In this document: one piece after another, positions 1 to 64,000 of the stretch
How the letters are laid out: every line of letters begins with the position of its first letter
How positions within the stretch are numbered: position 1 is the stretch's first letter
NCBI GenBank assembly: GCA_964106645.2
Contig: OZ067044.1
Source of the DNA: Podarcis pityusensis
Lineage: Eukaryota
DNA length: 64,000 nt
Direction: 5' to 3' (one strand)
The notes under the pieces: generated by a model
The model's database searches: none
Seen by the model: the letters and a program-made list of their open reading frames with translations, nothing else
Told to the model about the DNA's origin: nothing
Made by a program: the position numbers and the translations under genes

Positions 1-230
1 TTGTATAAAGAAGTACTTCCTTTTATCTGTTCTGTATTGCCCAATGTTCAGCTTCATCCAGGCTCCAGTAATATGAGAGAGGGGGATCTATCTATTCATT
101 TTCTCAACCTCATTCATAATTCTATACAGCTGTTTCACTTCCCTTCTTGTATTTTATCTAAACTAAGTATCCCTACAGAAGTTGTTGCACCCATGGATCA
201 TTTGGGATGCCTTTTTCTGTGCTTGCTGTT
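1..230 (-). mobile_element. CR1 LINE fragment (ORF2 C-terminal region), truncated by window edge
   Basis: Copy of 12128-12360. Confidence 0.7.
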
Positions 231-730
231 ATTTCACACAACTTCTTTTTATGAATCCTCCAGAGAAGCCCCACATAGTCCAAAATTATACTACAAATAT
301 ATAGGAAGCATTCCATGTTTTATGCATTCTTCAGTTAAGCTGATCATAACAGGACAAATAAACTGTGCTTTGTGTGAGTGAAAAAGTACAAATCCTTATT
401 TTTAATTGATGAGGGATGTATAAATAACTATATATTTATGGTGACATGCTAATACCCCACAGGAAGATTGAACACTCAAGCTGTATGCATGCCTACATTT
501 CCTTTAATTTCTGAGATGAAGACTCACTCTGTCATTATTGTATGCCTCAGAATTTATGCCGCGTCTACCATTGCAATTTAAAAACTACTTGTAGGAAAAG
601 TTCTTCACAATCAGAACAACTGATGCTAATACTGTGATTTGATTTTGCTGACACCCTTATATAGTAAAACAAAAAATATATATGAGTTTTATTCCTATAA
701 GGTAAGGCCATTTCTGAAAGCAAAACTTAC

Positions 731-3160
731 CTGCTCACCAACCTCCTCTTTGGCATTGGCATCCCCACAGTTGCCATCCACAAGAACCACCTGAGAGCTA
801 TCATTGCATAGCAAATTTTCTGCCACCTGGATATGGGGTTTTGGGAAAGAGATCTGCTCTTTCCTCATCTCTGATGATAGACAGAGTTGGTAGGAATAAG
901 GTAAAGTTCCTTCTTCATAGTTTGGTGGAAATATGACCTGCGCCTTAGAAAAAGCACTAGGTTCAAAGCACTGGAATAATTTGGGATTTCCTGATTGTCG
1001 AAGTTTCATGACAATGACCAGTATCACCGTCAGGAGGAATAAAAATGAGATCAATGCCAAAGCCAGCACCAAGTAAAACTGGAGATCAGAATGATGTTCT
1101 GTGTCACTGGATTGCTTAGTCATTTCCGGAAGTGCCTCTTGGAAGTTCTCGGCAATCACAAGGTTGAGGACCACAGTAGCTGAGAGTGGAGCCTTCCCAT
1201 TGTCCTTCACCAAGATGACCAGCTTCTGTTTCACAGCATCTTTCTCCAGAAGGGCTCGTGACGTCCTGATCTCTCCTGTGTGGGTCCCAATGGTGAAGAG
1301 GGCCGGCTCTGTGGCCTGCAGCACTTGGTAGGAGAGCCAGGCATTGTGCCCAGAGTCCGCGTCCACAGCCACCACTTTGGTCACTAGGTAGCCTGGCTCT
1401 GCCGAGTGAGGAACCATCTCAAACAAGGCAGAGCCCTCAACACCCGGGACAGGATACAGAACGCGAGGGCTGTTATCGTTCTGATCCAAAATGTACACCC
1501 ACACGGTGGCGTTGTTGCTGAGAGAGGGAGAGCCGCCATCTTGGGCCTTCACTTGGATCTGAAACTCCCGGAATTGCTCATAGTCAAAGGAGCGCTGTGC
1601 ATAGATAGTTCCCGTCTCAGAGTTGATGGAGACGTAAGAGGAGAGAGGCAGCTCCTCCATGTTGCTGTTGAGGATGGAGTAAGTGATACGTGAGTTGCGG
1701 TCCAGATCCGGATCCGAGGCTTTGATGGAGAAAATGGAGGCACCTGAGGGATTGTTTTCTGGCACAAAGACACTGTGGGTTGATTTTTCAAAGGCAGGGG
1801 GGTTGTCATTGATATCTGAAATCTGCAGGGAGATGGTTTTGTTGGAGGAGAGAGGGGGGCTACCTTTGTCAGTGGCCGTGATTGTGATGTTGTATCCTGA
1901 GGCTTTTTCTCTGTCCAATGGACTGTCTGTGTGGATTTTATAGTTGTTCTTAGATATAGATGCTATTTTAAATGGTACATTACTTTGTAGATGGCATGTA
2001 ATTTTTCCATTTTCTCCAGAATCTCTATCCTTTACATTGATGAGAGCAATTATTGTTCCAGAAACAGAGTTTTCTGATACTGGGGTGGATAAGGAGGCCA
2101 CGATGATCTCTGGAGCATTGTCATTCTCATCTATAATCTTTATATCAACATTACAGTGAGCCACTAATCCTCCTCCATCTCTTGCTTCAACTGTCATAGT
2201 GTATTTTTCTGTTTCCTCAAAGTCAAGGGTCTCCTTAATTGTAATTGTTCCACTTTGTGGATCTAGTCTAAATTTCTCATAGACTTTTTTTGGGACTTTA
2301 CTGAATGTGTAACTGATCTGACTATTTGAACCTTCATCCTTATCAGAGGCTTTTACTTGGAGTATGGGGGACCCCACAGGAGAATTTTCCCTCAGACTAA
2401 CTGTATAAACTTCTTGAGTGAAGACTGGTGGGTTGTCATTGGCATCTGTGACATTAATCCATATCTGGGCAGTCCCAGTTTTTCTGGGTTCACCCCCATC
2501 CAGGGCCATAAGGATCAACTGAAGCGAGTGCTCACTCTCCCGATCCAAAGGTTTCTGCAGCACCAATTCTGCATATTTATGGCCATCCAGACTATGCTTA
2601 ATTTCTAATATAAAGAACTGATTTAGGCTTAACTGATAATTCTGGAGAGTATTAATCCCAATATCAGGATCTTCAGCTTTCCCAAGGAGAAATCTGGCAC
2701 CCGGCAATGTGGATTCAATTATTTCAAGTTTAATATTGGCTTCTAAGAATTGTGGGGCATTATCATTAATGTCTTGGATTGCTAGACTAACATGGAAAAC
2801 GTTCAATGGATTTTCGACCACAGCTTCAAAATCAATAAGGCAGTGTGTGCTCTCTCTACACATCCCCTCACGATCTATCCTCTCATTCACATGCAGGTTT
2901 CCATTTTCAGCATTGATAGTGAAATATGGCTTTTTACCTTCAGAAAGGATATGCAGGTTTCTATTCTTCAGGTCTCTGGCATTTAGTCCCAGATCCTTGG
3001 CAAGATTTCCCACCAAAGAACCCTTTGCCATCTCCTCAGGGATGGAATAGTGAACCTCTTCCAAAACTGCTCCACAAAACAAAGATGATAATATCAGAAG
3101 TGTTATATACCTTCCTGGTGTTTGAAAGCTCTTTCCAGGCAGGATTCCTCTCATCTTCAT
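731..3160 (-). CDS. PCDHGB: Protocadherin gamma-B-like variable exon 1 (array type A)
   Basis: ORF 695..3184 has six cadherin repeats (DxNDNxP, DRE, DxD motifs), a TM segment ([16 protein letters not shown]) and gamma-B signatures ([30 protein letters not shown]). First true ATG is at 3160 (ORF-track start is GTG). Donor CAG|GTAAG at 731/730. Symbol is family-level only. Confidence 0.93.
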
Positions 3161-3402
3161 TTTCCTCTTCTCTTTGATGAGCACAGGATTTCAGATTTCC
3201 ACCAAGACAGGAGATTTTTTTTTGCACAGTAAAAAAAAGAACTGGATCCTTTGGCTTTGTATGTGCTGCAGTGTTTTCTGTTTTCCAGCTGAAACGTTTG
3301 TTCCAGCGTCTGCTGGTATTCCCGATGTGCAGTTTGGGACAAAGAGATCTCTCTGCAGAAAGCATCAGTGGAACTTCAGCTGCCCTTGGATTGCCGCCTT
3401 GT

Positions 3403-3440
3403 CCAACAGTGACACTGTGAGTCTGAAACCGAGAACTGCA
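3403..3440 (-). promoter_or_regulatory. Pcdh CSE / CTCF site, exon 1 promoter (CACT variant)
   Basis: Minus strand TGCAGTTC..ACTCACAGTGTCACTGTTGG, ~250 bp upstream of ATG; matches CSE plus upstream TGCAG module. Confidence 0.8.
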
Positions 3441-5520
3441 ATCTTTTCCCAATGATTTTTCTTCCCTAATTCATGACATAGTAGTATTTTTATGTAATGA
3501 CTCAGACCATATTCTCATACAGGTTATTTGAATATGCCTGTTGGAAAGTGTTATCTGTTCACCATTACAGTAGGTTAAAAGAAATCAGCTTCAAATTAAT
3601 ATTTACAGCAAAGAAAAAGCGGTAAAGAATTTATAGCCCTATTTCCAATATTTCTTTAGGAAAAATCAGAATAGCAGACAGCAGTATGAGAATGATATTG
3701 TTATTTATAATAAAAGACTTTTAAACAAATTAGAAAAATATTGTATTAGGTATTTACAGGCATCTTAGACTGTGTGTGGAAAGCCTAAAGCCGTGTCTGA
3801 AAAGTGTGTTTACCTTTACATAATTTCACTGAAAATAGTGCCACATCTCAAGTCCTATTTTGTCACCTTATGTCCACACAATTTCTGGTCTGTTTGTGTA
3901 GCTTTCTCCTTCAACAGTTGTACTGTGTCAGTATTTACCTTTGCCATTTTCCCCACCTGCCCATTTGTCCAGTTACGATAGACACTTTGCTGATTTCATT
4001 TAGTTTGTGGTGTGTGCTTTTGACCTTACACAACACCCCAGCTACTTCACAATATCACAGATATGGGTCATCCCCTCTACATATGCAAACAATATGGAGA
4101 CCCCTATTTTGCCGGTGGGGAGTGGGGGGTGGGACAGGACAACCAGAAAGCTACTCAGAAATCACTACGGTCCTTTCAGTATTTTAGGAAGCTACATATC
4201 GTCTCCAGCTGTTAATGCAACTTCATTTAATCAAGGAACAAAACTGCATAAATAAGCCCTGGGTGTTATATGCTGAACCTCAAATGTTCTGAGCTTTCCC
4301 CTCCATTTTTAAACTTCTTTTTCTATGTTTCCTGAGCACACTGCAATTGTCAGTCATGGTCCTGTGCCCTAATTCCTTCCAGCAGCTAGCACCAACCCTG
4401 GCAAGAACACTCCTCCATCCTCACATCTGCCCTACTGGCCATGAGCCCAGCAGGGAGTTGGAGCGGGTGGTTCATTGCAGGCTTAAGTAACTCAAGAACC
4501 TGCTAATATATCCCACAATGCTATGATCAGAAATACAGTTATCCATCTATTCATGCGTTCATGCCATGTAAGTATCATAGCTAACATGTTGGTAGAGGAG
4601 TTCAAGAATTCAACATGCTTCGTGTATATTGAGCTGGTCTCATGTAAAGAACAAAACTGTGAACCAGGAATTCCGTGGTATGAATTTTGCCTCTGACAGG
4701 AACTCACTTATATAAGAATTATAAGATAATGTGTCAAATCCAGACTTAAATAAATTTGACTTAAATAAATTTGACTTAAATTAGTCTTGCTTGACTAACT
4801 TGGTCCAAGGATAACTAATTCTGAATCTGACCCATTATATGCAATGCCCTTTGAAACTTATAAATATCATTTACACAGTATCATTATTATTGTCTAAATC
4901 ATGAGGCAGAAATACATAACGCAGGCAGTGCAATCTGGCCAGTAGCATTATTGAAAAAACTGACATGGAAATTGAAGACAGCAAGAGGCCAGGGGAAATA
5001 TGATAACTTTTATGCAGTCTTGGATGATTTTATAGATTATACAAACAATGAGACATGTGGCAGAACGGTGCCTTGGCCTACAGCACAGTTTGGTGTGCAT
5101 GAAGCACATATTTTATTTTATTCTTCCTGCTTCCTTCTTGCCTTTGTATAATCCCTGCAGACCAACACTGCTGCTGATACAATATATATTTGTAGTTGTG
5201 ATCAACAGTCAAAGAGATGGAGGTCATTACGTACCATTTTGTTTTTGTTAAGATTGAAATGATTTTAGAATATACACTTTAGCAAAGCTCTGTGGAGTAT
5301 TTGAAGATAACTCTCTGACTGTATGTAATTCTTTTATTTTTGTTTTAAATAAAATTTAAAAATAAATAAATGCACAATTCATGTCTTTAACAAAATATCC
5401 CACATTATCTGTCCACCTGTCCGCCTTTCAGACAGTTGTTTAGAAAGAGCTTTAATGCAATGTGGTTTCACTTAAAGGAATATGGGGGCTGGAAATATCC
5501 ACAATCTACTCTAGAAGGCC

Positions 5521-5544
5521 AGTCAGTCAGTCAGTCAGCCAGCC
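5521..5544. repeat. (AGTC)n microsatellite; copies at ~17649, ~29836, ~42031
   Basis: 4, 5, 5 and 6 AGTC units in the four array units. Confidence 0.9.
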
Positions 5545-6951
5545 AATCAGTCTTGACTTGACTTTTTTTTTACATCACACATGCAGAAACACACATGCCT
5601 TTATTGAACCCCACCTTACAGAAAACAAAACACGACTGATTTGTTTTCCCACCCACAAATTCCAGTCTGCAGAGATATGGTGAATGGACTTGACCATGGA
5701 CCACAATCTCATTTATTTACAAGTCTGATCTGATTTCTACCAAGTTGAAGGCCTTCCTTGCAGGTCACATTTAATTGGTGACCCCACTCTGGACTTAAGA
5801 TTGGGATCAGTACTGAAACTGGTATTTGCTCTTCACTCAATTTTGTGTAGAGGAGGACATTCAAACACCAGGAGCTGGTAAATCTTAGGTATGAGATAAT
5901 TAGTTCTCCTTTCCAGATCCACCCAAGTTAGTAAGGACGCTATGAGGCTAAGCATCCTTTTATGCCATGTTGCGCCCACTCTAGGTTTCTTAGGTTTCTA
6001 ATCTACATAGAACATGTGCATTGTGGACTATTTAAATGGAATACCGGTATCTAGATGTAGCTAGACTTTAATTTTCCACACTCTGAATTTTAATACTGAA
6101 TTCCAGTATTAAAATTAGAAAAATGTGTGGACTAAACTAATGTAGATGTCATTAGTTTGATAAGGCAATTCAATCTGATGTTTCTGGAACTTTCCTCTTC
6201 ATTGAATGAAACAGGGAAGCTCTAGATCTGAACTATGTATAAATACTTTATACAATGATGTTTAATGTGAATTGTAGGCAGCAATTCATTGTATAATTTC
6301 TAAGTGAAACTATATTAACAGCATAATTCACACGCATAACCTAGATTCAAACAATCTACTGAAGTTCATGGTAGCTGCAGTTCATTAAACTGAAAACTCA
6401 CACAGTATAAATGAACAAATTTATAATTAATTTGATTTTATGGAGAAGGAAGTAAAGCATAATTTACAGACACCTCTCAAAAGTATATGTCTTTAAAATT
6501 TATAGCTTAAAAAAATTGCTAGTAATACTAATAACAGTGATAGTATTTTCTGCTATATAGCAAGGTGCCCTCCTTTGATTCTACAGCCAAAATTGCTGCC
6601 CCCCCAAGCCAAGTAATGTGAAAAACAAAGTTCTTTTCCTCTCTTTATCTAATTTAATGAAAGTAGTAGAAGGTCAACTCCTCAAAATACTAGTTGTTCA
6701 AATGACAGCAAGATAAGTTCTACCAGATGGTTTCAAGGGCATGGCTCGAAGCTGCAATGTGTAGCTTCCCTATGGAGCGAAAAGGAGCATCCTGATTCAT
6801 GAAAGCCAAATGATGTAAGAGCCAAACTATTCATTTATATGGTGAAAAACAAAAAGGCAGTCACATTAGCTGGATAAAAAGCACTGTGACAATGTCACTA
6901 ATGGCAAAGAATGATGGATAATGGCATTTAATTTCAGAAAACAAACCTTAC

Positions 6952-9372
6952 CTGTTCTCCATTATCTACTGCAGAATCAAAATTGTTCCCTACATTGCCT
7001 GTAAAAGGCACAGCAGGTTTCTCACTGCTAAGAATATTCTCTGCAATCTGTATATTTGGTGTCAGGAAGGTAAACTCGTTCTTCCTGGACTCAGAAGACA
7101 GACACAGCTGGTAGGAATAGGGCAAAGTCCCATCTTCAAAGTTGGGTGGAAAGATGGCACCATTCTTGGAATGGGGAACAGGACCAAAGCACTGTAGGAA
7201 CCTGGGATGCCCTGATTGACGGAGCTTCATTGTAACGGCCAGAATGACAGTCAAGAGGAACAAGAAGGAGATCACAGCTAAGGCCAGCACCAAGTAGAAC
7301 TGCAGGTCAGACTGATACTCCGAGCTGCTGGGTTGGCTCTTCATTTCCGGAAGGGCCTCCTGAAAGTTCTCAGCAAACACCAGGTTAAGAGTCATGGTGG
7401 CCGAGAGAGATGGCTGCCCGTTATCCTTCACCATAATGACCAGTCTCTGTTTCACAGCGTCTCTCTCCACAAAGGCCCTGGCTGTCCTGATCTCTCCAGT
7501 ATGAGAACCAACCGTGAAGAGTGCCGGCTCAGTGGCCTGAGTCAGGTGGTAGGAGAGCCAGGCGTTGTGTCCAGAATCTGCATCCACGGCCACCACCTTG
7601 GTGACAAGATAATCTGCCTCGGCCGAACGAGGCACCATCTCAAACAAGGCTGAGCCCTTGGCTTCTTGGGAGGGGGACAGGATACGAGGGCTGTTATCAT
7701 TCCTGTCAAGAACAAACACCCTGACGGTCACATTGCTGCTGAGAGGGGGAGAACCCCCATCTTGGGCCTTCACTTGCACCCGAAACTCTCTGAATTGTTC
7801 ATAGTCAAAGGATCTCTGGGCATAGATGATGCCAGTCTCAGAATTAATGGAGATATAGGAGGAGATGGGAAGCTCCTCAATGTTGCTGTTGAGGATGGAG
7901 TATGTAATCCGTGAGTTCTGGTCCATATCAGGATCAGAGGCTTTGATGGTGAAAATGGAGGCACCTGAAGGATTGTTTTCTGGCACATAGATGCTGTAGG
8001 TTGATCTCTGAAATGTAGGGGCATTATCATTGATATCTGAGATCTGTAGTGAGATTGTTTTGTGTGTGGAAAGAGGTGGAGTTCCTCTGTCAGTGGCTGT
8101 GATTGTAATATTATATGCAGGAGCTATTTCTCTGTCCAAAGGACTGTCGGTCTGGAGCTTGAAGTAATTGTTAGATGAGGGAAGAATTTTGAAGGGCAAA
8201 TCATCGTTTAAGTAGCAAGTAACCTTCCCATTATCTCCACTATCTCTGTCATTCACATTGATCAGTGCAATGATTGTTCCTGACAGAGAATTTTCAGGAA
8301 CTGGGCTGAACATGGAGGCTAATGTCACTTCTGGGGCATTATCATTCTCATCATGAACCCTTATCTCAATATTAGAATGTGTCACCAATCCACCTCCATC
8401 TTTTGCAGCAACTGTCATACTATATTCATCATTGTCCTCAAAATCCAGTTGCTCCAGAAGAGTGATTCTACCACTGATGGGATCCAGCCTGAATTTCTGT
8501 TCAGCCGTTGCCGGTATGTTGCTAAAATGATACCTGATTTGGGCATTTGTACCTTCATCCTTATCAGAGGCTGCAACCTGGAGAACAAGTGACCCAACAG
8601 GAACATTTTCAGATAAACTGACCTTGTATACCTCTTGACTGAAAACAGGTGGGTTGTCATTGGCATCTGTGACATTAATCTGTATCTGGGCTGTCCCAGT
8701 TTTCCTAGGCTCACCCCCATCCATAGCGGTAAGAACCAAGTGAAGGGTCTGTTCACTTTCTCGATCAAGAGGTTTCTGTAGCACCAGTTCTGCATATTTA
8801 TGTCCATCCTTTCTCTCTCTAATTTCCAAAACAAAGTACTGATTGGAGCTCAGCTGGTAATCCTGGAGAGAGTTCACCCCAATGTCAGGATCTTCTGCTT
8901 TCCCAAGGAGAAATCGAGTGCCTGGCAAAGTTTGCTCACCTGTCTCCAGGTTGATGTTGCCATTGAGGAATTGTGGTGCATTATCATTAACATCCTGTAT
9001 TTCCACTAGCACATGAAAAATATTCAAAGGGTTTTCCACCACAACTTCAAAATTAACAAAGCAATTTGGATTTTTGCCACATATCCCCTCCCTATCAATC
9101 CTGTCATTTACATAGAGGTTTCCATTCTCTGCATTGATACTGAAATGCTGCATTTTAGCCACAGACACAGTGTGCAGATTGCGATGTTTTAGTTCTTTGG
9201 TGCTCAGTCCCAGGTCCTTGGCGAGGTTCCCCACAACGGAACCCTTTGCCATCTCCTCAGGGGTTGAATAATGAATCTGCTCTGATGCAGCCCAACAGGT
9301 AAAAGACAATAGAGAGAGAAGCAGTACTTGCCTTGTGAGTGCCCTGCCATTCCCTGGGTGCCTTCTCTCCAT
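6952..9372 (-). CDS. PCDHGB: Protocadherin gamma-B-like variable exon 2 (array type B)
   Basis: ORF 6934..9372, 6 EC + TM + gamma-B cytoplasmic motif; donor CAG|GTAAGG at 6952/6951, phase 0. Confidence 0.93.
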
Positions 9373-9646
9373 CTGGCTGGTTCTCTCAAAAACAGGCTGC
9401 TTCCTTTTCTCAGTTTCCTATGCTCAAGCTCTCACAGTGATGAAGGAAACAACATGAGGTATCACTGAGGAAGAATAAACTGCCTTTTTCTTATATTTGT
9501 GCAAAGCAAAAGAGATTTTTCCTTCTCTGCAAGAGTTCCCTGTCTCTGTGCTCTTCAGTAGGCCTGATCTGAATAACAGTGATGGGAGTTACTGCAGTCT
9601 AGGAAGCATCAATAGATGTCTATCCTCTCTCTGGCTCTCATACTGG

Positions 9647-9684
9647 CCAACACTGACACTTAGAGGACCACTCGAGGAACTGCA
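9647..9684 (-). promoter_or_regulatory. CSE / CTCF site, exon 2 promoter (CAGT variant)
   Basis: TGCAGTTC..CCTCTAAGTGTCAGTGTTGG. Confidence 0.78.
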
Positions 9685-10440
9685 TTTTGTTCTATGAAAA
9701 TAGACAGGGGTGAATAAATGCAGATGTTTCTCCAGCACATACTGTACCTTCCTTTCTGCTCACTGAGTGGAGCATTTGAGAAAGCTTTTCCTTGGTGTTC
9801 TTTCTTAGTGTACAGCTACCCTCATTTATGTTCGTGGCTTTTCAGTACTGTGAAAATTGGGGTTGTATCTAATACTGCAATTACATGAAGGTTATACACA
9901 TCTTCATTTTTTTTTTGGAAACATGGAAACATTATTATTAATATATAAATATCCAGTTACATAGTAAAACTTTATCTTAAAATTAATGTATTACGATAAT
10001 AGTTATGCTATAGTAGCACAAGAGCTGTAAGTCAACTGTATTTTTGTTGTTGTTGCTTAAATAGAATATAAACACCCTATTGAAATTATTCTATTTTTTT
10101 ATCTCTCCTAAGTTGTTGGATGTCTGTTCATCAACATTTATGGAGCAGAGTACAAGTTCTTCTCAGTGTTGGGTTGGAATTCCAAGAGTAACTTACTATT
10201 TCAAGAGTTCTCTCTCTGTTTTTTGAGGATAAGATGAGATGCAACACTTGCAGCTCCTGTCTAGACAGCACTAGGTAATAAAAGTGTGTTCGCTGGTATT
10301 GGTTCTACATCAGACTCTGCCACTGCCTCCTACCTGCTGGTGCCATACAAATGTCCTTGTTTAGCAGTTGCTCCCCTGTGATCAAAGCAGGAACACAGCA
10401 CAAGTGCAGGACCAATAGCTGTAGCTGCTCTACCAGCAGT

Positions 10441-10619
10441 AAAAAAAGGTAAAGGACCCCCGGATAGTTAAGTTCAGTCAAAGGCGACTATGGGGTGGCG
10501 GCGCTCATCTCTCTTTCAGGCCGAGGGAGCCGGCATTTGTCCACAGCCAGCTTTCCAGGTCATGTGGCCAGCAAGACTAAACAGCTTTTGGCACAACGGA
10601 ACACCTTGACGGAAGCTAG
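10441..10619 (-). mobile_element. Sauria SINE 3' fragment
   Basis: aaaggtaaagg (reverse of ACCTTT tail), ..ggcgctcatctc..ggccgagggagccggc..ggtcatgtggccagc..gactaa; recognised from family consensus. Confidence 0.8.
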
Positions 10620-11064
10620 GCATGATCCAACAGGATAAAATGTTTGTTGGCACTTTGCATGTGAGCTCATATCATGATAATAGCATCATGAAGTTTGGGA
10701 ACTGAGAACAGTGGAGAGACAAGAGGTGTTCGAAGAAATCAATTGTGTCTAATTGAAAGAGTATATGATACAGGTCTTATTAGAAAATAACTAAAGTAAT
10801 TTACTTTCAGTTTGTACGCATTAAAGGTAATAGCTCCTCTTATTGCTCCATAGAACAGCCTACAAGACCATAAACCCAATCTGGAGATGTGTATCCTCTT
10901 CAAATATTTTTGCCTGGCATATATCCCCTGGAAACTGGAACCCCACTGCACAGAACTGACATTTCCAAGTGATCACAACCAGAGTGCATAATTTTCAACA
11001 TGCTTCTAGTTTTTCATCTGCTAGTCTATCACACGGAAACACTGCACACAATTCTATTTCATAA

Positions 11065-11297
11065 AAACATAAGAAGAGCCCTGCTGGATCAGGCCAGAGC
11101 TCTATTGAGTCCAGCATCCTTCCTTCCACTGTGGCCAACCAGATGCCCCTCAAAAGCTCTGCCCTTGGTCCACATTCAGAGGTGTCTGGTACTAGACATA
11201 ATATAGCCAATGTGACAATGATTTTTTCTAATCCCCCTTTAAAATCACCCAAGTAGGTGACCATCGTTGCACCTTGTGATAGTGATTTCCATTGTTT
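11065..11297 (-). mobile_element. CR1 LINE 3'-terminal fragment
   Basis: aacataagaagagccctgctggatcaggcca..tccagcatc..gtggccaaccagatgcc; minus-strand frame reads like the CR1 ORF2 end (..LGDFKGGLEK..). Confidence 0.75.
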
Positions 11298-11844
11298 GTT
11301 TGTTTAAATAAGTAAATTATTTAGAAATGGTTGATATAAAAACAAAATGGCTAGACATACCATTATCATTAAATTCCTATTATGAAATCAAATAAAGCAT
11401 ATAGCCTTCATAAAGATCCAAATAAAGTATGTGGGTCTGCGTTATCTTGAACTTCATTGCACCAATAAATTATGAAAAAACACACAGAAAGTTATCAGAC
11501 TGCCTCCCCTCCCTGACTCTTAGTTGTACCATTGATAAAATATTCCATGCTGTAGTAATCCATTCCCCTGAAGTTGGTGTTCTTAGCCCCTGCTAAGACA
11601 AATAGTTGCTCTGGCCACAGACAGTAACTGTTGGAGTAATTATCTGTCTTCTGTTTTACTAAATCCTTAAAATAACTAGAGAAATCAATGAGAGGATCCA
11701 TTGGCAAATTGCATCCTGTCATTATTTCATTTTCTCTTATTATATCCACCCACAAATTCTTAATTTAGGGACATGCCTCCCAAACCTGTTGCATCCTAGC
11801 ATTGGTTGAATTGTACTTCCAACGTAATTATTTGCTGTTCTATA

Positions 11845-11940
11845 AATTTGACCAAACTGTGGGAGGCAGTGGAAGACAGGAGTGCCTGGCGTGCTCTGGT
11901 CCATGGGGTCACGACGAGTCAGACACAACTAAACAACAAC
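11845..11940 (+). mobile_element. RTE-BovB LINE 3' end
   Basis: gggaggcagtggaagacaggagtgcctggcgtgctctggtccatggggtcacga..actaaacaacaac tail. Confidence 0.8.
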
Positions 11941-12104
11941 TAAAATGTGACGAAGCTACAGCAGTGTCATATACCATCAAAAAATAAACTTATACAAGTG
12001 TTTCTTAAGATTCACACTAATTGTTTTCTGCCATTTCCATTTTCACTGATATGATGTCCCAGACATCTCTGGCAAGTACTTTGTTGCATTTAGTTGTCAA
12101 CAAG

Positions 12105-12360
12105 GAATTCCATAGTTTAACTATGCATTGTATGAAGAAGGTCTTCCTTTTATCTGTTCTGAATCTCCCAATTTTCAGCTTCACCCAATGGCCACAGGCT
12201 CCGGTAATATGGGGGAGAGGGATCTCTCTATTCATTTTCTCAACCTCGTTCATAATTCTATACAGCTGTCTCACGTCCCTTCTTGTCTTTTATCCAAACT
12301 AAGTATCCCTACAGAAGTTGTTGCACCCATGGATCATTTGGGATGCCTTTTTCTGTGCTT
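12105..12360 (-). mobile_element. CR1 LINE fragment (ORF2 C-terminus)
   Basis: ORF 12017..12274 reads LYRIMNEVEK..GHWVKLKIGRFRTDKRKTFFIQCIVKLWNSL, typical of the CR1 ORF2 C-terminus. Confidence 0.8.
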
Positions 12361-12865
12361 GCTGTTATTTCACACAACTTCTTTTTATGAATCCTCCAGA
12401 GAAGCCACACACAGCCCAAAATTATACTACAAATAAATAGGAAGCATTCATGTTTTATGCATTCTTCAGTTAAGTTGATCATAACAGGACAAATAAACTG
12501 TGCTTTGTGTGAGTGAAAAAGTACAAATCCTTATTTTTAATTGATGAGGGATGTATAAATAACTATATATTTATGGTGACATGCTAATACCCCACAGGAA
12601 GATTGAACACTCAAGCTGTATGCATGCTTACATTTCCTTTAATTCCAGAGATGAAGACTCACTCTGCCATTATTGTATGATTCAGAATTTATTCTGTGTC
12701 TACCATTGCAATTTAAAAGCTACTTGTAGGAAAAGGTCTTCACTATCAGAACAACTGCTGCTAATACTGTAATTTGATTTTGCTGACACCCTTACATAGT
12801 AAAACAAAATAAAAAAATGAGTTTTATTCCTTTAAGGTAAGGCTGTTTCTGCAAGCAAAACTTAC

Positions 12866-15295
12866 CTGCTCACCAACCTCCTCTTTGGCATTGGCATCCC
12901 CACAGTTGCCATCCACAAGAACCACCTGAGAGATATCATTGCATAGCAAGTTTTCTGCCACCTGGATATGGGGTTTCGGGAAAGAGATCTGCTCTTTTCT
13001 CATCTCTGACGATAGACAGAGTTGGTAGGAATAAGGTAAAGTTCCTTCTTCATAGTTTGGTGGAAATATGACCTGCGCCTTAGAAAAAGCATTAGGTTCA
13101 AAGCATTGGAATAATTTGGGATTTCCTGATTGTCGAAGTTTCATGACAATGACCAGTATCACCGTCAGGAGGAACAAAAATGAGATCAATGCCAAAGCCA
13201 GCACCAAGTAAAACTGGAGGTCAGAATGATGCTCTGTGTCACCGGATTGCCTAGTCATTTCTGGAAGTGCCTCTTGGAAGTTCTCGGCAACCACGAGGTT
13301 GAGGACCACAGTAGCTGAGAGTGGAGCCTTCCCATTGTCCTTCACCAAGATGACCAGCTTCTGTTTCACAGCATCTTTCTCCAGAAGGGCTCGTGACGTC
13401 CTGATCTCTCCCGTGTGGGTCCCAATGGTGAAGAGGGCCGGCTCTGTGGCCTGTAGCACTTGGTAGGAGAGCCAGGCATTGTGCCCAGAGTCCGCGTCCA
13501 CAGCCACCACTTTGGTCACTAGGTAGCCTGGCTCTGCCGAGTGAGGAACCATCTCAAACAAGGCAGAGCCCTCAACACCCGGGACAGGATACAGAACGCG
13601 AGGGCTGTTATCGTTCTGATCCAAAATGTACACCCACACGGTTGCATTGTTGCTGAGAGAGGGAGAGCCGCCATCTTGGGCCTTCACTTGGATCTGAAAC
13701 TCCCTGAATTGCTCATAGTCAAAGGAGCGCTGTGCATAGATAGTTCCCGTCTCAGAGTTGATGGAGACGTAAGAGGAGAGAGGCAGCTCCTCCATGTTGC
13801 TGTTGAGGATGGAGTAAGTGATACGTGAGTTGCGGTCCAGATCTGGGTCCAAGGCTTTGATGGAGAAAATGGAGGCACCCGAGGGATTGTTTTCAGGCAC
13901 AAAGACACTGTAGGTTGATTTTTGAAAGACAGGGGGGTTGTCATTGATATCTGAAATCTGCAGGGAGATGGTTTTGTTGGAGGAGAGAGGGGGGCTACCT
14001 TTGTCGGTGGCTGTGATTGTGATGTTGTATCCTGAGGCTTTTTCTCTGTCCAAAGGACTGTCTGTAAGGATTTTGTAGTAGTTCTTAGATACAGATGCTA
14101 TTTTAAATGGTACATTACTTTGTAAGTGGCAGGTGAGCTTTCCATTTTCTCCTGAATCCCTATCCTTTACGTTGATGAGAGCTATTACTGTTCCAGAAAC
14201 AGAATCTTCTGGAATTGGAGAAGATAAGGAGGCTAGAATAATTTCTGGAGCATTGTCATTCTGATCTATAATCTTTATATCAACATTAGAGTGAGCCACT
14301 AATCCACCTCCATCTCTTGCTTCAACTGCCATAGTGTACTTCTCTGTTTCCTCAAAGTCAAAGGTCTCCTTAATTGTAATTGTTCCACTTTGTGGATCTA
14401 GTCTAAATTTCTCATACACTTTTTCTGGGACTTTACTGAATGTGTAATGGATCTGACTATTTGAACCTTCATCCCTATCAGAGGCTTTTACTTGGAGTAT
14501 GGAGGACCCCACAGGGGAATTTTCCCTCAGGCTAACTGTATAAACCTCTTGAGTGAAGACTGGTGGGTTGTCATTGGCATCTGTGACGTTAATCCATATC
14601 TGGGCAGTCCCAGTTTTTTTTGGTTCACCACCATCAAGAGCCGTGAGGATCAACTGAAGCGAGTGCTCACTTTCCCGATCCAAAGGTTTTTGTAGGACCA
14701 ACTCTGCATTTTTATGGCCATCTAGACTGTGTTTAATTTCTAATACAAAGAACTGATTTAGGTTTAACTGATAATTCTGGAGAGAATTAATCCCAGTATC
14801 AGGATCTTCAGCTTTCCCAAGGAGAAATCTAGCACCTGGCAATGTGGATTCAATTATTTCCAGTCTAATATTGGCTTCTAAGAATTGTGGGGCATTATCA
14901 TTAATGTCCTGAATTGCTACACTTACATGGAAAACATTCAATGGATTTTCAACCACAGCTTCAAAATCTATAAGGCAGTGTGTGCTCTCTCTACACATCC
15001 CCTCACGATCTATCCTCTCATTCACATACAGGTTTCCATTTTCAGCATTGATAGTGAAATAAGGCTTTTTACCTTCAGAAATGATATGCAGGTTTCTGCT
15101 CTTCAGTTCTCTGGCATTCAGTCCCAGATCCTTGGCAAGATTTCCCACCAAAGACCCCTTTGCCATCTCCTCAGGAATAGAATAGTGAACCTCTTCCAAA
15201 ACTGCTCCACAAAACAAAGATGATAATATCAGAAGGGTAATATGCCTTCCTGATGTTTGAAAGCTCTCTCCATGAAGGATTCCTCTCATCTTCAT
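12866..15295 (-). CDS. PCDHGB: Protocadherin gamma-B-like variable exon 3 (type A)
   Basis: ORF 12824..15319; ATG 15295; donor CAG|GTAAG at 12866/12865; paralog of exon 1. Confidence 0.93.
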
Positions 15296-15540
15296 TTTCC
15301 TCTTCTCTTTGATGAGCACAGGATTTCAGATTTCCACCAAGACAGGAGGGTTTTCGCCCCCTAGTAAAAAAAGAACTGGATCCTTTGGCTTAATTTGTAT
15401 ATGCTGCAGTGTTTTCTGTTTTCCAGCTGAAACGTTTGTTCCAGCGTCTGCTGGTTTTCCCGATGTGCAGTTTGGGACAAAGAGATCTCTCTGCAGAAAG
15501 CATCAGTGGAACTTCAGCTGCCCTTGGATTGCCGCCTTGT

Positions 15541-15578
15541 CCAACAGTGACACTGTGAGTCTGAAACCGAGAACTGCA
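15541..15578 (-). promoter_or_regulatory. CSE / CTCF site, exon 3 promoter (CACT)
   Basis: Same sequence as exon 1 CSE. Confidence 0.8.
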
Positions 15579-18500
15579 ATCTTTTCCCAGTGATTTTTCT
15601 CTCCTAATTCATGACATGACATAGTAGTATTTTTATGTAATGACTCAGACCATATTCTCATACAGGTTATGTGAATATGTCTGTTAGAAAGTGCTATCTG
15701 TTCACCATTATAATCAGCTTCAAATGAATATTTGCAGCAATTAAAAACAGTAATGAATTTATAGCACTATCTCCACGATTTCTTTAAAAAAAATCAGAAT
15801 AGCAGACTGCAGTATGAGAATGATATTGTTATTTATAATAAAAGACTTTTAAACAAATTAGAAAAATATTGTATTAGGCATTTACAGACATCTTAGACTG
15901 TGTGTGGAAAGCCTAAAGCCGTGTCTGAAAATTGTGTTTATTTTTACATAATTTCACTGAAAATAGTGCCACATCTCAAGTCCTATTTTGTCACCTTATG
16001 CCCACACAATTTCTGGTCTGTTTGTGTAGCTTCCTCCTTCAACAGTTGTACTGTGTCAGTATTTACCTTTGCCATTTTCCCCACCTGCCCATTTGTCCAG
16101 TTATGATAGACACTTTGCTGATTTCATTTACTTGGTGGTGTGTGCTTTTGACCTTATACAACACCCCAGCTACTTCACAATATCACAGTTATGGTTCATC
16201 CCCTCTACATATGCAAACAATATGGAGACCCCTATTTTGCCGGTGGGGAGTGGGGGGTGGGACAGGACAACCAGAAAGCTACTCAGAAATCACTACGGTC
16301 CTTTCAGTATTTTAGGAAGCTACATATCGTCTCCAGCTGTTAATGCAACTTCATTTAATCAAGGAACAAAACTGCATAAATAAGCCCTGGGTGTTATATG
16401 CTGAACCTCAAATGTTCTGAGCTTTCCCCTCCATTTTTAAACTTCTTTTTCTATGTTTCCTGAGCACACTGCAATTGTCAGTCATGGTCCTGTGCCCTAA
16501 TTCCTTCCAGCAGCTAGCACCAACCCTGGCAAGAACACTCCTCCATCCTCACATCTGCCCTACTGGCCATGAGCCCAGCAGGGAGTTGGAGCGGGTGGTT
16601 CATTGCAGGCTTAAGTAACTCAAGAACCTGCTAATATATCCCACAATGCTATGATCAGAAATACAATTGTCCATCTATTCATGCATTCATGCCATGTAAG
16701 TATCATAGCTAACATGTTGGTAGAGCAGTTCAAGAATTCAACATGCTTCATGTATATTGAGCTGGTCTCATGTAAAGAACAAAACTGTGAACCAGGAATT
16801 CCGTGGTATGAATTTTGCCTCTGACAGGAACTCACTTATATAAGAATTATAAGATAATGTGTCAAATCCAGACTTAAATAAATTTGACTTAAACAAATTT
16901 GACTTAAATTAGTCTTGCTTGACTAACTTGGTCCAAGGATAACTAATTCTGAATCTGACCCATTATATGCAATGCCCTTTGAAACTTATAAATATTATAT
17001 ACACGGTATCATTACTATTGTCTATATCATGAGGCAGAAATACATAACGCAGGCAGTGCAATCTGGCCGGTAGCATTATTGAAAAAACTGACATGGAAAT
17101 TGAAGATAGCAAGAGGCCAGGGGAAATATGATAACTTTTATGCAGTCTTGGATGATTTTATAGATTATACAAACAATGAGACATGTGGCAGAACGGTGCC
17201 TTGGCCTACAGCACAGTTTGGTGTGCATGAAGCACATATTTTATTTTATTCTTCCTGCTTCCTTCTTGCCTTTGTATAATCCCTGCAGACCAACACTGCT
17301 GCTCATACAATATATATTTGTAGTTGTGATCAACAGTCAAAGAGATGGAGGTTATTACGTACCATTTTGTTTTTGTTAAGATTGAAATGATTTTAGAATA
17401 TACACTTTAGCAAAGCTCTGTGGAGTATTTGAAGATAACTCTCTGACTGTATGTAATTCTTTTATTTTTGTTTTAAATAAAATTTAAAAATAAATAAATG
17501 CACAATGCATGTATTTAACAAAATATCCCACATTATCTGTCTGCCTGTCCGCCTTTCACACAGCTGTTTAGAAAGAGCTTTAATGCAATGTGGTTTCACT
17601 TAAAGGAATATGGGGGCTGGAAATATCCACAATCTACTCTAGAAGGCCAGTCAGTCAGTCAGTCAGTCAGCCAGCCAATCAGTCTTGACTTGACTTTTTT
17701 TTTACATCACACATGCAGGAACACACATGCCTTTATTGAACCCCACCTTACAGAAAACAAAACACGACTGATTTGTTTTCCCACCCACAAATTCCAGTCT
17801 GCAGAGATATGGTGAATGGACTTGACCATGGACCACAATCTCATTTATTTACAAGTCTGATCTGATTTCTACCAAGTTGAAGGCCTTCCTTGCAGGTCAC
17901 ATTTAATTGGTGACCCCACTCTGGACTTAAGATTGGGATCAGTACTGAAACTGGTATTTGCTCTTCACTCAATTTTGTGTAGAGGAGGACATTCAAACAC
18001 CAGGAGCTGGTAAATCTTAGGTATGAGATAATTAGTTCTCCTTTCCAGATCCACCCAAGCTAGTAAGGACGCTATGAGGCTAAGCATCCTTTCATGCCAT
18101 GTTGCGCCCACTCTAGGTTTCTTAGGTTTTTAATCTAAATAGAACATGTGCATTGTGGACTATTTAAATGGAATGCCGGTATCTAGATGTAGCTAGACTT
18201 TAATTTTCCACACTCTGAATTTTAATACTGAATTCCAGTATTAAAATTAGAAAAATGTGTGGACTAAACTAATGTAGATGTCATTAGTTTGATAAGGCAA
18301 TTCAATCTGATGTTTCTGGAACTTTCCTCTTCATTGAATGAAACAGGGAAGCTCTAGATCTGAACTATGTATAAATACTTTATACAATGATGTTTAATGT
18401 GAATTGTAGGCAGCAATTCATTGTATAATTTCTAAGTGAAACTATATTAACAGCATAATTCACACGCATAACCTAGATTCAAACAATCTACTGAAGTTCA

Positions 18501-19083
18501 TGGTAGCTGCAGTTCATTAAACTGAAAACTCACACAGTATAAATGAACAAATTTATAATTAATTTTATTTTATGGAGAAGGAAGTAAAGCATAATTTACA
18601 GACACCTCTCAAAAGTATATGTCTTTAAAATTTATAGCTTAAAAAAATTGCTAATAATACTAATAACAGTGATAGTATTTTCTGCTATATAGCAAGGTGC
18701 CCTCCTTTGATTCTACAGCCAAAATTGCTGCCCCCCCAAGCCAAGTAATGTGAAAAACAAAGTTCTTTTCCTCTCTTTATTTAATTTAATGAAAGTAGTA
18801 GAAGGTCAACTCCTCAAAATACTAGTTGTTCAAATGACAGCAAGATAAGTTCTACCAGATGGTTTCAAGGGCATGGCTCAAAGCTGCAATGTGTAGCTTC
18901 CCTATGGAGCGAAAAGGAGCATCCTGATTCATGAAAGCCAAATGATGTAAGAGCCAAACTATTCATTTATATGGTGAAAAACAAAAAGGCAGTCACATTA
19001 GCTGGATAAAAAGCACTGTGACAATGTCACTAATGGCAAAGAATGATGGATAATGGCATTTAATTTCAGAAAACAAACCTTAC

Positions 19084-21504
19084 CTGTTCTCCATTATCTA
19101 CTGCAGAATCAAAATTGCTTCCTACATTGCCTGTAAAAGGCACAGCAGGTTTCTCACTGCCAATAATATTGTCTACCATCTGAACACTGGGTGTCAGGAA
19201 GGTAAACTCGTTCTTCCTGGTCTCAGAAGACAGACACAGCTGGTAGGAATAGGGCAAAGTCCCATCTTCAAAGTTGGGTGGGAAGATGGCACCATTCTTG
19301 GAATGGGGAACAGGACCAAAGCACTGTAGGAACCTGGGATGCCCTGATTGACGGAGCTTCATTGTAACGGCCAGAATCACAGTCAAGAGGAACAAGAAGG
19401 AGATCACAGCTAAGGCCAGCACCAAGTAGAACTGCAGGTCAGACTGATACTCCGAGCTGCTGGGTTGGCTCTTCATTTCCGGAAGGGCCTCCTGAAAGTT
19501 CTCAGCAAACACCAGGTTCAGAGTCATGGTGGCCGAGAGAGGCGGCTGCCCGTTATCCTTCACCATAATGACCAGTCTCTGTTTCACAGCGTCTCTCTCC
19601 ACAAAGGCCCTGGCTGTCCTGATCTCTCCAGTATGAGAACCGACCGTGAAGAGTGCCGGCTCAGTGGCCTGAGTCAGGTGGTAGGAGAGCCAGGCGTTGT
19701 GTCCAGAATCTGCATCCACGGCCACCACCTTGGTGACAAGATAATCTGCCTCGGCCGAACGAGGCACCATCTCAAACAAGGCTGAGCCCTTGGCTTCTTG
19801 GGAGGGGGACAGGATACGAGGGCTGTTATCATTCCTGTCAAGAACAAACACCCTGACGCTCACATTGCTGCTGAGAGGGGGAGAACCCCCATCTTGGGCC
19901 TTCACTTGCAGATGGAACTCTCTGAATTGTTCATAGTCAAAGGATCTCTGGGCATAGATGGTGCCGGTCTCAGAATTAATGGAGATATAGGAGGAGATGG
20001 GAAGCTCCTCAATGTTGCTGTTGAGGATGGAGTATGTAATCCGTGAGTTCTGGTCCATATCGGGATCAGAAGCCTTGATGGTGAAAATGGAGGCACCTGA
20101 AGGATTGTTTTCTGGCACGTAGATGTTGTAGGATGGTTTCTGAAAAGTAGGGGCATTATCATTGATATCTGAGATCTGTAGTGAGATTGTTTTGTGTGTG
20201 GAAAGAGGTGGAGTTCCTCTGTCAGTGGCTGTGATTGTAATATTATATGCAGGAGCTATTTCTCTATCCAAAGGACTGTCGGTCTGGAGCTTGAAGTAAT
20301 TGTTAGATGAGGGAAGAATTTTGAAGGGCAAATCATCGTTTAAGTAGCAAGTAACCTTCCCATTATCTCCACTATCTCTGTCATTCACATTGATCAGTGC
20401 AATGATTGTTCCTGACAGAGAATTTTCAGGAACTGGGCTGAACATGGAGGCTAATGTCACTTCTGGGGCATTATCATTCTCATCATGAACCCTTATCTCA
20501 ATATTAGAATGTGTCACCAATCCACCTCCATCTTTTGCAGCAACTGTCATAGTATATTCATCATCTTCCTCAAAATCCAGTTGCTCCAGAAGAGTGATTC
20601 TACCACTGATGGGATCCAGCCTGAATTTCTGTTCAGCCGTTGCCGGTATGTTGCTAAAATGATACCTGATTTGGGCATATAAACCTTCATCCTCATCAGA
20701 GGCTGCAACCTGGAGCACAAGCGACCCAAGAGGAACACTTTCAGATAAGCTGACCTTGTACACCTCTTGAGTGAAAACAGGCGGGTTGTCATTGGCATCT
20801 GTGACATTAATCTGTATCTGGGCCGTCCCAGTTTTCCTAGGCTCACCCCCATCCATAGCGGTAAGAACCAAGTGAAGGGTCTGTTCACTTTCTCGATCAA
20901 GAGGGTTCTGTAGCACCAGTTCTGCATATTTATTTCCATCTTTTCTCTCTCTCACTTCCAAATTGAAGTACTGATTGGAGCTCAGCTGGTAATCCTGGAG
21001 TGAGTTCATCCCAATGTCAGGATCTTCCGCTTTCCCAAGGAGAAAGCGGGCCCCAGGCAAGGTTAGTTCGCCTGTCTCCAGGTTGATGTTGCCATTGAGG
21101 AATTGTGGTGCATTATCATTAACATCCTGGATTTCCACTAGTACATGGAAAATATTCAAAGGGTTTTCCACCACAACTTCAAAATTAACAAAGCAATTTG
21201 GATTTTTGCCACATATCCCCTCCCTATCAATCCTGTCATTTACATAGAGGTTTCCATTCTCTGCATTGATACTGAAATGCTGCATTTTAGCCACAGACAC
21301 AGTGTGCAGATTGCGATGTTTTAGTTCTTTGGTGCTCAGTCCCAGGTCCTTGGCGAGGTTCCCCACAACGGAACCCTTTGCCATCTCCTCAGGGGTTGAA
21401 TAATGAATCTGCTCTGATGCAGCCCAACAGGTAAAAGACAATAGAGAGAGAAGCAGTACTTGCCTTGTGAGTGCCCTGCCATTCCCTGGGTGCCTTCTCT
21501 CCAT
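19084..21504 (-). CDS. PCDHGB: Protocadherin gamma-B-like variable exon 4 (type B)
   Basis: ORF 19066..21504; donor CAG|GTAAGG at 19084/19083. Confidence 0.93.
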
Positions 21505-21777
21505 CTGGCTGGTTCTCTCAAAAACAGGCTGCTTCCTTTTCTCAGTTTCCTATGCTTAAGCTCTCACAATGATGAAGGAAACAACATGAGGTATCACTGA
21601 GGAAGAATAAACTGCCCTTGTTCTTATATTTGTGCAAAGCAAAAGAGATTTTTCCTTCTCTGCAAGAGTTCCGTCATTGTGCGCTTCAGTTGGCCTGATC
21701 TGAATAACAGTGATGGGAGTTACTGCAGTCTAGGAAGCATCAATGGGTCTCTATCCTATCTCTGGCTTTCATACTGG

Positions 21778-21815
21778 CCAACACTGACACTTAGAGGACC
21801 ACTCGAGGAACTGCA
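21778..21815 (-). promoter_or_regulatory. CSE / CTCF site, exon 4 promoter (CAGT)
   Basis: Same sequence as exon 2 CSE. Confidence 0.78.
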
Positions 21816-22573
21816 TTTTGTTCTATGAAAATAGACAGAGGTGAATAAATGCAGATGTTTCTCCAGCACATACTGTACCTTCCTTTCTGCTCACTGAGTG
21901 GAGCATTTGAGAAAGCTTTTCCTTGGTGTTCTTTCTTAGTGTACAGCTACCCTCATTTATGTTCGTGGCTTTTCAGTACTGTGAAAATTGGGTTCATATC
22001 TGATACTGCAATTACATGAAGGTTATACACATCTTCATTTTTTTTTTGGAAACATGGAAACATTATTATTAATATATAAATATCCAGTTACATAGTAAAA
22101 CTTTATCTTAAAATTAATGTATTACGATAATAGTTATGCTATAGTAGCACAAGAGCTGTAAGTCAACTGAATTTTTGTTGTTGTTGCTTAAATAGAATAT
22201 AAACACCCTATTGAAATTATTCTATTTTTTTATCTCTCCTAAGTTGTTGGATGTCTGTTCATCAACATTTATGGAGCAGAGTACAAGTTCTTCTCAGTGT
22301 TGGGTTGGAATTCCAAGAGTAACTTACTATTCCAAGAGTTCTCTCTCTGTTTTTTGAGGATAAGATGAGATGCAACACTTGCAGCTCCTGTCTAGACAGC
22401 ACTACGTAATAAAAGTGTGTTCGCTGGTATTGGTTCTACATCAGACTCTGCCACTGCCTCCTACCTGCTGGTGCCATACAAATGTCCTTGTGCTTAGCAG
22501 TTGCTCCCCTGTGATCAAAGCAGGAACACAGCACAAGTGCAGGACCAATAGCTGTAGCTGCTCTACCAGCAGT

Positions 22574-22753
22574 AAAAAAAAGGTAAAGGACCCCCGGATA
22601 GTTAAGTTCAGTCAAAGGCGACTATGGGGTGGCGGCGCTCATCTCTCTTTCAGGCCGAGGGAGCCGGCATTTGTCCACAGCCAGCTTTCCAGGTCATGTG
22701 GCCAGCAAGACTAAACAGCTTTTGGCACAACGGAACACCTTGACGGAAGCTAG
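22574..22753 (-). mobile_element. Sauria SINE fragment (duplicated copy)
   Basis: Copy of 10441-10619. Confidence 0.8.
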
Positions 22754-23201
22754 GCATGATCCAACAGGATAAAATGTTTGTTGGCACTTTACACGTGAGC
22801 TCATATCATGATAATAGCATCATGAAGTTTGGGAACTGAGAACAGTGGAGAGACAAGAGGTGTTCGAAGAAATCAATTGTGTCTAATTGAAAGAGTATAT
22901 GATACAGGTCTTATTAGAAAATAACTAAAGTAATTTACTTTCAGTTTGTACGCATTAAAGGTAATAGCTCCTCTTATTGCTCCATAGAACAGCCTACAAG
23001 ACCATAAACCCAATCTGGAGATGTGTATCCTCTTCAAATATTTTTGCCTGGCATACATCCCCTGGAAACTGGAACCCCACTGAACAGAACTGACATTTCC
23101 AAGTGATCACAACCAGAGTGCTGCCTAATTTTCAACATGCTTCTAGTTTTTCATCTGCTAGTCTATCACACAGAAACATTGCACACAACTCTATTTCATA
23201 A

Positions 23202-23434
23202 AAACATAAGAAGAGCCCTGCTGGATCAGGCCAGAGCTCTATTGAGTCCAGCATCCTTCCTCCCACTGTGGCCAACCAGATGCCCCTCAAAAGCTCTGCC
23301 CTTGGTCCACATTCAGAGGTGTCTGGTACTAGACATAATATAGCCAATGTGACAATGATTTTTTCTAATCCCCCTTTAAAACCACCCAAGTAGGTGACCA
23401 TCGTTGCACCTTGTGATAGTGATTTCCATTGTTT
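23202..23434 (-). mobile_element. CR1 3' fragment (duplicated copy)
   Basis: Copy of 11065-11297. Confidence 0.75.
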
Positions 23435-23981
23435 GTTCGTTTAAATAAGTAAATTATTTAGAAATGGTTTATATAAAAACAAAATGGCTAGGCATACAAT
23501 TATCATTAAATTCCTATTATGAAATCAAATAAAGCATATAGCCTTCATAAAGATCCAAATAAAGTATGTGGGTCTGCGTTATCTTGAACTTCATTGCACC
23601 AATAAATTATGAAAAAACACACAGAAAGTTATCAGACTGCCTCCCCTCCCTGACTCTTAGTTGTACCATTGATAAAATATTCCATGCTGTAGTAATCCAT
23701 TCCCCTGAAGTTGGTGTTCTTAGCCCCTGCTAAGACAAATAGTTGCTCTGGCCACAGACAGTAACTGTTGGAGTAATTATCTGTCTTCTGTTTTACTAAA
23801 TCCTTAAAATAACTAGAGAAATCAATGAGAGGATCCATTGGCAAATTGCATCCTGTCATTATTCCATTTTCTCTTATTATATCCACCCACAAATTCTTAA
23901 TTTAGGGACATGTCTCCCAAATATGTTGCATCCTAGCATTGGTTGAATTGTACTTCCAACGTAATCATTTGCTGTACTATA

Positions 23982-24093
23982 AATTTGACAAAACTGTGGG
24001 AGGCAGTGGAAGACAGGAGTGCCTGGCGTGCTCTGGTCCATGGGGTCACGACGAGTCAGACATAACTAAACAACTAAACAACTAAACAACAAC
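23982..24093 (+). mobile_element. BovB 3' end (duplicated copy, tail expanded)
   Basis: Copy of 11845-11940 with extra CAACTAAA units. Confidence 0.8.
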
Positions 24094-24257
24094 TAAAATG
24101 TGACGAAGCTACAGCAGTGTCATATACCATCAAAAAATAAACTTATACAAGTGTTTCTTAAGATTCACACTAATTGTTTGCTGCCATTTCCATTTTCACT
24201 GATATGATGTCCCAGACATCTCTGGCAAGTACTTTGTTGCATTTAGTTGTCAACAAG

Positions 24258-24510
24258 GAATTCCATAGTTTAACTATGCATTGTATGAAGAAGGTCTTCC
24301 TTTTATCTGTTCTGAATCTCCCAATGTTCAGCTTCACCCAATGGCCACAGGCTCCGGTAATATGGGGGAGAGGGATCTCTCTATTCATTTTCTCAACCTC
24401 GTTCATAATTCTATACAGCTGTCTCACTTCCCTTCTTGTAATTTATTTTATCTAAACTAAATATCCCTACAGAAGTTGTTGCACCCATGGATCATTTGGG
24501 ATGCCTTTTT
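24258..24510 (-). mobile_element. CR1 ORF2 fragment (duplicated copy)
   Basis: Copy of 12105-12360. Confidence 0.78.
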
Positions 24511-25022
24511 CTGTGCTTGCTGTATTTCACACAACTTCTTTTTATGAATCCTCCAGAGAAGCCCCACACAGCCCAAAATTATGCTACAAAGAAACAGGAA
24601 GCATTCATGTTTTATGCATTCTTCAGTTAAGCTGATCATAACAGGAAAAATAAACTGTGCTTTGTGTGAGCAAAAAAGTACAAATCCATATTTTTAATTG
24701 ACGAGGGGTGTATAAATAACTATATATTTATGGTGACATGCTAATACCCCACAGGAAGATTGAACACTCAAGCTGTATGCATGCCTACATTTCCTTTAAT
24801 TCCTGAGATGAAGACTCACTCTGTCATTATTGTATGATTCAGAATTTATGCTGCGTCTACCATTGCAATTTAAAAGCTACTTGCAGGAAAAGTTCTTCAC
24901 AATCAGAACAACTGATGCTAATACTGTGATTTGATTTTGCTGACACCCTTTTATAGTAAAACAAAATAAAAATATTAGTTTTATTCCTATAAGGTAAGGC
25001 CATTTCTGAAAGCAAAACTTAC

Positions 25023-27458
25023 CTGCTCACCAAACTCCTCTTTGGCACTGGCACTGGCATCCCCACAGTTGCCATCCACAAGAACCACCTGAGAGCTATC
25101 ATTGCATAGCAAATTTTCTGCCACCTGGATATGGGGTTTTGGGAAAGAGATCTGCTCTTTCCTCATCTCTGACGATAGACAGAGTTGATAGGAATAAGGT
25201 AAAGTTCCTTCTTCATAGTTTGGTGGAAATATGACCTGGGCCTTAGAAAAAGCATTAGGTTCAAAGCATTGGAATAATTTGGGATTTCCTGATTGTCGAA
25301 GTTTCATGACAATGACCAGTATCACTGTCAGGAGGAACAAAAATGAGATCAATGCCAAAGCCAGCACCAAGTAAAACTGGAGGTCAGAATGATGCTCTGT
25401 GACACTGGATTGCCTAGTCATTTCCGGAAGTGCCTCTTGGAAGTTCTCGGCAATCACAAGGTTGAGGACCACAGTAGCTGAGAGCGGAGCATTCCCATTG
25501 TCCTTCACCAAGATGACCAGCTTCTGTTTCACAGCATCTTTCTCCAGAAGGGCTCGTGATGTCCTGATCTCTCCCGTGTGGGTCCCAATGGTGAAAAGGG
25601 CCAGCTCTGTGGCCTGCAGCACTTGATAGGAGAGCCAGGCATTGTGCCCAGAGTCCGCGTCCACAGCCACCACTTTGGTCACCAGGTAGCCTGGCTCTGC
25701 CGAGTGAGGAACCATCTCAAACAAGGCAGAGCCCTCGGCGCCCGGGACAGGATAGAGAACGCGAGGGCTGTTATCGTTCTGATCCAAAATGTACACCCAC
25801 ACGGTGGCGTTGTTGCTGAGAGAGGGAGAGCCACCATCTTGGGCCTTCACTTGGATCTGAAACTCCCGGAATTGCTCATAGTCAAAGGAGCGCTGTGCAT
25901 AGATAGTTCCCGTCTCAGAGTTGATGGAGACATAAGAGGAGAGAGGCAGCTCCTCCATGTTGCTGTTGAGGATGGAGTAAGTGATACGTGAGTTGCGGTC
26001 CAGATCTGGGTCCGAGGCTTTGAGGGCAAAAATGGAGGCACCTGAGGGATTGTTTTCAGGCACAAAGACACTGTAGGTTGATTTTTCAAAGGCAGGGGGG
26101 TTGTCATTGATATCTGAAATCTGCAGGGATATGGTTTTGTTGGAGGAGAGAGGGGGGCTACCTTTGTCGGTGGCCGTGATTGTGATGTTGTATCCTGAGG
26201 CTTTTTCTCTGTCCAAAGGACTGTCTGTGAGGATTTTATAGTAGTTCTTTGAAGTTGACACTATTTGAAATGGTACATTACCTTGTAGATGGCATGTAAT
26301 TTTTCCATTTTCTCCAGAATCTTTATCCTTTACGTTGATGAGAGCAATTAGTGTTCCAGAAGCAGAGTCTTCAGGAACTGGACTAGATAAGGAGGCCAGA
26401 ATGATCTCTGGAGCATTGTCATTCTCATCTATAATCTTTATATCAACATTACAGTGAGCCACTAATCCTCCTCCATCTCTTGCTTCAACTGTCATAGTGT
26501 ACTTCTCTGTTTCCTCAAAGTCAAGGGTTTCCTTAATTGTAACTGTTCCACTTTGTGGATCTAGTCTAAATTTCTCATAGACTTTTTCTGGGACTTTATT
26601 GAATGTGTAACTGATCCGACTATTTGAACCTTCATCCCTATCAGAGGCTTTTACTTGGAGTATGGGGGATCCCACAGGGGAATTTTCCCTCAGGCTAACT
26701 GTATAAACCTCTTGAGTGAAGACTGGTGGGTTGTCATTGGCATCTGTGACGTTAATCCATATCTGGGCAGTCCCAGTTTTTCTGGGTTCACCCCCATCCA
26801 GGGCTGTAAGGATCAACTGAAGTGAGTGCTCACTTTCCCGATCCAAAGGTTTCTGCAGCACCAATTCTGCATATTTATGGCCGTCCAGACTATGCTTAAT
26901 TTCTAATATAAAGAACTGATTTAGGCTTAACTGGTAATTCTGGAGAGAATTAATCCCAATATCAGGATCTTCAGCTTTCCCAAGGGGAAATCTGGCCCCC
27001 GGCAATGTGGATTCAATTATATCTAGTCTAATATTGGATTCTAGGAATTGTGGGGCATTATCATTAATGTCCTGAATTGCTACACTTACATGGAAAACAT
27101 TCAATGGCTTTTCAACCATCGCTTCAAAATCAATAATGCAGTGTGTGCTCTCTCTACACATCCCCTCACGATCTATCCTCTCATTCACATACAGGTTTCC
27201 ATTTTCAGCATTGATAGTGAAATATGGCTTTTTACCTTCAGAAAGGATATGCAGGTTTCTGCTCTTCAGTTCTCTGACATTCAGTCCTAGATCCTTGGCA
27301 AGATTTCCCACCAAAGACCCCTTTGCCATCTCCTCAGGGATGGAATAGTGAACCTCTTCCAAAACTGCTCCACAGAACAAAGATGATAATATCAGAAGGG
27401 TAATATACCTTCCTGGTGTTTGAAAGCTCTCTCCATGAAGGATTCCTCTCATCTTCAT
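25023..27458 (-). CDS. PCDHGB: Protocadherin gamma-B-like variable exon 5 (type A)
   Basis: ORF 24987..27482; ATG 27458; donor CAG|GTAAG at 25023/25022; 6-bp in-frame duplication (ASAS) shared with exon 7. Confidence 0.93.
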
Positions 27459-27700
27459 TTTCCTCTTCTCTTTGATGAGCACAGGATTTCAGATTTCCAC
27501 CAAGACAGGAGATTTTTTTTTGCACAGTAAAAAAAAGAACTGGATCCTTTGGCTTTGTATGTGCTGCAGTGTTTTCTGTTTTCCAGCTGAAACGTTTGTT
27601 CCAGCGTCTGCTGGTATTCCCGATGTGCAGTTTGGGACAAAGAGATCTCTCTGCCGAAAGCATCAGTGCAACTTCAGCTGCCCTTGGATTGCCGCCTTGT

Positions 27701-27738
27701 CCAACAGTGACACTGTGAGTCTGAAACCGAGAACTGCA
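27701..27738 (-). promoter_or_regulatory. CSE / CTCF site, exon 5 promoter (CACT)
   Basis: Same sequence as exon 1 CSE. Confidence 0.8.
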
Positions 27739-30700
27739 ATCTTTTCCCAATGATTTTTCTTCCCTAATTCATGACATAGTAGTATTTTTATGTAATGACT
27801 CAGACCATATTCTCATACAGGTTATTTGAATATGCCTGTTGGAAAGTGTTATCTGTTCACCATTACAGTAGGTTAAAAGAAATCAGCTTCAAATTAATAT
27901 TTACAGCAAAGAAAAAGCGGTAAAGAATTTATAGCCCTATTTCCAATATTTCTTTAGGAAAAATCAGAATAGCAGACAGCAGTATGAGAATGATATTGTT
28001 ATTTATAATAAAAGACTTTTAAACAAATTAGAAAAATATTGTATTAGGTATTTACAGGCATCTTAGACTGTGTGTGGAAAGCCTAAGGACGTGTCTGAAA
28101 AGTGTGTTTACCTTTACATAATTTCACTGAAAATAGTGCCACATCTCAAGTCCTATTTTGTCACCTTATGTCCACACAATTTCTGGTCTGTTTGTGTAGC
28201 TTTCTCCTTCAACAGTTGTACTGTGTCAGTATTTACCTTTGCCATTTTCCCCACCTGCCCATTTGTCCAGTTACGATAGACACTTTGCTGATTTCATTTA
28301 CTTTGTGGTGTGTGCTTTTGACCTTACACAACACCCCAGCTACTTCACAATATCACAGTTATGGTTCATCCCCTCTACATATGCAAACAATATGGAGACC
28401 CCTATTTTGCTGGCGGGGAGTGGGGGTGGGACAGGACAACCAGAAAGCTACTCAGAAATCACTACGGTCCTTTCAGTATTTTAGGAAGCTACATATCGTC
28501 TCCAGCTGTTAATGCAACTTCATTTAATCAAGGAACAAAACTACATAAATAAGCCCTGGGTGTTATATGCTGAACCTCAAATGTTTTGAGCTTTCCCCTC
28601 CATTTTAAAACTTCTTTTTCTATGTTTACGTGGTAGCTGAGCACACTGCAATTGTCAGTCATGGTCCTGTCCCCTAATTCCTTCCAACAGCTAGCACCAA
28701 CCCTGGCAAGAACACTCCTCCATCCTCACATCTGCCCTACTGGCCATGAGCCCAGCAGGGAGTTGGAGCGGGTGGTACATTGCAGGCTTAAGTAACTCAA
28801 GAACCTGCTAAGATATCCCACAATGCTATGATCAGAAATACAGTTATCCATCTATTCATGCGTTCATGTCATGTAAGCAGCATAGCTAACATGTTGGTAG
28901 AGCAGTTCAAGAATTCAACATGCTTCGTGTATATTGAGCTGGTCTCATGTAAAGAACAAAACTGTGAACCAGGAATTCCGTGGTATGAATTTTGCCTCTG
29001 ACAGGAACTCACTTATATAAGAATTCTAAGATAATGTGTCAAATCCAGACTCCATCATACTTAGAGTAGCCCCACTTAAACAAATTTGACTTAAATTAGT
29101 CTTGCTTGACTAACTTGGTCCAAGGATAACTAATTCTGAATCTGACCCATTATATGCAATGCCCTTTGAAACTTATAAATATCATATACACAGTATCATT
29201 ATTATTGTCTAAATCATGAGGCAGAAATACATAACGCAGGCAGTGCAATCTGGCCGGTAGCATTATTGAAAAAACTGACATGGAAATTGAAGACAGCAAG
29301 AGGCCAGGGGAAATATGATAACTTTTATGCAGTCTTGGATGATTTTATAGATTATACAAACAATGAGGCATGTGGCAGAACGGTGCCTTGGCCTACAGCA
29401 CAGTTTGGTGTGCATGAAGCACATATTTTATTTTATTTTTCCTCCTTCCTTCTTGCCTTTGTATAATCCCTGCAGACCAGCACTGCTGCTCATACAATAT
29501 ATATTTGTAGTTGTGATCAACAGTCAAAGAGATGGAGGTTATTACGTACCATTTTGTTTTTGTTAAGATTGAAATGATTTTAGAATATACACTTTAGCAA
29601 AGCTCTGTGGAGTATTTGAAGATAACTCTCTGACTGTATGTAATTCTTTTATTTTTGTTTTAAATAAAATTTAAAAATAAATAAATGCACAATGCATGTA
29701 TTTAACAAAATATCCCACATTATCTGTCCGCCTGTCCGCCTTTCACACAGCTGTTTAGAAAGAGCTTTAATGCAATGTGGTTTCACTTAAAGGAATATGG
29801 GGGCTGGAAATATCCACAATCTACTCTAGAAGGCCAGTCAGTCAGTCAGTCAGTCAGCCAGCCAATCAGTCTTGACTTGACTTTTTTTTTACATCACACA
29901 TGCAGGAACACACATGCCTTTATTGAACCCCACCTTACAGAAAACAAAACACGACTGATTTGTTTTCCCACCCACAAATTCCAGTCTGCAGAGATATGGT
30001 GAATGGACTTGACCATGGACCACAATCTCATTTATTTACAAGTCTGATCTGATTTCTACCAAGTTGAAGGCCTTCCTTGCAGGTCACATTTAATTGGTGA
30101 CCCCACTCTGGACTTAAGATTGGGATCAGTACTGAAACTGGTATTTGCTCTTCACTCAATTTTGTGTAGAGGAGGACATTCAAACACCAGGAGCTGGTAA
30201 ATCTTAGGTATGAGATAATTAGTTCTCCTTTCCAGATCCACCCAAGCTAGTAAGGACGCTATGAGGCTAAGCATCCTTTCATGCCATGTTGCGCCCACTC
30301 TAGGTTTCTTAGGTTTTTAATCTAAATAGAACATGTGCATTGTGGACTATTTAAATGGAATGCCGGTATCTAGATGTAGCTAGACTTTAATTTTCCACAC
30401 TCTGAATTTTAATACTGAATTCCAGTATTAAAATTAGAAAAATGTGTGGACTAAACTAATGTAGATGTCATTAGTTTGATAAGGCAATTCAATCTGATGT
30501 TTCTGGAACTTTCCTCTTCATTGAATGAAACAGGGAAGCTCTAGATCTGAACTATGTATAAATACTTTATACAATGATGTTTAATGTGAATTGTAGGCAG
30601 CAATTCATTGTATAATTTCTAAGTGAAACTATATTAACAGCATAATTCACACGCATAACCTAGATTCAAACAATCTACTGAAGTTCATGGTAGCTGCAGT

Positions 30701-31270
30701 TCATTAAACTGAAAACTCACACAGTATAAATGAACAAATTTATAATTAATTTTATTTTATGGAGAAGGAAGTAAAGCATAATTTACAGACACCTCTCAAA
30801 AGTATATGTCTTTAAAATTTATAGCTTAAAAAAATTGCTAATAATACTAATAACAGTGATAGTATTTTCTGCTATATAGCAAGGTGCCCTCCTTTGATTC
30901 TACAGCCAAAATTGCTGCCCCCCCAAGCCAAGTAATGTGAAAAACAAAGTTCTTTTCCTCTCTTTATTTAATTTAATGAAAGTAGTAGAAGGTCAACTCC
31001 TCAAAATACTAGTTGTTCAAATGACAGCAAGATAAGTTCTACCAGATGGTTTCAAGGGCATGGCTCAAAGCTGCAATGTGTAGCTTCCCTATGGAGCGAA
31101 AAGGAGCATCCTGATTCATGAAAGCCAAATGATGTAAGAGCCAAACTATTCATTTATATGGTGAAAAACAAAAAGGCAGTCACATTAGCTGGATAAAAAG
31201 CACTGTGACAATGTCACTAATGGCAAAGAATGATGGATAATGGCATTTAATTTCAGAAAACAAACCTTAC

Positions 31271-33691
31271 CTGTTCTCCATTATCTACTGCAGAATCAAA
31301 ATTGCTTCCTACATTGCCTGTAAAAGGCACAGCAGGTTTCTCACTGCCAATAATATTGTCTACCATCTGAACACTGGGTGTCAGGAAGGTAAACTCGTTC
31401 TTCCTGGTCTCAGAAGACAGACACAGCTGGTAGGAATAGGGCAAAGTCCCATCTGCAAAGTTGGGTGGGAAGATGGCACCATTCTTGGAATGGGGAACAG
31501 GACCAAAGCACTGTAGGAACCTGGGATGCCCTGATTGACGGAGCTTCATTGTAACGGCCAGAATCACAGTCAAGAGGAACAAGAAGGAGATCACAGCTAA
31601 GGCCAGCACCAAGTAGAACTGCAGGTCAGACTGATACTCCGAGCTGCTGGGTTGGCTCTTCATTTCCGGAAGGGCCTCCTGAAAGTTCTCAGCAAACACC
31701 AGGTTCAGAGTCATGGTGGCCGAGAGAGGCGGCTGCCCGTTATCCTTCACCATAATGACCAGTCTCTGTTTCACAGCGTCTCTCTCCACAAAGGCCCTGG
31801 CTGTCCTGATCTCTCCAGTATGAGAACCGACCGTGAAGAGTGCCGGCTCAGTGGCCTGAGTCAGGTGGTAGGAGAGCCAGGCGTTGTGTCCAGAATCTGC
31901 ATCCACGGCCACCACCTTGGTGACAAGATAATCTGCCTCGGCCGAACGAGGCACCATCTCAAACAAGGCTGAGCCCTTGGCTTCTTGGGAGGGGGACAGG
32001 ATACGAGGGCTGTTATCATTCCTGTCAAGAACAAACACCCTGACGCTCACATTGCTGCTGAGAGGGGGAGAACCCCCATCTTGGGCCTTCACTTGCAGAT
32101 GGAACTCTCTGAATTGTTCATAGTCAAAGGATCTCTGGGCATAGATGGTGCCGGTCTCAGAATTAATGGAGATATAGGAGGAGATGGGAAGCTCCTCAAT
32201 GTTGCTGTTGAGGATGGAGTATGTAATCCGTGAGTTCTGGTCCATATCGGGATCAGAAGCCTTGATGGTGAAAATGGAGGCACCTGAAGGATTGTTTTCT
32301 GGCACGTAGATGTTGTAGGATGGTTTCTGAAAAGTAGGGGCATTATCATTGATATCTGAGATCTGTAGTGAGATTGTTTTGTGTGTGGAAAGAGGTGGAG
32401 TTCCTCTGTCAGTGGCTGTGATTGTAATATTATATGCAGGAGCTATTTCTCTATCCAAAGGACTGTCGGTCTGGAGCTTGAAGTAATTGTTAGATGAGGG
32501 AAGAATTTTGAAGGGCAAATCATCGTTTAAGTAGCAAGTAACCTTTCCATTATCTCCACTATCTCTGTCATTCACATTGATCAGTGCAATGATTGTTCCT
32601 GACAGAGAATTTTCAGGAACTGGGCTGAACATGGAGGCTAATGTCACTTCTGGGGCATTATCATTCTCATCATGAACCCTTATCTCAATATTAGAATGTG
32701 TCACCAATCCACCTCCATCTTTTGCAGCAACTGTCATAGTATATTCATCATCTTCCTCAAAATCCAGTTGCTCCAGAAGAGTGATTCTACCACTGATGGG
32801 ATCCAGCCTGAATTTCTGTTCAGCCGTTGCCGGTATGTTGCTAAAATGATACCTGATTTGGGCATATAAACCTTCATCCTCATCAGAGGCTGCAACCTGG
32901 AGCACAAGCGACCCAAGAGGAACACTTTCAGATAAGCTGACCTTGTACACCTCTTGAGTGAAAACAGGCGGGTTGTCATTGGCATCTGTGACATTAATCT
33001 GTATCTGGGCCGTCCCAGTTTTCCTAGGCTCACCCCCATCCATAGCGGTAAGAACCAAGTGAAGGGTCTGTTCACTTTCTCGATCAAGAGGGTTCTGTAG
33101 CACCAGTTCTGCATATTTATTTCCATCTTTTCTCTCTCTCACTTCCAAATTGAAGTACTGATTGGAGCTCAGCTGGTAATCCTGGAGTGAGTTCATCCCA
33201 ATGTCAGGATCTTCCGCTTTCCCAAGGAGAAAGCGGGCCCCAGGCAAGGTTAGTTCGCCTGTCTCCAGGTTGATGTTGCCATTGAGGAATTGTGGTGCAT
33301 TATCATTAACATCCTGGATTTCCACTAGTACATGGAAAATATTCAAAGGGTTTTCCACCACAACTTCAAAATTAACAAAGCAATTTGGATTTTTGCCACA
33401 TATCCCCTCCCTATCAATCCTGTCATTTACATAGAGGTTTCCATTCTCTGCATTGATACTGAAATGCTGCATTTTAGCCACAGACACAGTGTGCAGATTG
33501 CGATGTTTTAGTTCTTTGGTGCTCAGTCCCAGGTCCTTGGCGAGGTTCCCCACAACGGAACCCTTTGCCATCTCCTCAGGGGTTGAATAATGAATCTGCT
33601 CTGATGCAGCCCAACAGGTAAAAGACAATAGAGAGAGAAGCAGTACTTGCCTTGTGAGTGCCCTGCCATTCCCTGGGTGCCTTCTCTCCAT
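31271..33691 (-). CDS. PCDHGB: Protocadherin gamma-B-like variable exon 6 (type B)
   Basis: ORF 31253..33691; donor at 31271/31270; one amino acid different from exon 4. Confidence 0.92.
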
Positions 33692-33964
33692 CTGGCTGGT
33701 TCTCTCAAAAACAGGCTGCTTCCTTTTCTCAGTTTCCTATGCTTAAGCTCTCACAATGATGAAGGAAACAACATGAGGTATCACTGAGGAAGAATAAACT
33801 GCCCTTGTTCTTATATTTGTGCAAAGCAAAAGAGATTTTTCCTTCTCTGCAAGAGTTCCGTCATTGTGCGCTTCAGTTGGCCTGATCTGAATAACAGTGA
33901 TGGGAGTTACTGCAGTCTAGGAAGCATCAATGGGTCTCTATCCTATCTCTGGCTTTCATACTGG

Positions 33965-34002
33965 CCAACACTGACACTTAGAGGACCACTCGAGGAACTG
34001 CA
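33965..34002 (-). promoter_or_regulatory. CSE / CTCF site, exon 6 promoter (CAGT)
   Basis: Same sequence as exon 2 CSE. Confidence 0.78.
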
Positions 34003-34760
34003 TTTTGTTCTATGAAAATAGACAGAGGTGAATAAATGCAGATGTTTCTCCAGCACATACTGTACCTTCCTTTCTGCTCACTGAGTGGAGCATTTGAGAA
34101 AGCTTTTCCTTGGTGTTCTTTCTTAGTGTACAGCTACCCTCATTTATGTTCGTGGCTTTTCAGTACTGTGAAAATTGGGTTCATATCTGATACTGCAATT
34201 ACATGAAGGTTATACACATCTTCATTTTTTTTTTGGAAACATGGAAACATTATTATTAATATATAAATATCCAGTTACATAGTAAAACTTTATCTTAAAA
34301 TTAATGTATTACGATAATAGTTATGCTATAGTAGCACAAGAGCTGTAAGTCAACTGAATTTTTGTTGTTGTTGCTTAAATAGAATATAAACACCCTATTG
34401 AAATTATTCTATTTTTTTATCTCTCCTAAGTTGTTGGATGTCTGTTCATCAACATTTATGGAGCAGAGTACAAGTTCTTCTCAGTGTTGGGTTGGAATTC
34501 CAAGAGTAACTTACTATTCCAAGAGTTCTCTCTCTGTTTTTTGAGGATAAGATGAGATGCAACACTTGCAGCTCCTGTCTAGACAGCACTACGTAATAAA
34601 AGTGTGTTCGCTGGTATTGGTTCTACATCAGACTCTGCCACTGCCTCCTACCTGCTGGTGCCATACAAATGTCCTTGTGCTTAGCAGTTGCTCCCCTGTG
34701 ATCAAAGCAGGAACACAGCACAAGTGCAGGACCAATAGCTGTAGCTGCTCTACCAGCAGT

Positions 34761-34940
34761 AAAAAAAAGGTAAAAGACCCCCGGATAGTTAAGTTCAGTC
34801 AAAGGCGACTATGGGGTGGCGGCGCTCATCTCTCTTTCAGGCCGAGGGAGCCGGCATTTGTCCACAGCCAGCTTTCCAGGTCATGTGGCCAGCAAGACTA
34901 AACAGCTTTTGGCACAACGGAACACCTTGACGGAAGCTAG
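34761..34940 (-). mobile_element. Sauria SINE fragment (duplicated copy)
   Basis: Copy of 10441-10619. Confidence 0.8.
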
Positions 34941-35388
34941 GCATGATCCAACAGGATAAAATGTTTGTTGGCACTTTACACGTGAGCTCATATCATGATA
35001 ATAGCATCATGAAGTTTGGGAACTGAGAACAGTGGAGAGACAAGAGGTGTTCGAAGAAATCAATTGTGTCTAATTGAAAGAGTATATGATACAGGTCTTA
35101 TTAGAAAATAACTAAAGTAATTTACTTTCAGTTTGTACGCATTAAAGGTAATAGCTCCTCTTATTGCTCCATAGAACAGCCTACAAGACCATAAACCCAA
35201 TCTGGAGATGTGTATCCTCTTCAAATATTTTTGCCTGGCATACATCCCCTGGAAACTGGAACCCCACTGAACAGAACTGACATTTCCAAGTGATCACAAC
35301 CAGAGTGCTGCCTAATTTTCAACATGCTTCTAGTTTTTCATCTGCTAGTCTATCACACAGAAACATTGCACACAACTCTATTTCATAA

Positions 35389-35621
35389 AAACATAAGAAG
35401 AGCCCTGCTGGATCAGGCCAGAGCTCTATTGAGTCCAGCATCCTTCCTCCCACTGTGGCCAACCAGATGCCCCTCAAAAGCTCTGCCCTTGGTCCACATT
35501 CAGAGGTGTCTGGTACTAGACATAATATAGCCAATGTGACAATGATTTTTTCTAATCCCCCTTTAAAACCACCCAAGTAGGTGACCATCGTTGCACCTTG
35601 TGATAGTGATTTCCATTGTTT
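35389..35621 (-). mobile_element. CR1 3' fragment (duplicated copy)
   Basis: Copy of 11065-11297. Confidence 0.75.
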
Positions 35622-36168
35622 GTTCGTTTAAATAAGTAAATTATTTAGAAATGGTTTATATAAAAACAAAATGGCTAGGCATACAATTATCATTAAATTC
35701 CTATTATGAAATCAAATAAAGCATATAGCCTTCATAAAGATCCAAATAAAGTATGTGGGTCTGCGTTATCTTGAACTTCATTGCACCAATAAATTATGAA
35801 AAAACACACAGAAAGTTATCAGACTGCCTCCCCTCCCTGACTCTTAGTTGTACCATTGATAAAATATTCCATGCTGTAGTAATCCATTCCCCTAAAGTTG
35901 GTGTTCTTAGCCCCTGCTAAGACAAATAGTTGCTCTGGCCACAGACAGTAACTGTTGGAGTAATTATCTGTCTTCTGTTTTACTAAATCCTTAAAATAAC
36001 TAGAGAAATCAATGAGAGGATCCATTGGCAAATTGCATCCTGTCATTATTCCATTTTCTCTTATTATATCCACCCACAAATTCTTAATTTAGGGACATGT
36101 CTCCCAAATATGTTGCATCCTAGCATTGGTTGAATTGTACTTCCAACGTAATCATTTGCTGTACTATA

Positions 36169-36280
36169 AATTTGACCAAACTGTGGGAGGCAGTGGAAGA
36201 CAGGAGTGCCTGGCGTGCTCTGGTCCATGGGGTCACGACGAGTCAGACATAACTAAACAACTAAACAACTAAACAACAAC
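36169..36280 (+). mobile_element. BovB 3' end (duplicated copy)
   Basis: Copy of 23982-24093. Confidence 0.8.
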
Positions 36281-36444
36281 TAAAATGTGACGAAGCTACA
36301 GCAGTGTCATATACCATCAAAAAATAAACTTATACAAGTGTTTCTTAAGATTCACACTAATTGTTTGCTGCCATTTCCATTTTCACTGATATGATGTCCC
36401 AGACATCTCTGGCAAGTACTTTGTTGCATTTAGTTGTCAACAAG

Positions 36445-36700
36445 GAATTCCATAGTTTAACTATGCATTGTATGAAGAAGGTCTTCCTTTTATCTGTTCT
36501 GAATCTCCCAATGTTCAGCTTCACCCAATGGCCACAGGCTCCGGTAATATGGGGGAGACGGATCTCTCTATTCATTTTCTCAACCTCGTTCATAATTCTA
36601 TACAGCTGTCTCACTTCCCTTCTTGTAATTTATTTTATCTAAACTAAATATCCCTACAGAAGTTGTTGCACCCATGGATCATTTGGGATGCCTTTTTCTG
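36445..36700 (-). mobile_element. CR1 ORF2 fragment (duplicated copy)
   Basis: Copy of 12105-12360. Confidence 0.78.
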
Positions 36701-37209
36701 TGCTTGCTGTATTTCACACAACTTCTTTTTATGAATCCTCCAGAGAAGCCCCACACAGCCCAAAATTATGCTACAAAGAAACAGGAAGCATTCATGTTTT
36801 ATGCATTCTTCAGTTAAGCTGATCATAACAGGAAAAATAAACTGTGCTTTGTGTGAGCAAAAAAGTACAAATCCATATTTTTAATTGACGAGGGGTGTAT
36901 AAATAACTATATATTTATGGTGACATGCTAATACCCCACAGGAAGATTGAACACTCAAGCTGTATGCATGCCTACATTTCCTTTAATTCCTGAGATGAAG
37001 ACTCACTCTGTCATTATTGTATGATTCAGAATTTATGCTGCGTCTACCATTGCAATTTAAAAGCTACTTGCAGGAAAAGTTCTTCACAATCAGAACAACT
37101 GATGCTAATACTGTGATTTGATTTTGCTGACACCCTTTTATAGTAAAACAAAATAAAAATATTAGTTTTATTCCTATAAGGTAAGGCCATTTCTGAAAGC
37201 AAAACTTAC

Positions 37210-39645
37210 CTGCTCACCAAACTCCTCTTTGGCACTGGCACTGGCATCCCCACAGTTGCCATCCACAAGAACCACCTGAGAGCTATCATTGCATAGCAAA
37301 TTTTCTGCCACCTGGATATGGGGTTTTGGGAAAGAGATCTGCTCTTTCCTCATCTCTGACGATAGACAGAGTTGATAGGAATAAGGTAAAGTTCCTTCTT
37401 CATAGTTTGGTGGAAATATGACCTGGGCCTTAGAAAAAGCATTAGGTTCAAAGCATTGGAATAATTTGGGATTTCCTGATTGTCGAAGTTTCATGACAAT
37501 GACCAGTATCACTGTCAGGAGGAACAAAAATGAGATCAATGCCAAAGCCAGCACCAAGTAAAACTGGAGGTCAGAATGATGCTCTGTGACACTGGATTGC
37601 CTAGTCATTTCCGGAAGTGCCTCTTGGAAGTTCTCTGCAATCACAAGGTTGAGGACCACAGTAGCTGAGAGTGGAGCCTTCCCATTGTCCTTCACCAAGA
37701 TGACCAGCTTCTGTTTCACAGCATCTTTCTCCAGAAGGGCTCGTGATGTCCTGATCTCTCCCGTGTGGGTCCCAATGGTGAAAAGGGCCAGCTCTGTGGC
37801 CTGCAGCACTTGATAGGAGAGCCAGGCATTGTGCCCAGAGTCCGCGTCCACAGCCACCACTTTGGTCACCAGGTAGCCTGGCTCTGCCGAGTGAGGAACC
37901 ATCTCAAACAAGGCAGAGCCCTCGGCGCCCGGGACAGGATAGAGAACGCGAGGGCTGTTATCGTTCTGATCCAAAATGTACACCCACACGGTGGCGTTGT
38001 TGCTGAGAGAGGGAGAGCCACCATCTTGGGCCTTCACTTGGATCTGAAACTCCCGGAATTGCTCATAGTCAAAGGAGCGCTGTGCATAGATAGTTCCCGT
38101 CTCAGAGTTGATGGAGACATAAGAGGAGAGAGGCAGCTCCTCCATGTTGCTGTTGAGGATGGAGTAAGTGATACGTGAGTTGCGGTCCAGATCTGGGTCC
38201 GAGGCTTTGAGGGCAAAAATGGAGGCACCTGAGGGATTGTTTTCAGGCACAAAGACACTGTAGGTTGATTTTTCAAAGGCAGGGGGGTTGTCATTGATAT
38301 CTGAAATCTGCAGGGATATGGTTTTGTTGGAGGAGAGAGGGGGGCTACCTTTGTCGGTGGCCGTGATTGTGATGTTGTATCCTGAGGCTTTTTCTCTGTC
38401 CAAAGGACTGTCTGTGAGGATTTTATAGTAGTTCTTTGAAGTTGACACTATTTGAAATGGTACATTACCTTGTAGATGGCATGTAATTTTTCCATTTTCT
38501 CCAGAATCTTTATCCTTTACGTTGATGAGAGCAATTAGTGTTCCAGAAGCAGAGTCTTCAGGAACTGGACTAGATAAGGAGGCCAGAATGATCTCTGGAG
38601 CATTGTCATTCTTATCTATAATCTTTATATCAACATTACAGTGAGCCACTAATCCTCCTCCATCTCTTGCTTCAACTGTCATAGTGTACTTCTCTGTTTC
38701 CTCAAAGTCAAGGGTTTCCTTAATTGTAACTGTTCCACTTTGTGGATCTAGTCTAAATTTCTCATAGACTTTTTCTGGGACTTTATTGAATGTGTAACTG
38801 ATCCGACTATTTGAACCTTCATCCCTATCAGAGGCTTTTACTTGGAGTATGAGGGATCCCACAGGGGAATTTTCCCTCAGGCTAACTGTATAAACCTCTT
38901 GAGTGAAGACTGGTGGGTTGTCATTGGCATCTGTGACGTTAATCCATATCTGGGCAGTCCCAGTTTTTCTGGGTTCACCCCCATCCAGGGCTGTAAGGAT
39001 CAACTGAAGTGAGTGCTCACTTTCCCGATCCAAAGGTTTCTGCAGCACCAATTCTGCATATTTATGGCCGTCCAGACTATGCTTAATTTCTAATATAAAG
39101 AACTGATTTAGGCTTAACTGGTAATTCTGGAGAGAATTAATCCCAATATCAGGATCTTCAGCTTTCCCAAGGGGAAATCTGGCCCCCGGCAATGTGGATT
39201 CAATTATATCTAGTCTAATATTGGATTCTAGGAATTGTGGGGCATTATCATTAATGTCCTGAATTGCTACACTTACATGGAAAACATTCAATGGCTTTTC
39301 AACCATCGCTTCAAAATCAATAATGCAGTGTGTGCTCTCTCTACACATCCCCTCACGATCTATCCTCTCATTCACATACAGGTTTCCATTTTCAGCATTG
39401 ATAGTGAAATATGGCTTTTTACCTTCAGAAAGGATATGCAGGTTTCTGCTCTTCAGTTCTCTGACATTCAGTCCTAGATCCTTGGCAAGATTTCCCACCA
39501 AAGACCCCTTTGCCATCTCCTCAGGGATGGAATAGTGAACCTCTTCCAAAACTGCTCCACAGAACAAAGATGATAATATCAGAAGGGTAATATACCTTCC
39601 TGGTGTTTGAAAGCTCTCTCCATGAAGGATTCCTCTCATCTTCAT
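37210..39645 (-). CDS. PCDHGB: Protocadherin gamma-B-like variable exon 7 (type A)
   Basis: ORF 37174..39669; ATG 39645; donor at 37210/37209; three amino acids different from exon 5. Confidence 0.92.
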
Positions 39646-39890
39646 TTTCCTCTTCTCTTTGATGAGCAAAGGATTTCAGATTTCCACCAAGACAGGAGAT
39701 TTTTTTTTGCACAGTAAAAAAAAGAACTGGATCCTTTGGCTTAATTTGTATATGCTGCAGTGTTTTCTGTTTTCAGCTGAAACGTTTGTTCCAGCGTCTG
39801 CTGGTATTCCCGATGTGCAGTTTGGGACAAAGAGATCTCTCTGCAGAAAGCATCAGTGGAACTTCAGCTGCCCTTGGATTGCCGCCTTGT

Positions 39891-39928
39891 CCAACAGTGA
39901 CACTGTGAGTCTGAAACCGAGAACTGCA
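39891..39928 (-). promoter_or_regulatory. CSE / CTCF site, exon 7 promoter (CACT)
   Basis: Same sequence as exon 1 CSE. Confidence 0.8.
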
Positions 39929-42626
39929 ATCTTTTCCCAGTGATTTTTCTTCCCTAATTCATGACATGACATAGTAGTATTTTAAAGTAATGACTCAGAC
40001 CATATTCTCATACAGGTTTTCTGAATATGCCTGTTGGAAAGTGTTATCTGTTCACCATTACAGTAGGTTAAAAGAAATCAGCTTCAAATTAATATTTACA
40101 GCAAAGAAAAAGCGGTAAAGAATTTATAGCCCTATTTCCAATATTTCTTTAGGAAAAATCAGAATAGCAGACAGCAGTATGAGAATGATATTGTTATTTA
40201 TAATAAAAGACTTTTAAACAAATTAGAAAAATATTGTATTAGGTATTTACAGGCATCTTAGACTGTGTGTGGAAAGCCTAAGGACGTGTCTGAAAAGTGT
40301 GTTTACCTTTACATAATTTCACTGAAAATAGTGCCACATCTCAAGTCCTATTTTGTCACCTTATGTCCACACAATTTCTGGTCTGTTTGTGTAGCTTTCT
40401 CCTTCAACAGTTGTACTGTGTCAGTATTTACCTTTGCCATTTTCCCCACCTGCCCATTTGTCCAGTTACGATAGACACTTTGCTGATTTCATTTACTTTG
40501 TGGTGTGTGCTTTTGACCTTACACAACACCCCAGCTACTTCACAATATCACAGTTATGGTTCATCCCCTCTACATATGCAAACAATATGGAGACCCCTAT
40601 TTTGCTGGCGGGGAGTGGGGGTGGGACAGGACAACCAGAAAGCTACTCAGAAATCACTACGGTCCTTTCAGTATTTTAGGAAGCTACATATCGTCTCCAG
40701 CTGTTAATGCAACTTCATTTAATCAAGGAACAAAACTACATAAATAAGCCCTGGGTGTTATATGCTGAACCTCAAATGTTTTGAGCTTTCCCCTCCATTT
40801 TAAAACTTCTTTTTCTATGTTTACGTGGTAGCTGAGCACACTGCAATTGTCAGTCATGGTCCTGTCCCCTAATTCCTTCCAACAGCTAGCACCAACCCTG
40901 GCAAGAACACTCCTCCATCCTCACATCTGCCCTACTGGCCATGAGCCCAGCAGGGAGTTGGAGCGGGTGGTACATTGCAGGCTTAAGTAACTCAAGAACC
41001 TGCTAAGATATCCCACAATGCTATGATCAGAAATACAGTTATCCATCTATTCATGCGTTCATGTCATGTAAGCAGCATAGCTAACATGTTGGTAGAGCAG
41101 TTCAAGAATTCAACATGCTTCGTGTATATTGAGCTGGTCTCATGTAAAGAACAAAACTGTGAACCAGGAATTCCGTGGTATGAATTTTGCCTCTGACAGG
41201 AACTCACTTATATAAGAATTCTAAGATAATGTGTCAAATCCAGACTCCATCATACTTAGAGTAGCCCCACTTAAACAAATTTGACTTAAATTAGTCTTGC
41301 TTGACTAACTTGGTCCAAGGATAACTAATTCTGAATCTGACCCATTATATGCAATGCCCTTTGAAACTTATAAATATCATATACACAGTATCATTATTAT
41401 TGTCTAAATCATGAGGCAGAAATACATAACGCAGGCAGTGCAATCTGGCCGGTAGCATTATTGAAAAAACTGACATGGAAATTGAAGACAGCAAGAGGCC
41501 AGGGGAAATATGATAACTTTTATGCAGTCTTGGATGATTTTATAGATTATACAAACAATGAGGCATGTGGCAGAACGGTGCCTTGGCCTACAGCACAGTT
41601 TGGTGTGCATGAAGCACATATTTTATTTTATTTTTCCTCCTTCCTTCTTGCCTTTGTATAATCCCTGCAGACCAGCACTGCTGCTCATACAATATATATT
41701 TGTAGTTGTGGACAACAGTCAAAGAGATGGAGGTTATTACGTACCGTTTTGTTTTTGTTAAGATTGAAATGATTTTAGAATATACACTTTAGCAAAGCTC
41801 TGTGGAGTATTCGAAGATAACTCTCTGACTGTATGTAATTGTTTTATTTTTGTTTTAAATAAATTTAAAAAATAAATAAATGCACAATTCATGTCTTTAA
41901 CAAAATATCCCACATTATCTGTCCGCCTGTCCGCCTTTCACACAGTTGTTTAGAAAGAGCTTTAATGCAATGTGGTTTCACTTAAAGGAATATGGGGGCT
42001 GGAAATATCCACAATCTACTCTAGAAGGCCAGTCAGTCAGTCAGTCAGTCAGTCAATCAGTCTTGACATGACTTTTTTTTTACATCACTCATGCAGGAAC
42101 ACACATGCCTATGAATTTGATTTTATGGAGAAGGAAGTAAAGCATAATTTACAGACACCTCTCAAAAGCGTATATCTTTAAAATCTATTGCTTTTAAAAA
42201 TTGCCAGTAATACTGATAACAGTGACAGTATTTTCTGCTATATAGCAAGGTGCCCTCCTTTGATTCTACAGCCTAAATTTTTGCCCCCCCCCCCCAAAGC
42301 CAAGTAATGTGAAAAGCAAAGTTCTTTTTAATGAAAGTAGTTGAAGGTCAACTCCTCAAAATACTAGTTGTTCAAATGACAACAAGATAAGTTATACCAG
42401 ATGGTTTCAAGGGCATGGCTCGAAGCTGCAATGTGTAGCTTCCCCATGGAGTGAAAAGGACGCATCCTGATTCATGAAAGCCAAATGATGTAAGAGCCAA
42501 ACTTTTCATTTATATGATGAAAAACAAAAAGGCAGTCACATTAGCTGGATAAAAAGCACTCTGACAATGTCACTAATGGCAAAGAATGATAGATAATGGC
42601 ATTTAATTTCAGAAAACAAACCTTAC

Positions 42627-45047
42627 CTGTTCTCCATTATCTACTGCAGAATCAAAATGGTTTCCTACATTGCCTGTAAAAGGCACAGCAGGTTTCTCAC
42701 TGCTAAGAATATTCTCTGCAATCTGTATATTTGGTGTCAGGAAGGTAAACTCGTTCTTCCTGGACTCAGAAGACAGACACAGCTGGTAGGAATAGGGCAA
42801 AGTCCCATCTTCAAAGTTGGGTGGGAAGATGGCACCATTCTTGGAATGGGGAACAGGACCAAAGCACTGTAGGAACCTGGGATGCCCTGACTGACGGAGC
42901 TTCATTGTAACGGCCAGAATGACAGTCAAGAGGAACAAGAAGGAGATCACAGCTAAGGCCAGCACCAAGTAGAACTGCAGGTCAGACTGATACTCCGAGC
43001 TGCTGGGTTGGCTCTTCATTTCCGGAAGGGCCTCCTGAAAGTTCTCAGCAAACACCAGGTTCAGAGTCATGGTGGCCGAGAGAGACGGCTGCCCGTTATC
43101 CTTCACCATAATGACCAGTCTCTGTTTCACAGCGTCTCTCTCCACAAAGGCCCTGGCGGTCCTGATCTCTCCAGTATGAGAACCAACCGTGAAGAGTGCC
43201 GGCTCAGTGGCCTGAGTAAGGTGGTAGGAGAGCCAGGCGTTGTGTCCAGAATCTGCATCCACGGCCACCACCTTGGTGACAAGATAATTTGCCTCGGCTG
43301 AACGAGGCACCATCTCAAACAAGACTGAGCCCTTGGCTTCTTGTGAGGGGGACAGGATACGAGGGCTGTTATCATTCCTGTCAAGAACAAACACCCTGAC
43401 GGTCACATTGCTGCTGAGAGGGGGAGAACCCCCATCTTGGGCCTTCACTTGCACCCGAAACTCTCTGAATTGTTCATAGTCAAAGGATCTCTGGGCATAG
43501 ATGGTGCCAGTCTCTGAATTAATGGAGATATAGGAGGAGATGGGAAGCTCCTCAATGTTGCTGTTGAGGATGGAGTATGTGATCCGTGAGTTCTGATCCA
43601 TGTCGGAATCAGAGGCTTTGATGGTGAAAATGGAGGCACCTGAAGGATTGTTTTCTGGCACATAGATGCTGTAGGTTGATCTCTGAAAAGCAGGGGCATT
43701 ATCATTGATATCTGAGATCTGTAGTGAGATTGTTTTGTGTGTGGAAAGAGGTGGAGTTCCTCTATCAGTGGCTGTGATTGTAATATTATATGCAGGAGCT
43801 CTTTCTCTGTCCAGGAGACTGTCTGTCTGGAGCTTGAAGTAATTGTTAGATGAGGGAAGAATTTTGAAGGGTAAATCATCCTGTAAATAGCAAGTAACCT
43901 TCCCATTATCACCACTATCTCTGTCATTTACATTGATCAGAGCAATAACAGTTCCTGGCAGAGAATCTTCAGGAACAGGACTGAACATGGAGGCTAACGT
44001 CACCTCTGGGGCATTATCATTCTCATCAAGTACAGTTATTTCAATGTTGGATTGTGCTACCAATCCACCACCATCTTTGGCTTCTACTGTCATGGTATAT
44101 TCTTTAGTTTCCTCAAAGTTGAGCAGTCCCGTAAGAGTGACTATGCCATTAATTGGATCCAAACTGAATTTCTTGTGGGTGTTTGCTGCTATGTTGCTGA
44201 ATTGATACCTTATCTGAGCATAAGAGCTTTCGTCCTTATCTGAGGCTACAACCTGGAGCACAAGTGACCCAACAGGCACATTTTCAGGTAAATTGACTTT
44301 GTACACCTCCTGAGTGAAAACAGGTGGGTTGTCATTGGCATCTGTGACATTAATCCGTATCTGGACAGTCCCAGTTTTTCTTGGTTCGCCGCCATCCAAG
44401 GCTGTAAGGATCAAGTGAATAGTCTGTTCACTTTCTCGATCCATAACTTTACTTAGCACTAATTCTGCATATTTATTTCCATCTTTTCTCTCCCTTACTT
44501 CCAAGGTGAAGTACTGGTTGGAGCTCAGCTGGTAATTCTGGAGAGAGTTCAACCCAATATCAGGATCTTCTGCTTTCCCAAGGAGAAATCTGGTTCCTAG
44601 AACAGTTGATTCTACAATCTCCAAGTTGGTTATATCACTGAGGAACTGTGGTGCATTATCATTAATATCCTGTATAACTATTGTTATATGGAAAACATTT
44701 AAAGGATTTTCCATCACCACTTCAAAATTAATAAGGCAGAGTGGAGTTGTGCCACATATTTCCTCCCTATCAATTCTGTCATTCACATAAAGGTTTCCAT
44801 TGTCTGCACTTATACTGAAATACTGCATTTTGTTCACAGAGGCAGCATGCAGATTGCGCCTTCCTAGATCTCTGGCATTCAGTCCCAAATCTTTGGCGAG
44901 ATTTCCCACAATCGAACCCTTTGCCATCTCCTCAGGGATAGAATACCGAATCTGCTCTGAGGCAGCCCAGCAGGAGAAAGGCAAAAATAAGAGAAGCAGT
45001 ACTTGCCTTCTGAGTGTTCTGCCATCCTCTTCCTGCCTTTTGTCCAT
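42627..45047 (-). CDS. PCDHGB: Protocadherin gamma-B-like variable exon 8 (B-type 3' half, distinct EC1-EC3)
   Basis: ORF 42609..45047; donor CAG|GTAAGG at 42627/42626. Confidence 0.93.
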
Positions 45048-45315
45048 CCAGATCAGTGAGAAATTTTCTGCCTCCTTTTCTGCAGCTTGTAGTGACCAGA
45101 TCAGTTTCTCAATAGCACAGAGGAAATCTCTGTAAGTAAATATAAACTGCCTTCCTTCTTAGATTGTGAGGATTTGGAGCCTTTTCCTTTTTTTCAGCCA
45201 GACTGCAACACCTTTGTGTTTTTCTCTTTGCCCAGTCTGTACAGAACTGATGAAACACTCACTTTGTAGGAGAAGCATAACTAGATCTCCATCCTTTTTT
45301 CTGGCACCACACTGG

Positions 45316-45353
45316 CCAACAGTGACACTCTGAGGCTCAGAGAGAGAATTGCA
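45316..45353 (-). promoter_or_regulatory. CSE / CTCF site, exon 8 promoter (CACT)
   Basis: TGCAATTC..CCTCAGAGTGTCACTGTTGG. Confidence 0.8.
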
Positions 45354-46339
45354 AATGTTGTTTTGTTATGAAAATAAAAAGCAGAAATACTACCAGTATG
45401 ATCATATCTTTGTGTTCCAGTAAAAAGGACAACTGAAAGAGTCAGATATTTGAGAATGCCCTCCTTTGGTTCTTTTGGAATTAATACTTCATTGCTTTTT
45501 AGACTCAGTTTTTAGATTCTTTCATGCTGGCCAGTGACTTTTAATGTATTGGAACTGCTACTGTGACTATGAAGAGAACTTTCAAACTCCATGGTCAGGC
45601 AATACCTTCATTATTGCCAACAAAAATGCCACAAATTCTAGCTCCTGAAATTGTCATATCAGAAATATCCAGAGATGCAGTATTTTTACAATTCCATTTG
45701 CAGAAGTATTTACATTTTCTCAATCAGAAGCTCATACTTTATTGGACACTTCTGACTAACCAGAGATCTCTCTGTGTAACCTTTTTGGGAAAAATGAATA
45801 GCTGGCATCAAAAGCAGTTCTATGTCTCCCTCTCTCACCAAAAGAACTCAAAATAAAACAAAAGGTGTAAGATGATGCCATTGCTTTCAAAGCTTCACCA
45901 CCCATGCATGTGGCAACCAATGAAGTGAGGAAAATTGCAACAAGATTGACTAGATGTTACAGATTAGAGAAAAGGAGAAGATGTGGGGTTGCTGCTTTTG
46001 GCATTGGCATATATCCTTCTGCACAGGACTGTCTCAGATGGGCATTGAGGGCAAGGCAGGTTCTAATGCTAGTGGGACAAGCAGCCAATAAACCCAACCA
46101 CCCATGTATGTACTTCTCTTACTTTGTGACTTTACCAAATACTTGTGTCAGTGACATTGTCTGCATATCATACATACAGGCTGCATGTTCCCCTGGCTTT
46201 GCCACCTTAGCATTATGGAGGATCATGAGCAATCCAGACATCCTAAAAACTATGCTGCTGTACAGTTCTATGATGAGACACCAGAGAAGACCACATTTTC
46301 CATCAAGTGGCTCTTCTTGGTATCACAGAGAGATCGTTC

Positions 46340-46437
46340 CCAGCTATGTTCCTGGAGATCCTTTAACTGGAGAGGGTAAGAATTGAATCTGGGACCTTCT
46401 GAGTACAACAAACTATAGAATTCCACCACTCAGCTAT
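46340..46437 (-). mobile_element. Degenerate tRNA-derived SINE head
   Basis: ctggaga..aattgaatctgggaccttctg..ccactcagctata is the reverse of an A-box/B-box SINE head. Confidence 0.55.
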
Positions 46438-46465
46438 AGAATTCCAAATGTGGGGGAGTAGAGAT

Positions 46466-46688
46466 TATTATTGGTCACCTGTTTATCCCACTTTTCCTCC
46501 AAGAAGTTCAGGGCAGCTTAGAGGTATGTGAGTGTGGGATCATTCCATTTTATCTTCTCAACAACCCTGGAGAAAGGCCAGGCTGAGAGAGATGTGACCA
46601 ACGCTGCCCAGTGAGCTTCTTTTTGGATGAGTAATTATTTGAACTCAAGATTCCATGGTTCAACATTCTGTTCATTGCACCACAGGCT
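46466..46688 (-). mobile_element. MIR/CORE-like squamate SINE
   Basis: ttttatcttctcaacaaccctg..aggctgagaga..gtgac..cccagtgagcttc..tttgaac..gcaccaca. Confidence 0.6.
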
Positions 46689-47864
46689 TCAAATATAAAA
46701 CCTCCCAAAGCTGCCATACTTAAGCATTGCCACAATACACTTATTATTAATACGTCTACTTATGTGAAACATATTCTGTTCATACTTGAGATACTTTTTC
46801 TAGATATTTCTCATTCTTTGCTTTCTCCTAAAATGGTAAAAACATAAGCTGAAATCACTATGCATAGACTGCTGGTTAAAAATAATATACTCTGTCACAT
46901 AAAGCCAAATTCCTATAACTAAATATTTAATATTATGGAGAATCAAAGACTGCAATGAAATTGGTTTACAAACAGATGACAGTAGGTCCCGTTCCACATG
47001 TGAATATTTATCATTTGATGACTGCAGCATCTAGTGTGAACACAGATGTCACACCACAAATAAAATGGCTGAATGTTCTGAAACAAATCCAGCATATCAG
47101 TTCAGCTGCCAAGTGATCAAACTGTGTTCACACAGTTAACAAGTGATGTAGTTGTTCACATGAACTAGCCCTGGATTTTATACTCAAGGTGTGAAAGCAC
47201 ATAATTAACTCCAAAGGTTTGCATACTTCTCAATAAGATTTGATTAATGCAGTTGTTGTATAATGACTGTAATGTTTTAATTTAGCATGTTCTAAAGCTT
47301 CCCAATCATCTCAAACTCCTGAACTGTCTCAGACTTCCATTGGGAAAATACAGCTGATGAGTTTTGATCATATTATGGGTCTGTCACCATATGTGGGGTT
47401 AGAAATGAATTTCCCCATCCACAAGAGTGGTGAGTGATAAAACCTGGGTATCGTCCTCCCTTAGAAGTGTGTGTCATCTAAGAACTAGGCATACATTATA
47501 CTTCAAACAAGGCAAATAAATGCATTGTTTTGATCTCAAATTTACTTATATAACAACTATGAAATAGTTTTTCTTGTCAAAGAGAGTAGGCAAACATTCA
47601 CTCCGATTCTTTGTTTCCTGGGGGACTCTGACAAATATTTCTTTTGACCAAGAGAAGTCTAGTTTTTATGGGAAAAAGTGGTGTGCTTGTTGTATGTGTG
47701 GCGTAGGTATTTTCAAATACCAAAAACTATAAGTTTCTGGTAAAGATAAAATAATATGAGTGGAAGAATGTTCTTCCAACCCCCTCTTCATAAAAGCACA
47801 TAACAATTAATAGCAGGCATTATATTTAAAACCTCAGACCCCAGATCTGAAAGGGATAGCTCAC

Positions 47865-50279
47865 CTGTGTATTGGCCGAATCTCCATTACTGCTATTAAT
47901 ATCTTCAGCAATGAGGAAGGGATCCTTTATTTCACATGCATCTTTATTGCTCAGAGTATTGGAATAATTTGCCTTAGAAATATTAAACTGACTTTTCCTA
48001 GAGTCTGTGGTGAGAGAAACCTCCTGGCAGTAGGAGTGCAGAAATGCTCGGACTCCATCGATCCCCACAAACTGTGAGACGGGAGCGCCACTGAAATTCA
48101 CACTCCCTGACTCAAACAGTTGAGAATTTCTCCACCTGTGCAACCTGACAGCCAGTAACACAAGGAGGAAGATGAAGAACAAGCAGGAGACAAAAGCCAC
48201 TGCAAGGACCAGGTAGAAGGTGAGGTCAGACGGAGGATCTACAGGAGCTGAGATGCTGCTCAGGTCTGAGAGGACTGCAGGGATGGTGTCAGCCAGCACC
48301 ACAGTCAGAGTGGCTGAAGCAGAGAGAGGTGGCTGCCCATTGTCCTTGACTAAAACCACCAGGCTTTGCTTGAGGGCATCTTTCTCCAGAAAGAAGCGGG
48401 CCGTCCTGATCTCTCCCGTGTGGAGCCCCAGAGTGAAGAGCCCTGGCTCGGTGGCCTTGATCAGCTGGTAGGAGAGCCAGGCATTCTGGCCAGAGTCCGC
48501 ATCCACGGCCACCACCTTAGTGACCAGGTAGCCTGGCTCAGAGGAGCGAGGGGCCAGCTCTATCCCCGTGGAGCCATCAGTGGGAGGGGAGGGGTACAGG
48601 ATTTGGGGAGCATTATCATTCTGGTCCAGGATGAAGAGAGTCACTGAGACGTTGGAGCTGAGTGGTGGAGAACCTCCATCCTGGGCCTTGACCAGGAACT
48701 TAATCTCCCTCATCTCCTCATAATCAAAAGAGATCAGGCCATAGACAATCCCAGTCTCAGAGTTAATGGAGAGGAAGGAAGATACTGGGGAGTCACTGAT
48801 GTTGTGCTCAATGATGGAATAAGTGACTCTGGAGTTCTCTCCACAGTCTGGATCATCAGCCTTCAGGGAAAATATGGAGGCCCCTCTTGGGTTGTTCTCC
48901 ATTAAATAAGAAGTATAAATGGATTGCAGGAAGTGTGGAGGGTTGTCGTTTGTGTCTAAAATCTCAAGTGGAATAACAATCGATGTGGAAAGTGGAGGGG
49001 TCCCGTGATCCGTGACTGTGACAGTGATGTTGTAGGCTGCCACCTGCTCTCTGTCCAGGGCTCTTGCTGTCACCAAACTGTAGTAGTTGCCATAGGCTTT
49101 TGTCAGTAGAAAGGGGAGGTTGCTGGGGATAGAGCACGTGACTTCTGCATTCTCTGCCGAATCCTCATCTTGCACATTCAAAAGGGCTATTGCAGTCGCT
49201 GGTGGAGAGTTCTCAGGGATGGGGCTGATAAGTGAAGTTATTTCCAGTTTGGGTGCATTGTCATTTACATCAGTAACAAATATCAAAAGTTGAGATTTGT
49301 CAAAGAGTTCACCACCATCATGGACCTGGACCTCAATTTCATGAAGTGTAGACTTCTCGTAGTCTAAGCCTCTTGCAAGCGTAATTTCCCCAGTTTGTGA
49401 ATTCAAATGGAATATTTGTGAAGCCCTTTCTGTGATCTTTCTGAATGAATATTTCAGTTCCTTGTTGACACCTTCATCCAGGTCAATGGCTTTTAATATA
49501 ACCACTGTAGTACCAACAGGAATATCTTCCCTAACGCTTACTTCATAGCTATGATGGCTAAAAACTGGTGCATTGTCATTAGCATCTAAAACTGTCACTT
49601 GAATCTGTACAGTTCCTGTCCTGACTGGATCTCCCCCATCATATGCTGTGAGGACCAGATTATGAATAGCTTCCTCTTCACGGTCCAAAGGCCTTTCCAG
49701 TACCAATTCAGTGTATTGTCTACCGTCAACTGCCTCTTGCACATTGAGGGAGAAATGGCTACTGTTGCTGAGTTTGTATCCTTGAAGGGTATTGGTGCCC
49801 AAATCTAGATCCCGAGCTTCATCGAGGGGAAAGTGAGATCCGGGTGCTGTGGTCTCACTCATTTTGAGCTCCAGTTTCTCTGAATGGAAGGTGGGAGCGT
49901 TGTCATTAATATCTGTGATTTCCACTTCAGCACCATATACTTTCATTGAATCCCCCACTATGGTATCAAAATTCAAGACACACTTTTCCACTTGTCCACA
50001 GAGCACCTCTCTGTCTATTCTCTCTGTGACGTACAAATGGCCACTCTTATAATTCAAAGCAAAATACTGTGTCCTACCTCGAGAAACAATGCGGACTCCA
50101 CGGCGTGAGAGCTCTTTTAATTCCAGCTTCAGGTCTTTGGCGATGGGCCCCACGAAAGAACCTTTTTCTGCTTCTTCAGGGATGGAATAATGAATCTGCC
50201 CCATAACAGCTTGCCAAACATGAACCAGAATGAAACAAAAGACAGCTCTCCTTCTGCAATCCTGGGAAAAGGTTTCCAT
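47865..50279 (-). CDS. PCDHGA: Protocadherin gamma-A-like variable exon 9
   Basis: ORF 47826..50279 with gamma-A signatures [70 protein letters not shown]. Donor CAG|GTGAG at 47865/47864. Family-level symbol. Confidence 0.92.
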
Positions 50280-50551
50280 TGCCAGTTGTACTTCTGTGCC
50301 AAGGTGAAGATCCTACTTCTTTGATAGAGTGGCTATGTTTTAGATTTGTCTGTATGTGACTGAAATTCTTAATATATACACACAGACAACACAGATATCT
50401 CTATTGCCTGTATTTAAAATACAGATTTGATTTAATATAAGATCCTCCAGTTGTTCAGATTCCGTACGTGTGATCTCTCTTTCTGCATTTTCTGTAATGA
50501 AGCGGTTGGATGGGAAAGTTGAATCTCTTACTAAATTGTTCAGCCTTGGTT

Positions 50552-50591
50552 GGTAAACAGCGACACCCAGAGTCCTAAAACAATAACTTCA
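50552..50591 (-). promoter_or_regulatory. CSE / CTCF site, exon 9 promoter (intact CGCT)
   Basis: TGAAGTT..ACTCTGGGTGTCGCTGTTTACC. Confidence 0.85.
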
Positions 50592-51542
50592 TCTTCTTGG
50601 TGCTTTCTGAAATGCCAGTTTCCTTAGTACGGTATATTTCTCATCCTGATACATCAGCTGCAAGTACAGTAGGTGACCAGAAAAAAACTCCCACTCCATT
50701 TGTGTGACATTTTGTAGCAATTCAGGTTCATGATTGAATCGCATTTCTGATCATGGAAACTGATTGTTCTCTGCTTATAATCATTATCCTGCTATTGTAG
50801 GCTGTTACTCTCCACACAGTCTCTTGGAAGTTGGACTATGGTAGACACTGTGACGATCTTGTCTGAAATATCATGAAATATGTTTCCCTGATATTTTCTG
50901 GTACTTTAATAAGCATTTTTTCTGTTCAGATTTTAAATAACGTGGAATCCAGCTAGAAACTCACATGTATATATGCATGCACACATGTGATCATAAATCT
51001 TTTCTGTGCTATCTAGAATTTAAACCAACTCTCTTATAAAAATAGATAACTCTTAAATTATAGGAATAAAATAATGATAAAATATGTTTCCAAAATATTT
51101 ATTTTTAAAATGTTTATCCCACCCATGCCCCCAAATTTTCTCAGAGCAACTTTATCTCAAGCAATATAAAGATAAGGTAACAGGAAGGGTTGTGCCCATA
51201 ACATACACATTCATATGCACATTTGCTCAAGGCCGAATACATGGTACATTAAAATATCTTGTGTGGACCCTGTGACTTGGATCAGTGCCGTGATGCAGGG
51301 GGTACCCTAATCAGGCTCTCATTTTCCCCCAACATGTTGTTTTGGGTGATCTGCACAGAGTTCTGGCACAGAGAAAAACATTAGACCCGCCCATTCTCAT
51401 GTTGTGGCCCTGATCAAAATTAGAAAACCTTCACGACTGCTTCTACAAAGAAGAAAATTATACTAGGATCGCCAAATGCAGAGCGATCCAAATGTAACAA
51501 GTAGTTTATCTCTCAGAAGATCCATTGCGTTCAAGCATAGGC

Positions 51543-51595
51543 GTGTGTGTATGTGTAGACACACACACACACACAGAGAGAGAGAGAAAGAGAGA
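51543..51595. repeat. Compound (TG)n-(CA)n-(GA)n microsatellite
   Basis: Directly visible in the sequence. Confidence 0.9.
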
Positions 51596-51794
51596 ATCTT
51601 GAATCCTGAGAATTGCTGAATCCTATTTTAAACAATACTGTTTTTCTGATTGAAATGTTTACATGCAGTCTCAAACAGGGCAGAGAACGACAAATAAATA
51701 CAAAAATGGATTTTAAAGGACTCCTAATAATTTTTTTATTATAGTTATATTTTGCCTTTCCTCCAATGAGCTTACATGGCCGCCAGCCCTCTAT

Positions 51795-51920
51795 TCTCTT
51801 CACAATACAAATGATGTTGGTTAGGTTGATAGGTTAGTGAAAGGCTCAAGTTCACCCAGTGCACTTCATGGCTGAGTGAGGATTTTAACCTATCTCTCCC
51901 CAATCCTTTCATCTCTAAAC
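51795..51920 (-). mobile_element. MIR/CORE-like squamate SINE fragment
   Basis: ggttaggttga..ttagtga..ggctcaagttcacccagtgcacttcatggctgagtgaggattttaacc; same family as 46466-46688. Confidence 0.6.
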
Positions 51921-53623
51921 TTTCAGAACTTTGTGGGAGGGATTCAAGCACACAATTAAACTCAACTGAAGTGCTCTGCTGCCATTGCACAACAAATCTG
52001 TTTGTAAAAAAATGGGACTTTTTGTGGTTAGGCAAGCGCTAGGGAAATGCACTGGAAAGAGTGAGGTGAATGAATGATTCACGGGAAGATGTATAAATGC
52101 TGCAGAAACAAATCAGGATCCATGCTCATTGTCACAGAACCTCCCTGCAAACAAATCAGAACAAGTGTGCAATAAAGATACTGTATAGTCTAACCTCCCC
52201 AGTAAGCTTTGTGCAAGCAAATCAGGATGACTTCTCAATAAACAGGTTGTCTCAAGGGGCCCCTAGTCCAACAGTCAAACAGCTACACCACAAGAACTTT
52301 CTTTCTATAAGCACTACATTTCTAGAAGCTTCATCTGACATCAAGCATGTCTGTAGGAATGTGATTCTGTCAAGTGTTTAGGGGGGGGAAACATTTTATC
52401 TTATACTGTGTTGTGATGCTAAGCATGACATGAATTATCCAATTCTGATTTTGTCACCTAAAACTGCATCAAGTATTCTCAAATTCTCTGCTTCTCTGAA
52501 ATCTTTATCATCTCTTTCTTTCTAAACTGGTTTGAAAACTGATTCTTTTTTCCTTTTTTAAAAAAAAAATATCATAAAAGTGTAGAATTATAGCAAATGA
52601 TTCGAAATGAGTGACCAAACTAATTCAAAAATATGGAGAAAATTACCACCACCCTATCTCTGAAATAAGTGGGCAGGTAATCCCTCCCCTACCTGGCCTG
52701 GTCTCCTTGGCAACGCTTCCCCCAGGTGGGATTGGACAACTGACTGAGGTAGGCGGAGACCTCCAGGTATCCCACCTGAGGGAAGGCAAACCAAGCCTAT
52801 GCTGTTGGAGCCGCTCCAGATCTAGGGGCTGCGCGCGTCCACGCAAAGGGCGCCCCCCGTTTTAAGCGGGGAGCGGTCATTGCAGAATGTTTGGAATATG
52901 CATCCACCTTCATCCAGCAACAAAGTATCCACACACAGATAACTGGATCTGAACCTGAACGCCCATCCTAGCTTGTCAGTGCTAAGTTAGTTTTTGCCTC
53001 TTTCCTCACCTGATCATTTTGTTTGGGTAGGAAGTTATTTGGTTAATGTGTGGAATCTTCAAATATTAGATTCCTCTATCCAAAATCTTAAATGGCACAG
53101 CCCAACATCACAGAAGGGTGCTGATTGTTTCAATTCTAAGTTGAGGATTGGGAATTTGGGCAGGTACAAGCTATTAGAACAAATGAAAACTGAAGACATT
53201 GCTAATTATCTATTAGGTGTATAAATAATTCCTCTAGTATTCACTGCAATTAAAGGTGAAAGAATGTTGCCGTATCAAATGGCAGACATTGTAAAGCACC
53301 CCAGTTTTCATTGCACACAGGAGTGCTATGAAATGATATCATAAGATGTGAACTAAGTGGGTGGGATCCAAAATTATTTATCACTTCCTCTTCCTTCTTC
53401 TCCACTCCCGTCACTTCCAGACTGTGACATATATGCACATTTAACCGCCTTATTAAGTATCCATATAGATGGCAATATGTAGATCTGTAAATAAGTAACT
53501 ACAGAGCACGTCTATAACGACAGTAGGATTAGTCAGAATTAATATAGATAAAATGATTGCTTCATTAATGTTGAAGCAACTAGAAAAACAAGGACTATTT
53601 AGCATCTGTTATAAAAGAAATTA

Positions 53624-53882
53624 CCATATTTTTGGCTCTATAAGACGCACCAGACCACAAGACGCACCTAGTTTTTGGAGGAGGAAAACAAGAAAAAAAA
53701 TATTCTGAATCTCAGAAGCCAGAACAGCAAGAGGGATTGCAGCGCAGTGAAAGCAGTAATCCCTCTTGCTGTTCTGGCTTCTGGGATAGCTGTGCAGCCT
53801 GCATTCGCTCCATAAGACGCACACACATTTCCCCTTACTATTTAGGAGGGGAAAAGGGAGTCTTATAGAGCAAAAAATACGG
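53624..53882. mobile_element. Tc1/mariner-pogo type MITE (259 bp)
   Basis: 23-bp TIRs CCATATTTTTGGCTCTATAAGAC / GTCTTATAGAGCAAAAAATACGG (2 mismatches); TA flanks at 53622-23 and 53883-84; no ORF. Confidence 0.9.
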
Positions 53883-54025
53883 TATATTTTTTTTCCTCAG
53901 ACTGTACATCATTATGAATCTATTGGAAGATACATCCACTATCTACAATATAGTTCTTCATATATAGACACAGTTTAAAAGTAGTGCAGGAGATAATGTG
54001 AATAATATCTAGAATGAAAACTCAC

Positions 54026-56485
54026 CATGTTTGCATTATCCATCTCAGAATTAAAATGGTTTTCTCTGCTGCCTGTAAAAGGTGGAGCAGTTTTGTCATC
54101 ACAGATAACATTGTCTGCAATCTGAATGTTAGGTGTCAGGAATGCAAACTCATTTTTCCTGGTCTCTGAGGACAGACAGAGCTGGTAGGTGTAGGGCAAA
54201 GTCCCTTCTTCAAAATTCGGTGGGAATACGGTACCAGCCTTTGAAAAAGGAGTAGGACCAAAGCACTGAAGGAACTGAGGACTGCTTGATGTGCGAAGCT
54301 TCGTAACAACTGCCAGAATCACCGTAAGGAGAAATAAGAATGAAATCACAGCTAAAGTCAGTACTAAATAAAACTGTAGGTCAGATTGATTATGTGAATC
54401 AATACTTTCACTGCTCACTTCTGGGAGTGCCTCTTGGAAGTTCTCAGCAAACACCAGGTTGAGACTCACAGTAGCAGATAGTGGTGGCTGCCCATTATCC
54501 TTGACTAAGATGATGAGCTTCTGCTTCACAGCATCTCTTTCCAGAAAAGCCCGTGAGGTCTTGATCTCCCCAGTGTGGGACCCAATTCTGAACAATGCTG
54601 GCTCTGTAGCCTGAAGCAGGTGGTAAGAGAGCCAGGCGTTATGTCCAGAATCAGCATCTACTGCCACTACCTTGGTCACCAGATAATCTTCTGCTGCTGA
54701 GCGAGGCACCATCTCAAACAAGGATGAACCCTTGACTTCCTGTGAAGGGTAGAGGATTTGAGGATTGTTATCATTCTGATCCACAATGAACACTTTCACT
54801 GTGGTGTTTCTGCTGAGTGGTGGGGAGCCACCATCTTGTGCTTTCACTTGGAACTGAAACTCCCTGATTTGCTCATAGTCAAAGGAGCGTTGGGCATAGA
54901 TCATGCCATTTTCTGAGTTAATGGAGATATAAGAGGACAGAGGCAGGTTCTCCATATTACTATTGAGCAGAGAATAAGTGATTTGCGAGTTGTACTCTAG
55001 ATCTGCATCTGTAGCCTTTACACGGAAAATGGAAGTTCCAGCTGGATTGTTCTCTGACAAATAGGTGACATAGGAAGATTTTTCAAAAGCTGGGGGGTTA
55101 TCATTGATATCTGAAATCTGCAGGGAGATGGTTCTGTGGGTGGAAAGAGGTGGTGCACCTTTGTCTGTGGCTATAATTGTGATATTGTATTCTGGAGTGC
55201 TTTCTCTGTCCAAGGGGGCATCTGTAACCAACTTATAGAAGTTATTGGATGTAGCAATTATTCTAAATTGCCAATGACTTTGTAAATGACAAGTAATGTT
55301 CCCATTGTCTCCAGAATCTTTATCGTTTACATTGATAAGGGCTACCAGGGTTCCTATTGCAGAATCTTCAGGAATTGGGCTGGATAAGGAAGCCAGGATC
55401 ACTTCTGGGGCATTGTCATTCTCATCTAATAGCTTTATTTCAACACTGCAATGAGTCACTAATCCACCTCCGTCTCTTGCTTCTACTGTCATTGCATATT
55501 TCTCTGCTTCTTCGTAGTCCAACAACTCCTTAACTGTAATTGTCCCATTCTGGGGATTTAGGAAGAATTTTTTGTGAGTGTTTTCAGGGATGTTGCTAAA
55601 ACTATACGTGATATGACCATATGAGCCTTCATCTCTATCTGTGGCTTTCACTTGTATTACTGAAGATCCTTTTGGGGTATTCTCTTTAAGACAGACCTTG
55701 TACACTTCTTGTGTGAAGATTGGTGAATTATCATTTACATCAATGACACTGATCCATATTTTGGCTGTACCAGTTTTGGCAGGCTTCCCTCCATCCAGAG
55801 CCATAAGAATTAAATGGAAACTGCTTTCACTTTCTCGATCCAACTGTTTGTTCAGTACTAATTCTGCATATTTCTTCCCATCTTCTCTCTCTCTAGCTTC
55901 TACTATGAAATACTGATTGGGCATAAGGTGGTAATTCTGGAGAGAATTTATTCCAACATCTGGATCTTCAGCAAACCCAAGCACAAATCGGGCTCCTGGC
56001 AAAGTGAGTTCACTTGTCTCTAGTTTGATATTCTCATTCACAAAATGTGGTGCGTTATCATTGATATCCTGGATCTGTACAGTAACATGAAAAATATTCA
56101 TAGGATTTTCAACCATCACTTCAAAACTAATGAGGCAGTATGCATTGCTCCCACATATTCCTTCTCTGTCTATCCTGTCATTTACATATAGATTCCCATT
56201 TTCTGCACTGAGAGAGAAATATTGCTTTTTACCTAGGGAAAGGATATGCAGATTGCGATTTGCTATTTCTCCAGCATTCAGCTCCAAATCTTTGGCAAGA
56301 TTTCCTACAATGGAGCCTTTTTCCATTTCCTCAGCGATAGAATACTGAATGTGCTCTGAGGCAGCCTGGCACAACAAGGACAATAACAAGAGGAGTGGTA
56401 CTTGCCTTTTTACCGACCCGTTTTTCTCTTTGTGCCTGTTGTCCATCTGATTTGGTGAGACAATTGCTTTATTCTTTTCTTGCAT
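54026..56485 (-). CDS. PCDHGB: Protocadherin gamma-B-like variable exon 10
   Basis: ORF 53975..56485; the second ATG (56446, MDNRH) aligns with paralog starts and may be the one used. Donor ATG|GTGAG at 54026/54025. Confidence 0.92.
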
Positions 56486-56726
56486 ATTTTCATTAGATGG
56501 AGATTCTCAAGTTCCCATCAAGACCCACAAATCCACAACAAGGAAGTATAAAAGCAGTCACTGTCCCTTTCTATATGTTGCAGTGGGTTTTATTTCCTTA
56601 GCAAAAGCGTTTTAACGTCCCTGTGTTCTACTATCTCCCAGTTCTGCAGTCTGTGGCTGAACAATGGCACTGCAGGAAGCATCGCTTAGCAGATTCCATG
56701 AAGCACCATGAGATGCAGTACATTAG

Positions 56727-56764
56727 CCAACAGCGACACTCTGAGTCTGAGGTGGAGAACTTCA
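56727..56764 (-). promoter_or_regulatory. CSE / CTCF site, exon 10 promoter (intact CGCT)
   Basis: TGAAGTTC..ACTCAGAGTGTCGCTGTTGG. Confidence 0.85.
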
Positions 56765-57841
56765 TGTGCTGCTTTCCCCCCTTCCTCTAGTGCTTAGATG
56801 TAGAATACAAGAGCAATCTATTTTCAAAGGCAGTATGAGAAGGTTTTCTTGATTTGTAACTACTTTCTGGTGTTTTGCTTTTACAGTAGCAGGAAATGGA
56901 AATATATTTCAAGTGCTTTAGAGATGCAACAACCTCCCCATCCCTCAAATTTTCCATCTTCCCTCTGTACTTCCACTGATGGAAGAGATTGTTAGCACTC
57001 AACAACATTTTGTAGCCAATTAATGCAACTTCTATGTCCAGCCCTCCTCTGTAAAACAATACATTTAATAAAATTCAGCGATATTACTATTTTTAATGAA
57101 AAGGTGAGCACCTAACAGAGCAATCCTATGGAGGTTGGACAGGCAGCATGGATGGCAGAGATAATTGTAGCAGAGGAACCAAGTGATGAATAGGGCACAA
57201 GATAGAAGGTGGCTTTTTTTACTTTCCCCATTTTCTTTCTTGTAAAAAAAATATGGTTCCACAGGGAAGGAAAATAACTCCAGGGCTGGTGTAGTTTCCC
57301 CCCTATTCCATCCTTGAGTAGGTCTGGGAAACAAGGGAATCTAAAGCCTCCCTAGAGCACCCCCTTCTTGCCTCTTCCACCCATAGAGCACTGCCTGCAA
57401 TACAGCCATGGCAACGGAGTGTTCTGTCACTGGTCAAGGAATGACCTCTCCAGTGGAGCTTCCTCTCTGCTGTTAGATAACCTCCTCTGCTCAAAGGTGA
57501 AGGTCTGCAGAATCCCAGGTCCCCTGGGACCACTTACAAGAGAGGACTAAAAAAGTCCTTGCTACTTACTCCAAACTCTTCTCTAAACGCTTGCACAAAC
57601 ACTTGTAAAACAGCACTGGTGGTTATTTTTCTAATTCATTTTATGCATGCCACTTACAGGGTACAAAATACAGAGAGAGGAATAAAACAGAGACCTTTAA
57701 AAATAGTTAACTTTGTCATCATTTGTCACTAAAATGTTGGCCTGGGTTTAAGGTGAATACATAATGGCATGCATGAGTGCTAAATAACAGTTTGGCCAAA
57801 GTTTGAACTGCTTGTCAATGTATCCTCAAATACTGTTGTGA

Positions 57842-57985
57842 CATAGAATCATAGAGTTGGAAGGGACCCTGAGGATTGTCTAGTCCAATCCCCTGCAATG
57901 CAGGAATATGCAGCTGTCCCATACAGGAATAGAACCTACAGCCTTGGCATCATCAGCATCATACTCTAACCAACTGAGCTATCTA
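57842..57985 (-). mobile_element. tRNA-derived SINE with CR1-type tail (Squam3-like)
   Basis: Minus strand GATAGCTCAGTTGGTTAGAG..GGTTCTATTCC..GGTCCCTTCCAACTCTATGATTCTATG. Confidence 0.8.
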
Positions 57986-58849
57986 GGCTGACAATACTGC
58001 AATACTATTAACATTTATATTTTAGCTGCACAGTTCTAGGAACATAGCTGAAATAGTTATATTACTTCATTTAAAATACTGAAAGCAGCAGAAAGACCTC
58101 AGCACCAGATCATAAGCATTGCCACCTGATTCATGGGAGTGAGTGTGCCATGAGAATTGGACTCTAGTTGGATTCACAGTCTGAGACCTCTACATATACA
58201 AAACTTGTTTTTGTATGAGCTTTGGAGACCCACCTTGCCCGCCCATCTCATTCATCAGTCACTCTATCCTTGCAGGTTGCTCTTCCTGGCCCAGGCAAAC
58301 TGACTGTCAGTAAGCATTCCGAGTGTCTGTGCCAGATGGTGTTTGCAGTGTTGAATGCTCTAGAAAAGACCCTCCTTTAACCACACCATGCATCTTGACA
58401 CTTGACATGCCCATAGTGCTGTCCTCATACAGATGTGGTCCCCAGATAATATTGCTCCTGGCAAAGATCCATGGAAGCCTCTATGTCCTACCTTCAGTTT
58501 GAACAAACAGAGAGCTGGATCACTCCAGAAATGAACAGCTCAGTACAATGTTGAAACTTGCATATGTGTGATCACAGAAGTGTGAATATAAATGATAAAA
58601 TTATATGAATATACAAGATGACAGGTACAGAATTTTGTTATAATTCACATTTTAAGGCACTTATTTTCCAGGCTCCAGAAACTATGCATGGATACATATT
58701 CGTGGATTCAAAAGTTTGATAGAGTAACATGGTAATTAAGCACATGTAAAAATGTGTTTATTACCATTCATCTTTAATCATGCCATTCCCCACCCCTTGT
58801 GCACGTCAGATGACTTGCTCCTTGGAGGAAGAGATTTGTCTATTTCTTG

Positions 58850-59300
58850 CTTATTTATCTACTTGATTTATACACTACTCTTCAAGCCACAGGTTTACAA
58901 TCAGATCAAATAAAATAAAATACAATCAATATATAAAATCCATAGACTAGCACAAATTTTTAAATGGAAAACACAGCAACTCATAACAATTCAACTAAGT
59001 AGCAATTTCCTAATAGCAACAGCAACAGCAAACTAAACACTTTTTTTCTAATCAAGTCTCTCCTTCTCCAAACATCACCTGAAAAAAGTTTGCCTTAACT
59101 AGCCACCTAAAATTATATAGATATGGAACTAGATGCACCTTAGAAGGGAGGGAGTTTCACATGTGAGGAGCCACCACTGACACTGCCCTCCCCTGGAACT
59201 TGCACCATCCTGTTTAGAGACCACCAAGAGGGCCTCATCTGCTAAAGCATGGGTAGACTGATATGGAAGAAAGTGGTTTCGCAGATATTGGGCACCTCTG
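58850..59300 (-). mobile_element. Old L2/CR1-clade LINE 3' remnant
   Basis: ttatttat tail then ..gggagggagtttcac..gccaccactga..gccct..agggcctc.., resembling reversed squamate L2-type 3' ends; heavily diverged. Confidence 0.45.
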
Positions 59301-59983
59301 TAGAGTACCATGTACCCTGATGGTGTATCAACAACAATTCTATGCAGATCACATGCTTCGTCAAAGGTGGCATCACATGATAAAGGAAGCAGCAAGAGAG
59401 GAACTGCGATTTATTTCACCCTTCATTTGTCCGTTCTAGTCTAATGCACCAAGGGAAGAACTTATGAATGTCTTCTGAATGCATGAGCTCTAAAGGCATC
59501 TGATTCTGAAACATATCCAACTAACCACTAAATTTAAGAATGTTTGCAAATTGTTCGTAAATAGTATAACACAAGACATCAGTTTCACCAATGAGTGCCG
59601 GAGGACATCTGCAAAAAGTCTCTAAGCATAAAAATATTGATAAGCAAAAGGTTTACAGCCTAAGGGAGTTTGGAGCATGCATCTGAGAAAGCATGCATTG
59701 TAGCTTTCTTTGACTAGAAGGGAATATTAACATGTTGAATTGTATTGCAACCTGGACTGTTCCATTTTAACATCTATAGTTAGAACAATCGTTCAAAGGC
59801 CATTTTATGTGTCCTTTTCATAGTTTTAACATCATTAACAGCATGATCCAAATGAATGTTTACCTGGAGTTAACCCGAGGGACTTACTCCTGGGAGGGTA
59901 TGTACAGAATTGGAGCCTTGGGGTGCTTCCAGATGGAGGTTTAATATTACAAATGGTTCACTGAGATATTGCAAATGGGTCAC

Positions 59984-60049
59984 TGTCAACATTTTTTTTA
60001 AATGTATTTTTATTAAAGATTTTCTTGGTTTACACATTGTCAACATTTT
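59984..60049 (-). mobile_element. Extremely truncated poly(A) retro-insertion with 12-bp target-site duplication
   Basis: TGTCAACATTTT at 59984-59995 and 60038-60049 flank 42 bp that read ..AATAAAAATACATTTAAAA on the minus strand. Confidence 0.7.
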
Positions 60050-60385
60050 AAAAAAATAATTGGATTGTCCGTGGCAACAGTTAAATGTGGCCTGGGGCTG
60101 GGACTGTTGGCTATACCCTCACCACTGTATAGCCAGCAAGGTTACCAACAGCCTTATTACTGGGATTCTCAGCAGTCTACTGAGAAAAGCAGTAGGTAAC
60201 CTTTACCATAGCGAGGAAGGAACACAAAACAGCAAAGTGGGAGAGAAGTACTGTAATATCAGGGCTGTGAGTGACACAACTTCAAAGTTCTGGAAAGCAG
60301 TGAGGATGGAGAGAGAGGAAGTAGAGGAGGCTTAATATGTAAATAGGCTGGAAGGGGGAAACAACACTATTTAAGCTTGTGGTTT

Positions 60386-60463
60386 TAGAATCATAGAATC
60401 ATAGAGTTGGAAGAGACCACAAGGGCCATCGAGACAGACCCCCTGCCAAGCAGGAAACACCAT
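60386..60463 (-). mobile_element. Short CR1 3' end
   Basis: (tagaatca)n tail + gagttggaagagaccacaagggccatc..ccccctgccaagcagg. Confidence 0.75.
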
Positions 60464-60948
60464 ATAGAATTTTTAGAAAGGAGAAGAGTCATTGTCTTTC
60501 TACAGAAAGGAATAAAGAACTCTAAATCAGAGATTGAAACATGGAGTACAGAAGAAACCTGAAAATCACTGGTCACATCTTAAAGGGGGAAAATGCAACA
60601 CATGAGTTTTTCTCTTATTAAAAAGAACTTGCCAAACTACAGAATTTCATAACTACTTGAGACACATTGCACTTTAATAACAAAAAAGGTGAAGGCTAGT
60701 GAAAAGTTGAAAGCCACAAAGTAAGTGGTAAGTTATGATATAAAAGAGACATAACACAGTGTTAGGTGTGCCTATTTTTCAGGAAAGTGTTCATAATTGC
60801 TGACAGATGAGACTTGAGTCACAGATATGTCAGACTGAAATCTCAGTAAGTGACTGCAAAAAGGCCCACTTAAGTCAGAGGGGCCCATATATGCATAAAT
60901 ATGCACAATACAATAAAAATGTTTATGAGATGTGAAAATAATTTTTAC

Positions 60949-63369
60949 CTTGTCAATATTCACCATCTCAGGATGTAAATTGTTTCCTTCATTGCCTGTA
61001 AAAGGAACACTAGGTCTCTCACTGCTAACAATATTGTCTACCATCTGAACATTGGGTGTCAGGAAGGCAAACTCATTCTTCCTGGTCTCAGAAGACAGAC
61101 ACAGCTGGTAGGAATAGGGCAAAGTCCCATCTTCAAAGTTGGGTGGGAAGATGGCACCATTCTTGGAATGGGGAACAGGACCAAAGCACTGTAGGAACCT
61201 GGGATGCCCTGACTGACGGAGCTTCATTGTAACAGCCAGAATCACAGTCAAGAGGAACAAAAAGGAGATCACAGCTAAGGCCAGCACCAAGTAGAACTGC
61301 AGGTCAGACTGATACTCTGAGCTGCTGGGTTGGCTCTTCATTTCCGGAAGGGCCTCCTGAAAGTTCTCAGCAAACACCAGGTTCAGAGTCATGGTGGCCG
61401 AGAGAGACGGCTGCCCGTTATCCTTCACCATAATGACCAGTCTCTGTTTCACAGCGTCTCTCTCCACAAAGGCCCTGGAGGTCCTGATCTCTCCAGTATG
61501 AGAACCAACCGTGAAGAGTGCCGGCTCAGTGGCCTGAGTCAGGTGGTAGGAGAGCCAGGCGTTGTGTCCAGAATCTGCATCCACGGCCACCACCTTGGTG
61601 ACAAGATAATCTGCCTCGGCCGAACGAGGCACCATCTCAAACAAGGCTGAGCCCTTGGCTTCTTGTGAGGGGGACAGGATACGAGGGCTGTTATCATTCC
61701 TGTCAAGAACAAACACCCTGACGGTCACATTGCTGCTGAGAGGGGGAGAACCCCCATCTTGGGCCTTCACTTGCAGCCGGAACTCTCTGAATTGTTCATA
61801 GTCAAAGGATCTCTGGGCATAGATGGTACCGGTATCAGAATTAATGGAGATATAGGAGGAGATGGGAAGTTCCTCAATGTTGCTGTTGAGGATGGAGTAT
61901 GTGATCCGTGAGTTCTGGTCCACATCGGGATCACAGGCTTTGATGGTGAAAATGGAGGCACCTGAAGGATTGTTTTCTGGCACATAGATAGCATACAAAG
62001 ATTTCTCAAAGGAAGGGGCATTATCATTGATATCAGATATCTGTAGTAAGATGACTTTATGGGTGTTCAGTGGGGGAGTTCCATTGTCAGTGGCTGTGAT
62101 TGTAATATTATATGCAGGAGTTTTTTCTCTGTCCAAAGGGCTGTCTGTCAGGAGTTTGAAGTAATTGTTAGACGAGGGAACAATCTTGAAGGGCTGATCG
62201 TTTTTCAAATAACAACTAACCTTTCCATTCTCACCAGTGTCTTTGTCTTTTACATTGATCAGAGCAATTAAGGTTCCGGACACAGAATCTTCTGGGACTG
62301 GACTAAATAAGGAAACCAGAGTTACCTCTGGGAAATTGTCATTCTCATCAATAATCTGTATTTCTACTTTACAGTGTGTTACTAATCCACCTCCATCTTT
62401 TGCCGCAACTGTCATAGTATATTCTCTGGTTTCCTCAAAGTCTAATGGGCTCAAAAGAGTGATTGTGCCATTACTAGAATGCAAGTTGAATTTCCCCTGA
62501 GCACTTTTTTGGATGTTGCTGAAATGGTAACTGATTTTGGCATTTGTACCTTCATCTTTATCAGAGGCTAAAATCTGGAGCACAAGGGAGCCAACAGGAG
62601 CATTTTCCTTCAGACTGACCTTGTAAACCTCTTGGGTGAAGATAGGTGGGTTGTCATTGGCATCTGTGACATTAATCCATATCTGGGCAGTTCCAGTCTT
62701 CCTAGGTTCACCCCCATCCAAGGCTGTGAGGATCAAGTGAATGGTCTGTTCACTTTCCCGATCTAGTGGTTTCTGAAGCACCAAGTCTGCAAATTTATTT
62801 CCATCCTGACTCTCTTTAACATCAAGGCTGAAATATGGATTGGAGCTGAGATGGTAATTCTGAAGAGAATTTGTCCCAATGTCCGGATCTTCAGCTTCTC
62901 CGAGGAGAAATCGTGTGCCTGGTACAGTAAGTTCACTTGTCTCCAAGTTGATTTTTCCATTGAAAAACTGTGGTGCATTATCATTAATGTCCTGGATTGC
63001 TATTGTTATGTGGAAAATATTCAAGGGGCTTTCAATTACCATCTCAAAATTAATAAAGCAAAGCGGATTTTTGCCACATATTCCCTCCCGGTCTATCCTG
63101 TCATTTACATAGAGGTTTCCATTCTCTGCATTCATAGTGAAATATTTCATTTCATCCACTGAGACAGCATGCATGTTGCGTTTCCCTAGTTCTTTGGCAT
63201 TTAGTCCCAAATCCTTGGCAATATTCCCCACAACTGAACCCTTAGCCATTTCCTCAGGAACTGAATAATGTATCTGCTCTGAAGCAGCCCAGCAGGAGGG
63301 CAAGAATATTAAGAGAAGCTGTACTTGCCTTGTGAGTGCCCTGCCATTCTTCTTGTGTCTTCTCTCCAT
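60949..63369 (-). CDS. PCDHGB: Protocadherin gamma-B-like variable exon 11
   Basis: ORF 60772..63369; donor AAG|GTAAAA at 60949/60948 gives 807 codons, the same length as B-type paralogs. Confidence 0.9.
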
Positions 63370-63617
63370 TTGGCTCTGTGAAAAATCAGCTGTTTCCTTT
63401 TTTTAAGAACCAGATCAAATTTTCACCAGTATGCACTAAGTCTCCATAAAAAAAGAATAAACCGTCTTTCTCTTTAATTTGTAAAAATCATTTTTGTATT
63501 TTCTTTATGTGAGCAGCAATGCCTTCTCTCTGTTCCCTGATCTGCACAGCACTAAAGAAGTAAGCTCACTGTAGAAAGGATCAGTGGATTTCCATCACTG
63601 TATGGCTACTAGATTGG

Positions 63618-63655
63618 CCAACAGCGGCACTGTGAGGTTCAGCAGGAGAACTGCA
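63618..63655 (-). promoter_or_regulatory. CSE / CTCF site, exon 11 promoter (intact CGCT)
   Basis: TGCAGTTC..CCTCACAGTGCCGCTGTTGG. Confidence 0.85.
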
Positions 63656-64000
63656 AGGGATGTTTTCAACCTTTCAATTTAAGAGAAAATGCAACGTGGA
63701 TATAATTCAAGTTTTATACAGTAGGAAAAACATGCAACTTGAAGTTTACACAGGAGCTATTTCTACTGAATTTTGACTTGAGCTGAATATTTGGGAATCT
63801 TTGTTTTGGAATCAATAACACTTCAAACTTTTCTATTTGCCCGGGTAAATGGCTTGCAATGTAGCAAATGATTCTTTTCTTGGTATCTTGGAAATAATAT
63901 TATCAAAGTTACAATCCTGAGCGCCAGAATCTCAACAGTCTCAACATTGTCATCTCAGGTTATATATATATAATCTCCTGTTTCCACTTAAAACAAATCT

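Follow-up and report, generated by a model that had tools for sequence, protein, structure and literature searches.

The stretch of DNA analysed here (the window, 64 kb, without Ns) carries eleven protocadherin variable exons, all on the minus strand (Table 1). Protocadherin-gamma genes are neuronal self-recognition genes, and a clustered protocadherin variable exon is a single exon of ~2.4 kb that encodes a signal peptide, six cadherin repeats, a transmembrane segment (TM) and a variable cytoplasmic segment. A block of 12.13-12.19 kb with two gamma-B-type variable exons, A and B, occurs ~3.6 times on the minus strand; the array continues past the left edge of the window, and its far end lies outside the 64 kb. 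Self-BLAST matched positions 1-29919 to 12128-42110 (97.4% identity), 1-17732 to 24281-42110 (96.1%) and 1-5600 to 36468-42110 (95.4%), far in excess of chance. The start codons of the A exons (3160, 15295, 27458 and 39645, minus strand) are spaced by 12135, 12163 and 12187 bp, and those of the B exons (9372, 21504 and 33691, minus strand) by 12132 and 12187 bp. Both the repeat matches and the start-codon spacings bear out the tandem amplification of a two-gene block with a period of ~12.1-12.2 kb that a first, sequence-only reading had proposed, and the self-comparison it had suggested as a check returned long direct repeats of 95.4-97.4% identity.

Table 1. Exons, duplicated segments and recombination features in the window. 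Coordinates are positions in the window.
Feature	Coordinates	Strand	Description
A1 variable exon	731..3160	-	ATG to donor, 810 codons, gamma-B type; CSE-like motif 3405-3415
Older switch, unit 1 spacer	4030..4113		Unit-3/4-like to unit-2-like; site patterns, runs test p=5e-5
825-bp segment	5601..6425		3' of B1, B2 and B3; missing 3' of B0 (42110/42111)
B1 variable exon	6952..9372	-	807 codons; Bx-lineage 5' part, B0-type from EC5 to end; CSE-like motif 9649-9659
A2 variable exon	12866..15295	-	CSE-like motif 15543-15553
Newest duplicate, copy X (B2 + A3)	17294..29515		Against copy Y: 21 mismatches and 10 gap bases in 12231 columns
B2 variable exon	19084..21504	-	Bx-type nearly throughout; last ~10 codons and 3' flank B0-type; CSE-like motif 21780-21790
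A3 variable exon	25023..27458	-	812 codons; CSE-like motif 27703-27713
A3 promoter patch	27482..27826		9/21 X/Y substitutions and all 3 indels; covers CSE
Newest crossover junction	29481..29515		35-bp interval of identity
Newest duplicate, copy Y (B3 + A4)	29481..41710		99.75% identical to copy X
B3 variable exon	31271..33691	-	2 nucleotide differences from B2; CSE-like motif 33967-33977
A4 variable exon	37210..39645	-	5 nucleotide differences from A3 (P265L, E345K, N656K and 2 silent); CSE-like motif 39893-39903
B0 variable exon	42627..45047	-	Old paralog; near-identity to B1 from ~43870; CSE-like motif 45318-45328
G variable exon	47865..50279	-	Single-copy, gamma-A-like, outside array; CSE with CGCT 50556-50566
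E variable exon	54026..56485	-	Single-copy, gamma-B-type, outside array; CSE with CGCT 56729-56739
D exon	60949..63369	-	Single-copy, gamma-B-type, outside array; EC6 and TM homogenised with B genes; CSE with CGCT 63620-63630

The variable exons span 807-812 codons, and Pfam detected Cadherin_2, Cadherin and Cadherin_C_2 in A3, B2 and G. As had been read from the sequence, all eight module exons are open, each ending in a phase-0 CAG|GTAAG donor. Close relatives read on into QAQPN after the position that matches the exon end. Each of the 11 exons is preceded by one CSE-like 11-mer, 254-287 bp upstream (255-287 bp for the eight module exons). The window holds 11 such motifs in all, and the pattern search, using a pattern built from these same promoters, found none elsewhere in the window or on the plus strand. 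The CSEs assigned to the eight exons are thus present as CSE-like motifs, but their core is CACT (A1-A4 and B0) or CAGT (B1-B3), both free of CpG; the CGCT box of the mammalian consensus is absent from all eight module promoters and occurs only in D, E and G. This box is reported to be missing from some frog and zebrafish CSEs. A tblastn search for further exon fragments found none beyond the 11 exons, in agreement with the earlier statement that no pseudogenes are present in the window. Tandem Repeats Finder returned just short microsatellite-like repeats, none of them at the newest junction. Shared transposable-element (TE) fragments had also been described; those labels were resemblances only, and a Pfam scan that covered 40 out of 46 reading frames from spacers and intergenic DNA found no TE domain, its sole match being weak, far under the cut-off and taken as chance.

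The best named protein matches came from lacertid lizards. The closest named anole gene to A was gamma-b20 (76%), while the top five solved structures for EC1-4 of B2 were gamma-B4, B2, B7 and B3. Fold and binding mode can be taken over from such solved homologs. In an EC1-3 tree A fell with anole gamma-b20 and B with gamma-b18-type rows, both apart from G, and together the structure matches and the tree uphold the gamma-B identity originally given to A and B. The mammalian gamma-B signature is reported to comprise an E41-K338/R340 salt bridge between EC1 and EC4 and a GLRT in the EC6 DE loop (PMC5106212). The salt-bridge residues are missing here, the corresponding positions being A/N/N in B1-B3 and G (with E adjacent)/N/K in A1-A4; GLRT is absent from the EC6 DE loop, which reads GSHT or GTHT. 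A and B are squamate gamma-b genes and not orthologs of individual mammalian gamma-B genes.

Non-coding divergence in the array falls into three layers, of about 5%, 1.3% and 0.1%. The flanks of A (4.6-6.3%) and of B0 (4.3-4.6%) form the first, the spacers (1.25-1.44%) the second, and the newest pair of copies, X and Y, with 12 substitutions outside one patch, the third. The array therefore comprises several layers and is not one young event. Intergenic DNA described as near-identical is so in the spacers and not in the A-exon and B0 flanks (4.3-6.3%); similarly, "young" describes the last layer only, since divergence in the A blocks and in the flank of B0 is ~4x that of the spacers and the exons have segments in common with Podarcis and Zootoca paralogs. 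At four-fold sites A1 and A2 differ at 38/340 positions, compared to 67/5346 in the spacer (p 7e-21), and an excess over spacers was also found for A1/A3 (32/339) and for EC2-3 of B1/B2 (12/86). At non-CpG sites the excess remained (9/109, 8/110 and 3/28, the last a matter of just 3 sites, versus 1.4-1.7%; A1/A2 p 5e-5), ruling out CpG hypermutability as its sole cause. Positive selection on point mutations was likewise ruled out as the cause, pN being well under pS in every exon pair.

A simple young series of duplications, with no exchange between copies afterwards, would trace the exon excess to the mutation rate or to positive selection on newly arisen point mutations. Such a history fits the spacer identity of 98.6-98.7% and the regular 12.1-12.2 kb period. 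It is nonetheless very improbable, because the excess lies at silent sites and persists once CpG-prone ones are removed, pN is below pS throughout, site patterns switch partner along both the spacer (runs test p=5e-5) and the A exons (p=0.006), and the 3' half of B1 is B0-type. Since the exons are more diverged at silent sites than the spacers are, and the exons hold segments in common with Podarcis paralogs, the copies are best read as recombinant mosaics. Dating such arrays by spacer identity would mislead.

The eighth exon had been taken for a copy of B1-B3 lying inside an array end at 44030. B0 (42627-45047) runs beyond that position, and its 5' half differs: 85-86 of 422 EC1-4 residues distinguish it from B1-B3, near-identity setting in only from ~43870. 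In EC1-3, where B0 is 95% identical to Zootoca P0189, it groups with that protein and Rhineura P0163, while B1 and B2 group with Zootoca P0082, P. lilfordi P0141/P0107, Lacerta P0086 and Rhineura P0097. A clade of B1, B2 and B0 was rejected for EC1-3 (p-AU 3e-49), which rules out B0 as a fourth copy of B. From EC5 on, B1 is placed with B0 (100/99) and a B1+B2 clade was rejected (p-AU 0.0007). A separate EC5-cytoplasmic tree, built alongside the EC1-3 tree that includes the anole genes, was a quick tree only. After nt 1000, B0 matches B1 at 28 of the 35 nucleotide differences between B1 and B2. B1-B3 end like B0. Among 245 retrieved proteins just two share this ending, the B0 ortholog P0189 and P0192, which is a P. 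muralis model without EC1-3; the five relatives of the Bx lineage carry a different one. Homolog proteins were representatives of 90% clusters (23 members behind P0082), some of them visibly fused models (P0192, P0041, P0107), and such clusters and models could hide chimeric Bx/B0 genes of other lacertids. B1-B3 are chimeric, and an unequal crossover between two old paralogs, B0 and Bx, is their most likely origin, B0 having supplied the 3' end of the module's B exons and the flank beyond it. Neither chimerism nor gene conversion, which also shapes the array, had entered the first account of the locus.

Within the B family, differences between B1 and B2 number 0 in nt 1-356, 39 in nt 357-953 and 1 in nt 954-1358, and the ectodomain proteins of B2 and B3 are identical. 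A1, A2 and A3 are ~92.5% identical in EC1-4 (31-32/422 residues differ), A3 and A4 differ at 2/422, and the EC1-3 tree leaves the branching of A1, A2 and A3/A4 without resolution. The EC4 motifs of A1, A2 and A3 each match different Podarcis or Zootoca paralogs. Exon differences are clustered (densest 30-nt window, p 0.0004-0.013), and some of the segments shared with paralogs lie in EC5 and the cytoplasmic part, beyond the EC1-4 trans interface. The A3 promoter differs from the A1 promoter at 2/600 positions, and the patch that covers its CSE is a probable conversion tract.

A neutral version of the mosaic model would explain the exon peaks by conversion tracts from distant paralogs, only the exons being homologous cluster-wide, with the A blocks having escaped homogenisation by chance and without any call for selection on distinct codes. 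We regard this as quite possible, if short of probable. It agrees with the micro-clustering of the differences, with the common segments outside EC1-4, with the tolerance of two near-redundant copies and with the equality of B1 and B2 at all six gamma-B specificity positions named in PMC5106212, to which the specificity mapping was limited. Less expected under neutrality is that all 16 EC1-4 residue differences between B1 and B2 fall in EC2-3, domains reported to resist conversion (PMC4978886, PMC1852091). The A copies also vary at two of the six positions (A1 at gamma-B7 position 369, A3/A4 at position 111), and the ~92.5% identity of A1, A2 and A3 in EC1-4 resembles that of mouse beta6/beta8, reported as strictly homophilic at 92% (PMC8901172). 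Somewhat more tentatively, the array may be a natural time series of new neuronal self-recognition codes, in which modules are copied whole as redundant isoforms, spacers are homogenised, selection preserves or favours EC1-4 segments from an old trans-species pool of paralogs, and unit number varies among living lizards. If true, new homophilic specificities would be built largely by shuffling segments and not by new mutation.

The newest crossover is sharply delimited: unit 3 equals unit 4 at every diagnostic site in 27835-29480 and unit 2 at 46/47 diagnostic sites in 29516-31235. The earlier proposal that the repertoire grows by unequal crossover stands as regards the crossover, with its 35-bp junction, and the gain in gene number; it hardly extends to recognition codes, because the newest copies are (near-)identical in EC1-4. 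To judge from these sequences, almost no recognition diversity would have been gained from them. Copy-number polymorphism of the array is plausible. It is unlikely that X and Y are an assembly artefact, with both haplotypes, or a mis-join, set end to end and a real array one unit shorter. Their 99.75% identity fits the range of allelic divergence in lizards. Near-identical 3' regions also reportedly caused protocadherin misassembly in the fugu draft (PMC1852091). However, the jump joins spacers that differ by ~3% and by an 825-bp indel ~400 bp off, the switch falls inside 35 bp flanked by clean diagnostic sites to left and right, an overlap assembler would presumably need long near-exact overlaps, the window contains no Ns, and an artefact would leave the 1.3% and 5% layers unexplained. 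X and Y each carry private changes, which do not discriminate between an artefact and a real duplication.

Taken together, the data make it likely that this is a real lacertid tandem array in the gamma variable region, made and maintained by non-allelic recombination through a stepwise history, here read from one assembly. That history would start from the homogenised 3' halves that the gamma-B paralogs D, B0 and B1-B3 have in common. In this common region an unequal crossover between B0 and Bx would, with good support, have duplicated the intervening DNA including gene A, producing the 12-kb module and the chimeric Bx/B0 exons. Further crossovers and conversions, whose pattern is visible, would have raised the number of modules and homogenised the greater part of the spacer DNA, to ~1.3%, older variants being kept or imported in EC1-4 of A and EC2-3 of B. 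The last crossover, with its junction at 29481-29515, would, if biologically real, have copied B2+A3 to give B3+A4. By analogy with mammals, each exon is expected to have its own CTCF-type promoter and to splice to gamma constant exons outside the window. New copies would first raise the odds of choosing an existing isoform, and would acquire new trans-binding specificity later, via substitutions and exchanged segments in EC1-4.

Tandem duplication, conversion and copy-number variants (CNVs) are already known in protocadherin clusters. The anole gamma cluster, likewise enlarged through gamma-b duplication, is reported to have gamma-a genes scattered among its 23 gamma-b genes, and the duplication of blocks has been suggested for it (Jiang et al. 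2009, PMC2764143). Little conversion was reported for anole gamma-b4-23 (dS ratio 2.25) and 14 pseudogenes for the cluster, whereas the array described here has strongly homogenised 3' halves in the B family, alignable spacers and 0 pseudogenes among 11 exons; the accessible parts of that report describe no near-identical module (PMC2764143). Regional conversion reported in fugu, zebrafish and mammals similarly leaves homogenised 3' ectodomains, an EC4/EC5 boundary and divergent EC2-3 (PMC1852091, PMC4978886), but here the homogenised region apparently gave rise to a crossover by which entire intergenic stretches were duplicated, and the exons resemble each other less than the spacers do. Segregating human PCDHA deletion CNVs of 16.8 kb and 13.6 kb are reported to affect ~two variable exons, with the end exons partly deleted (PMC8653519), and an engineered mouse Pcdh-alpha duplication was tolerated, its duplicated exons being stochastically expressed (PMC4151104). 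In contrast to these alpha-cluster deletions and engineered alleles, the present case is a natural multi-unit gamma-B gain, seen in one assembly. A divergence peak under gene conversion is also reported for the human red/green opsins, tandem duplicates in which, as here, the coding parts have diverged further than the non-coding DNA beside them (PMC3924837). The opsin case is backed by cross-species intron data and known functional sites, whereas the present data come from one genome, and the many paralogs of the cluster leave room for a neutral reading.

A literature search, with most subscription papers beyond its reach, found no lacertid protocadherin array and no near-identical two-gene Pcdh module. 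To our knowledge, most described protocadherin paralogs are too old to reveal the steps of duplication and conversion. The array shows strong conversion in at least one lizard, despite the report of low conversion in anole. It also offers graded pairs within one genome, differing at 0, 2, 16, 31-32 and 85 of 422 EC1-4 residues, a series that lends itself directly to testing which changes, and how many of them, yield a new homophilic specificity and whether the choice of isoform is biased by redundant copies.

Eleven long protocadherin-type open reading frames, all on the minus strand, were found in the window, which contains no Ns. Exon labels were coined for this analysis (A1-A4 and B0-B3, gamma-B-type variable exons of the array; D, E and G, exons outside it). 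Self-BLAST confirmed the tandem repetition of A-B exon pairs described by the sequence-only reading, with a direct repeat of ~12.15 kb and a 90% match that continues further. At least 3.6 units are visible, and the array continues past the window's left edge. Each of the 11 exons terminates in a phase-0 donor and has one CSE-like element (conserved sequence element of the promoter) upstream, and no additional exon fragments were found in the window, as expected from the claims of intact donors and CSEs and of no pseudogenes. The donors of D (AAG/GTAAAA) and E (ATG/GTGAGT) look weaker than those of the module exons, and E has a second in-frame methionine 13 codons downstream, aligned with the starts of other exons. 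Outside the array, alignable non-coding DNA is limited to the surroundings of the CSEs and a single match of 65 bp.

Coordinates of exons (in transcription order), promoter motifs and other features
Feature	Position	Donor	CSE motif
D	63369	60949	
E	56485	54026	
G	47865-50279		
B0	45047		45318-45328
A4			39893-39903
B3			33967-33977
A3			27703-27713
B2			21780-21790
A2			15543-15553
B1			9649-9659
A1	3160		3405-3415
Direct repeat	1-42110 (90% match to 45048)		
Newest duplicates X; Y	17294-29515; 29481-41710		
825-bp segment	5601-6425, ~17733-18557, ~29920-30744		
Inverted repeat in 825-bp segment	6086-6116		
TE-like spacer segments (plus copies)	~10444-10620, ~11066-11210, ~11870-11945, ~12100-12350		
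Inverted repeat between G and E	53709-53787		

The proposed gamma-B identity was upheld. Over EC1-4, the trans-binding cadherin repeats, the top solved-structure matches of B2 are gamma-B4, B2, B7 and B3, and for full-length A3 the best named homologs come from Podarcis lilfordi (92%) and Zootoca vivipara (91%), followed by Rhineura (84%) and anoles (76%, gamma-b20). By this ranking the DNA very probably comes from a lacertid lizard. The E41-K338/R340 salt bridge described for mammalian gamma-B (PMC5106212) is not conserved in these exons. The module genes are squamate gamma-b genes without one-to-one orthology to mammalian gamma-B genes. Exon G is gamma-A-like, and for its EC1-3 the fetched proteins offer no close relative, the best reaching 59%; the exon stands amid gamma-B-type exons, and anole and mammalian gamma genes are reported to be interspersed likewise.

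Aligned over 12231 columns, the newest duplicates, X (B2 and A3) and Y (B3 and A4), show 21 substitutions and 10 gap bases. Nine of these substitutions and all three indels are concentrated in a single promoter patch of 345 bp. There A3 is almost the same as A1 (2/600), and some A4 states are common to A2; 12 substitutions fall outside the patch. The junction was mapped with sites distinguishing unit 2 from unit 4 (units are counted from the left edge and numbered as their A exons). Unit 3 equals unit 4 at all diagnostic sites in 27835-29480 and unit 2 at 46/47 in 29516-31235, the odd site being private to unit 2. The switch falls within 35 identical bases (29481-29515), the trace expected from unequal crossover, and thus bears out the mechanism first proposed. 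A haplotype mis-join, making the newest unit an assembly artefact, is unlikely, since the joined spacers are ~3% divergent and have an 825-bp indel close to the junction.

The claims of young amplification and near-identical intergenic DNA fit the X/Y pair and the spacers (divergence 1.25% for units 1-2, 1.44% for units 1-3), but not older layers: the A 3′ flanks diverge by 4.6-6.3% and the B0 flank from those of B1 and B2 by 4.3-4.6%. The A1 and A2 promoters diverge by 5.8%. If neutral sites change at 1-2e-9 per site per year, the three layers date roughly, as orders of magnitude, to <0.5, 3-7 and 12-25 million years. The unit 1 spacer changes partner at ~4030-4113 (p=5e-5 in a runs test), and a mosaic pattern is seen in the A exons as well (p=0.006). 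The A1 3′ flank at 1-146 differs by ~10% from other units (16/146, 14/146), above divergence elsewhere; the next unit, or the end of the array, may belong to an older lineage. The 825-bp segment, which includes a small inverted repeat, follows B1-B3 but not B0. It shows no evident target-site duplication, so its absence there may reflect a deletion in the B0 flank. Fragments shared among units do recur as claimed, and we take them to resemble the 5′ portion of a Sauria SINE, the 3′ ends of CR1 elements and the 3′ tail of a BovB, but Pfam gave no support for these TE labels. Between G and E lies an imperfect inverted repeat of 79 bp, possibly a small non-autonomous DNA element.

Over EC1-3, B1 and B2 cluster with an old gamma-b paralog lineage, Bx (fetched proteins Zootoca P0082, P. 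lilfordi P0141 and P0107, Lacerta P0086, Rhineura P0097), and B0 with Zootoca P0189 and Rhineura P0163; a clade of B1, B2 and B0 was rejected (p-AU 3e-49). Both lineages thus predate the lacertid-amphisbaenian split. The last codons and 3′ flank of B0 are common to B1-B3. This ending occurs in two of 245 fetched proteins, the B0 ortholog and a P. muralis model without EC1-3, and the five Bx relatives end differently. With Bx-type EC1-3 joined to a B0-type ending and flank, B1-B3 are therefore chimeras, with the caveat that the homologs used represent clusters and include some fused gene models. The simplest history of the module would be a crossover of B0 with Bx inside homogenised 3′ halves, which would duplicate the intervening A gene and so set the two-gene unit. 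From EC5 on, B1 is B0-type at 17/18 amino-acid differences from B2 (tree support 100/99), whereas B2 and B3 agree with P. lilfordi P0107 at 16/18, so at least two exchanges took place. P. muralis P0026 (EC1 95% B-type, A-type from EC2-3 onward) is a genuine B/A chimera or else an artefact of a gene model joined across adjacent Bx and A genes.

Exon divergence exceeds that of the spacers. Differences at four-fold sites amount to 38/340 (A1/A2), 32/339 (A1/A3) and 12/86 (B1/B2 EC2-3), compared to 67/5346 or 77/5345 in spacers, and the excess persists at non-CpG sites (9/109, 8/110 and 3/28, respectively). Differences between B1 and B2 number 0 in nt 1-356, 39 in nt 357-953 and 1 in nt 954-1358. 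In every exon pair pN is below pS, which marks this as old or imported sequence rather than a burst of new replacements. Two window states recur among nine other lacertid proteins at 32 of the 69 A positions that vary, counted without a null model, and EC4 motifs match between A1 and P. muralis P0026/P0041, A3 and P. lilfordi P0010, and A2 and Zootoca P0019. The pattern resembles the opsin divergence peak (PMC3924837). Neutral transfer of sequence from paralogs outside the window is just as likely a cause of the exon divergence, since shared segments reach EC5 and the tail too. Tentatively, the array could be a time series of new codes made by segment shuffling under selection, with unit number varying among lizards.

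It is established that clustered protocadherins are expressed stochastically and act as homophilic receptors, with EC1-4 mediating the binding (PMC5106212, PMC8901172, PMC5001838, PMC7811963). Across 422 EC1-4 residues, the differences number 0 for B2/B3, 2 for A3/A4, 16 for B1/B2 (all EC2-3), 31-32 among A1, A2 and A3, and 85-86 for B0 versus B1-B3; by these counts the eight module exons provide at most six clearly distinct ectodomains. The mutual distance of A1, A2 and A3 is about that of mouse beta6 and beta8, which do not cross-bind despite 92% identity (PMC8901172). Of the six gamma-B specificity positions named in PMC5106212, two (111 and 369) vary among A1, A2 and A3, and none between B1 and B2. 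The repertoire said to be growing has grown in genes but, for the newest copies, hardly in codes; we infer that these shift isoform dosage instead. Duplicated alpha exons are tolerated and stochastically expressed in mouse (PMC4151104). At codon 345, A4 has DKNDN and A2 has DQNDN in place of the EC3/EC4 linker DENDN; this is the variable position of the calcium-binding motif, so the effect is uncertain.

The array seen in the sequence-only reading is confirmed, and the interpretation given there is partly supported. Its reference to gamma-b expansion in anole was correct, PMC2764143 describing this together with block duplication. Earlier work already describes 3′ conversion in fish, frog and mammal protocadherin clusters, and CNVs covering neighbouring variable exons of human PCDHA (PMC8653519). 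No published account of this lacertid array was found in a literature search of partial coverage; the array represents an unusually well-resolved case of known protocadherin-cluster processes.

The CpG of the CGCT box is missing from all eight module promoters (CACT or CAGT) and retained in those of D, E and G. CTCF reportedly fails to bind when this CpG is methylated (PMC7811963), so the module CSE sites may be methylation-insensitive.

Follow-up and report, generated by a model that had tools for sequence, protein, structure and literature searches.

The CpG of the CGCT box is absent from the CSEs of variable exons 1-8 (8/11) and kept in those of exons 9-11 (3/11) of a protocadherin-gamma (Pcdh-gamma) cluster that occupies the window, that is, the whole stretch of 64,000 nucleotides analysed here. 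An earlier note on this DNA had reported this loss together with the type of box at each exon, and both were found exact letter for letter: on the minus strand the box reads CACT at five of the eleven CSEs, CAGT at three and CGCT at three. The sites of exons 1-8 are CSE variants, not CGCT-box CSEs. Their origin is best explained by CpG decay that would have been tolerated in a methylated locus and then multiplied by duplication, a reading to which we assign a probability of about 0.65.

The gamma cluster and its tandem array

The window carries a Pcdh-gamma cluster of Podarcis type. Once ATG and splice donor positions had been set by homology, all 11 exons showed the organization of clustered Pcdh-gamma variable exons, i.e. 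tandem single exons of about 2.4 kb encoding six cadherin repeats, a TM segment and a short tail before the donor, with 11/11 ORFs of 805-812 aa ending at GT donors. All features given below lie on the minus strand. Positions 1-42110 form a tandem array of 3.5 copies of a 12.1-12.2-kb unit (12138, 12160 and 12190 nt) that continues past the left end of the window, each unit comprising two gamma-B exons, one of A type and the other of B type, together with their promoters. Self-BLAST of the array aligned 1-29919 with 12128-42110 at 97.4% identity, and exons 1-7 recur with a 12.1-kb period at 93-100% identity. The A-type exons 1 (731-3160; 810 aa up to the splice donor), 3 (12866-15295), 5 (25023-27458) and 7 (37210-39645; 99.8% identical to exon 5) alternate with the B-type exons 2 (6952-9372), 4 (19084-21504) and 6 (31271-33691; 99.9% identical to exon 4), and every one of these ORFs is intact. 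Exon 8 (42627-45047) is a C-type gamma-B exon, sister to the B type, whose 5' half and promoter lie outside the 12-kb repeat. It is followed by exon 9 (47865-50279), of gamma-A type, with residues 1-330 98% identical to Podarcis muralis 'protocadherin gamma-A4-like' (P0010); by exon 10 (54026-56446), which is 65-68% identical to the other exons except exon 9 and whose gamma-B label we take partly from N-terminal motifs; and by exon 11 (60949-63369), of gamma-B type and outgroup to the B and C types.

Lineage-specific tandem growth of lizard gamma-b exons is also described for Anolis in the accessible part of PMC2764143, a part that contains no promoter analysis; the unit found here differs in being a recent two-gene repeat. 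A survey of 29 loci (26 metagenome, 3 genome) yielded 6 confirmed ones, 5 fish-like and 1 GC-rich and amniote-like, and no squamate or mammal Pcdh locus was among these 6.

CSE variants in the eleven promoters

As in the mammalian Pcdh CSE/pCBS, to the extent that this is covered by the available portions of PMC7811963 and PMC3333863, there is one site per variable exon on the gene strand, composed of an upstream module and a core with an invariant C12. The sites lie 251-289 nt upstream of the ATG in gene-sense orientation in 11/11 exons, and the frame GTGYCRSTGTT has 11 minus-strand and 0 plus-strand matches, against an expectation of 0.2 per window over 30 first-order Markov simulations. In the CTCF core register, which we set by the position numbers used in PMC10484683 and 10.1101/2022.03.09.483674, the CGCT cytosine is C12. 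The module lies a constant 18 nt before core position 1, and C2, G8, G10, C12, R13 and a TGMA module are present in all 11 sites.

In the A lineage, the CSE of exon 1 (3408-3440) contains the 9-mer GTCACTGTT with its first G at 3413, a TGCA module, a CpG in the spacer and the core end GTCACT; the same 9-mer stands in the CACT sites of exons 3 (15546-15578, first G 15551), 5 (27706-27738, first G 27711) and 7 (39896-39928, first G 39901), the four sharing one identical 40-mer. Another 40-mer is identical in the three B-lineage CAGT sites, in which the 9-mer is GTCAGTGTT, namely those of exons 2 (9652-9684, first G 9657, with the core end GTCAGT and a CpG in the spacer), 4 (21783-21815, first G 21788) and 6 (33970-34002, first G 33975). 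The C-lineage CACT site of exon 8 (45321-45353) has GTCACTGTT with its first G at 45326, and the 300 nt on each side are free of CpG. CGCT is kept at exon 9 (50559-50591, GTCGCTGTT, first G 50564) and exon 10 (56732-56764, GTCGCTGTT, first G 56737), both with a TGAA module, and at exon 11 (63623-63655, GCCGCTGTT, first G 63628), which has C at core position 11. The description of the module as TGCA in exons 1-8 and TGAA in exons 9 and 10 was confirmed, and exon 11 brings the TGCA modules to 9/11. Compensation for CpG loss by TGCA was ruled out, exon 11 carrying TGCA and CGCT together.

A CpG follows the upstream module in the spacer of 7/8 CGCT-less sites, and therefore only the footprint of exon 8 is wholly CpG-free. 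Within the core, a C2 CpG occurs in 0/11 sites, the C12 CpG is the sole core CpG of exons 9-11, and exons 1-8 have no methylatable core CpG (0/8). The cores deviate from the canonical sequence at positions 3, 6 and 7, A6-G7 being absent or partial, and by this measure the CSEs are weak CTCF-type cores. Neither a further strong CTCF site nor an exonic CBS was found in the window with a CTCF consensus and two mismatches allowed, which gave 15 matches, none of them perfect and none a CSE.

Despite the lost CpG, the sites of the A, B and C lineages look functional, to judge from their conservation: 23/29 positions of module, core and tail are invariant among them, against 33/74 fourfold sites (binomial p=1.5e-4) and 4/60 positions of the upstream flank. 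Over the six lineages 7/15 core positions vary, including 13, whereas C12 is invariant.

The CpG deficit extends beyond the array. CpG o/e is 0.23 for the locus, 0.00-0.32 in the 600-nt windows of all 11 promoters (0.16-0.31 for the CGCT ones) and 0.15-0.35 over the initial 800 nt of all 11 ORFs, and no promoter with its 5' exon, the CGCT ones included, qualifies as a CpG island. The contrast with mammals, in which prominent islands flank the Pcdh promoters (PMC10463633), thus concerns the whole block and not the array alone, because all 11 promoters are without an island; lizard non-methylated islands have a mammal-like o/e but are poorly predicted by sequence (PMC3583005). A second difference lies at the CSE itself, since 8/11 lizard sites (3/6 lineages) are without the CpG at positions 12-13, whereas each mammalian alternate promoter site has one (PMC7087399).

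RNA from a close relative (organism B, four of 24 runs) was compared with positions 32600-37700, a stretch that includes no CGCT gene and no A- or C-type promoter. In run X24, 11/11 exon/5'UTR bins were covered in a single direction and 0/13 non-repeat intergenic bins were covered, indicating that the A and B gene types of the array are both transcribed in the sense direction in the relative, at low depth (0.7-8.5). Sense coverage of exon 6 begins in the 171-nt bin directly downstream of its CSE; coverage does not continue from the 3' end of exon 7 into the intron, the constant exons lying outside the window. At 33970-33973, which X3 and X15 contigs cover, no difference appears among the rows listed (40 of 260), and the comparison suggests that organism B likely shares CAGT at this CSE. 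Run X22 contained reads in both directions.

History of the CpG losses

The earlier note regarded the CpG-less promoters as three otherwise dissimilar lineages. This does not hold for all of them: between exon 8 and exons 2/4/6, 112 nt of promoter align at 72-74% identity (E 2e-7 and 9e-5), and the EC1-EC3 coding parts are sisters. The promoter-only tree left the order of B, C and exon 11 unsupported (support 48), and a coding tree of EC1-EC3 was used instead; it grouped B with C (98/95) and both with exon 11 (99/87), and a clade of all CpG-less lineages that excludes exon 11 was rejected (AU p=0.005). Two G13>A changes and one C14>G change likely account, by parsimony, for all eight CpG-less sites. 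Two losses rather than eight are counted because exons 1-7 are duplicates of the 12.1-kb unit; nor do the independent losses number three, since exon 8 and the CAGT genes form a sister pair. The fourfold-site distance is 0.47 between B and C and 0-0.21 among array copies, and the loss common to exon 8 and exons 2/4/6 is, on this phylogeny, older than the amplification. A tie between CpG loss and amplification is accordingly not supported: with 3/5 gamma-B lineages CpG-less, the chance that both amplified genes are CpG-less is 3/10.

In the sequence of events that we favour, the locus would have been methylated in the germline, and deamination of 5mC on the opposite strand would have turned CG into CA in two separate events, one in the A lineage and the other in the B/C ancestor, followed by C14>G in the B lineage. 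Purifying selection would have held C12, no TG product being seen, and of the three promoters concerned, two would have grown to seven through duplication of the two-gene unit. Transition differences between units are 4.1-4.6 times more frequent at CpG than at other C/G sites, a ratio inflated by defining CpG in either copy, and, outside first-codon phases, 27/28 CpG columns occur privately in one of five gamma-B lineages. The CSE CpG is retained in 3/6 lineages and in one fish promoter (L001), and this retention, set against neutral CpGs that are mostly private, indicates some constraint on G13, whose loss may thus not be neutral.

CTCF binding and promoter choice

The view that both variants fit the CTCF core agrees with published data, in which G or A after C12 is the norm, ZF4/ZF3 accept positions 12-13 as CpG, methylated CpG or CpA, and binding is termed 'insensitive (at C12)' (PMC10484683). 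The KD of 163 nM for unmethylated DNA becomes 303 with both C12 strands methylated, 428 with the motif C12, 77 with the opposite C12 and 949 with the motif C2 methylated (PMC10325916 Table S2), so that C2 is the more methylation-sensitive core CpG and C12 methylation costs 2-3-fold in vitro; in the available part of PMC7811963, CGCT methylation is said to preclude CTCF binding. The suggestion that the variants are methylation-insensitive sites thus stands in that their C12 is not CpG-methylatable, but a large functional contrast is not supported, given that 2-3-fold effect. CACT and CAGT would bind CTCF well because the T opposite A13 supplies a methyl group that, as predicted from human CTCF data, is contacted by Ser364. 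Their predicted binding is equal to or up to roughly 2-fold above that of unmethylated CGCT and roughly 2-4-fold above that of C12-methylated CGCT, although what holds for strong cores may not apply to these CSEs because they are without canonical A6-G7. CACT and CAGT would then be modestly steadier anchors within the usual CTCF/cohesin enhancer looping, not a new rule; a different gene-choice rule for the amplified genes, as the earlier note had put forward, is possible.

Selection might instead have favoured CG>CA as a methylation-proof, hemimethyl-like lock, with promoters constitutively CTCF-bound and chosen more often or independently of methylation. Both inferred losses gave CA and none TG, A13 is kept in 3/3 lineages, and methylation of the opposite C12 tightens CTCF binding 2-fold; CpG-free HS5-1b of the mammalian Pcdh locus is constitutively bound (PMC7087399), and C12 methylation of Pcdha12 climbs from 19% to 42-63% with CTCF loss (10.1101/2022.03.09.483674). 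These mouse data are, however, correlative, the entire promoter being methylated, and CA twice has a chance of 1/4 and is equally explained by the keeping of C12. Since, in addition, the B/C loss preceded amplification, the 3/10 chance applies, CGCT promoters are equally CpG-poor and the effect in vitro is just 2-4-fold, we hold such selection to be decidedly unlikely. It is improbable, too, that A13 cuts the CTCF affinity of already weak cores and that a lower choice per copy is tolerated or offsets copy number. G13 is kept far oftener than neutral CpGs, and the deviations at positions 3, 6 and 7 may raise the importance of position 13, but the sites are strongly conserved (23/29), the ORFs are intact (8/8), both array types are transcribed in a relative, and the B/C loss is older than the copy gain. 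Moreover, all eight sites hold TGCA and T11, while position 11 is C at CGCT exon 11, the least favourable base there in vitro (over 54-fold weaker, PMC10484683). It is quite improbable that the assembly repeats a single real unit as two near-identical ones (exons 4/6 and 5/7): most of their 1-kb windows are 99.5-100% identical, yet two are 2-3% apart, other copies differ by 4-7%, and exon contigs of run X3 reach a depth of about 160 against 35-66 in intergenic ones, depth being no measure of copy number; such an artefact would leave six sites instead of eight, with no other consequence.

CAC is a context of neuronal CpA methylation, which is low per site. Methylation control might thus be replaced by CpA methylation at C12 (CAC/CAG), CpA being counted as methylatable (PMC10484683), or by the spacer CpG of 7/8 sites, which is found in 2/3 CpG-less and 0/3 CGCT lineages (6.5% of non-coding 10-mers contain CpG; p~0.01, post hoc). 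Both versions are very improbable indeed in view of the low CpA level and of the position of the spacer CpGs, which, at -9/-8 and -8/-7, fall just outside the four module bases read by ZF9 (register set here) and under ZF8, which makes backbone contacts only; exon 8, furthermore, has none.

As matters stand, the locus presents a known element in a variant sequence form, for which fish and frog offer precedents. Zebrafish and Xenopus tropicalis alpha CSEs are without the CGCT box and the Xenopus gamma box is less conserved, the CSE being kept likewise in these non-mammals (PMC4978886); the lizard case differs in concerning amniote gamma-B genes, with single-base changes of traceable history beside CGCT paralogues. 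HS5-1b is likewise a CpG-free CTCF site in a Pcdh locus, but it is a reverse-oriented enhancer-boundary site, whereas the lizard elements are candidate CTCF sites of weak core that lie in promoters and point forward. It is disputed whether C12 CpG methylation gates Pcdh choice (PMC7811963, in its available part) or marks a silent promoter (PMC10484683, PMC10325916), and the adjoining CGCT, CACT and CAGT versions in CpG-island-free promoters offer ready-made alleles for a test of gating. The lizard gamma cluster may even have dropped the CpG-island switch, with CACT/CAGT sites fixed in the hemimethyl-like state preferred by CTCF and acting as constitutive anchors. Stochastic choice in squamates would in that case rely on cohesin extrusion and other chromatin marks, need no demethylation of promoters, and fall most often on the amplified genes. 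We consider this unlikely, but if true, the locus would serve as a natural experiment in which the roles of CTCF binding and of methylation in choosing promoters are separated.

Variable exons and their promoter sites

The window contains 11 long minus-strand ORFs, each of 805-812 aa with a GT donor at its end, and judged by their sequence these are clustered protocadherin (Pcdh) variable exons. Exon 9 shares 98% identity over residues 1-330 with the Podarcis muralis gamma-A4-like protein P0010, which makes the locus a lacertid gamma cluster of Podarcis type. Pairwise identity is 64-100% among the remaining ten exons and 44-47% between these and exon 9; from their N-terminal motifs we take the ten to be gamma-B. 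This label agrees with the gamma-b expansion of Anolis described in the accessible part of PMC2764143.

Every exon is preceded by a CSE, the Pcdh promoter element with a CTCF-type site, and the places that the earlier note had claimed for the eleven 9-mers were each confirmed by position. In a common frame 11 sites lie on the gene strand and 0 on the opposite strand (0.2 expected), at a distance of 251-289 nt from the ATG in 11 of 11 exons. A gap-free alignment divides them into an upstream module and a spacer of 9 nt each, a core of 15 nt and a tail of GTT; the module reads TGCA in 9 of 11 sites and TGAA in exons 9 and 10, as had been claimed for these two and for exons 1-8. The C of the CGCT box is core position 12 according to the available text on mouse Pcdha12 (10.1101/2022.03.09.483674), and C2-T3 in 11/11 sites means that none has the strongly sensitive C2 CpG. 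The exon 11 site (63623-63655) has C at core position 11, as does that of the fish Pcdh promoter locus L001. A C at this position weakens binding in vitro more than 54-fold (PMC10484683); its presence in both sites may mean that the register is off or that CSEs tolerate it. In L006, a GC-rich amniote-like Pcdh locus, the promoter at 438-477 has a module-like AGCAGTTCC and a GTTGGCC tail, with GGGGAT at the place expected for GTCGCT and a CpG at core 2-3 (one case, register uncertain). A stray GTCACTGTT at 42218-42226 has no module and no GT ahead of it, stands in front of no exon and likely occurs by chance.

Two probable losses behind eight CpG-less sites

Positions 1-42110 comprise 3.5 copies of a 12.1-kb unit, each with one A-type exon (1, 3, 5, 7; CACT) and one B-type exon (2, 4, 6; CAGT), and one identical 40-mer is found at all four A sites and another at all three B sites. 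The tree of all 11 exons was built from EC1-EC3, which lie outside the 3' region in which exons 2, 4, 6, 8 and 11 have been homogenised (96-99% identity). B-type exons and exon 8 (CACT) are sisters (98/95), and exon 11, which has CGCT, joins them (99/87). A topology test with 6 representatives rejected a clade uniting A with B and exon 8 but leaving out exon 11 (AU p=0.005); the placement of A relative to exon 10 has no resolution in this tree. CGCT is present in exons 9, 10 and 11 and in L001. The loss of the CGCT CpG that the earlier note had reported at eight promoters is thus seen at all eight but does not stand as eight separate events, since parsimony gives two G13>A changes, then one C14>G. 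At fourfold sites B and exon 8 differ by 0.47 and array copies by 0-0.21, and their common CpG loss therefore predates the amplification; the loss in the A lineage happened no later than the A copies arose. With 3/5 gamma-B lineages in the window CpG-less, the chance that both genes of a two-gene unit lack the CpG is, by arithmetic, 3/10.

When 41501-45048 is compared with 4991-9373, the 3' flank of exon 8 matches that of the B exons at 97% and further on at 91%, except for 825 nt of additional sequence in the units. Exon 8 and the B exons are 96-99% alike in their 3' halves and about 80% in their 5' halves, and the 3' third of exons 2, 4, 6, 8 and 11 shows gene-conversion-like homogenisation (EC5-tail 96-99%, EC1-EC3 72-84%). 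This suggests that exon 8 and a B gene crossed over unequally within their homogenised 3' halves, giving rise to the 12-kb unit and to chimeric B copies. Exons 4 and 6 (99.9% protein identity) and 5 and 7 (99.5%) are either very recent duplications or assembly duplicates, and at such identity the copies therefore give dosage, not new recognition specificity.

CpG setting and signs of function

CpG o/e is 0.23 in the window, 0.20-0.28 in the exons, 0.00-0.32 in 600-nt promoter windows and 0.16-0.31 in the CGCT promoters, and transition differences between repeat units are 4.1-4.6 times as frequent at CpG as at other C/G positions, a ratio that the CpG definition biases upward. Depletion and excess transitions together would be a signature of germline methylation. 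No CpG island was found at the 11 promoters and 5' exons (o/e 0.00-0.35), in contrast to L006 (upstream o/e 0.87) and to the prominent islands alongside mammalian Pcdh promoters in the accessible part of PMC10463633. The deviation from the mammalian layout therefore extends to all 11 promoters, and the missing islands are possibly the more general contrast with the mammalian model. Non-methylated islands of lizards have an o/e like those of mammals, though sequence is a poor predictor, according to the available portion of PMC3583005. Small CpG-rich patches are confined to the interior of A-type exons and to intergenic DNA, the richest at 1351-1750 and its copies, deep in the A-type exon (14 CpG/300 nt, o/e about 0.7, GC 0.53).

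Comparison of the A, B and exon 8 sites shows no variation at 23 of 29 positions in module, core and tail, whereas fourfold sites are invariant at 33 of 74 (p=1.5e-4) and the upstream flank at 4 of 60. In the core, 8 of the 15 positions are the same in all six lineages, C12 being one of them, and position 13 is a purine throughout. The ORFs of all eight genes with CpG-less sites are intact, and the sites themselves look functional. In stranded RNA run X24 from organism B, a close relative, reads covered all 11 bins that span the 5' part of the B type and the 3' end of the A type, and 0 of 13 intergenic non-repeat bins, at a low depth (0.7-8.5, about 12% of the run read) and, in this other species, over a stretch free of CGCT genes and A-type promoters. 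The reads run in a single direction, consistent with sense transcription, and coverage begins in the bin immediately 3' of the CAGT site. Run X15, presumably RNA, gives contigs with the same pattern, yet one crosses that site. That organism B also carries CAGT is suggested by the lack of a difference there among 40 of 260 listed. At 34002, exactly where the upstream module begins, the match of one RNA-like contig of organism B ends and one DNA contig has a joint, hinting at a B-type paralogue with other upstream DNA. The unit's intergenic DNA contains interspersed repeats of high copy number, probably SINE-like, at 34652-34993, 35336-35506 and 36020-36532, where depth is very high in all four runs.

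Explanations for the lost CpG

The neutral CpG decay that had been offered as an alternative agrees with a CpG-poor locus and raised CpG transitions, but the loss may not be plainly neutral, for 3 of 6 lineages keep the CSE CpG. By contrast, of the 28 CpG columns not in first-codon phase, 27 are confined to a single one of the five gamma-B lineages, and G13 is therefore constrained, as preferred base or methylation handle. Each of the two losses produced CA rather than TG (chance 1/4), in line with selection preserving C12. Selection of CpG loss as a protection from methylation is unlikely. Published effects of methylation vary: CGCT methylation is said to preclude CTCF binding (PMC7811963, as far as available), in PMC10484683 zinc fingers ZF4/ZF3 accept CpG, methylated CpG and CpA at positions 12-13 and binding is called insensitive at C12, and the accessible Table S2 of PMC10325916 lists a KD of 163 nM without methylation, 303 nM when C12 is methylated on both strands, 428 nM on the motif strand alone, 77 nM on the opposite strand alone and 949 nM for methylation at motif C2. 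Opposite A13 stands a T, whose methyl takes the place of the opposite-strand 5mC; CACT and CAGT would therefore mimic the stimulated state, provided that the motif-strand G>A costs little, and a 2-4-fold difference from CGCT is predicted.

A simple drop in CTCF affinity is quite unlikely for sites so conserved, even if no lizard core fits the CTCF consensus perfectly or with two mismatches; carrying over published numbers to such weak cores is therefore uncertain. That spacer CpG or CpA methylation replaced the CGCT CpG is highly improbable: a spacer CpG occurs in 2/3 CpG-less and 0/3 CGCT lineages (post hoc; background 6.5% per 10-mer), but in our own register it lies under zinc finger ZF8, a backbone binder. 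Against the modest 2-4-fold contrast predicted above stand, besides PMC7811963, further statements in the available parts of the mammalian literature: every alternate site contains CpG and the CpG-free HS5-1b is constitutive (PMC7087399), demethylation of alpha promoters is linked to CTCF binding (10.1101/360206), and mosaic CSE methylation is cited for active and inactive promoters alike (PMC3333863).

The best explanation, to which we give a probability of roughly 0.65, is that two old lineages of gamma-B promoters, in a locus that is methylated and lacks islands, tolerated CpG decay at position 13, after which tandem duplication would have multiplied the CpG-less promoters. A precedent is found in zebrafish and Xenopus alpha CSEs without a CGCT box and the relaxed boxes of Xenopus gamma (PMC4978886, in its accessible text). 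No literature on squamate Pcdh promoters or CACT/CAGT CSEs was found in a search outside most subscription journals and the original CSE alignments. That Pcdh choice in squamates would be island-free and methylation-independent is doubtful; the CpG-less sites are likely still CTCF anchors, with C12 beyond the reach of CpG methylation and a predicted effect that would be modest.

Follow-up and report, generated by a model that had tools for sequence, protein, structure and literature searches.

Evidence for regional homogenisation around an apparently patchwork EC2-EC3 block in sister protocadherin gamma-B variable exons of a lacertid-type cluster

How can two sister variable exons of a clustered protocadherin differ in the coding DNA of EC2 and EC3 and hardly at all in the domains on either side? 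The question is raised by a block of variable exon 2 at 8410–9020, covering the end of EC1, EC2 and most of EC3, when it is set against the corresponding part of exon 4. The original prediction held that this coding block is more diverged than neighbouring non-coding DNA, and attributed it either to import as a cassette or to selection that protects it while the rest is homogenised, as in MHC-like segmental diversification. We examined these proposals in the 64-kb stretch of DNA analysed here (the window). Exons, domains, tracts and patches described below all lie on the minus strand.

Eleven variable exons of a clustered protocadherin, all with open frames, lie in the window, which does not include the constant exons. 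One large exon encodes six cadherin repeats, a TM region and a short tail, and ends in the splice donor CAG/GTAAG; in the four of 11 exons that were scanned, Pfam reported Cadherin_2, five Cadherin and Cadherin_C_2 domains. The best PDB match of the exon protein was gamma B4 (E 1e-230), and the nearest named proteins among the best 120 of 5234 matches were lacertid and gamma-B-like (88% over EC1-EC3). On this sequence evidence we assign variable exons 2 and 4 to protocadherin gamma-B, in a lacertid-type cluster. Most of the window (1–42110, no strand assigned) is a tandem array of about 3.5 units of about 12.1 kb, with borders at 1–12127, 12128–24280, 24281–36467 and a partial unit at 36468–42110, and each unit comprises one A-type exon (exons 1, 3, 5 and 7) and one B-type exon (exons 2, 4 and 6).

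Exon 2, of B type, occupies 6952–9372, with its ATG at 9372 and its splice donor at 6952/6951. The signal peptide runs to 9283 and is followed by EC1 (9282–8980), EC2 (8979–8653), EC3 (8652–8338), EC4 (8337–8023), EC5 (8022–7693), EC6 (7692–7357), the TM region (7356–7228) and a cytoplasmic part that extends to the splice donor. Its sister, exon 4 (19084–21504), lies at an offset of 12132, which places the counterpart of the block at 20542–21152. Exon 6 (31271–33691) differs from exon 4 by two bases and encodes identical EC1-EC6 proteins, and units 2 and 3 (about 17700–24280 and 29900–36467) differ at a handful of sites over about 7 kb; this near-identity reflects either a very recent duplication or a duplicated haplotype. 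Exon 8 (42627–45047) takes the B position after the last A exon of the array and is a hybrid, exon-2-like from EC4 to the tail (94–99% of residues) and in the downstream intron, and only 71–80% identical in EC1-EC3. Units 1–3 contain a segment of about 825 bases (5601–6425) that is absent before exon 8 (junction 42110/42111). Exon 9 (47865–50279) is a distant variable exon of another subgroup, standing amid gamma-B exons. A promoter motif precedes all 11 exons, with the core CACT before exons 1, 3, 5, 7 and 8, CAGT before exons 2, 4 and 6, and CGCT before exons 9, 10 and 11 only; the motif at 9649–9659 (minus strand), upstream of exon 2, sits at what we take to be the position of the conserved sequence element. 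One RNA run, carrying another organism label, placed two reads on the block.

To describe the divergence landscape we aligned repeat unit 1 with unit 2, which differ by 363 substitutions in total. The block contains 39 substitutions in 611 bases (6.4%) and no indels, close to the predicted 40 or so in about 600 bp; the first falls at 8420 and the last at 9016, and three of the 39 lie in the final EC1 codons. About half (20.5 of 39) are synonymous, where the prediction spoke of many, and 16 residues change. The low counts expected for the flanks were also borne out: there is no difference in the 352 bases of 9021–9372 (signal peptide and most of EC1; Fisher P = 2e-8 against the block), where none had been predicted, one in 315 bases of EC4 (P = 1e-6), again as predicted, and nine in 1331 bases of the intron at 5600–6930 (P = 8e-13), predicted at about 10 in 1.3 kb. 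The block lies between two homogenised tracts without a difference between the exons, one of 408 bases (9017–9424; most of EC1, the signal peptide and the 5' flank) and one of 285 bases (8135–8419; the end of EC3 and most of EC4).

The wider claim, that the coding block exceeds the neighbouring non-coding DNA, holds against the intron at 5600–6930 but not against the non-coding stretches at 1–740 (46 of 740 bases differ, P = 0.91 against the block) and 3161–4100 (45 of 940, P = 0.21). Within exon 2, divergence is likewise comparable in EC5 (16 of 330, P = 0.38) and in the cytoplasmic part (13 of 276, P = 0.36), so that in this pair EC5 and the tail match EC2-EC3 in divergence. In a sliding scan, divergence was not uniform along the unit, but neither was the block uniquely diverged: about 10% of all 611-base windows in the repeat unit reach at least 39 substitutions, and the densest, with 57, starts at 1990 in exon 1, around EC3-EC4. 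When all non-coding DNA is pooled (164 of 7286), the block is still higher (P = 7e-8). The original contrast was thus in part cherry-picked, through a selective choice of comparison stretches. Units 1 and 2 form a mosaic in which 19 identical runs of 150–470 bases lie between stretches diverged by 5–7%, and the anomaly is the identity of the flanks as much as the divergence of the block, which likely stands out because its flanks were homogenised. The A-type exons (741–3160, 12866–15295, 25023–27458) are mosaic too; exon 5 is nearest to CAI5780371.1 in EC2 and EC3 (100% and 98%) and to XP_053253390.1 in EC4 (99%).

Such a landscape could arise passively if the block simply recorded the age of the duplication, having been missed by homogenisation by chance, with neither internal exchange nor selection. 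The divergence of the block is indeed close to that of the unconverted non-coding stretches (6.2% and 4.8%) and of exon 1 against exon 3 (5.2%), many other windows reach its count, and pN/pS is about 0.3 (replacement differences 18.5/495, pN 0.037). The synonymous divergence of EC2-EC3, however, at 17.5/147 (pS 0.119), is higher than in either of the two non-coding stretches that diverge most (P = 0.014 and 0.001).

The arrangement of the differences within the block also speaks against chance survival. They are clustered: nine fall within 25 bases (P = 0.0009 within the block), and the longest gap comprises 112 identical bases (P = 0.01), short clusters being parted by identical runs of 112 and 80 bases. 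The densest patch, with these nine substitutions, lies at 8914–8938, and the residues L162 and A167 that exon 4 carries there co-occur in only one of 12 sister records, P. lilfordi CAI5780370.1. Twelve substitutions form a patch in the first half of EC3 (8547–8650), and after the 112-base identical run three more (D328E, N329D, S333T) lie at 8420–8434. Seven substitutions at 8802–8833 give exon 2 its V196, I199 and H206, in the EC2 beta4 strand and beta4-beta5 loop by alignment. At six of these seven sites the exon 2 letters agree with each of the A-type exons 1, 3 and 5, and the three residues occur in 4/15, 15/15 and 15/15 A-type records, respectively. Over this patch exon 2 differs from exons 1, 3 and 5 at 10–12 of 36 bases, so these exons are not its direct donors. 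In a protein search targeted at this patch, none of the 22 hits (from 87 candidates; seven proteins inspected) matched, and the V-L-E-I/H motif of exon 2 had no exact copy among 141 candidate proteins.

A different possibility is that a single donor, either exon 8 or a sister outside the window, supplied one cassette of about 600 bases to exon 2 or exon 4. The sharp edges of the block, with 408 and 285 identical bases on its two sides, would fit such an event. The original prediction hinted at exon 8 through its likeness to exon 4, a likeness that is not diagnostic: of the 39 sites, 16 carry the exon 2 letter in exon 8 and another 16 the exon 4 letter, and exon 8 is equally far from both exons in EC2-EC3 (pS 0.39–0.47). 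The longest run shared by exons 4 and 8 over diagnostic sites is 30 bases and spans two sites, and exon 2 has a counterpart of 31 bases. The residues cited for the likeness are family-wide, N206 and T260 being present in 12/12 lacertid sister records and Y291 in 7/12. Exon 8 was rejected as a donor of the block on these site counts and synonymous distances. Exons 1, 3, 5, 9, 10 and 11 were rejected as well, each being split between both forms, so that none of the seven non-sister exons compared in the window (1, 3, 5 and 8–11, with exon 7 left out) matched either form over the whole block.

Paralogues in other lacertids were compared at the protein level. The alignment comprised 34 squamate records (31 lacertid) picked by name and identity from 141 proteins; the lacertid set forms 32 rows, one fused record having been split, and 12 rows with EC1 identity of at least 93% make up the B sister group. 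These records are automatic annotations, protein only and non-independent, with several from one species and possibly two assembly versions. The EC2 protein of exon 4 is 100% identical to P. lilfordi CAI5780370.1, so a single tract of EC2 size into exon 4 is plausible, but that paralogue is only 90% identical in EC3, where, as in EC4, exon 4 is nearest to CAI5780372.1 (97% and 100%); in EC5 it is nearest to CAI5780365.1 and XP_053250913.1 (99%). Exon 2 is nearest to CAI5780372.1 in EC3, EC4 and the tail. Pieces of the two forms moreover occur apart in two independent public runs, described below. With no block donor among the window exons compared and differences that fall in short clusters, the single import put forward in the original prediction is, in our judgement, quite improbable.

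The differing residues are for the most part shared across the family. Among the 16 EC2-EC3 positions that separate the exons, the exon 4 state recurs in one or more of the 12 lacertid sister records at all 16 and the exon 2 state at 11, so that both residues occur in other lacertid sister genes at 11 of the 16; the exon 2 residues at 196, 199, 206, 260 and 333 occur in 0/12 sister records. Among 55 informative EC2-EC3 positions in 14 rows, the proportion of incompatible pairs rises from 15% for positions 1–5 residues apart to 44% for those over 100 apart, and incompatibilities at short range were as rare in 0 of 5000 permutations. Dependence on distance is the trace that would be expected of recombination rather than of repeated mutation. 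Together with the clustering of shared variants, it suggests that EC2-EC3 is not free of conversion. Mean residue identity across the 14 rows is 96% in EC1, 90% in EC2, 81% in EC3, 87% in EC4, 94% in EC5 and 97.5% in EC6, with EC4 below EC2, and EC3 is the most diverged domain in each of three species' record sets. The domain trees, built from 21 rows, were mostly without resolution (0–4 well-supported branches of 16–18), and species-specific homogenisation of EC1 was not demonstrated in this set (3.4% difference within species, 4.1% between). One record, UniRef100_A0A670IJV3 from Podarcis muralis, combines a B-type EC1 (95% to exon 2) with A-type EC4-EC6 (94–97% to exon 1) and is either a cross-type chimera or an annotation join.

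Chance survival of an old block, which fits the overall level of divergence, would not account for clustered differences, for incompatibility that grows with distance, for both residues recurring in paralogues of other genera or for the standing of EC3 in all three species, and we regard it as unlikely. The flank homogenisation and MHC-like segmental reshuffling of the original prediction, by comparison, are supported by the mosaic landscape and the shared, clustered variants.

Relationships between units switch along the array. From EC5 to the tail (6952–8022), 34 sites distinguish exon 2 from exon 4; exon 8 agrees with exon 2 at 27 of them and with exon 4 at the other seven (P = 0.0008). The EC5-to-tail tree has two well-supported groups, one of which unites exon 2, exon 8 and CAI5780372.1. 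In EC6, pS among exons 2, 4, 8 and 11 is 0.02–0.07, against 0.39–0.55 for non-sister pairs in EC2-EC3, and exons 2 and 8 alone go from 0.47 in EC3 to 0.07 in EC6. GC3 is 0.56–0.66 in EC5-EC6 and 0.33–0.38 in EC3. Of the differences within the block, 21 pair a G/C in exon 4 with an A/T in exon 2 and eight are the reverse (P = 0.024); over the whole exon the counts are 39 and 17 (P = 0.005), and non-coding DNA is without bias. This direction of change in exon 4 fits conversion bias.

Whether selection has acted on the block bears on two distinct proposals. One is that the two young copies acquired separate binding specificities through fresh point mutations at the EC2:EC3 interface, driven to fixation by strong diversifying selection. 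The EC2:EC3 interaction carries most of the specificity of clustered protocadherins (PMC5001838), positive selection on mammalian EC2-EC3 is cited in PMC1852091, and EC2-EC3 has 16 residue changes, with none in EC1 or EC4. Half of the differences are nevertheless synonymous, replacement divergence is far below synonymous divergence, and most of the residues are old family variants. The contact pairs 111/294 and 125/253 described for gamma-B7 (PMC5106212) align to four positions that are identical in exons 2 and 4, a comparison that covers these named pairs only. We therefore consider this explanation highly improbable. The block is not unusually fast and shows no sign of positive selection, and EC2-EC3 lacks the replacement excess of an MHC-like system. 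The other proposal, that selection protects EC2-EC3 while the rest is homogenised, agrees with the pattern at the level of the family but finds less support in this pair, given its low pN/pS; with EC5 and the tail diverged to the same degree, the sparing seen in exons 2 and 4 is not confined to the recognition domains.

The two exons, about 96% identical in EC1-EC4, may still encode distinct binding specificities, for which they are a candidate pair. With an end-to-end offset to gamma-B3, S/T333 aligns to T286 and H/N206 falls in the EC2 beta4-beta5 loop; T286 and this loop are contacts or a contact region in simulations (bioRxiv 10.1101/493106).

Finally, the mosaic might have been produced in assembly, from reads of several near-identical copies. 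The scarcity of differences between units 2 and 3 over about 7 kb would make such joins conceivable. We compared the block with five of 24 listed public runs; their short, unphased contigs can show that a form is present but not that it is missing. In run X1 one contig is exactly exon 2 over 8551–8645, which includes eight diagnostic sites and lies within the patch at 8547–8650, and only exon 4 letters were found at 8433/8434 and 8773. In run X5 the letters at 8433/8434 and 8773 are those of exon 2, and pieces over 8884–8928 (six diagnostic sites) differ from the exon 2 form once. The exon 2 patch at 8802–8833 was not seen in runs X1, X2 and X3, which gave only exon 4 letters at 8809, 8823, 8832 and 8833, though absence is not inferable from such short contigs. 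Contig depths (near 99 for an EC1 piece, near 202 for an EC6 piece and 19–60 for short block pieces in X1) are not copy numbers and look like collapsed copies. Both forms are made of real variants, whose proportions differ in other runs. With exon-2-type and exon-4-type pieces present in independent runs, all 11 exons in open frames and named lacertid proteins carrying the same residues, an assembly origin seems to us barely credible.

Our preferred explanation, which we hold to be probable, is that regional conversion homogenised the flanks and that EC2-EC3 kept and reshuffled old variants in short tracts. Turnover of the array most likely proceeded by unequal crossing-over and conversion. 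One or other of these processes, acting recently and over long tracts, likely removed the differences in EC1, EC4 and the nearby intron and made these parts identical, and exons 2 and 8 would have swapped their 3' parts. EC2-EC3 would have retained old variants common to several sister genes, and short tracts from several sisters likely entered it. The sharing of residues would then have arisen by exchange and not by repeated mutation, with sister exons past the left end of the window as the presumed donors; among the in-window exons tested no donor was seen at the DNA level, and the matches to paralogues are at the protein level only. Selection for distinct homophilic specificity may bias which exchanges persist, a step suggested by the family pattern, with EC3 most diverged and EC1 and EC6 least, and by the role of EC2:EC3 in specificity, rather than by this pair. 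More tentatively, and on balance doubtfully, a gamma-B subfamily of lacertids might be a shuffling system in which EC1 and EC6 are held constant by conversion and short EC2-EC3 tracts are swapped. If so, the other exon type of the repeat unit could supply tracts too, the swapping would be quick enough to set species or individuals apart, and new neuronal self-recognition codes could be made by recombination in domains thought to be spared from conversion.

Diverged EC2-EC3 with homogenised flanks is the established pattern of clustered protocadherins, and the array is mostly another case of it; among the papers listed in a literature search that mostly lacked subscription journals, none dealt with a lacertid protocadherin cluster. 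In fugu, zebrafish and mammals, regional conversion spares EC2-EC3 (PMC1852091; Noonan 2004 as cited there), and as in those systems the 3' part of the lizard exons is homogenised (EC5-EC6 to the tail, with higher GC3) and EC2-EC3 is most diverged. The lizard array differs in being homogenised also in EC1 and the 5' flank, in having a two-exon 12.1-kb block as its unit, and in the apparent short-tract exchange inside EC2-EC3, which PMC1852091 describes as seldom or not converted. In Xenopus tropicalis the highest dS is generally that of EC2 or EC3, and many isoform pairs that are recent duplicates are highly alike in EC2-EC3, as here (PMC4978886). The identity pattern of the lizard family agrees with the regional pattern in both papers. 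EC2/EC3 is apparently free of conversion in PMC4978886, whereas the lizard patchwork argues for conversion between close sisters. The green anole shares with this array a squamate gamma-B subgroup grown by lineage-specific duplication (PMC2764143), but anole gamma-b4-23 scored as little converted there, with a ratio of highest to lowest domain dS of 2.25, and the lacertid-type array is strongly homogenised regionally.

The modest new point is the patchwork exchange inside EC2-EC3, and a young array offers a view of its steps: exons 2 and 4 share EC1 and EC4 and differ at only 16 EC2-EC3 residues, and exons 4 and 6 are copies without residue differences in EC2-EC3. Mouse beta6 and beta8 are close paralogues whose specificity comes from few residues; they are distinct at 92% identity in EC1-4, their interfaces differing at five positions (PMC8901172). 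Exons 2 and 4, a candidate pair for such distinctness, are closer still in EC1-4, with EC1 and EC4 unchanged. Were exons 2 and 4 to segregate when assayed for binding, the pair would offer a minimal natural system in which to test the origin of a new homophilic specificity. MHC class I diversifies by short conversion tracts. The lizard exons resemble it in that pre-existing family variants, in clusters, appear to move between paralogues into a recognition domain, and differ from it in that exons 2 and 4 have no excess of replacements and match their paralogues at the protein level. If the two exons do segregate, conversion would create and not only erase diversity in recognition domains.
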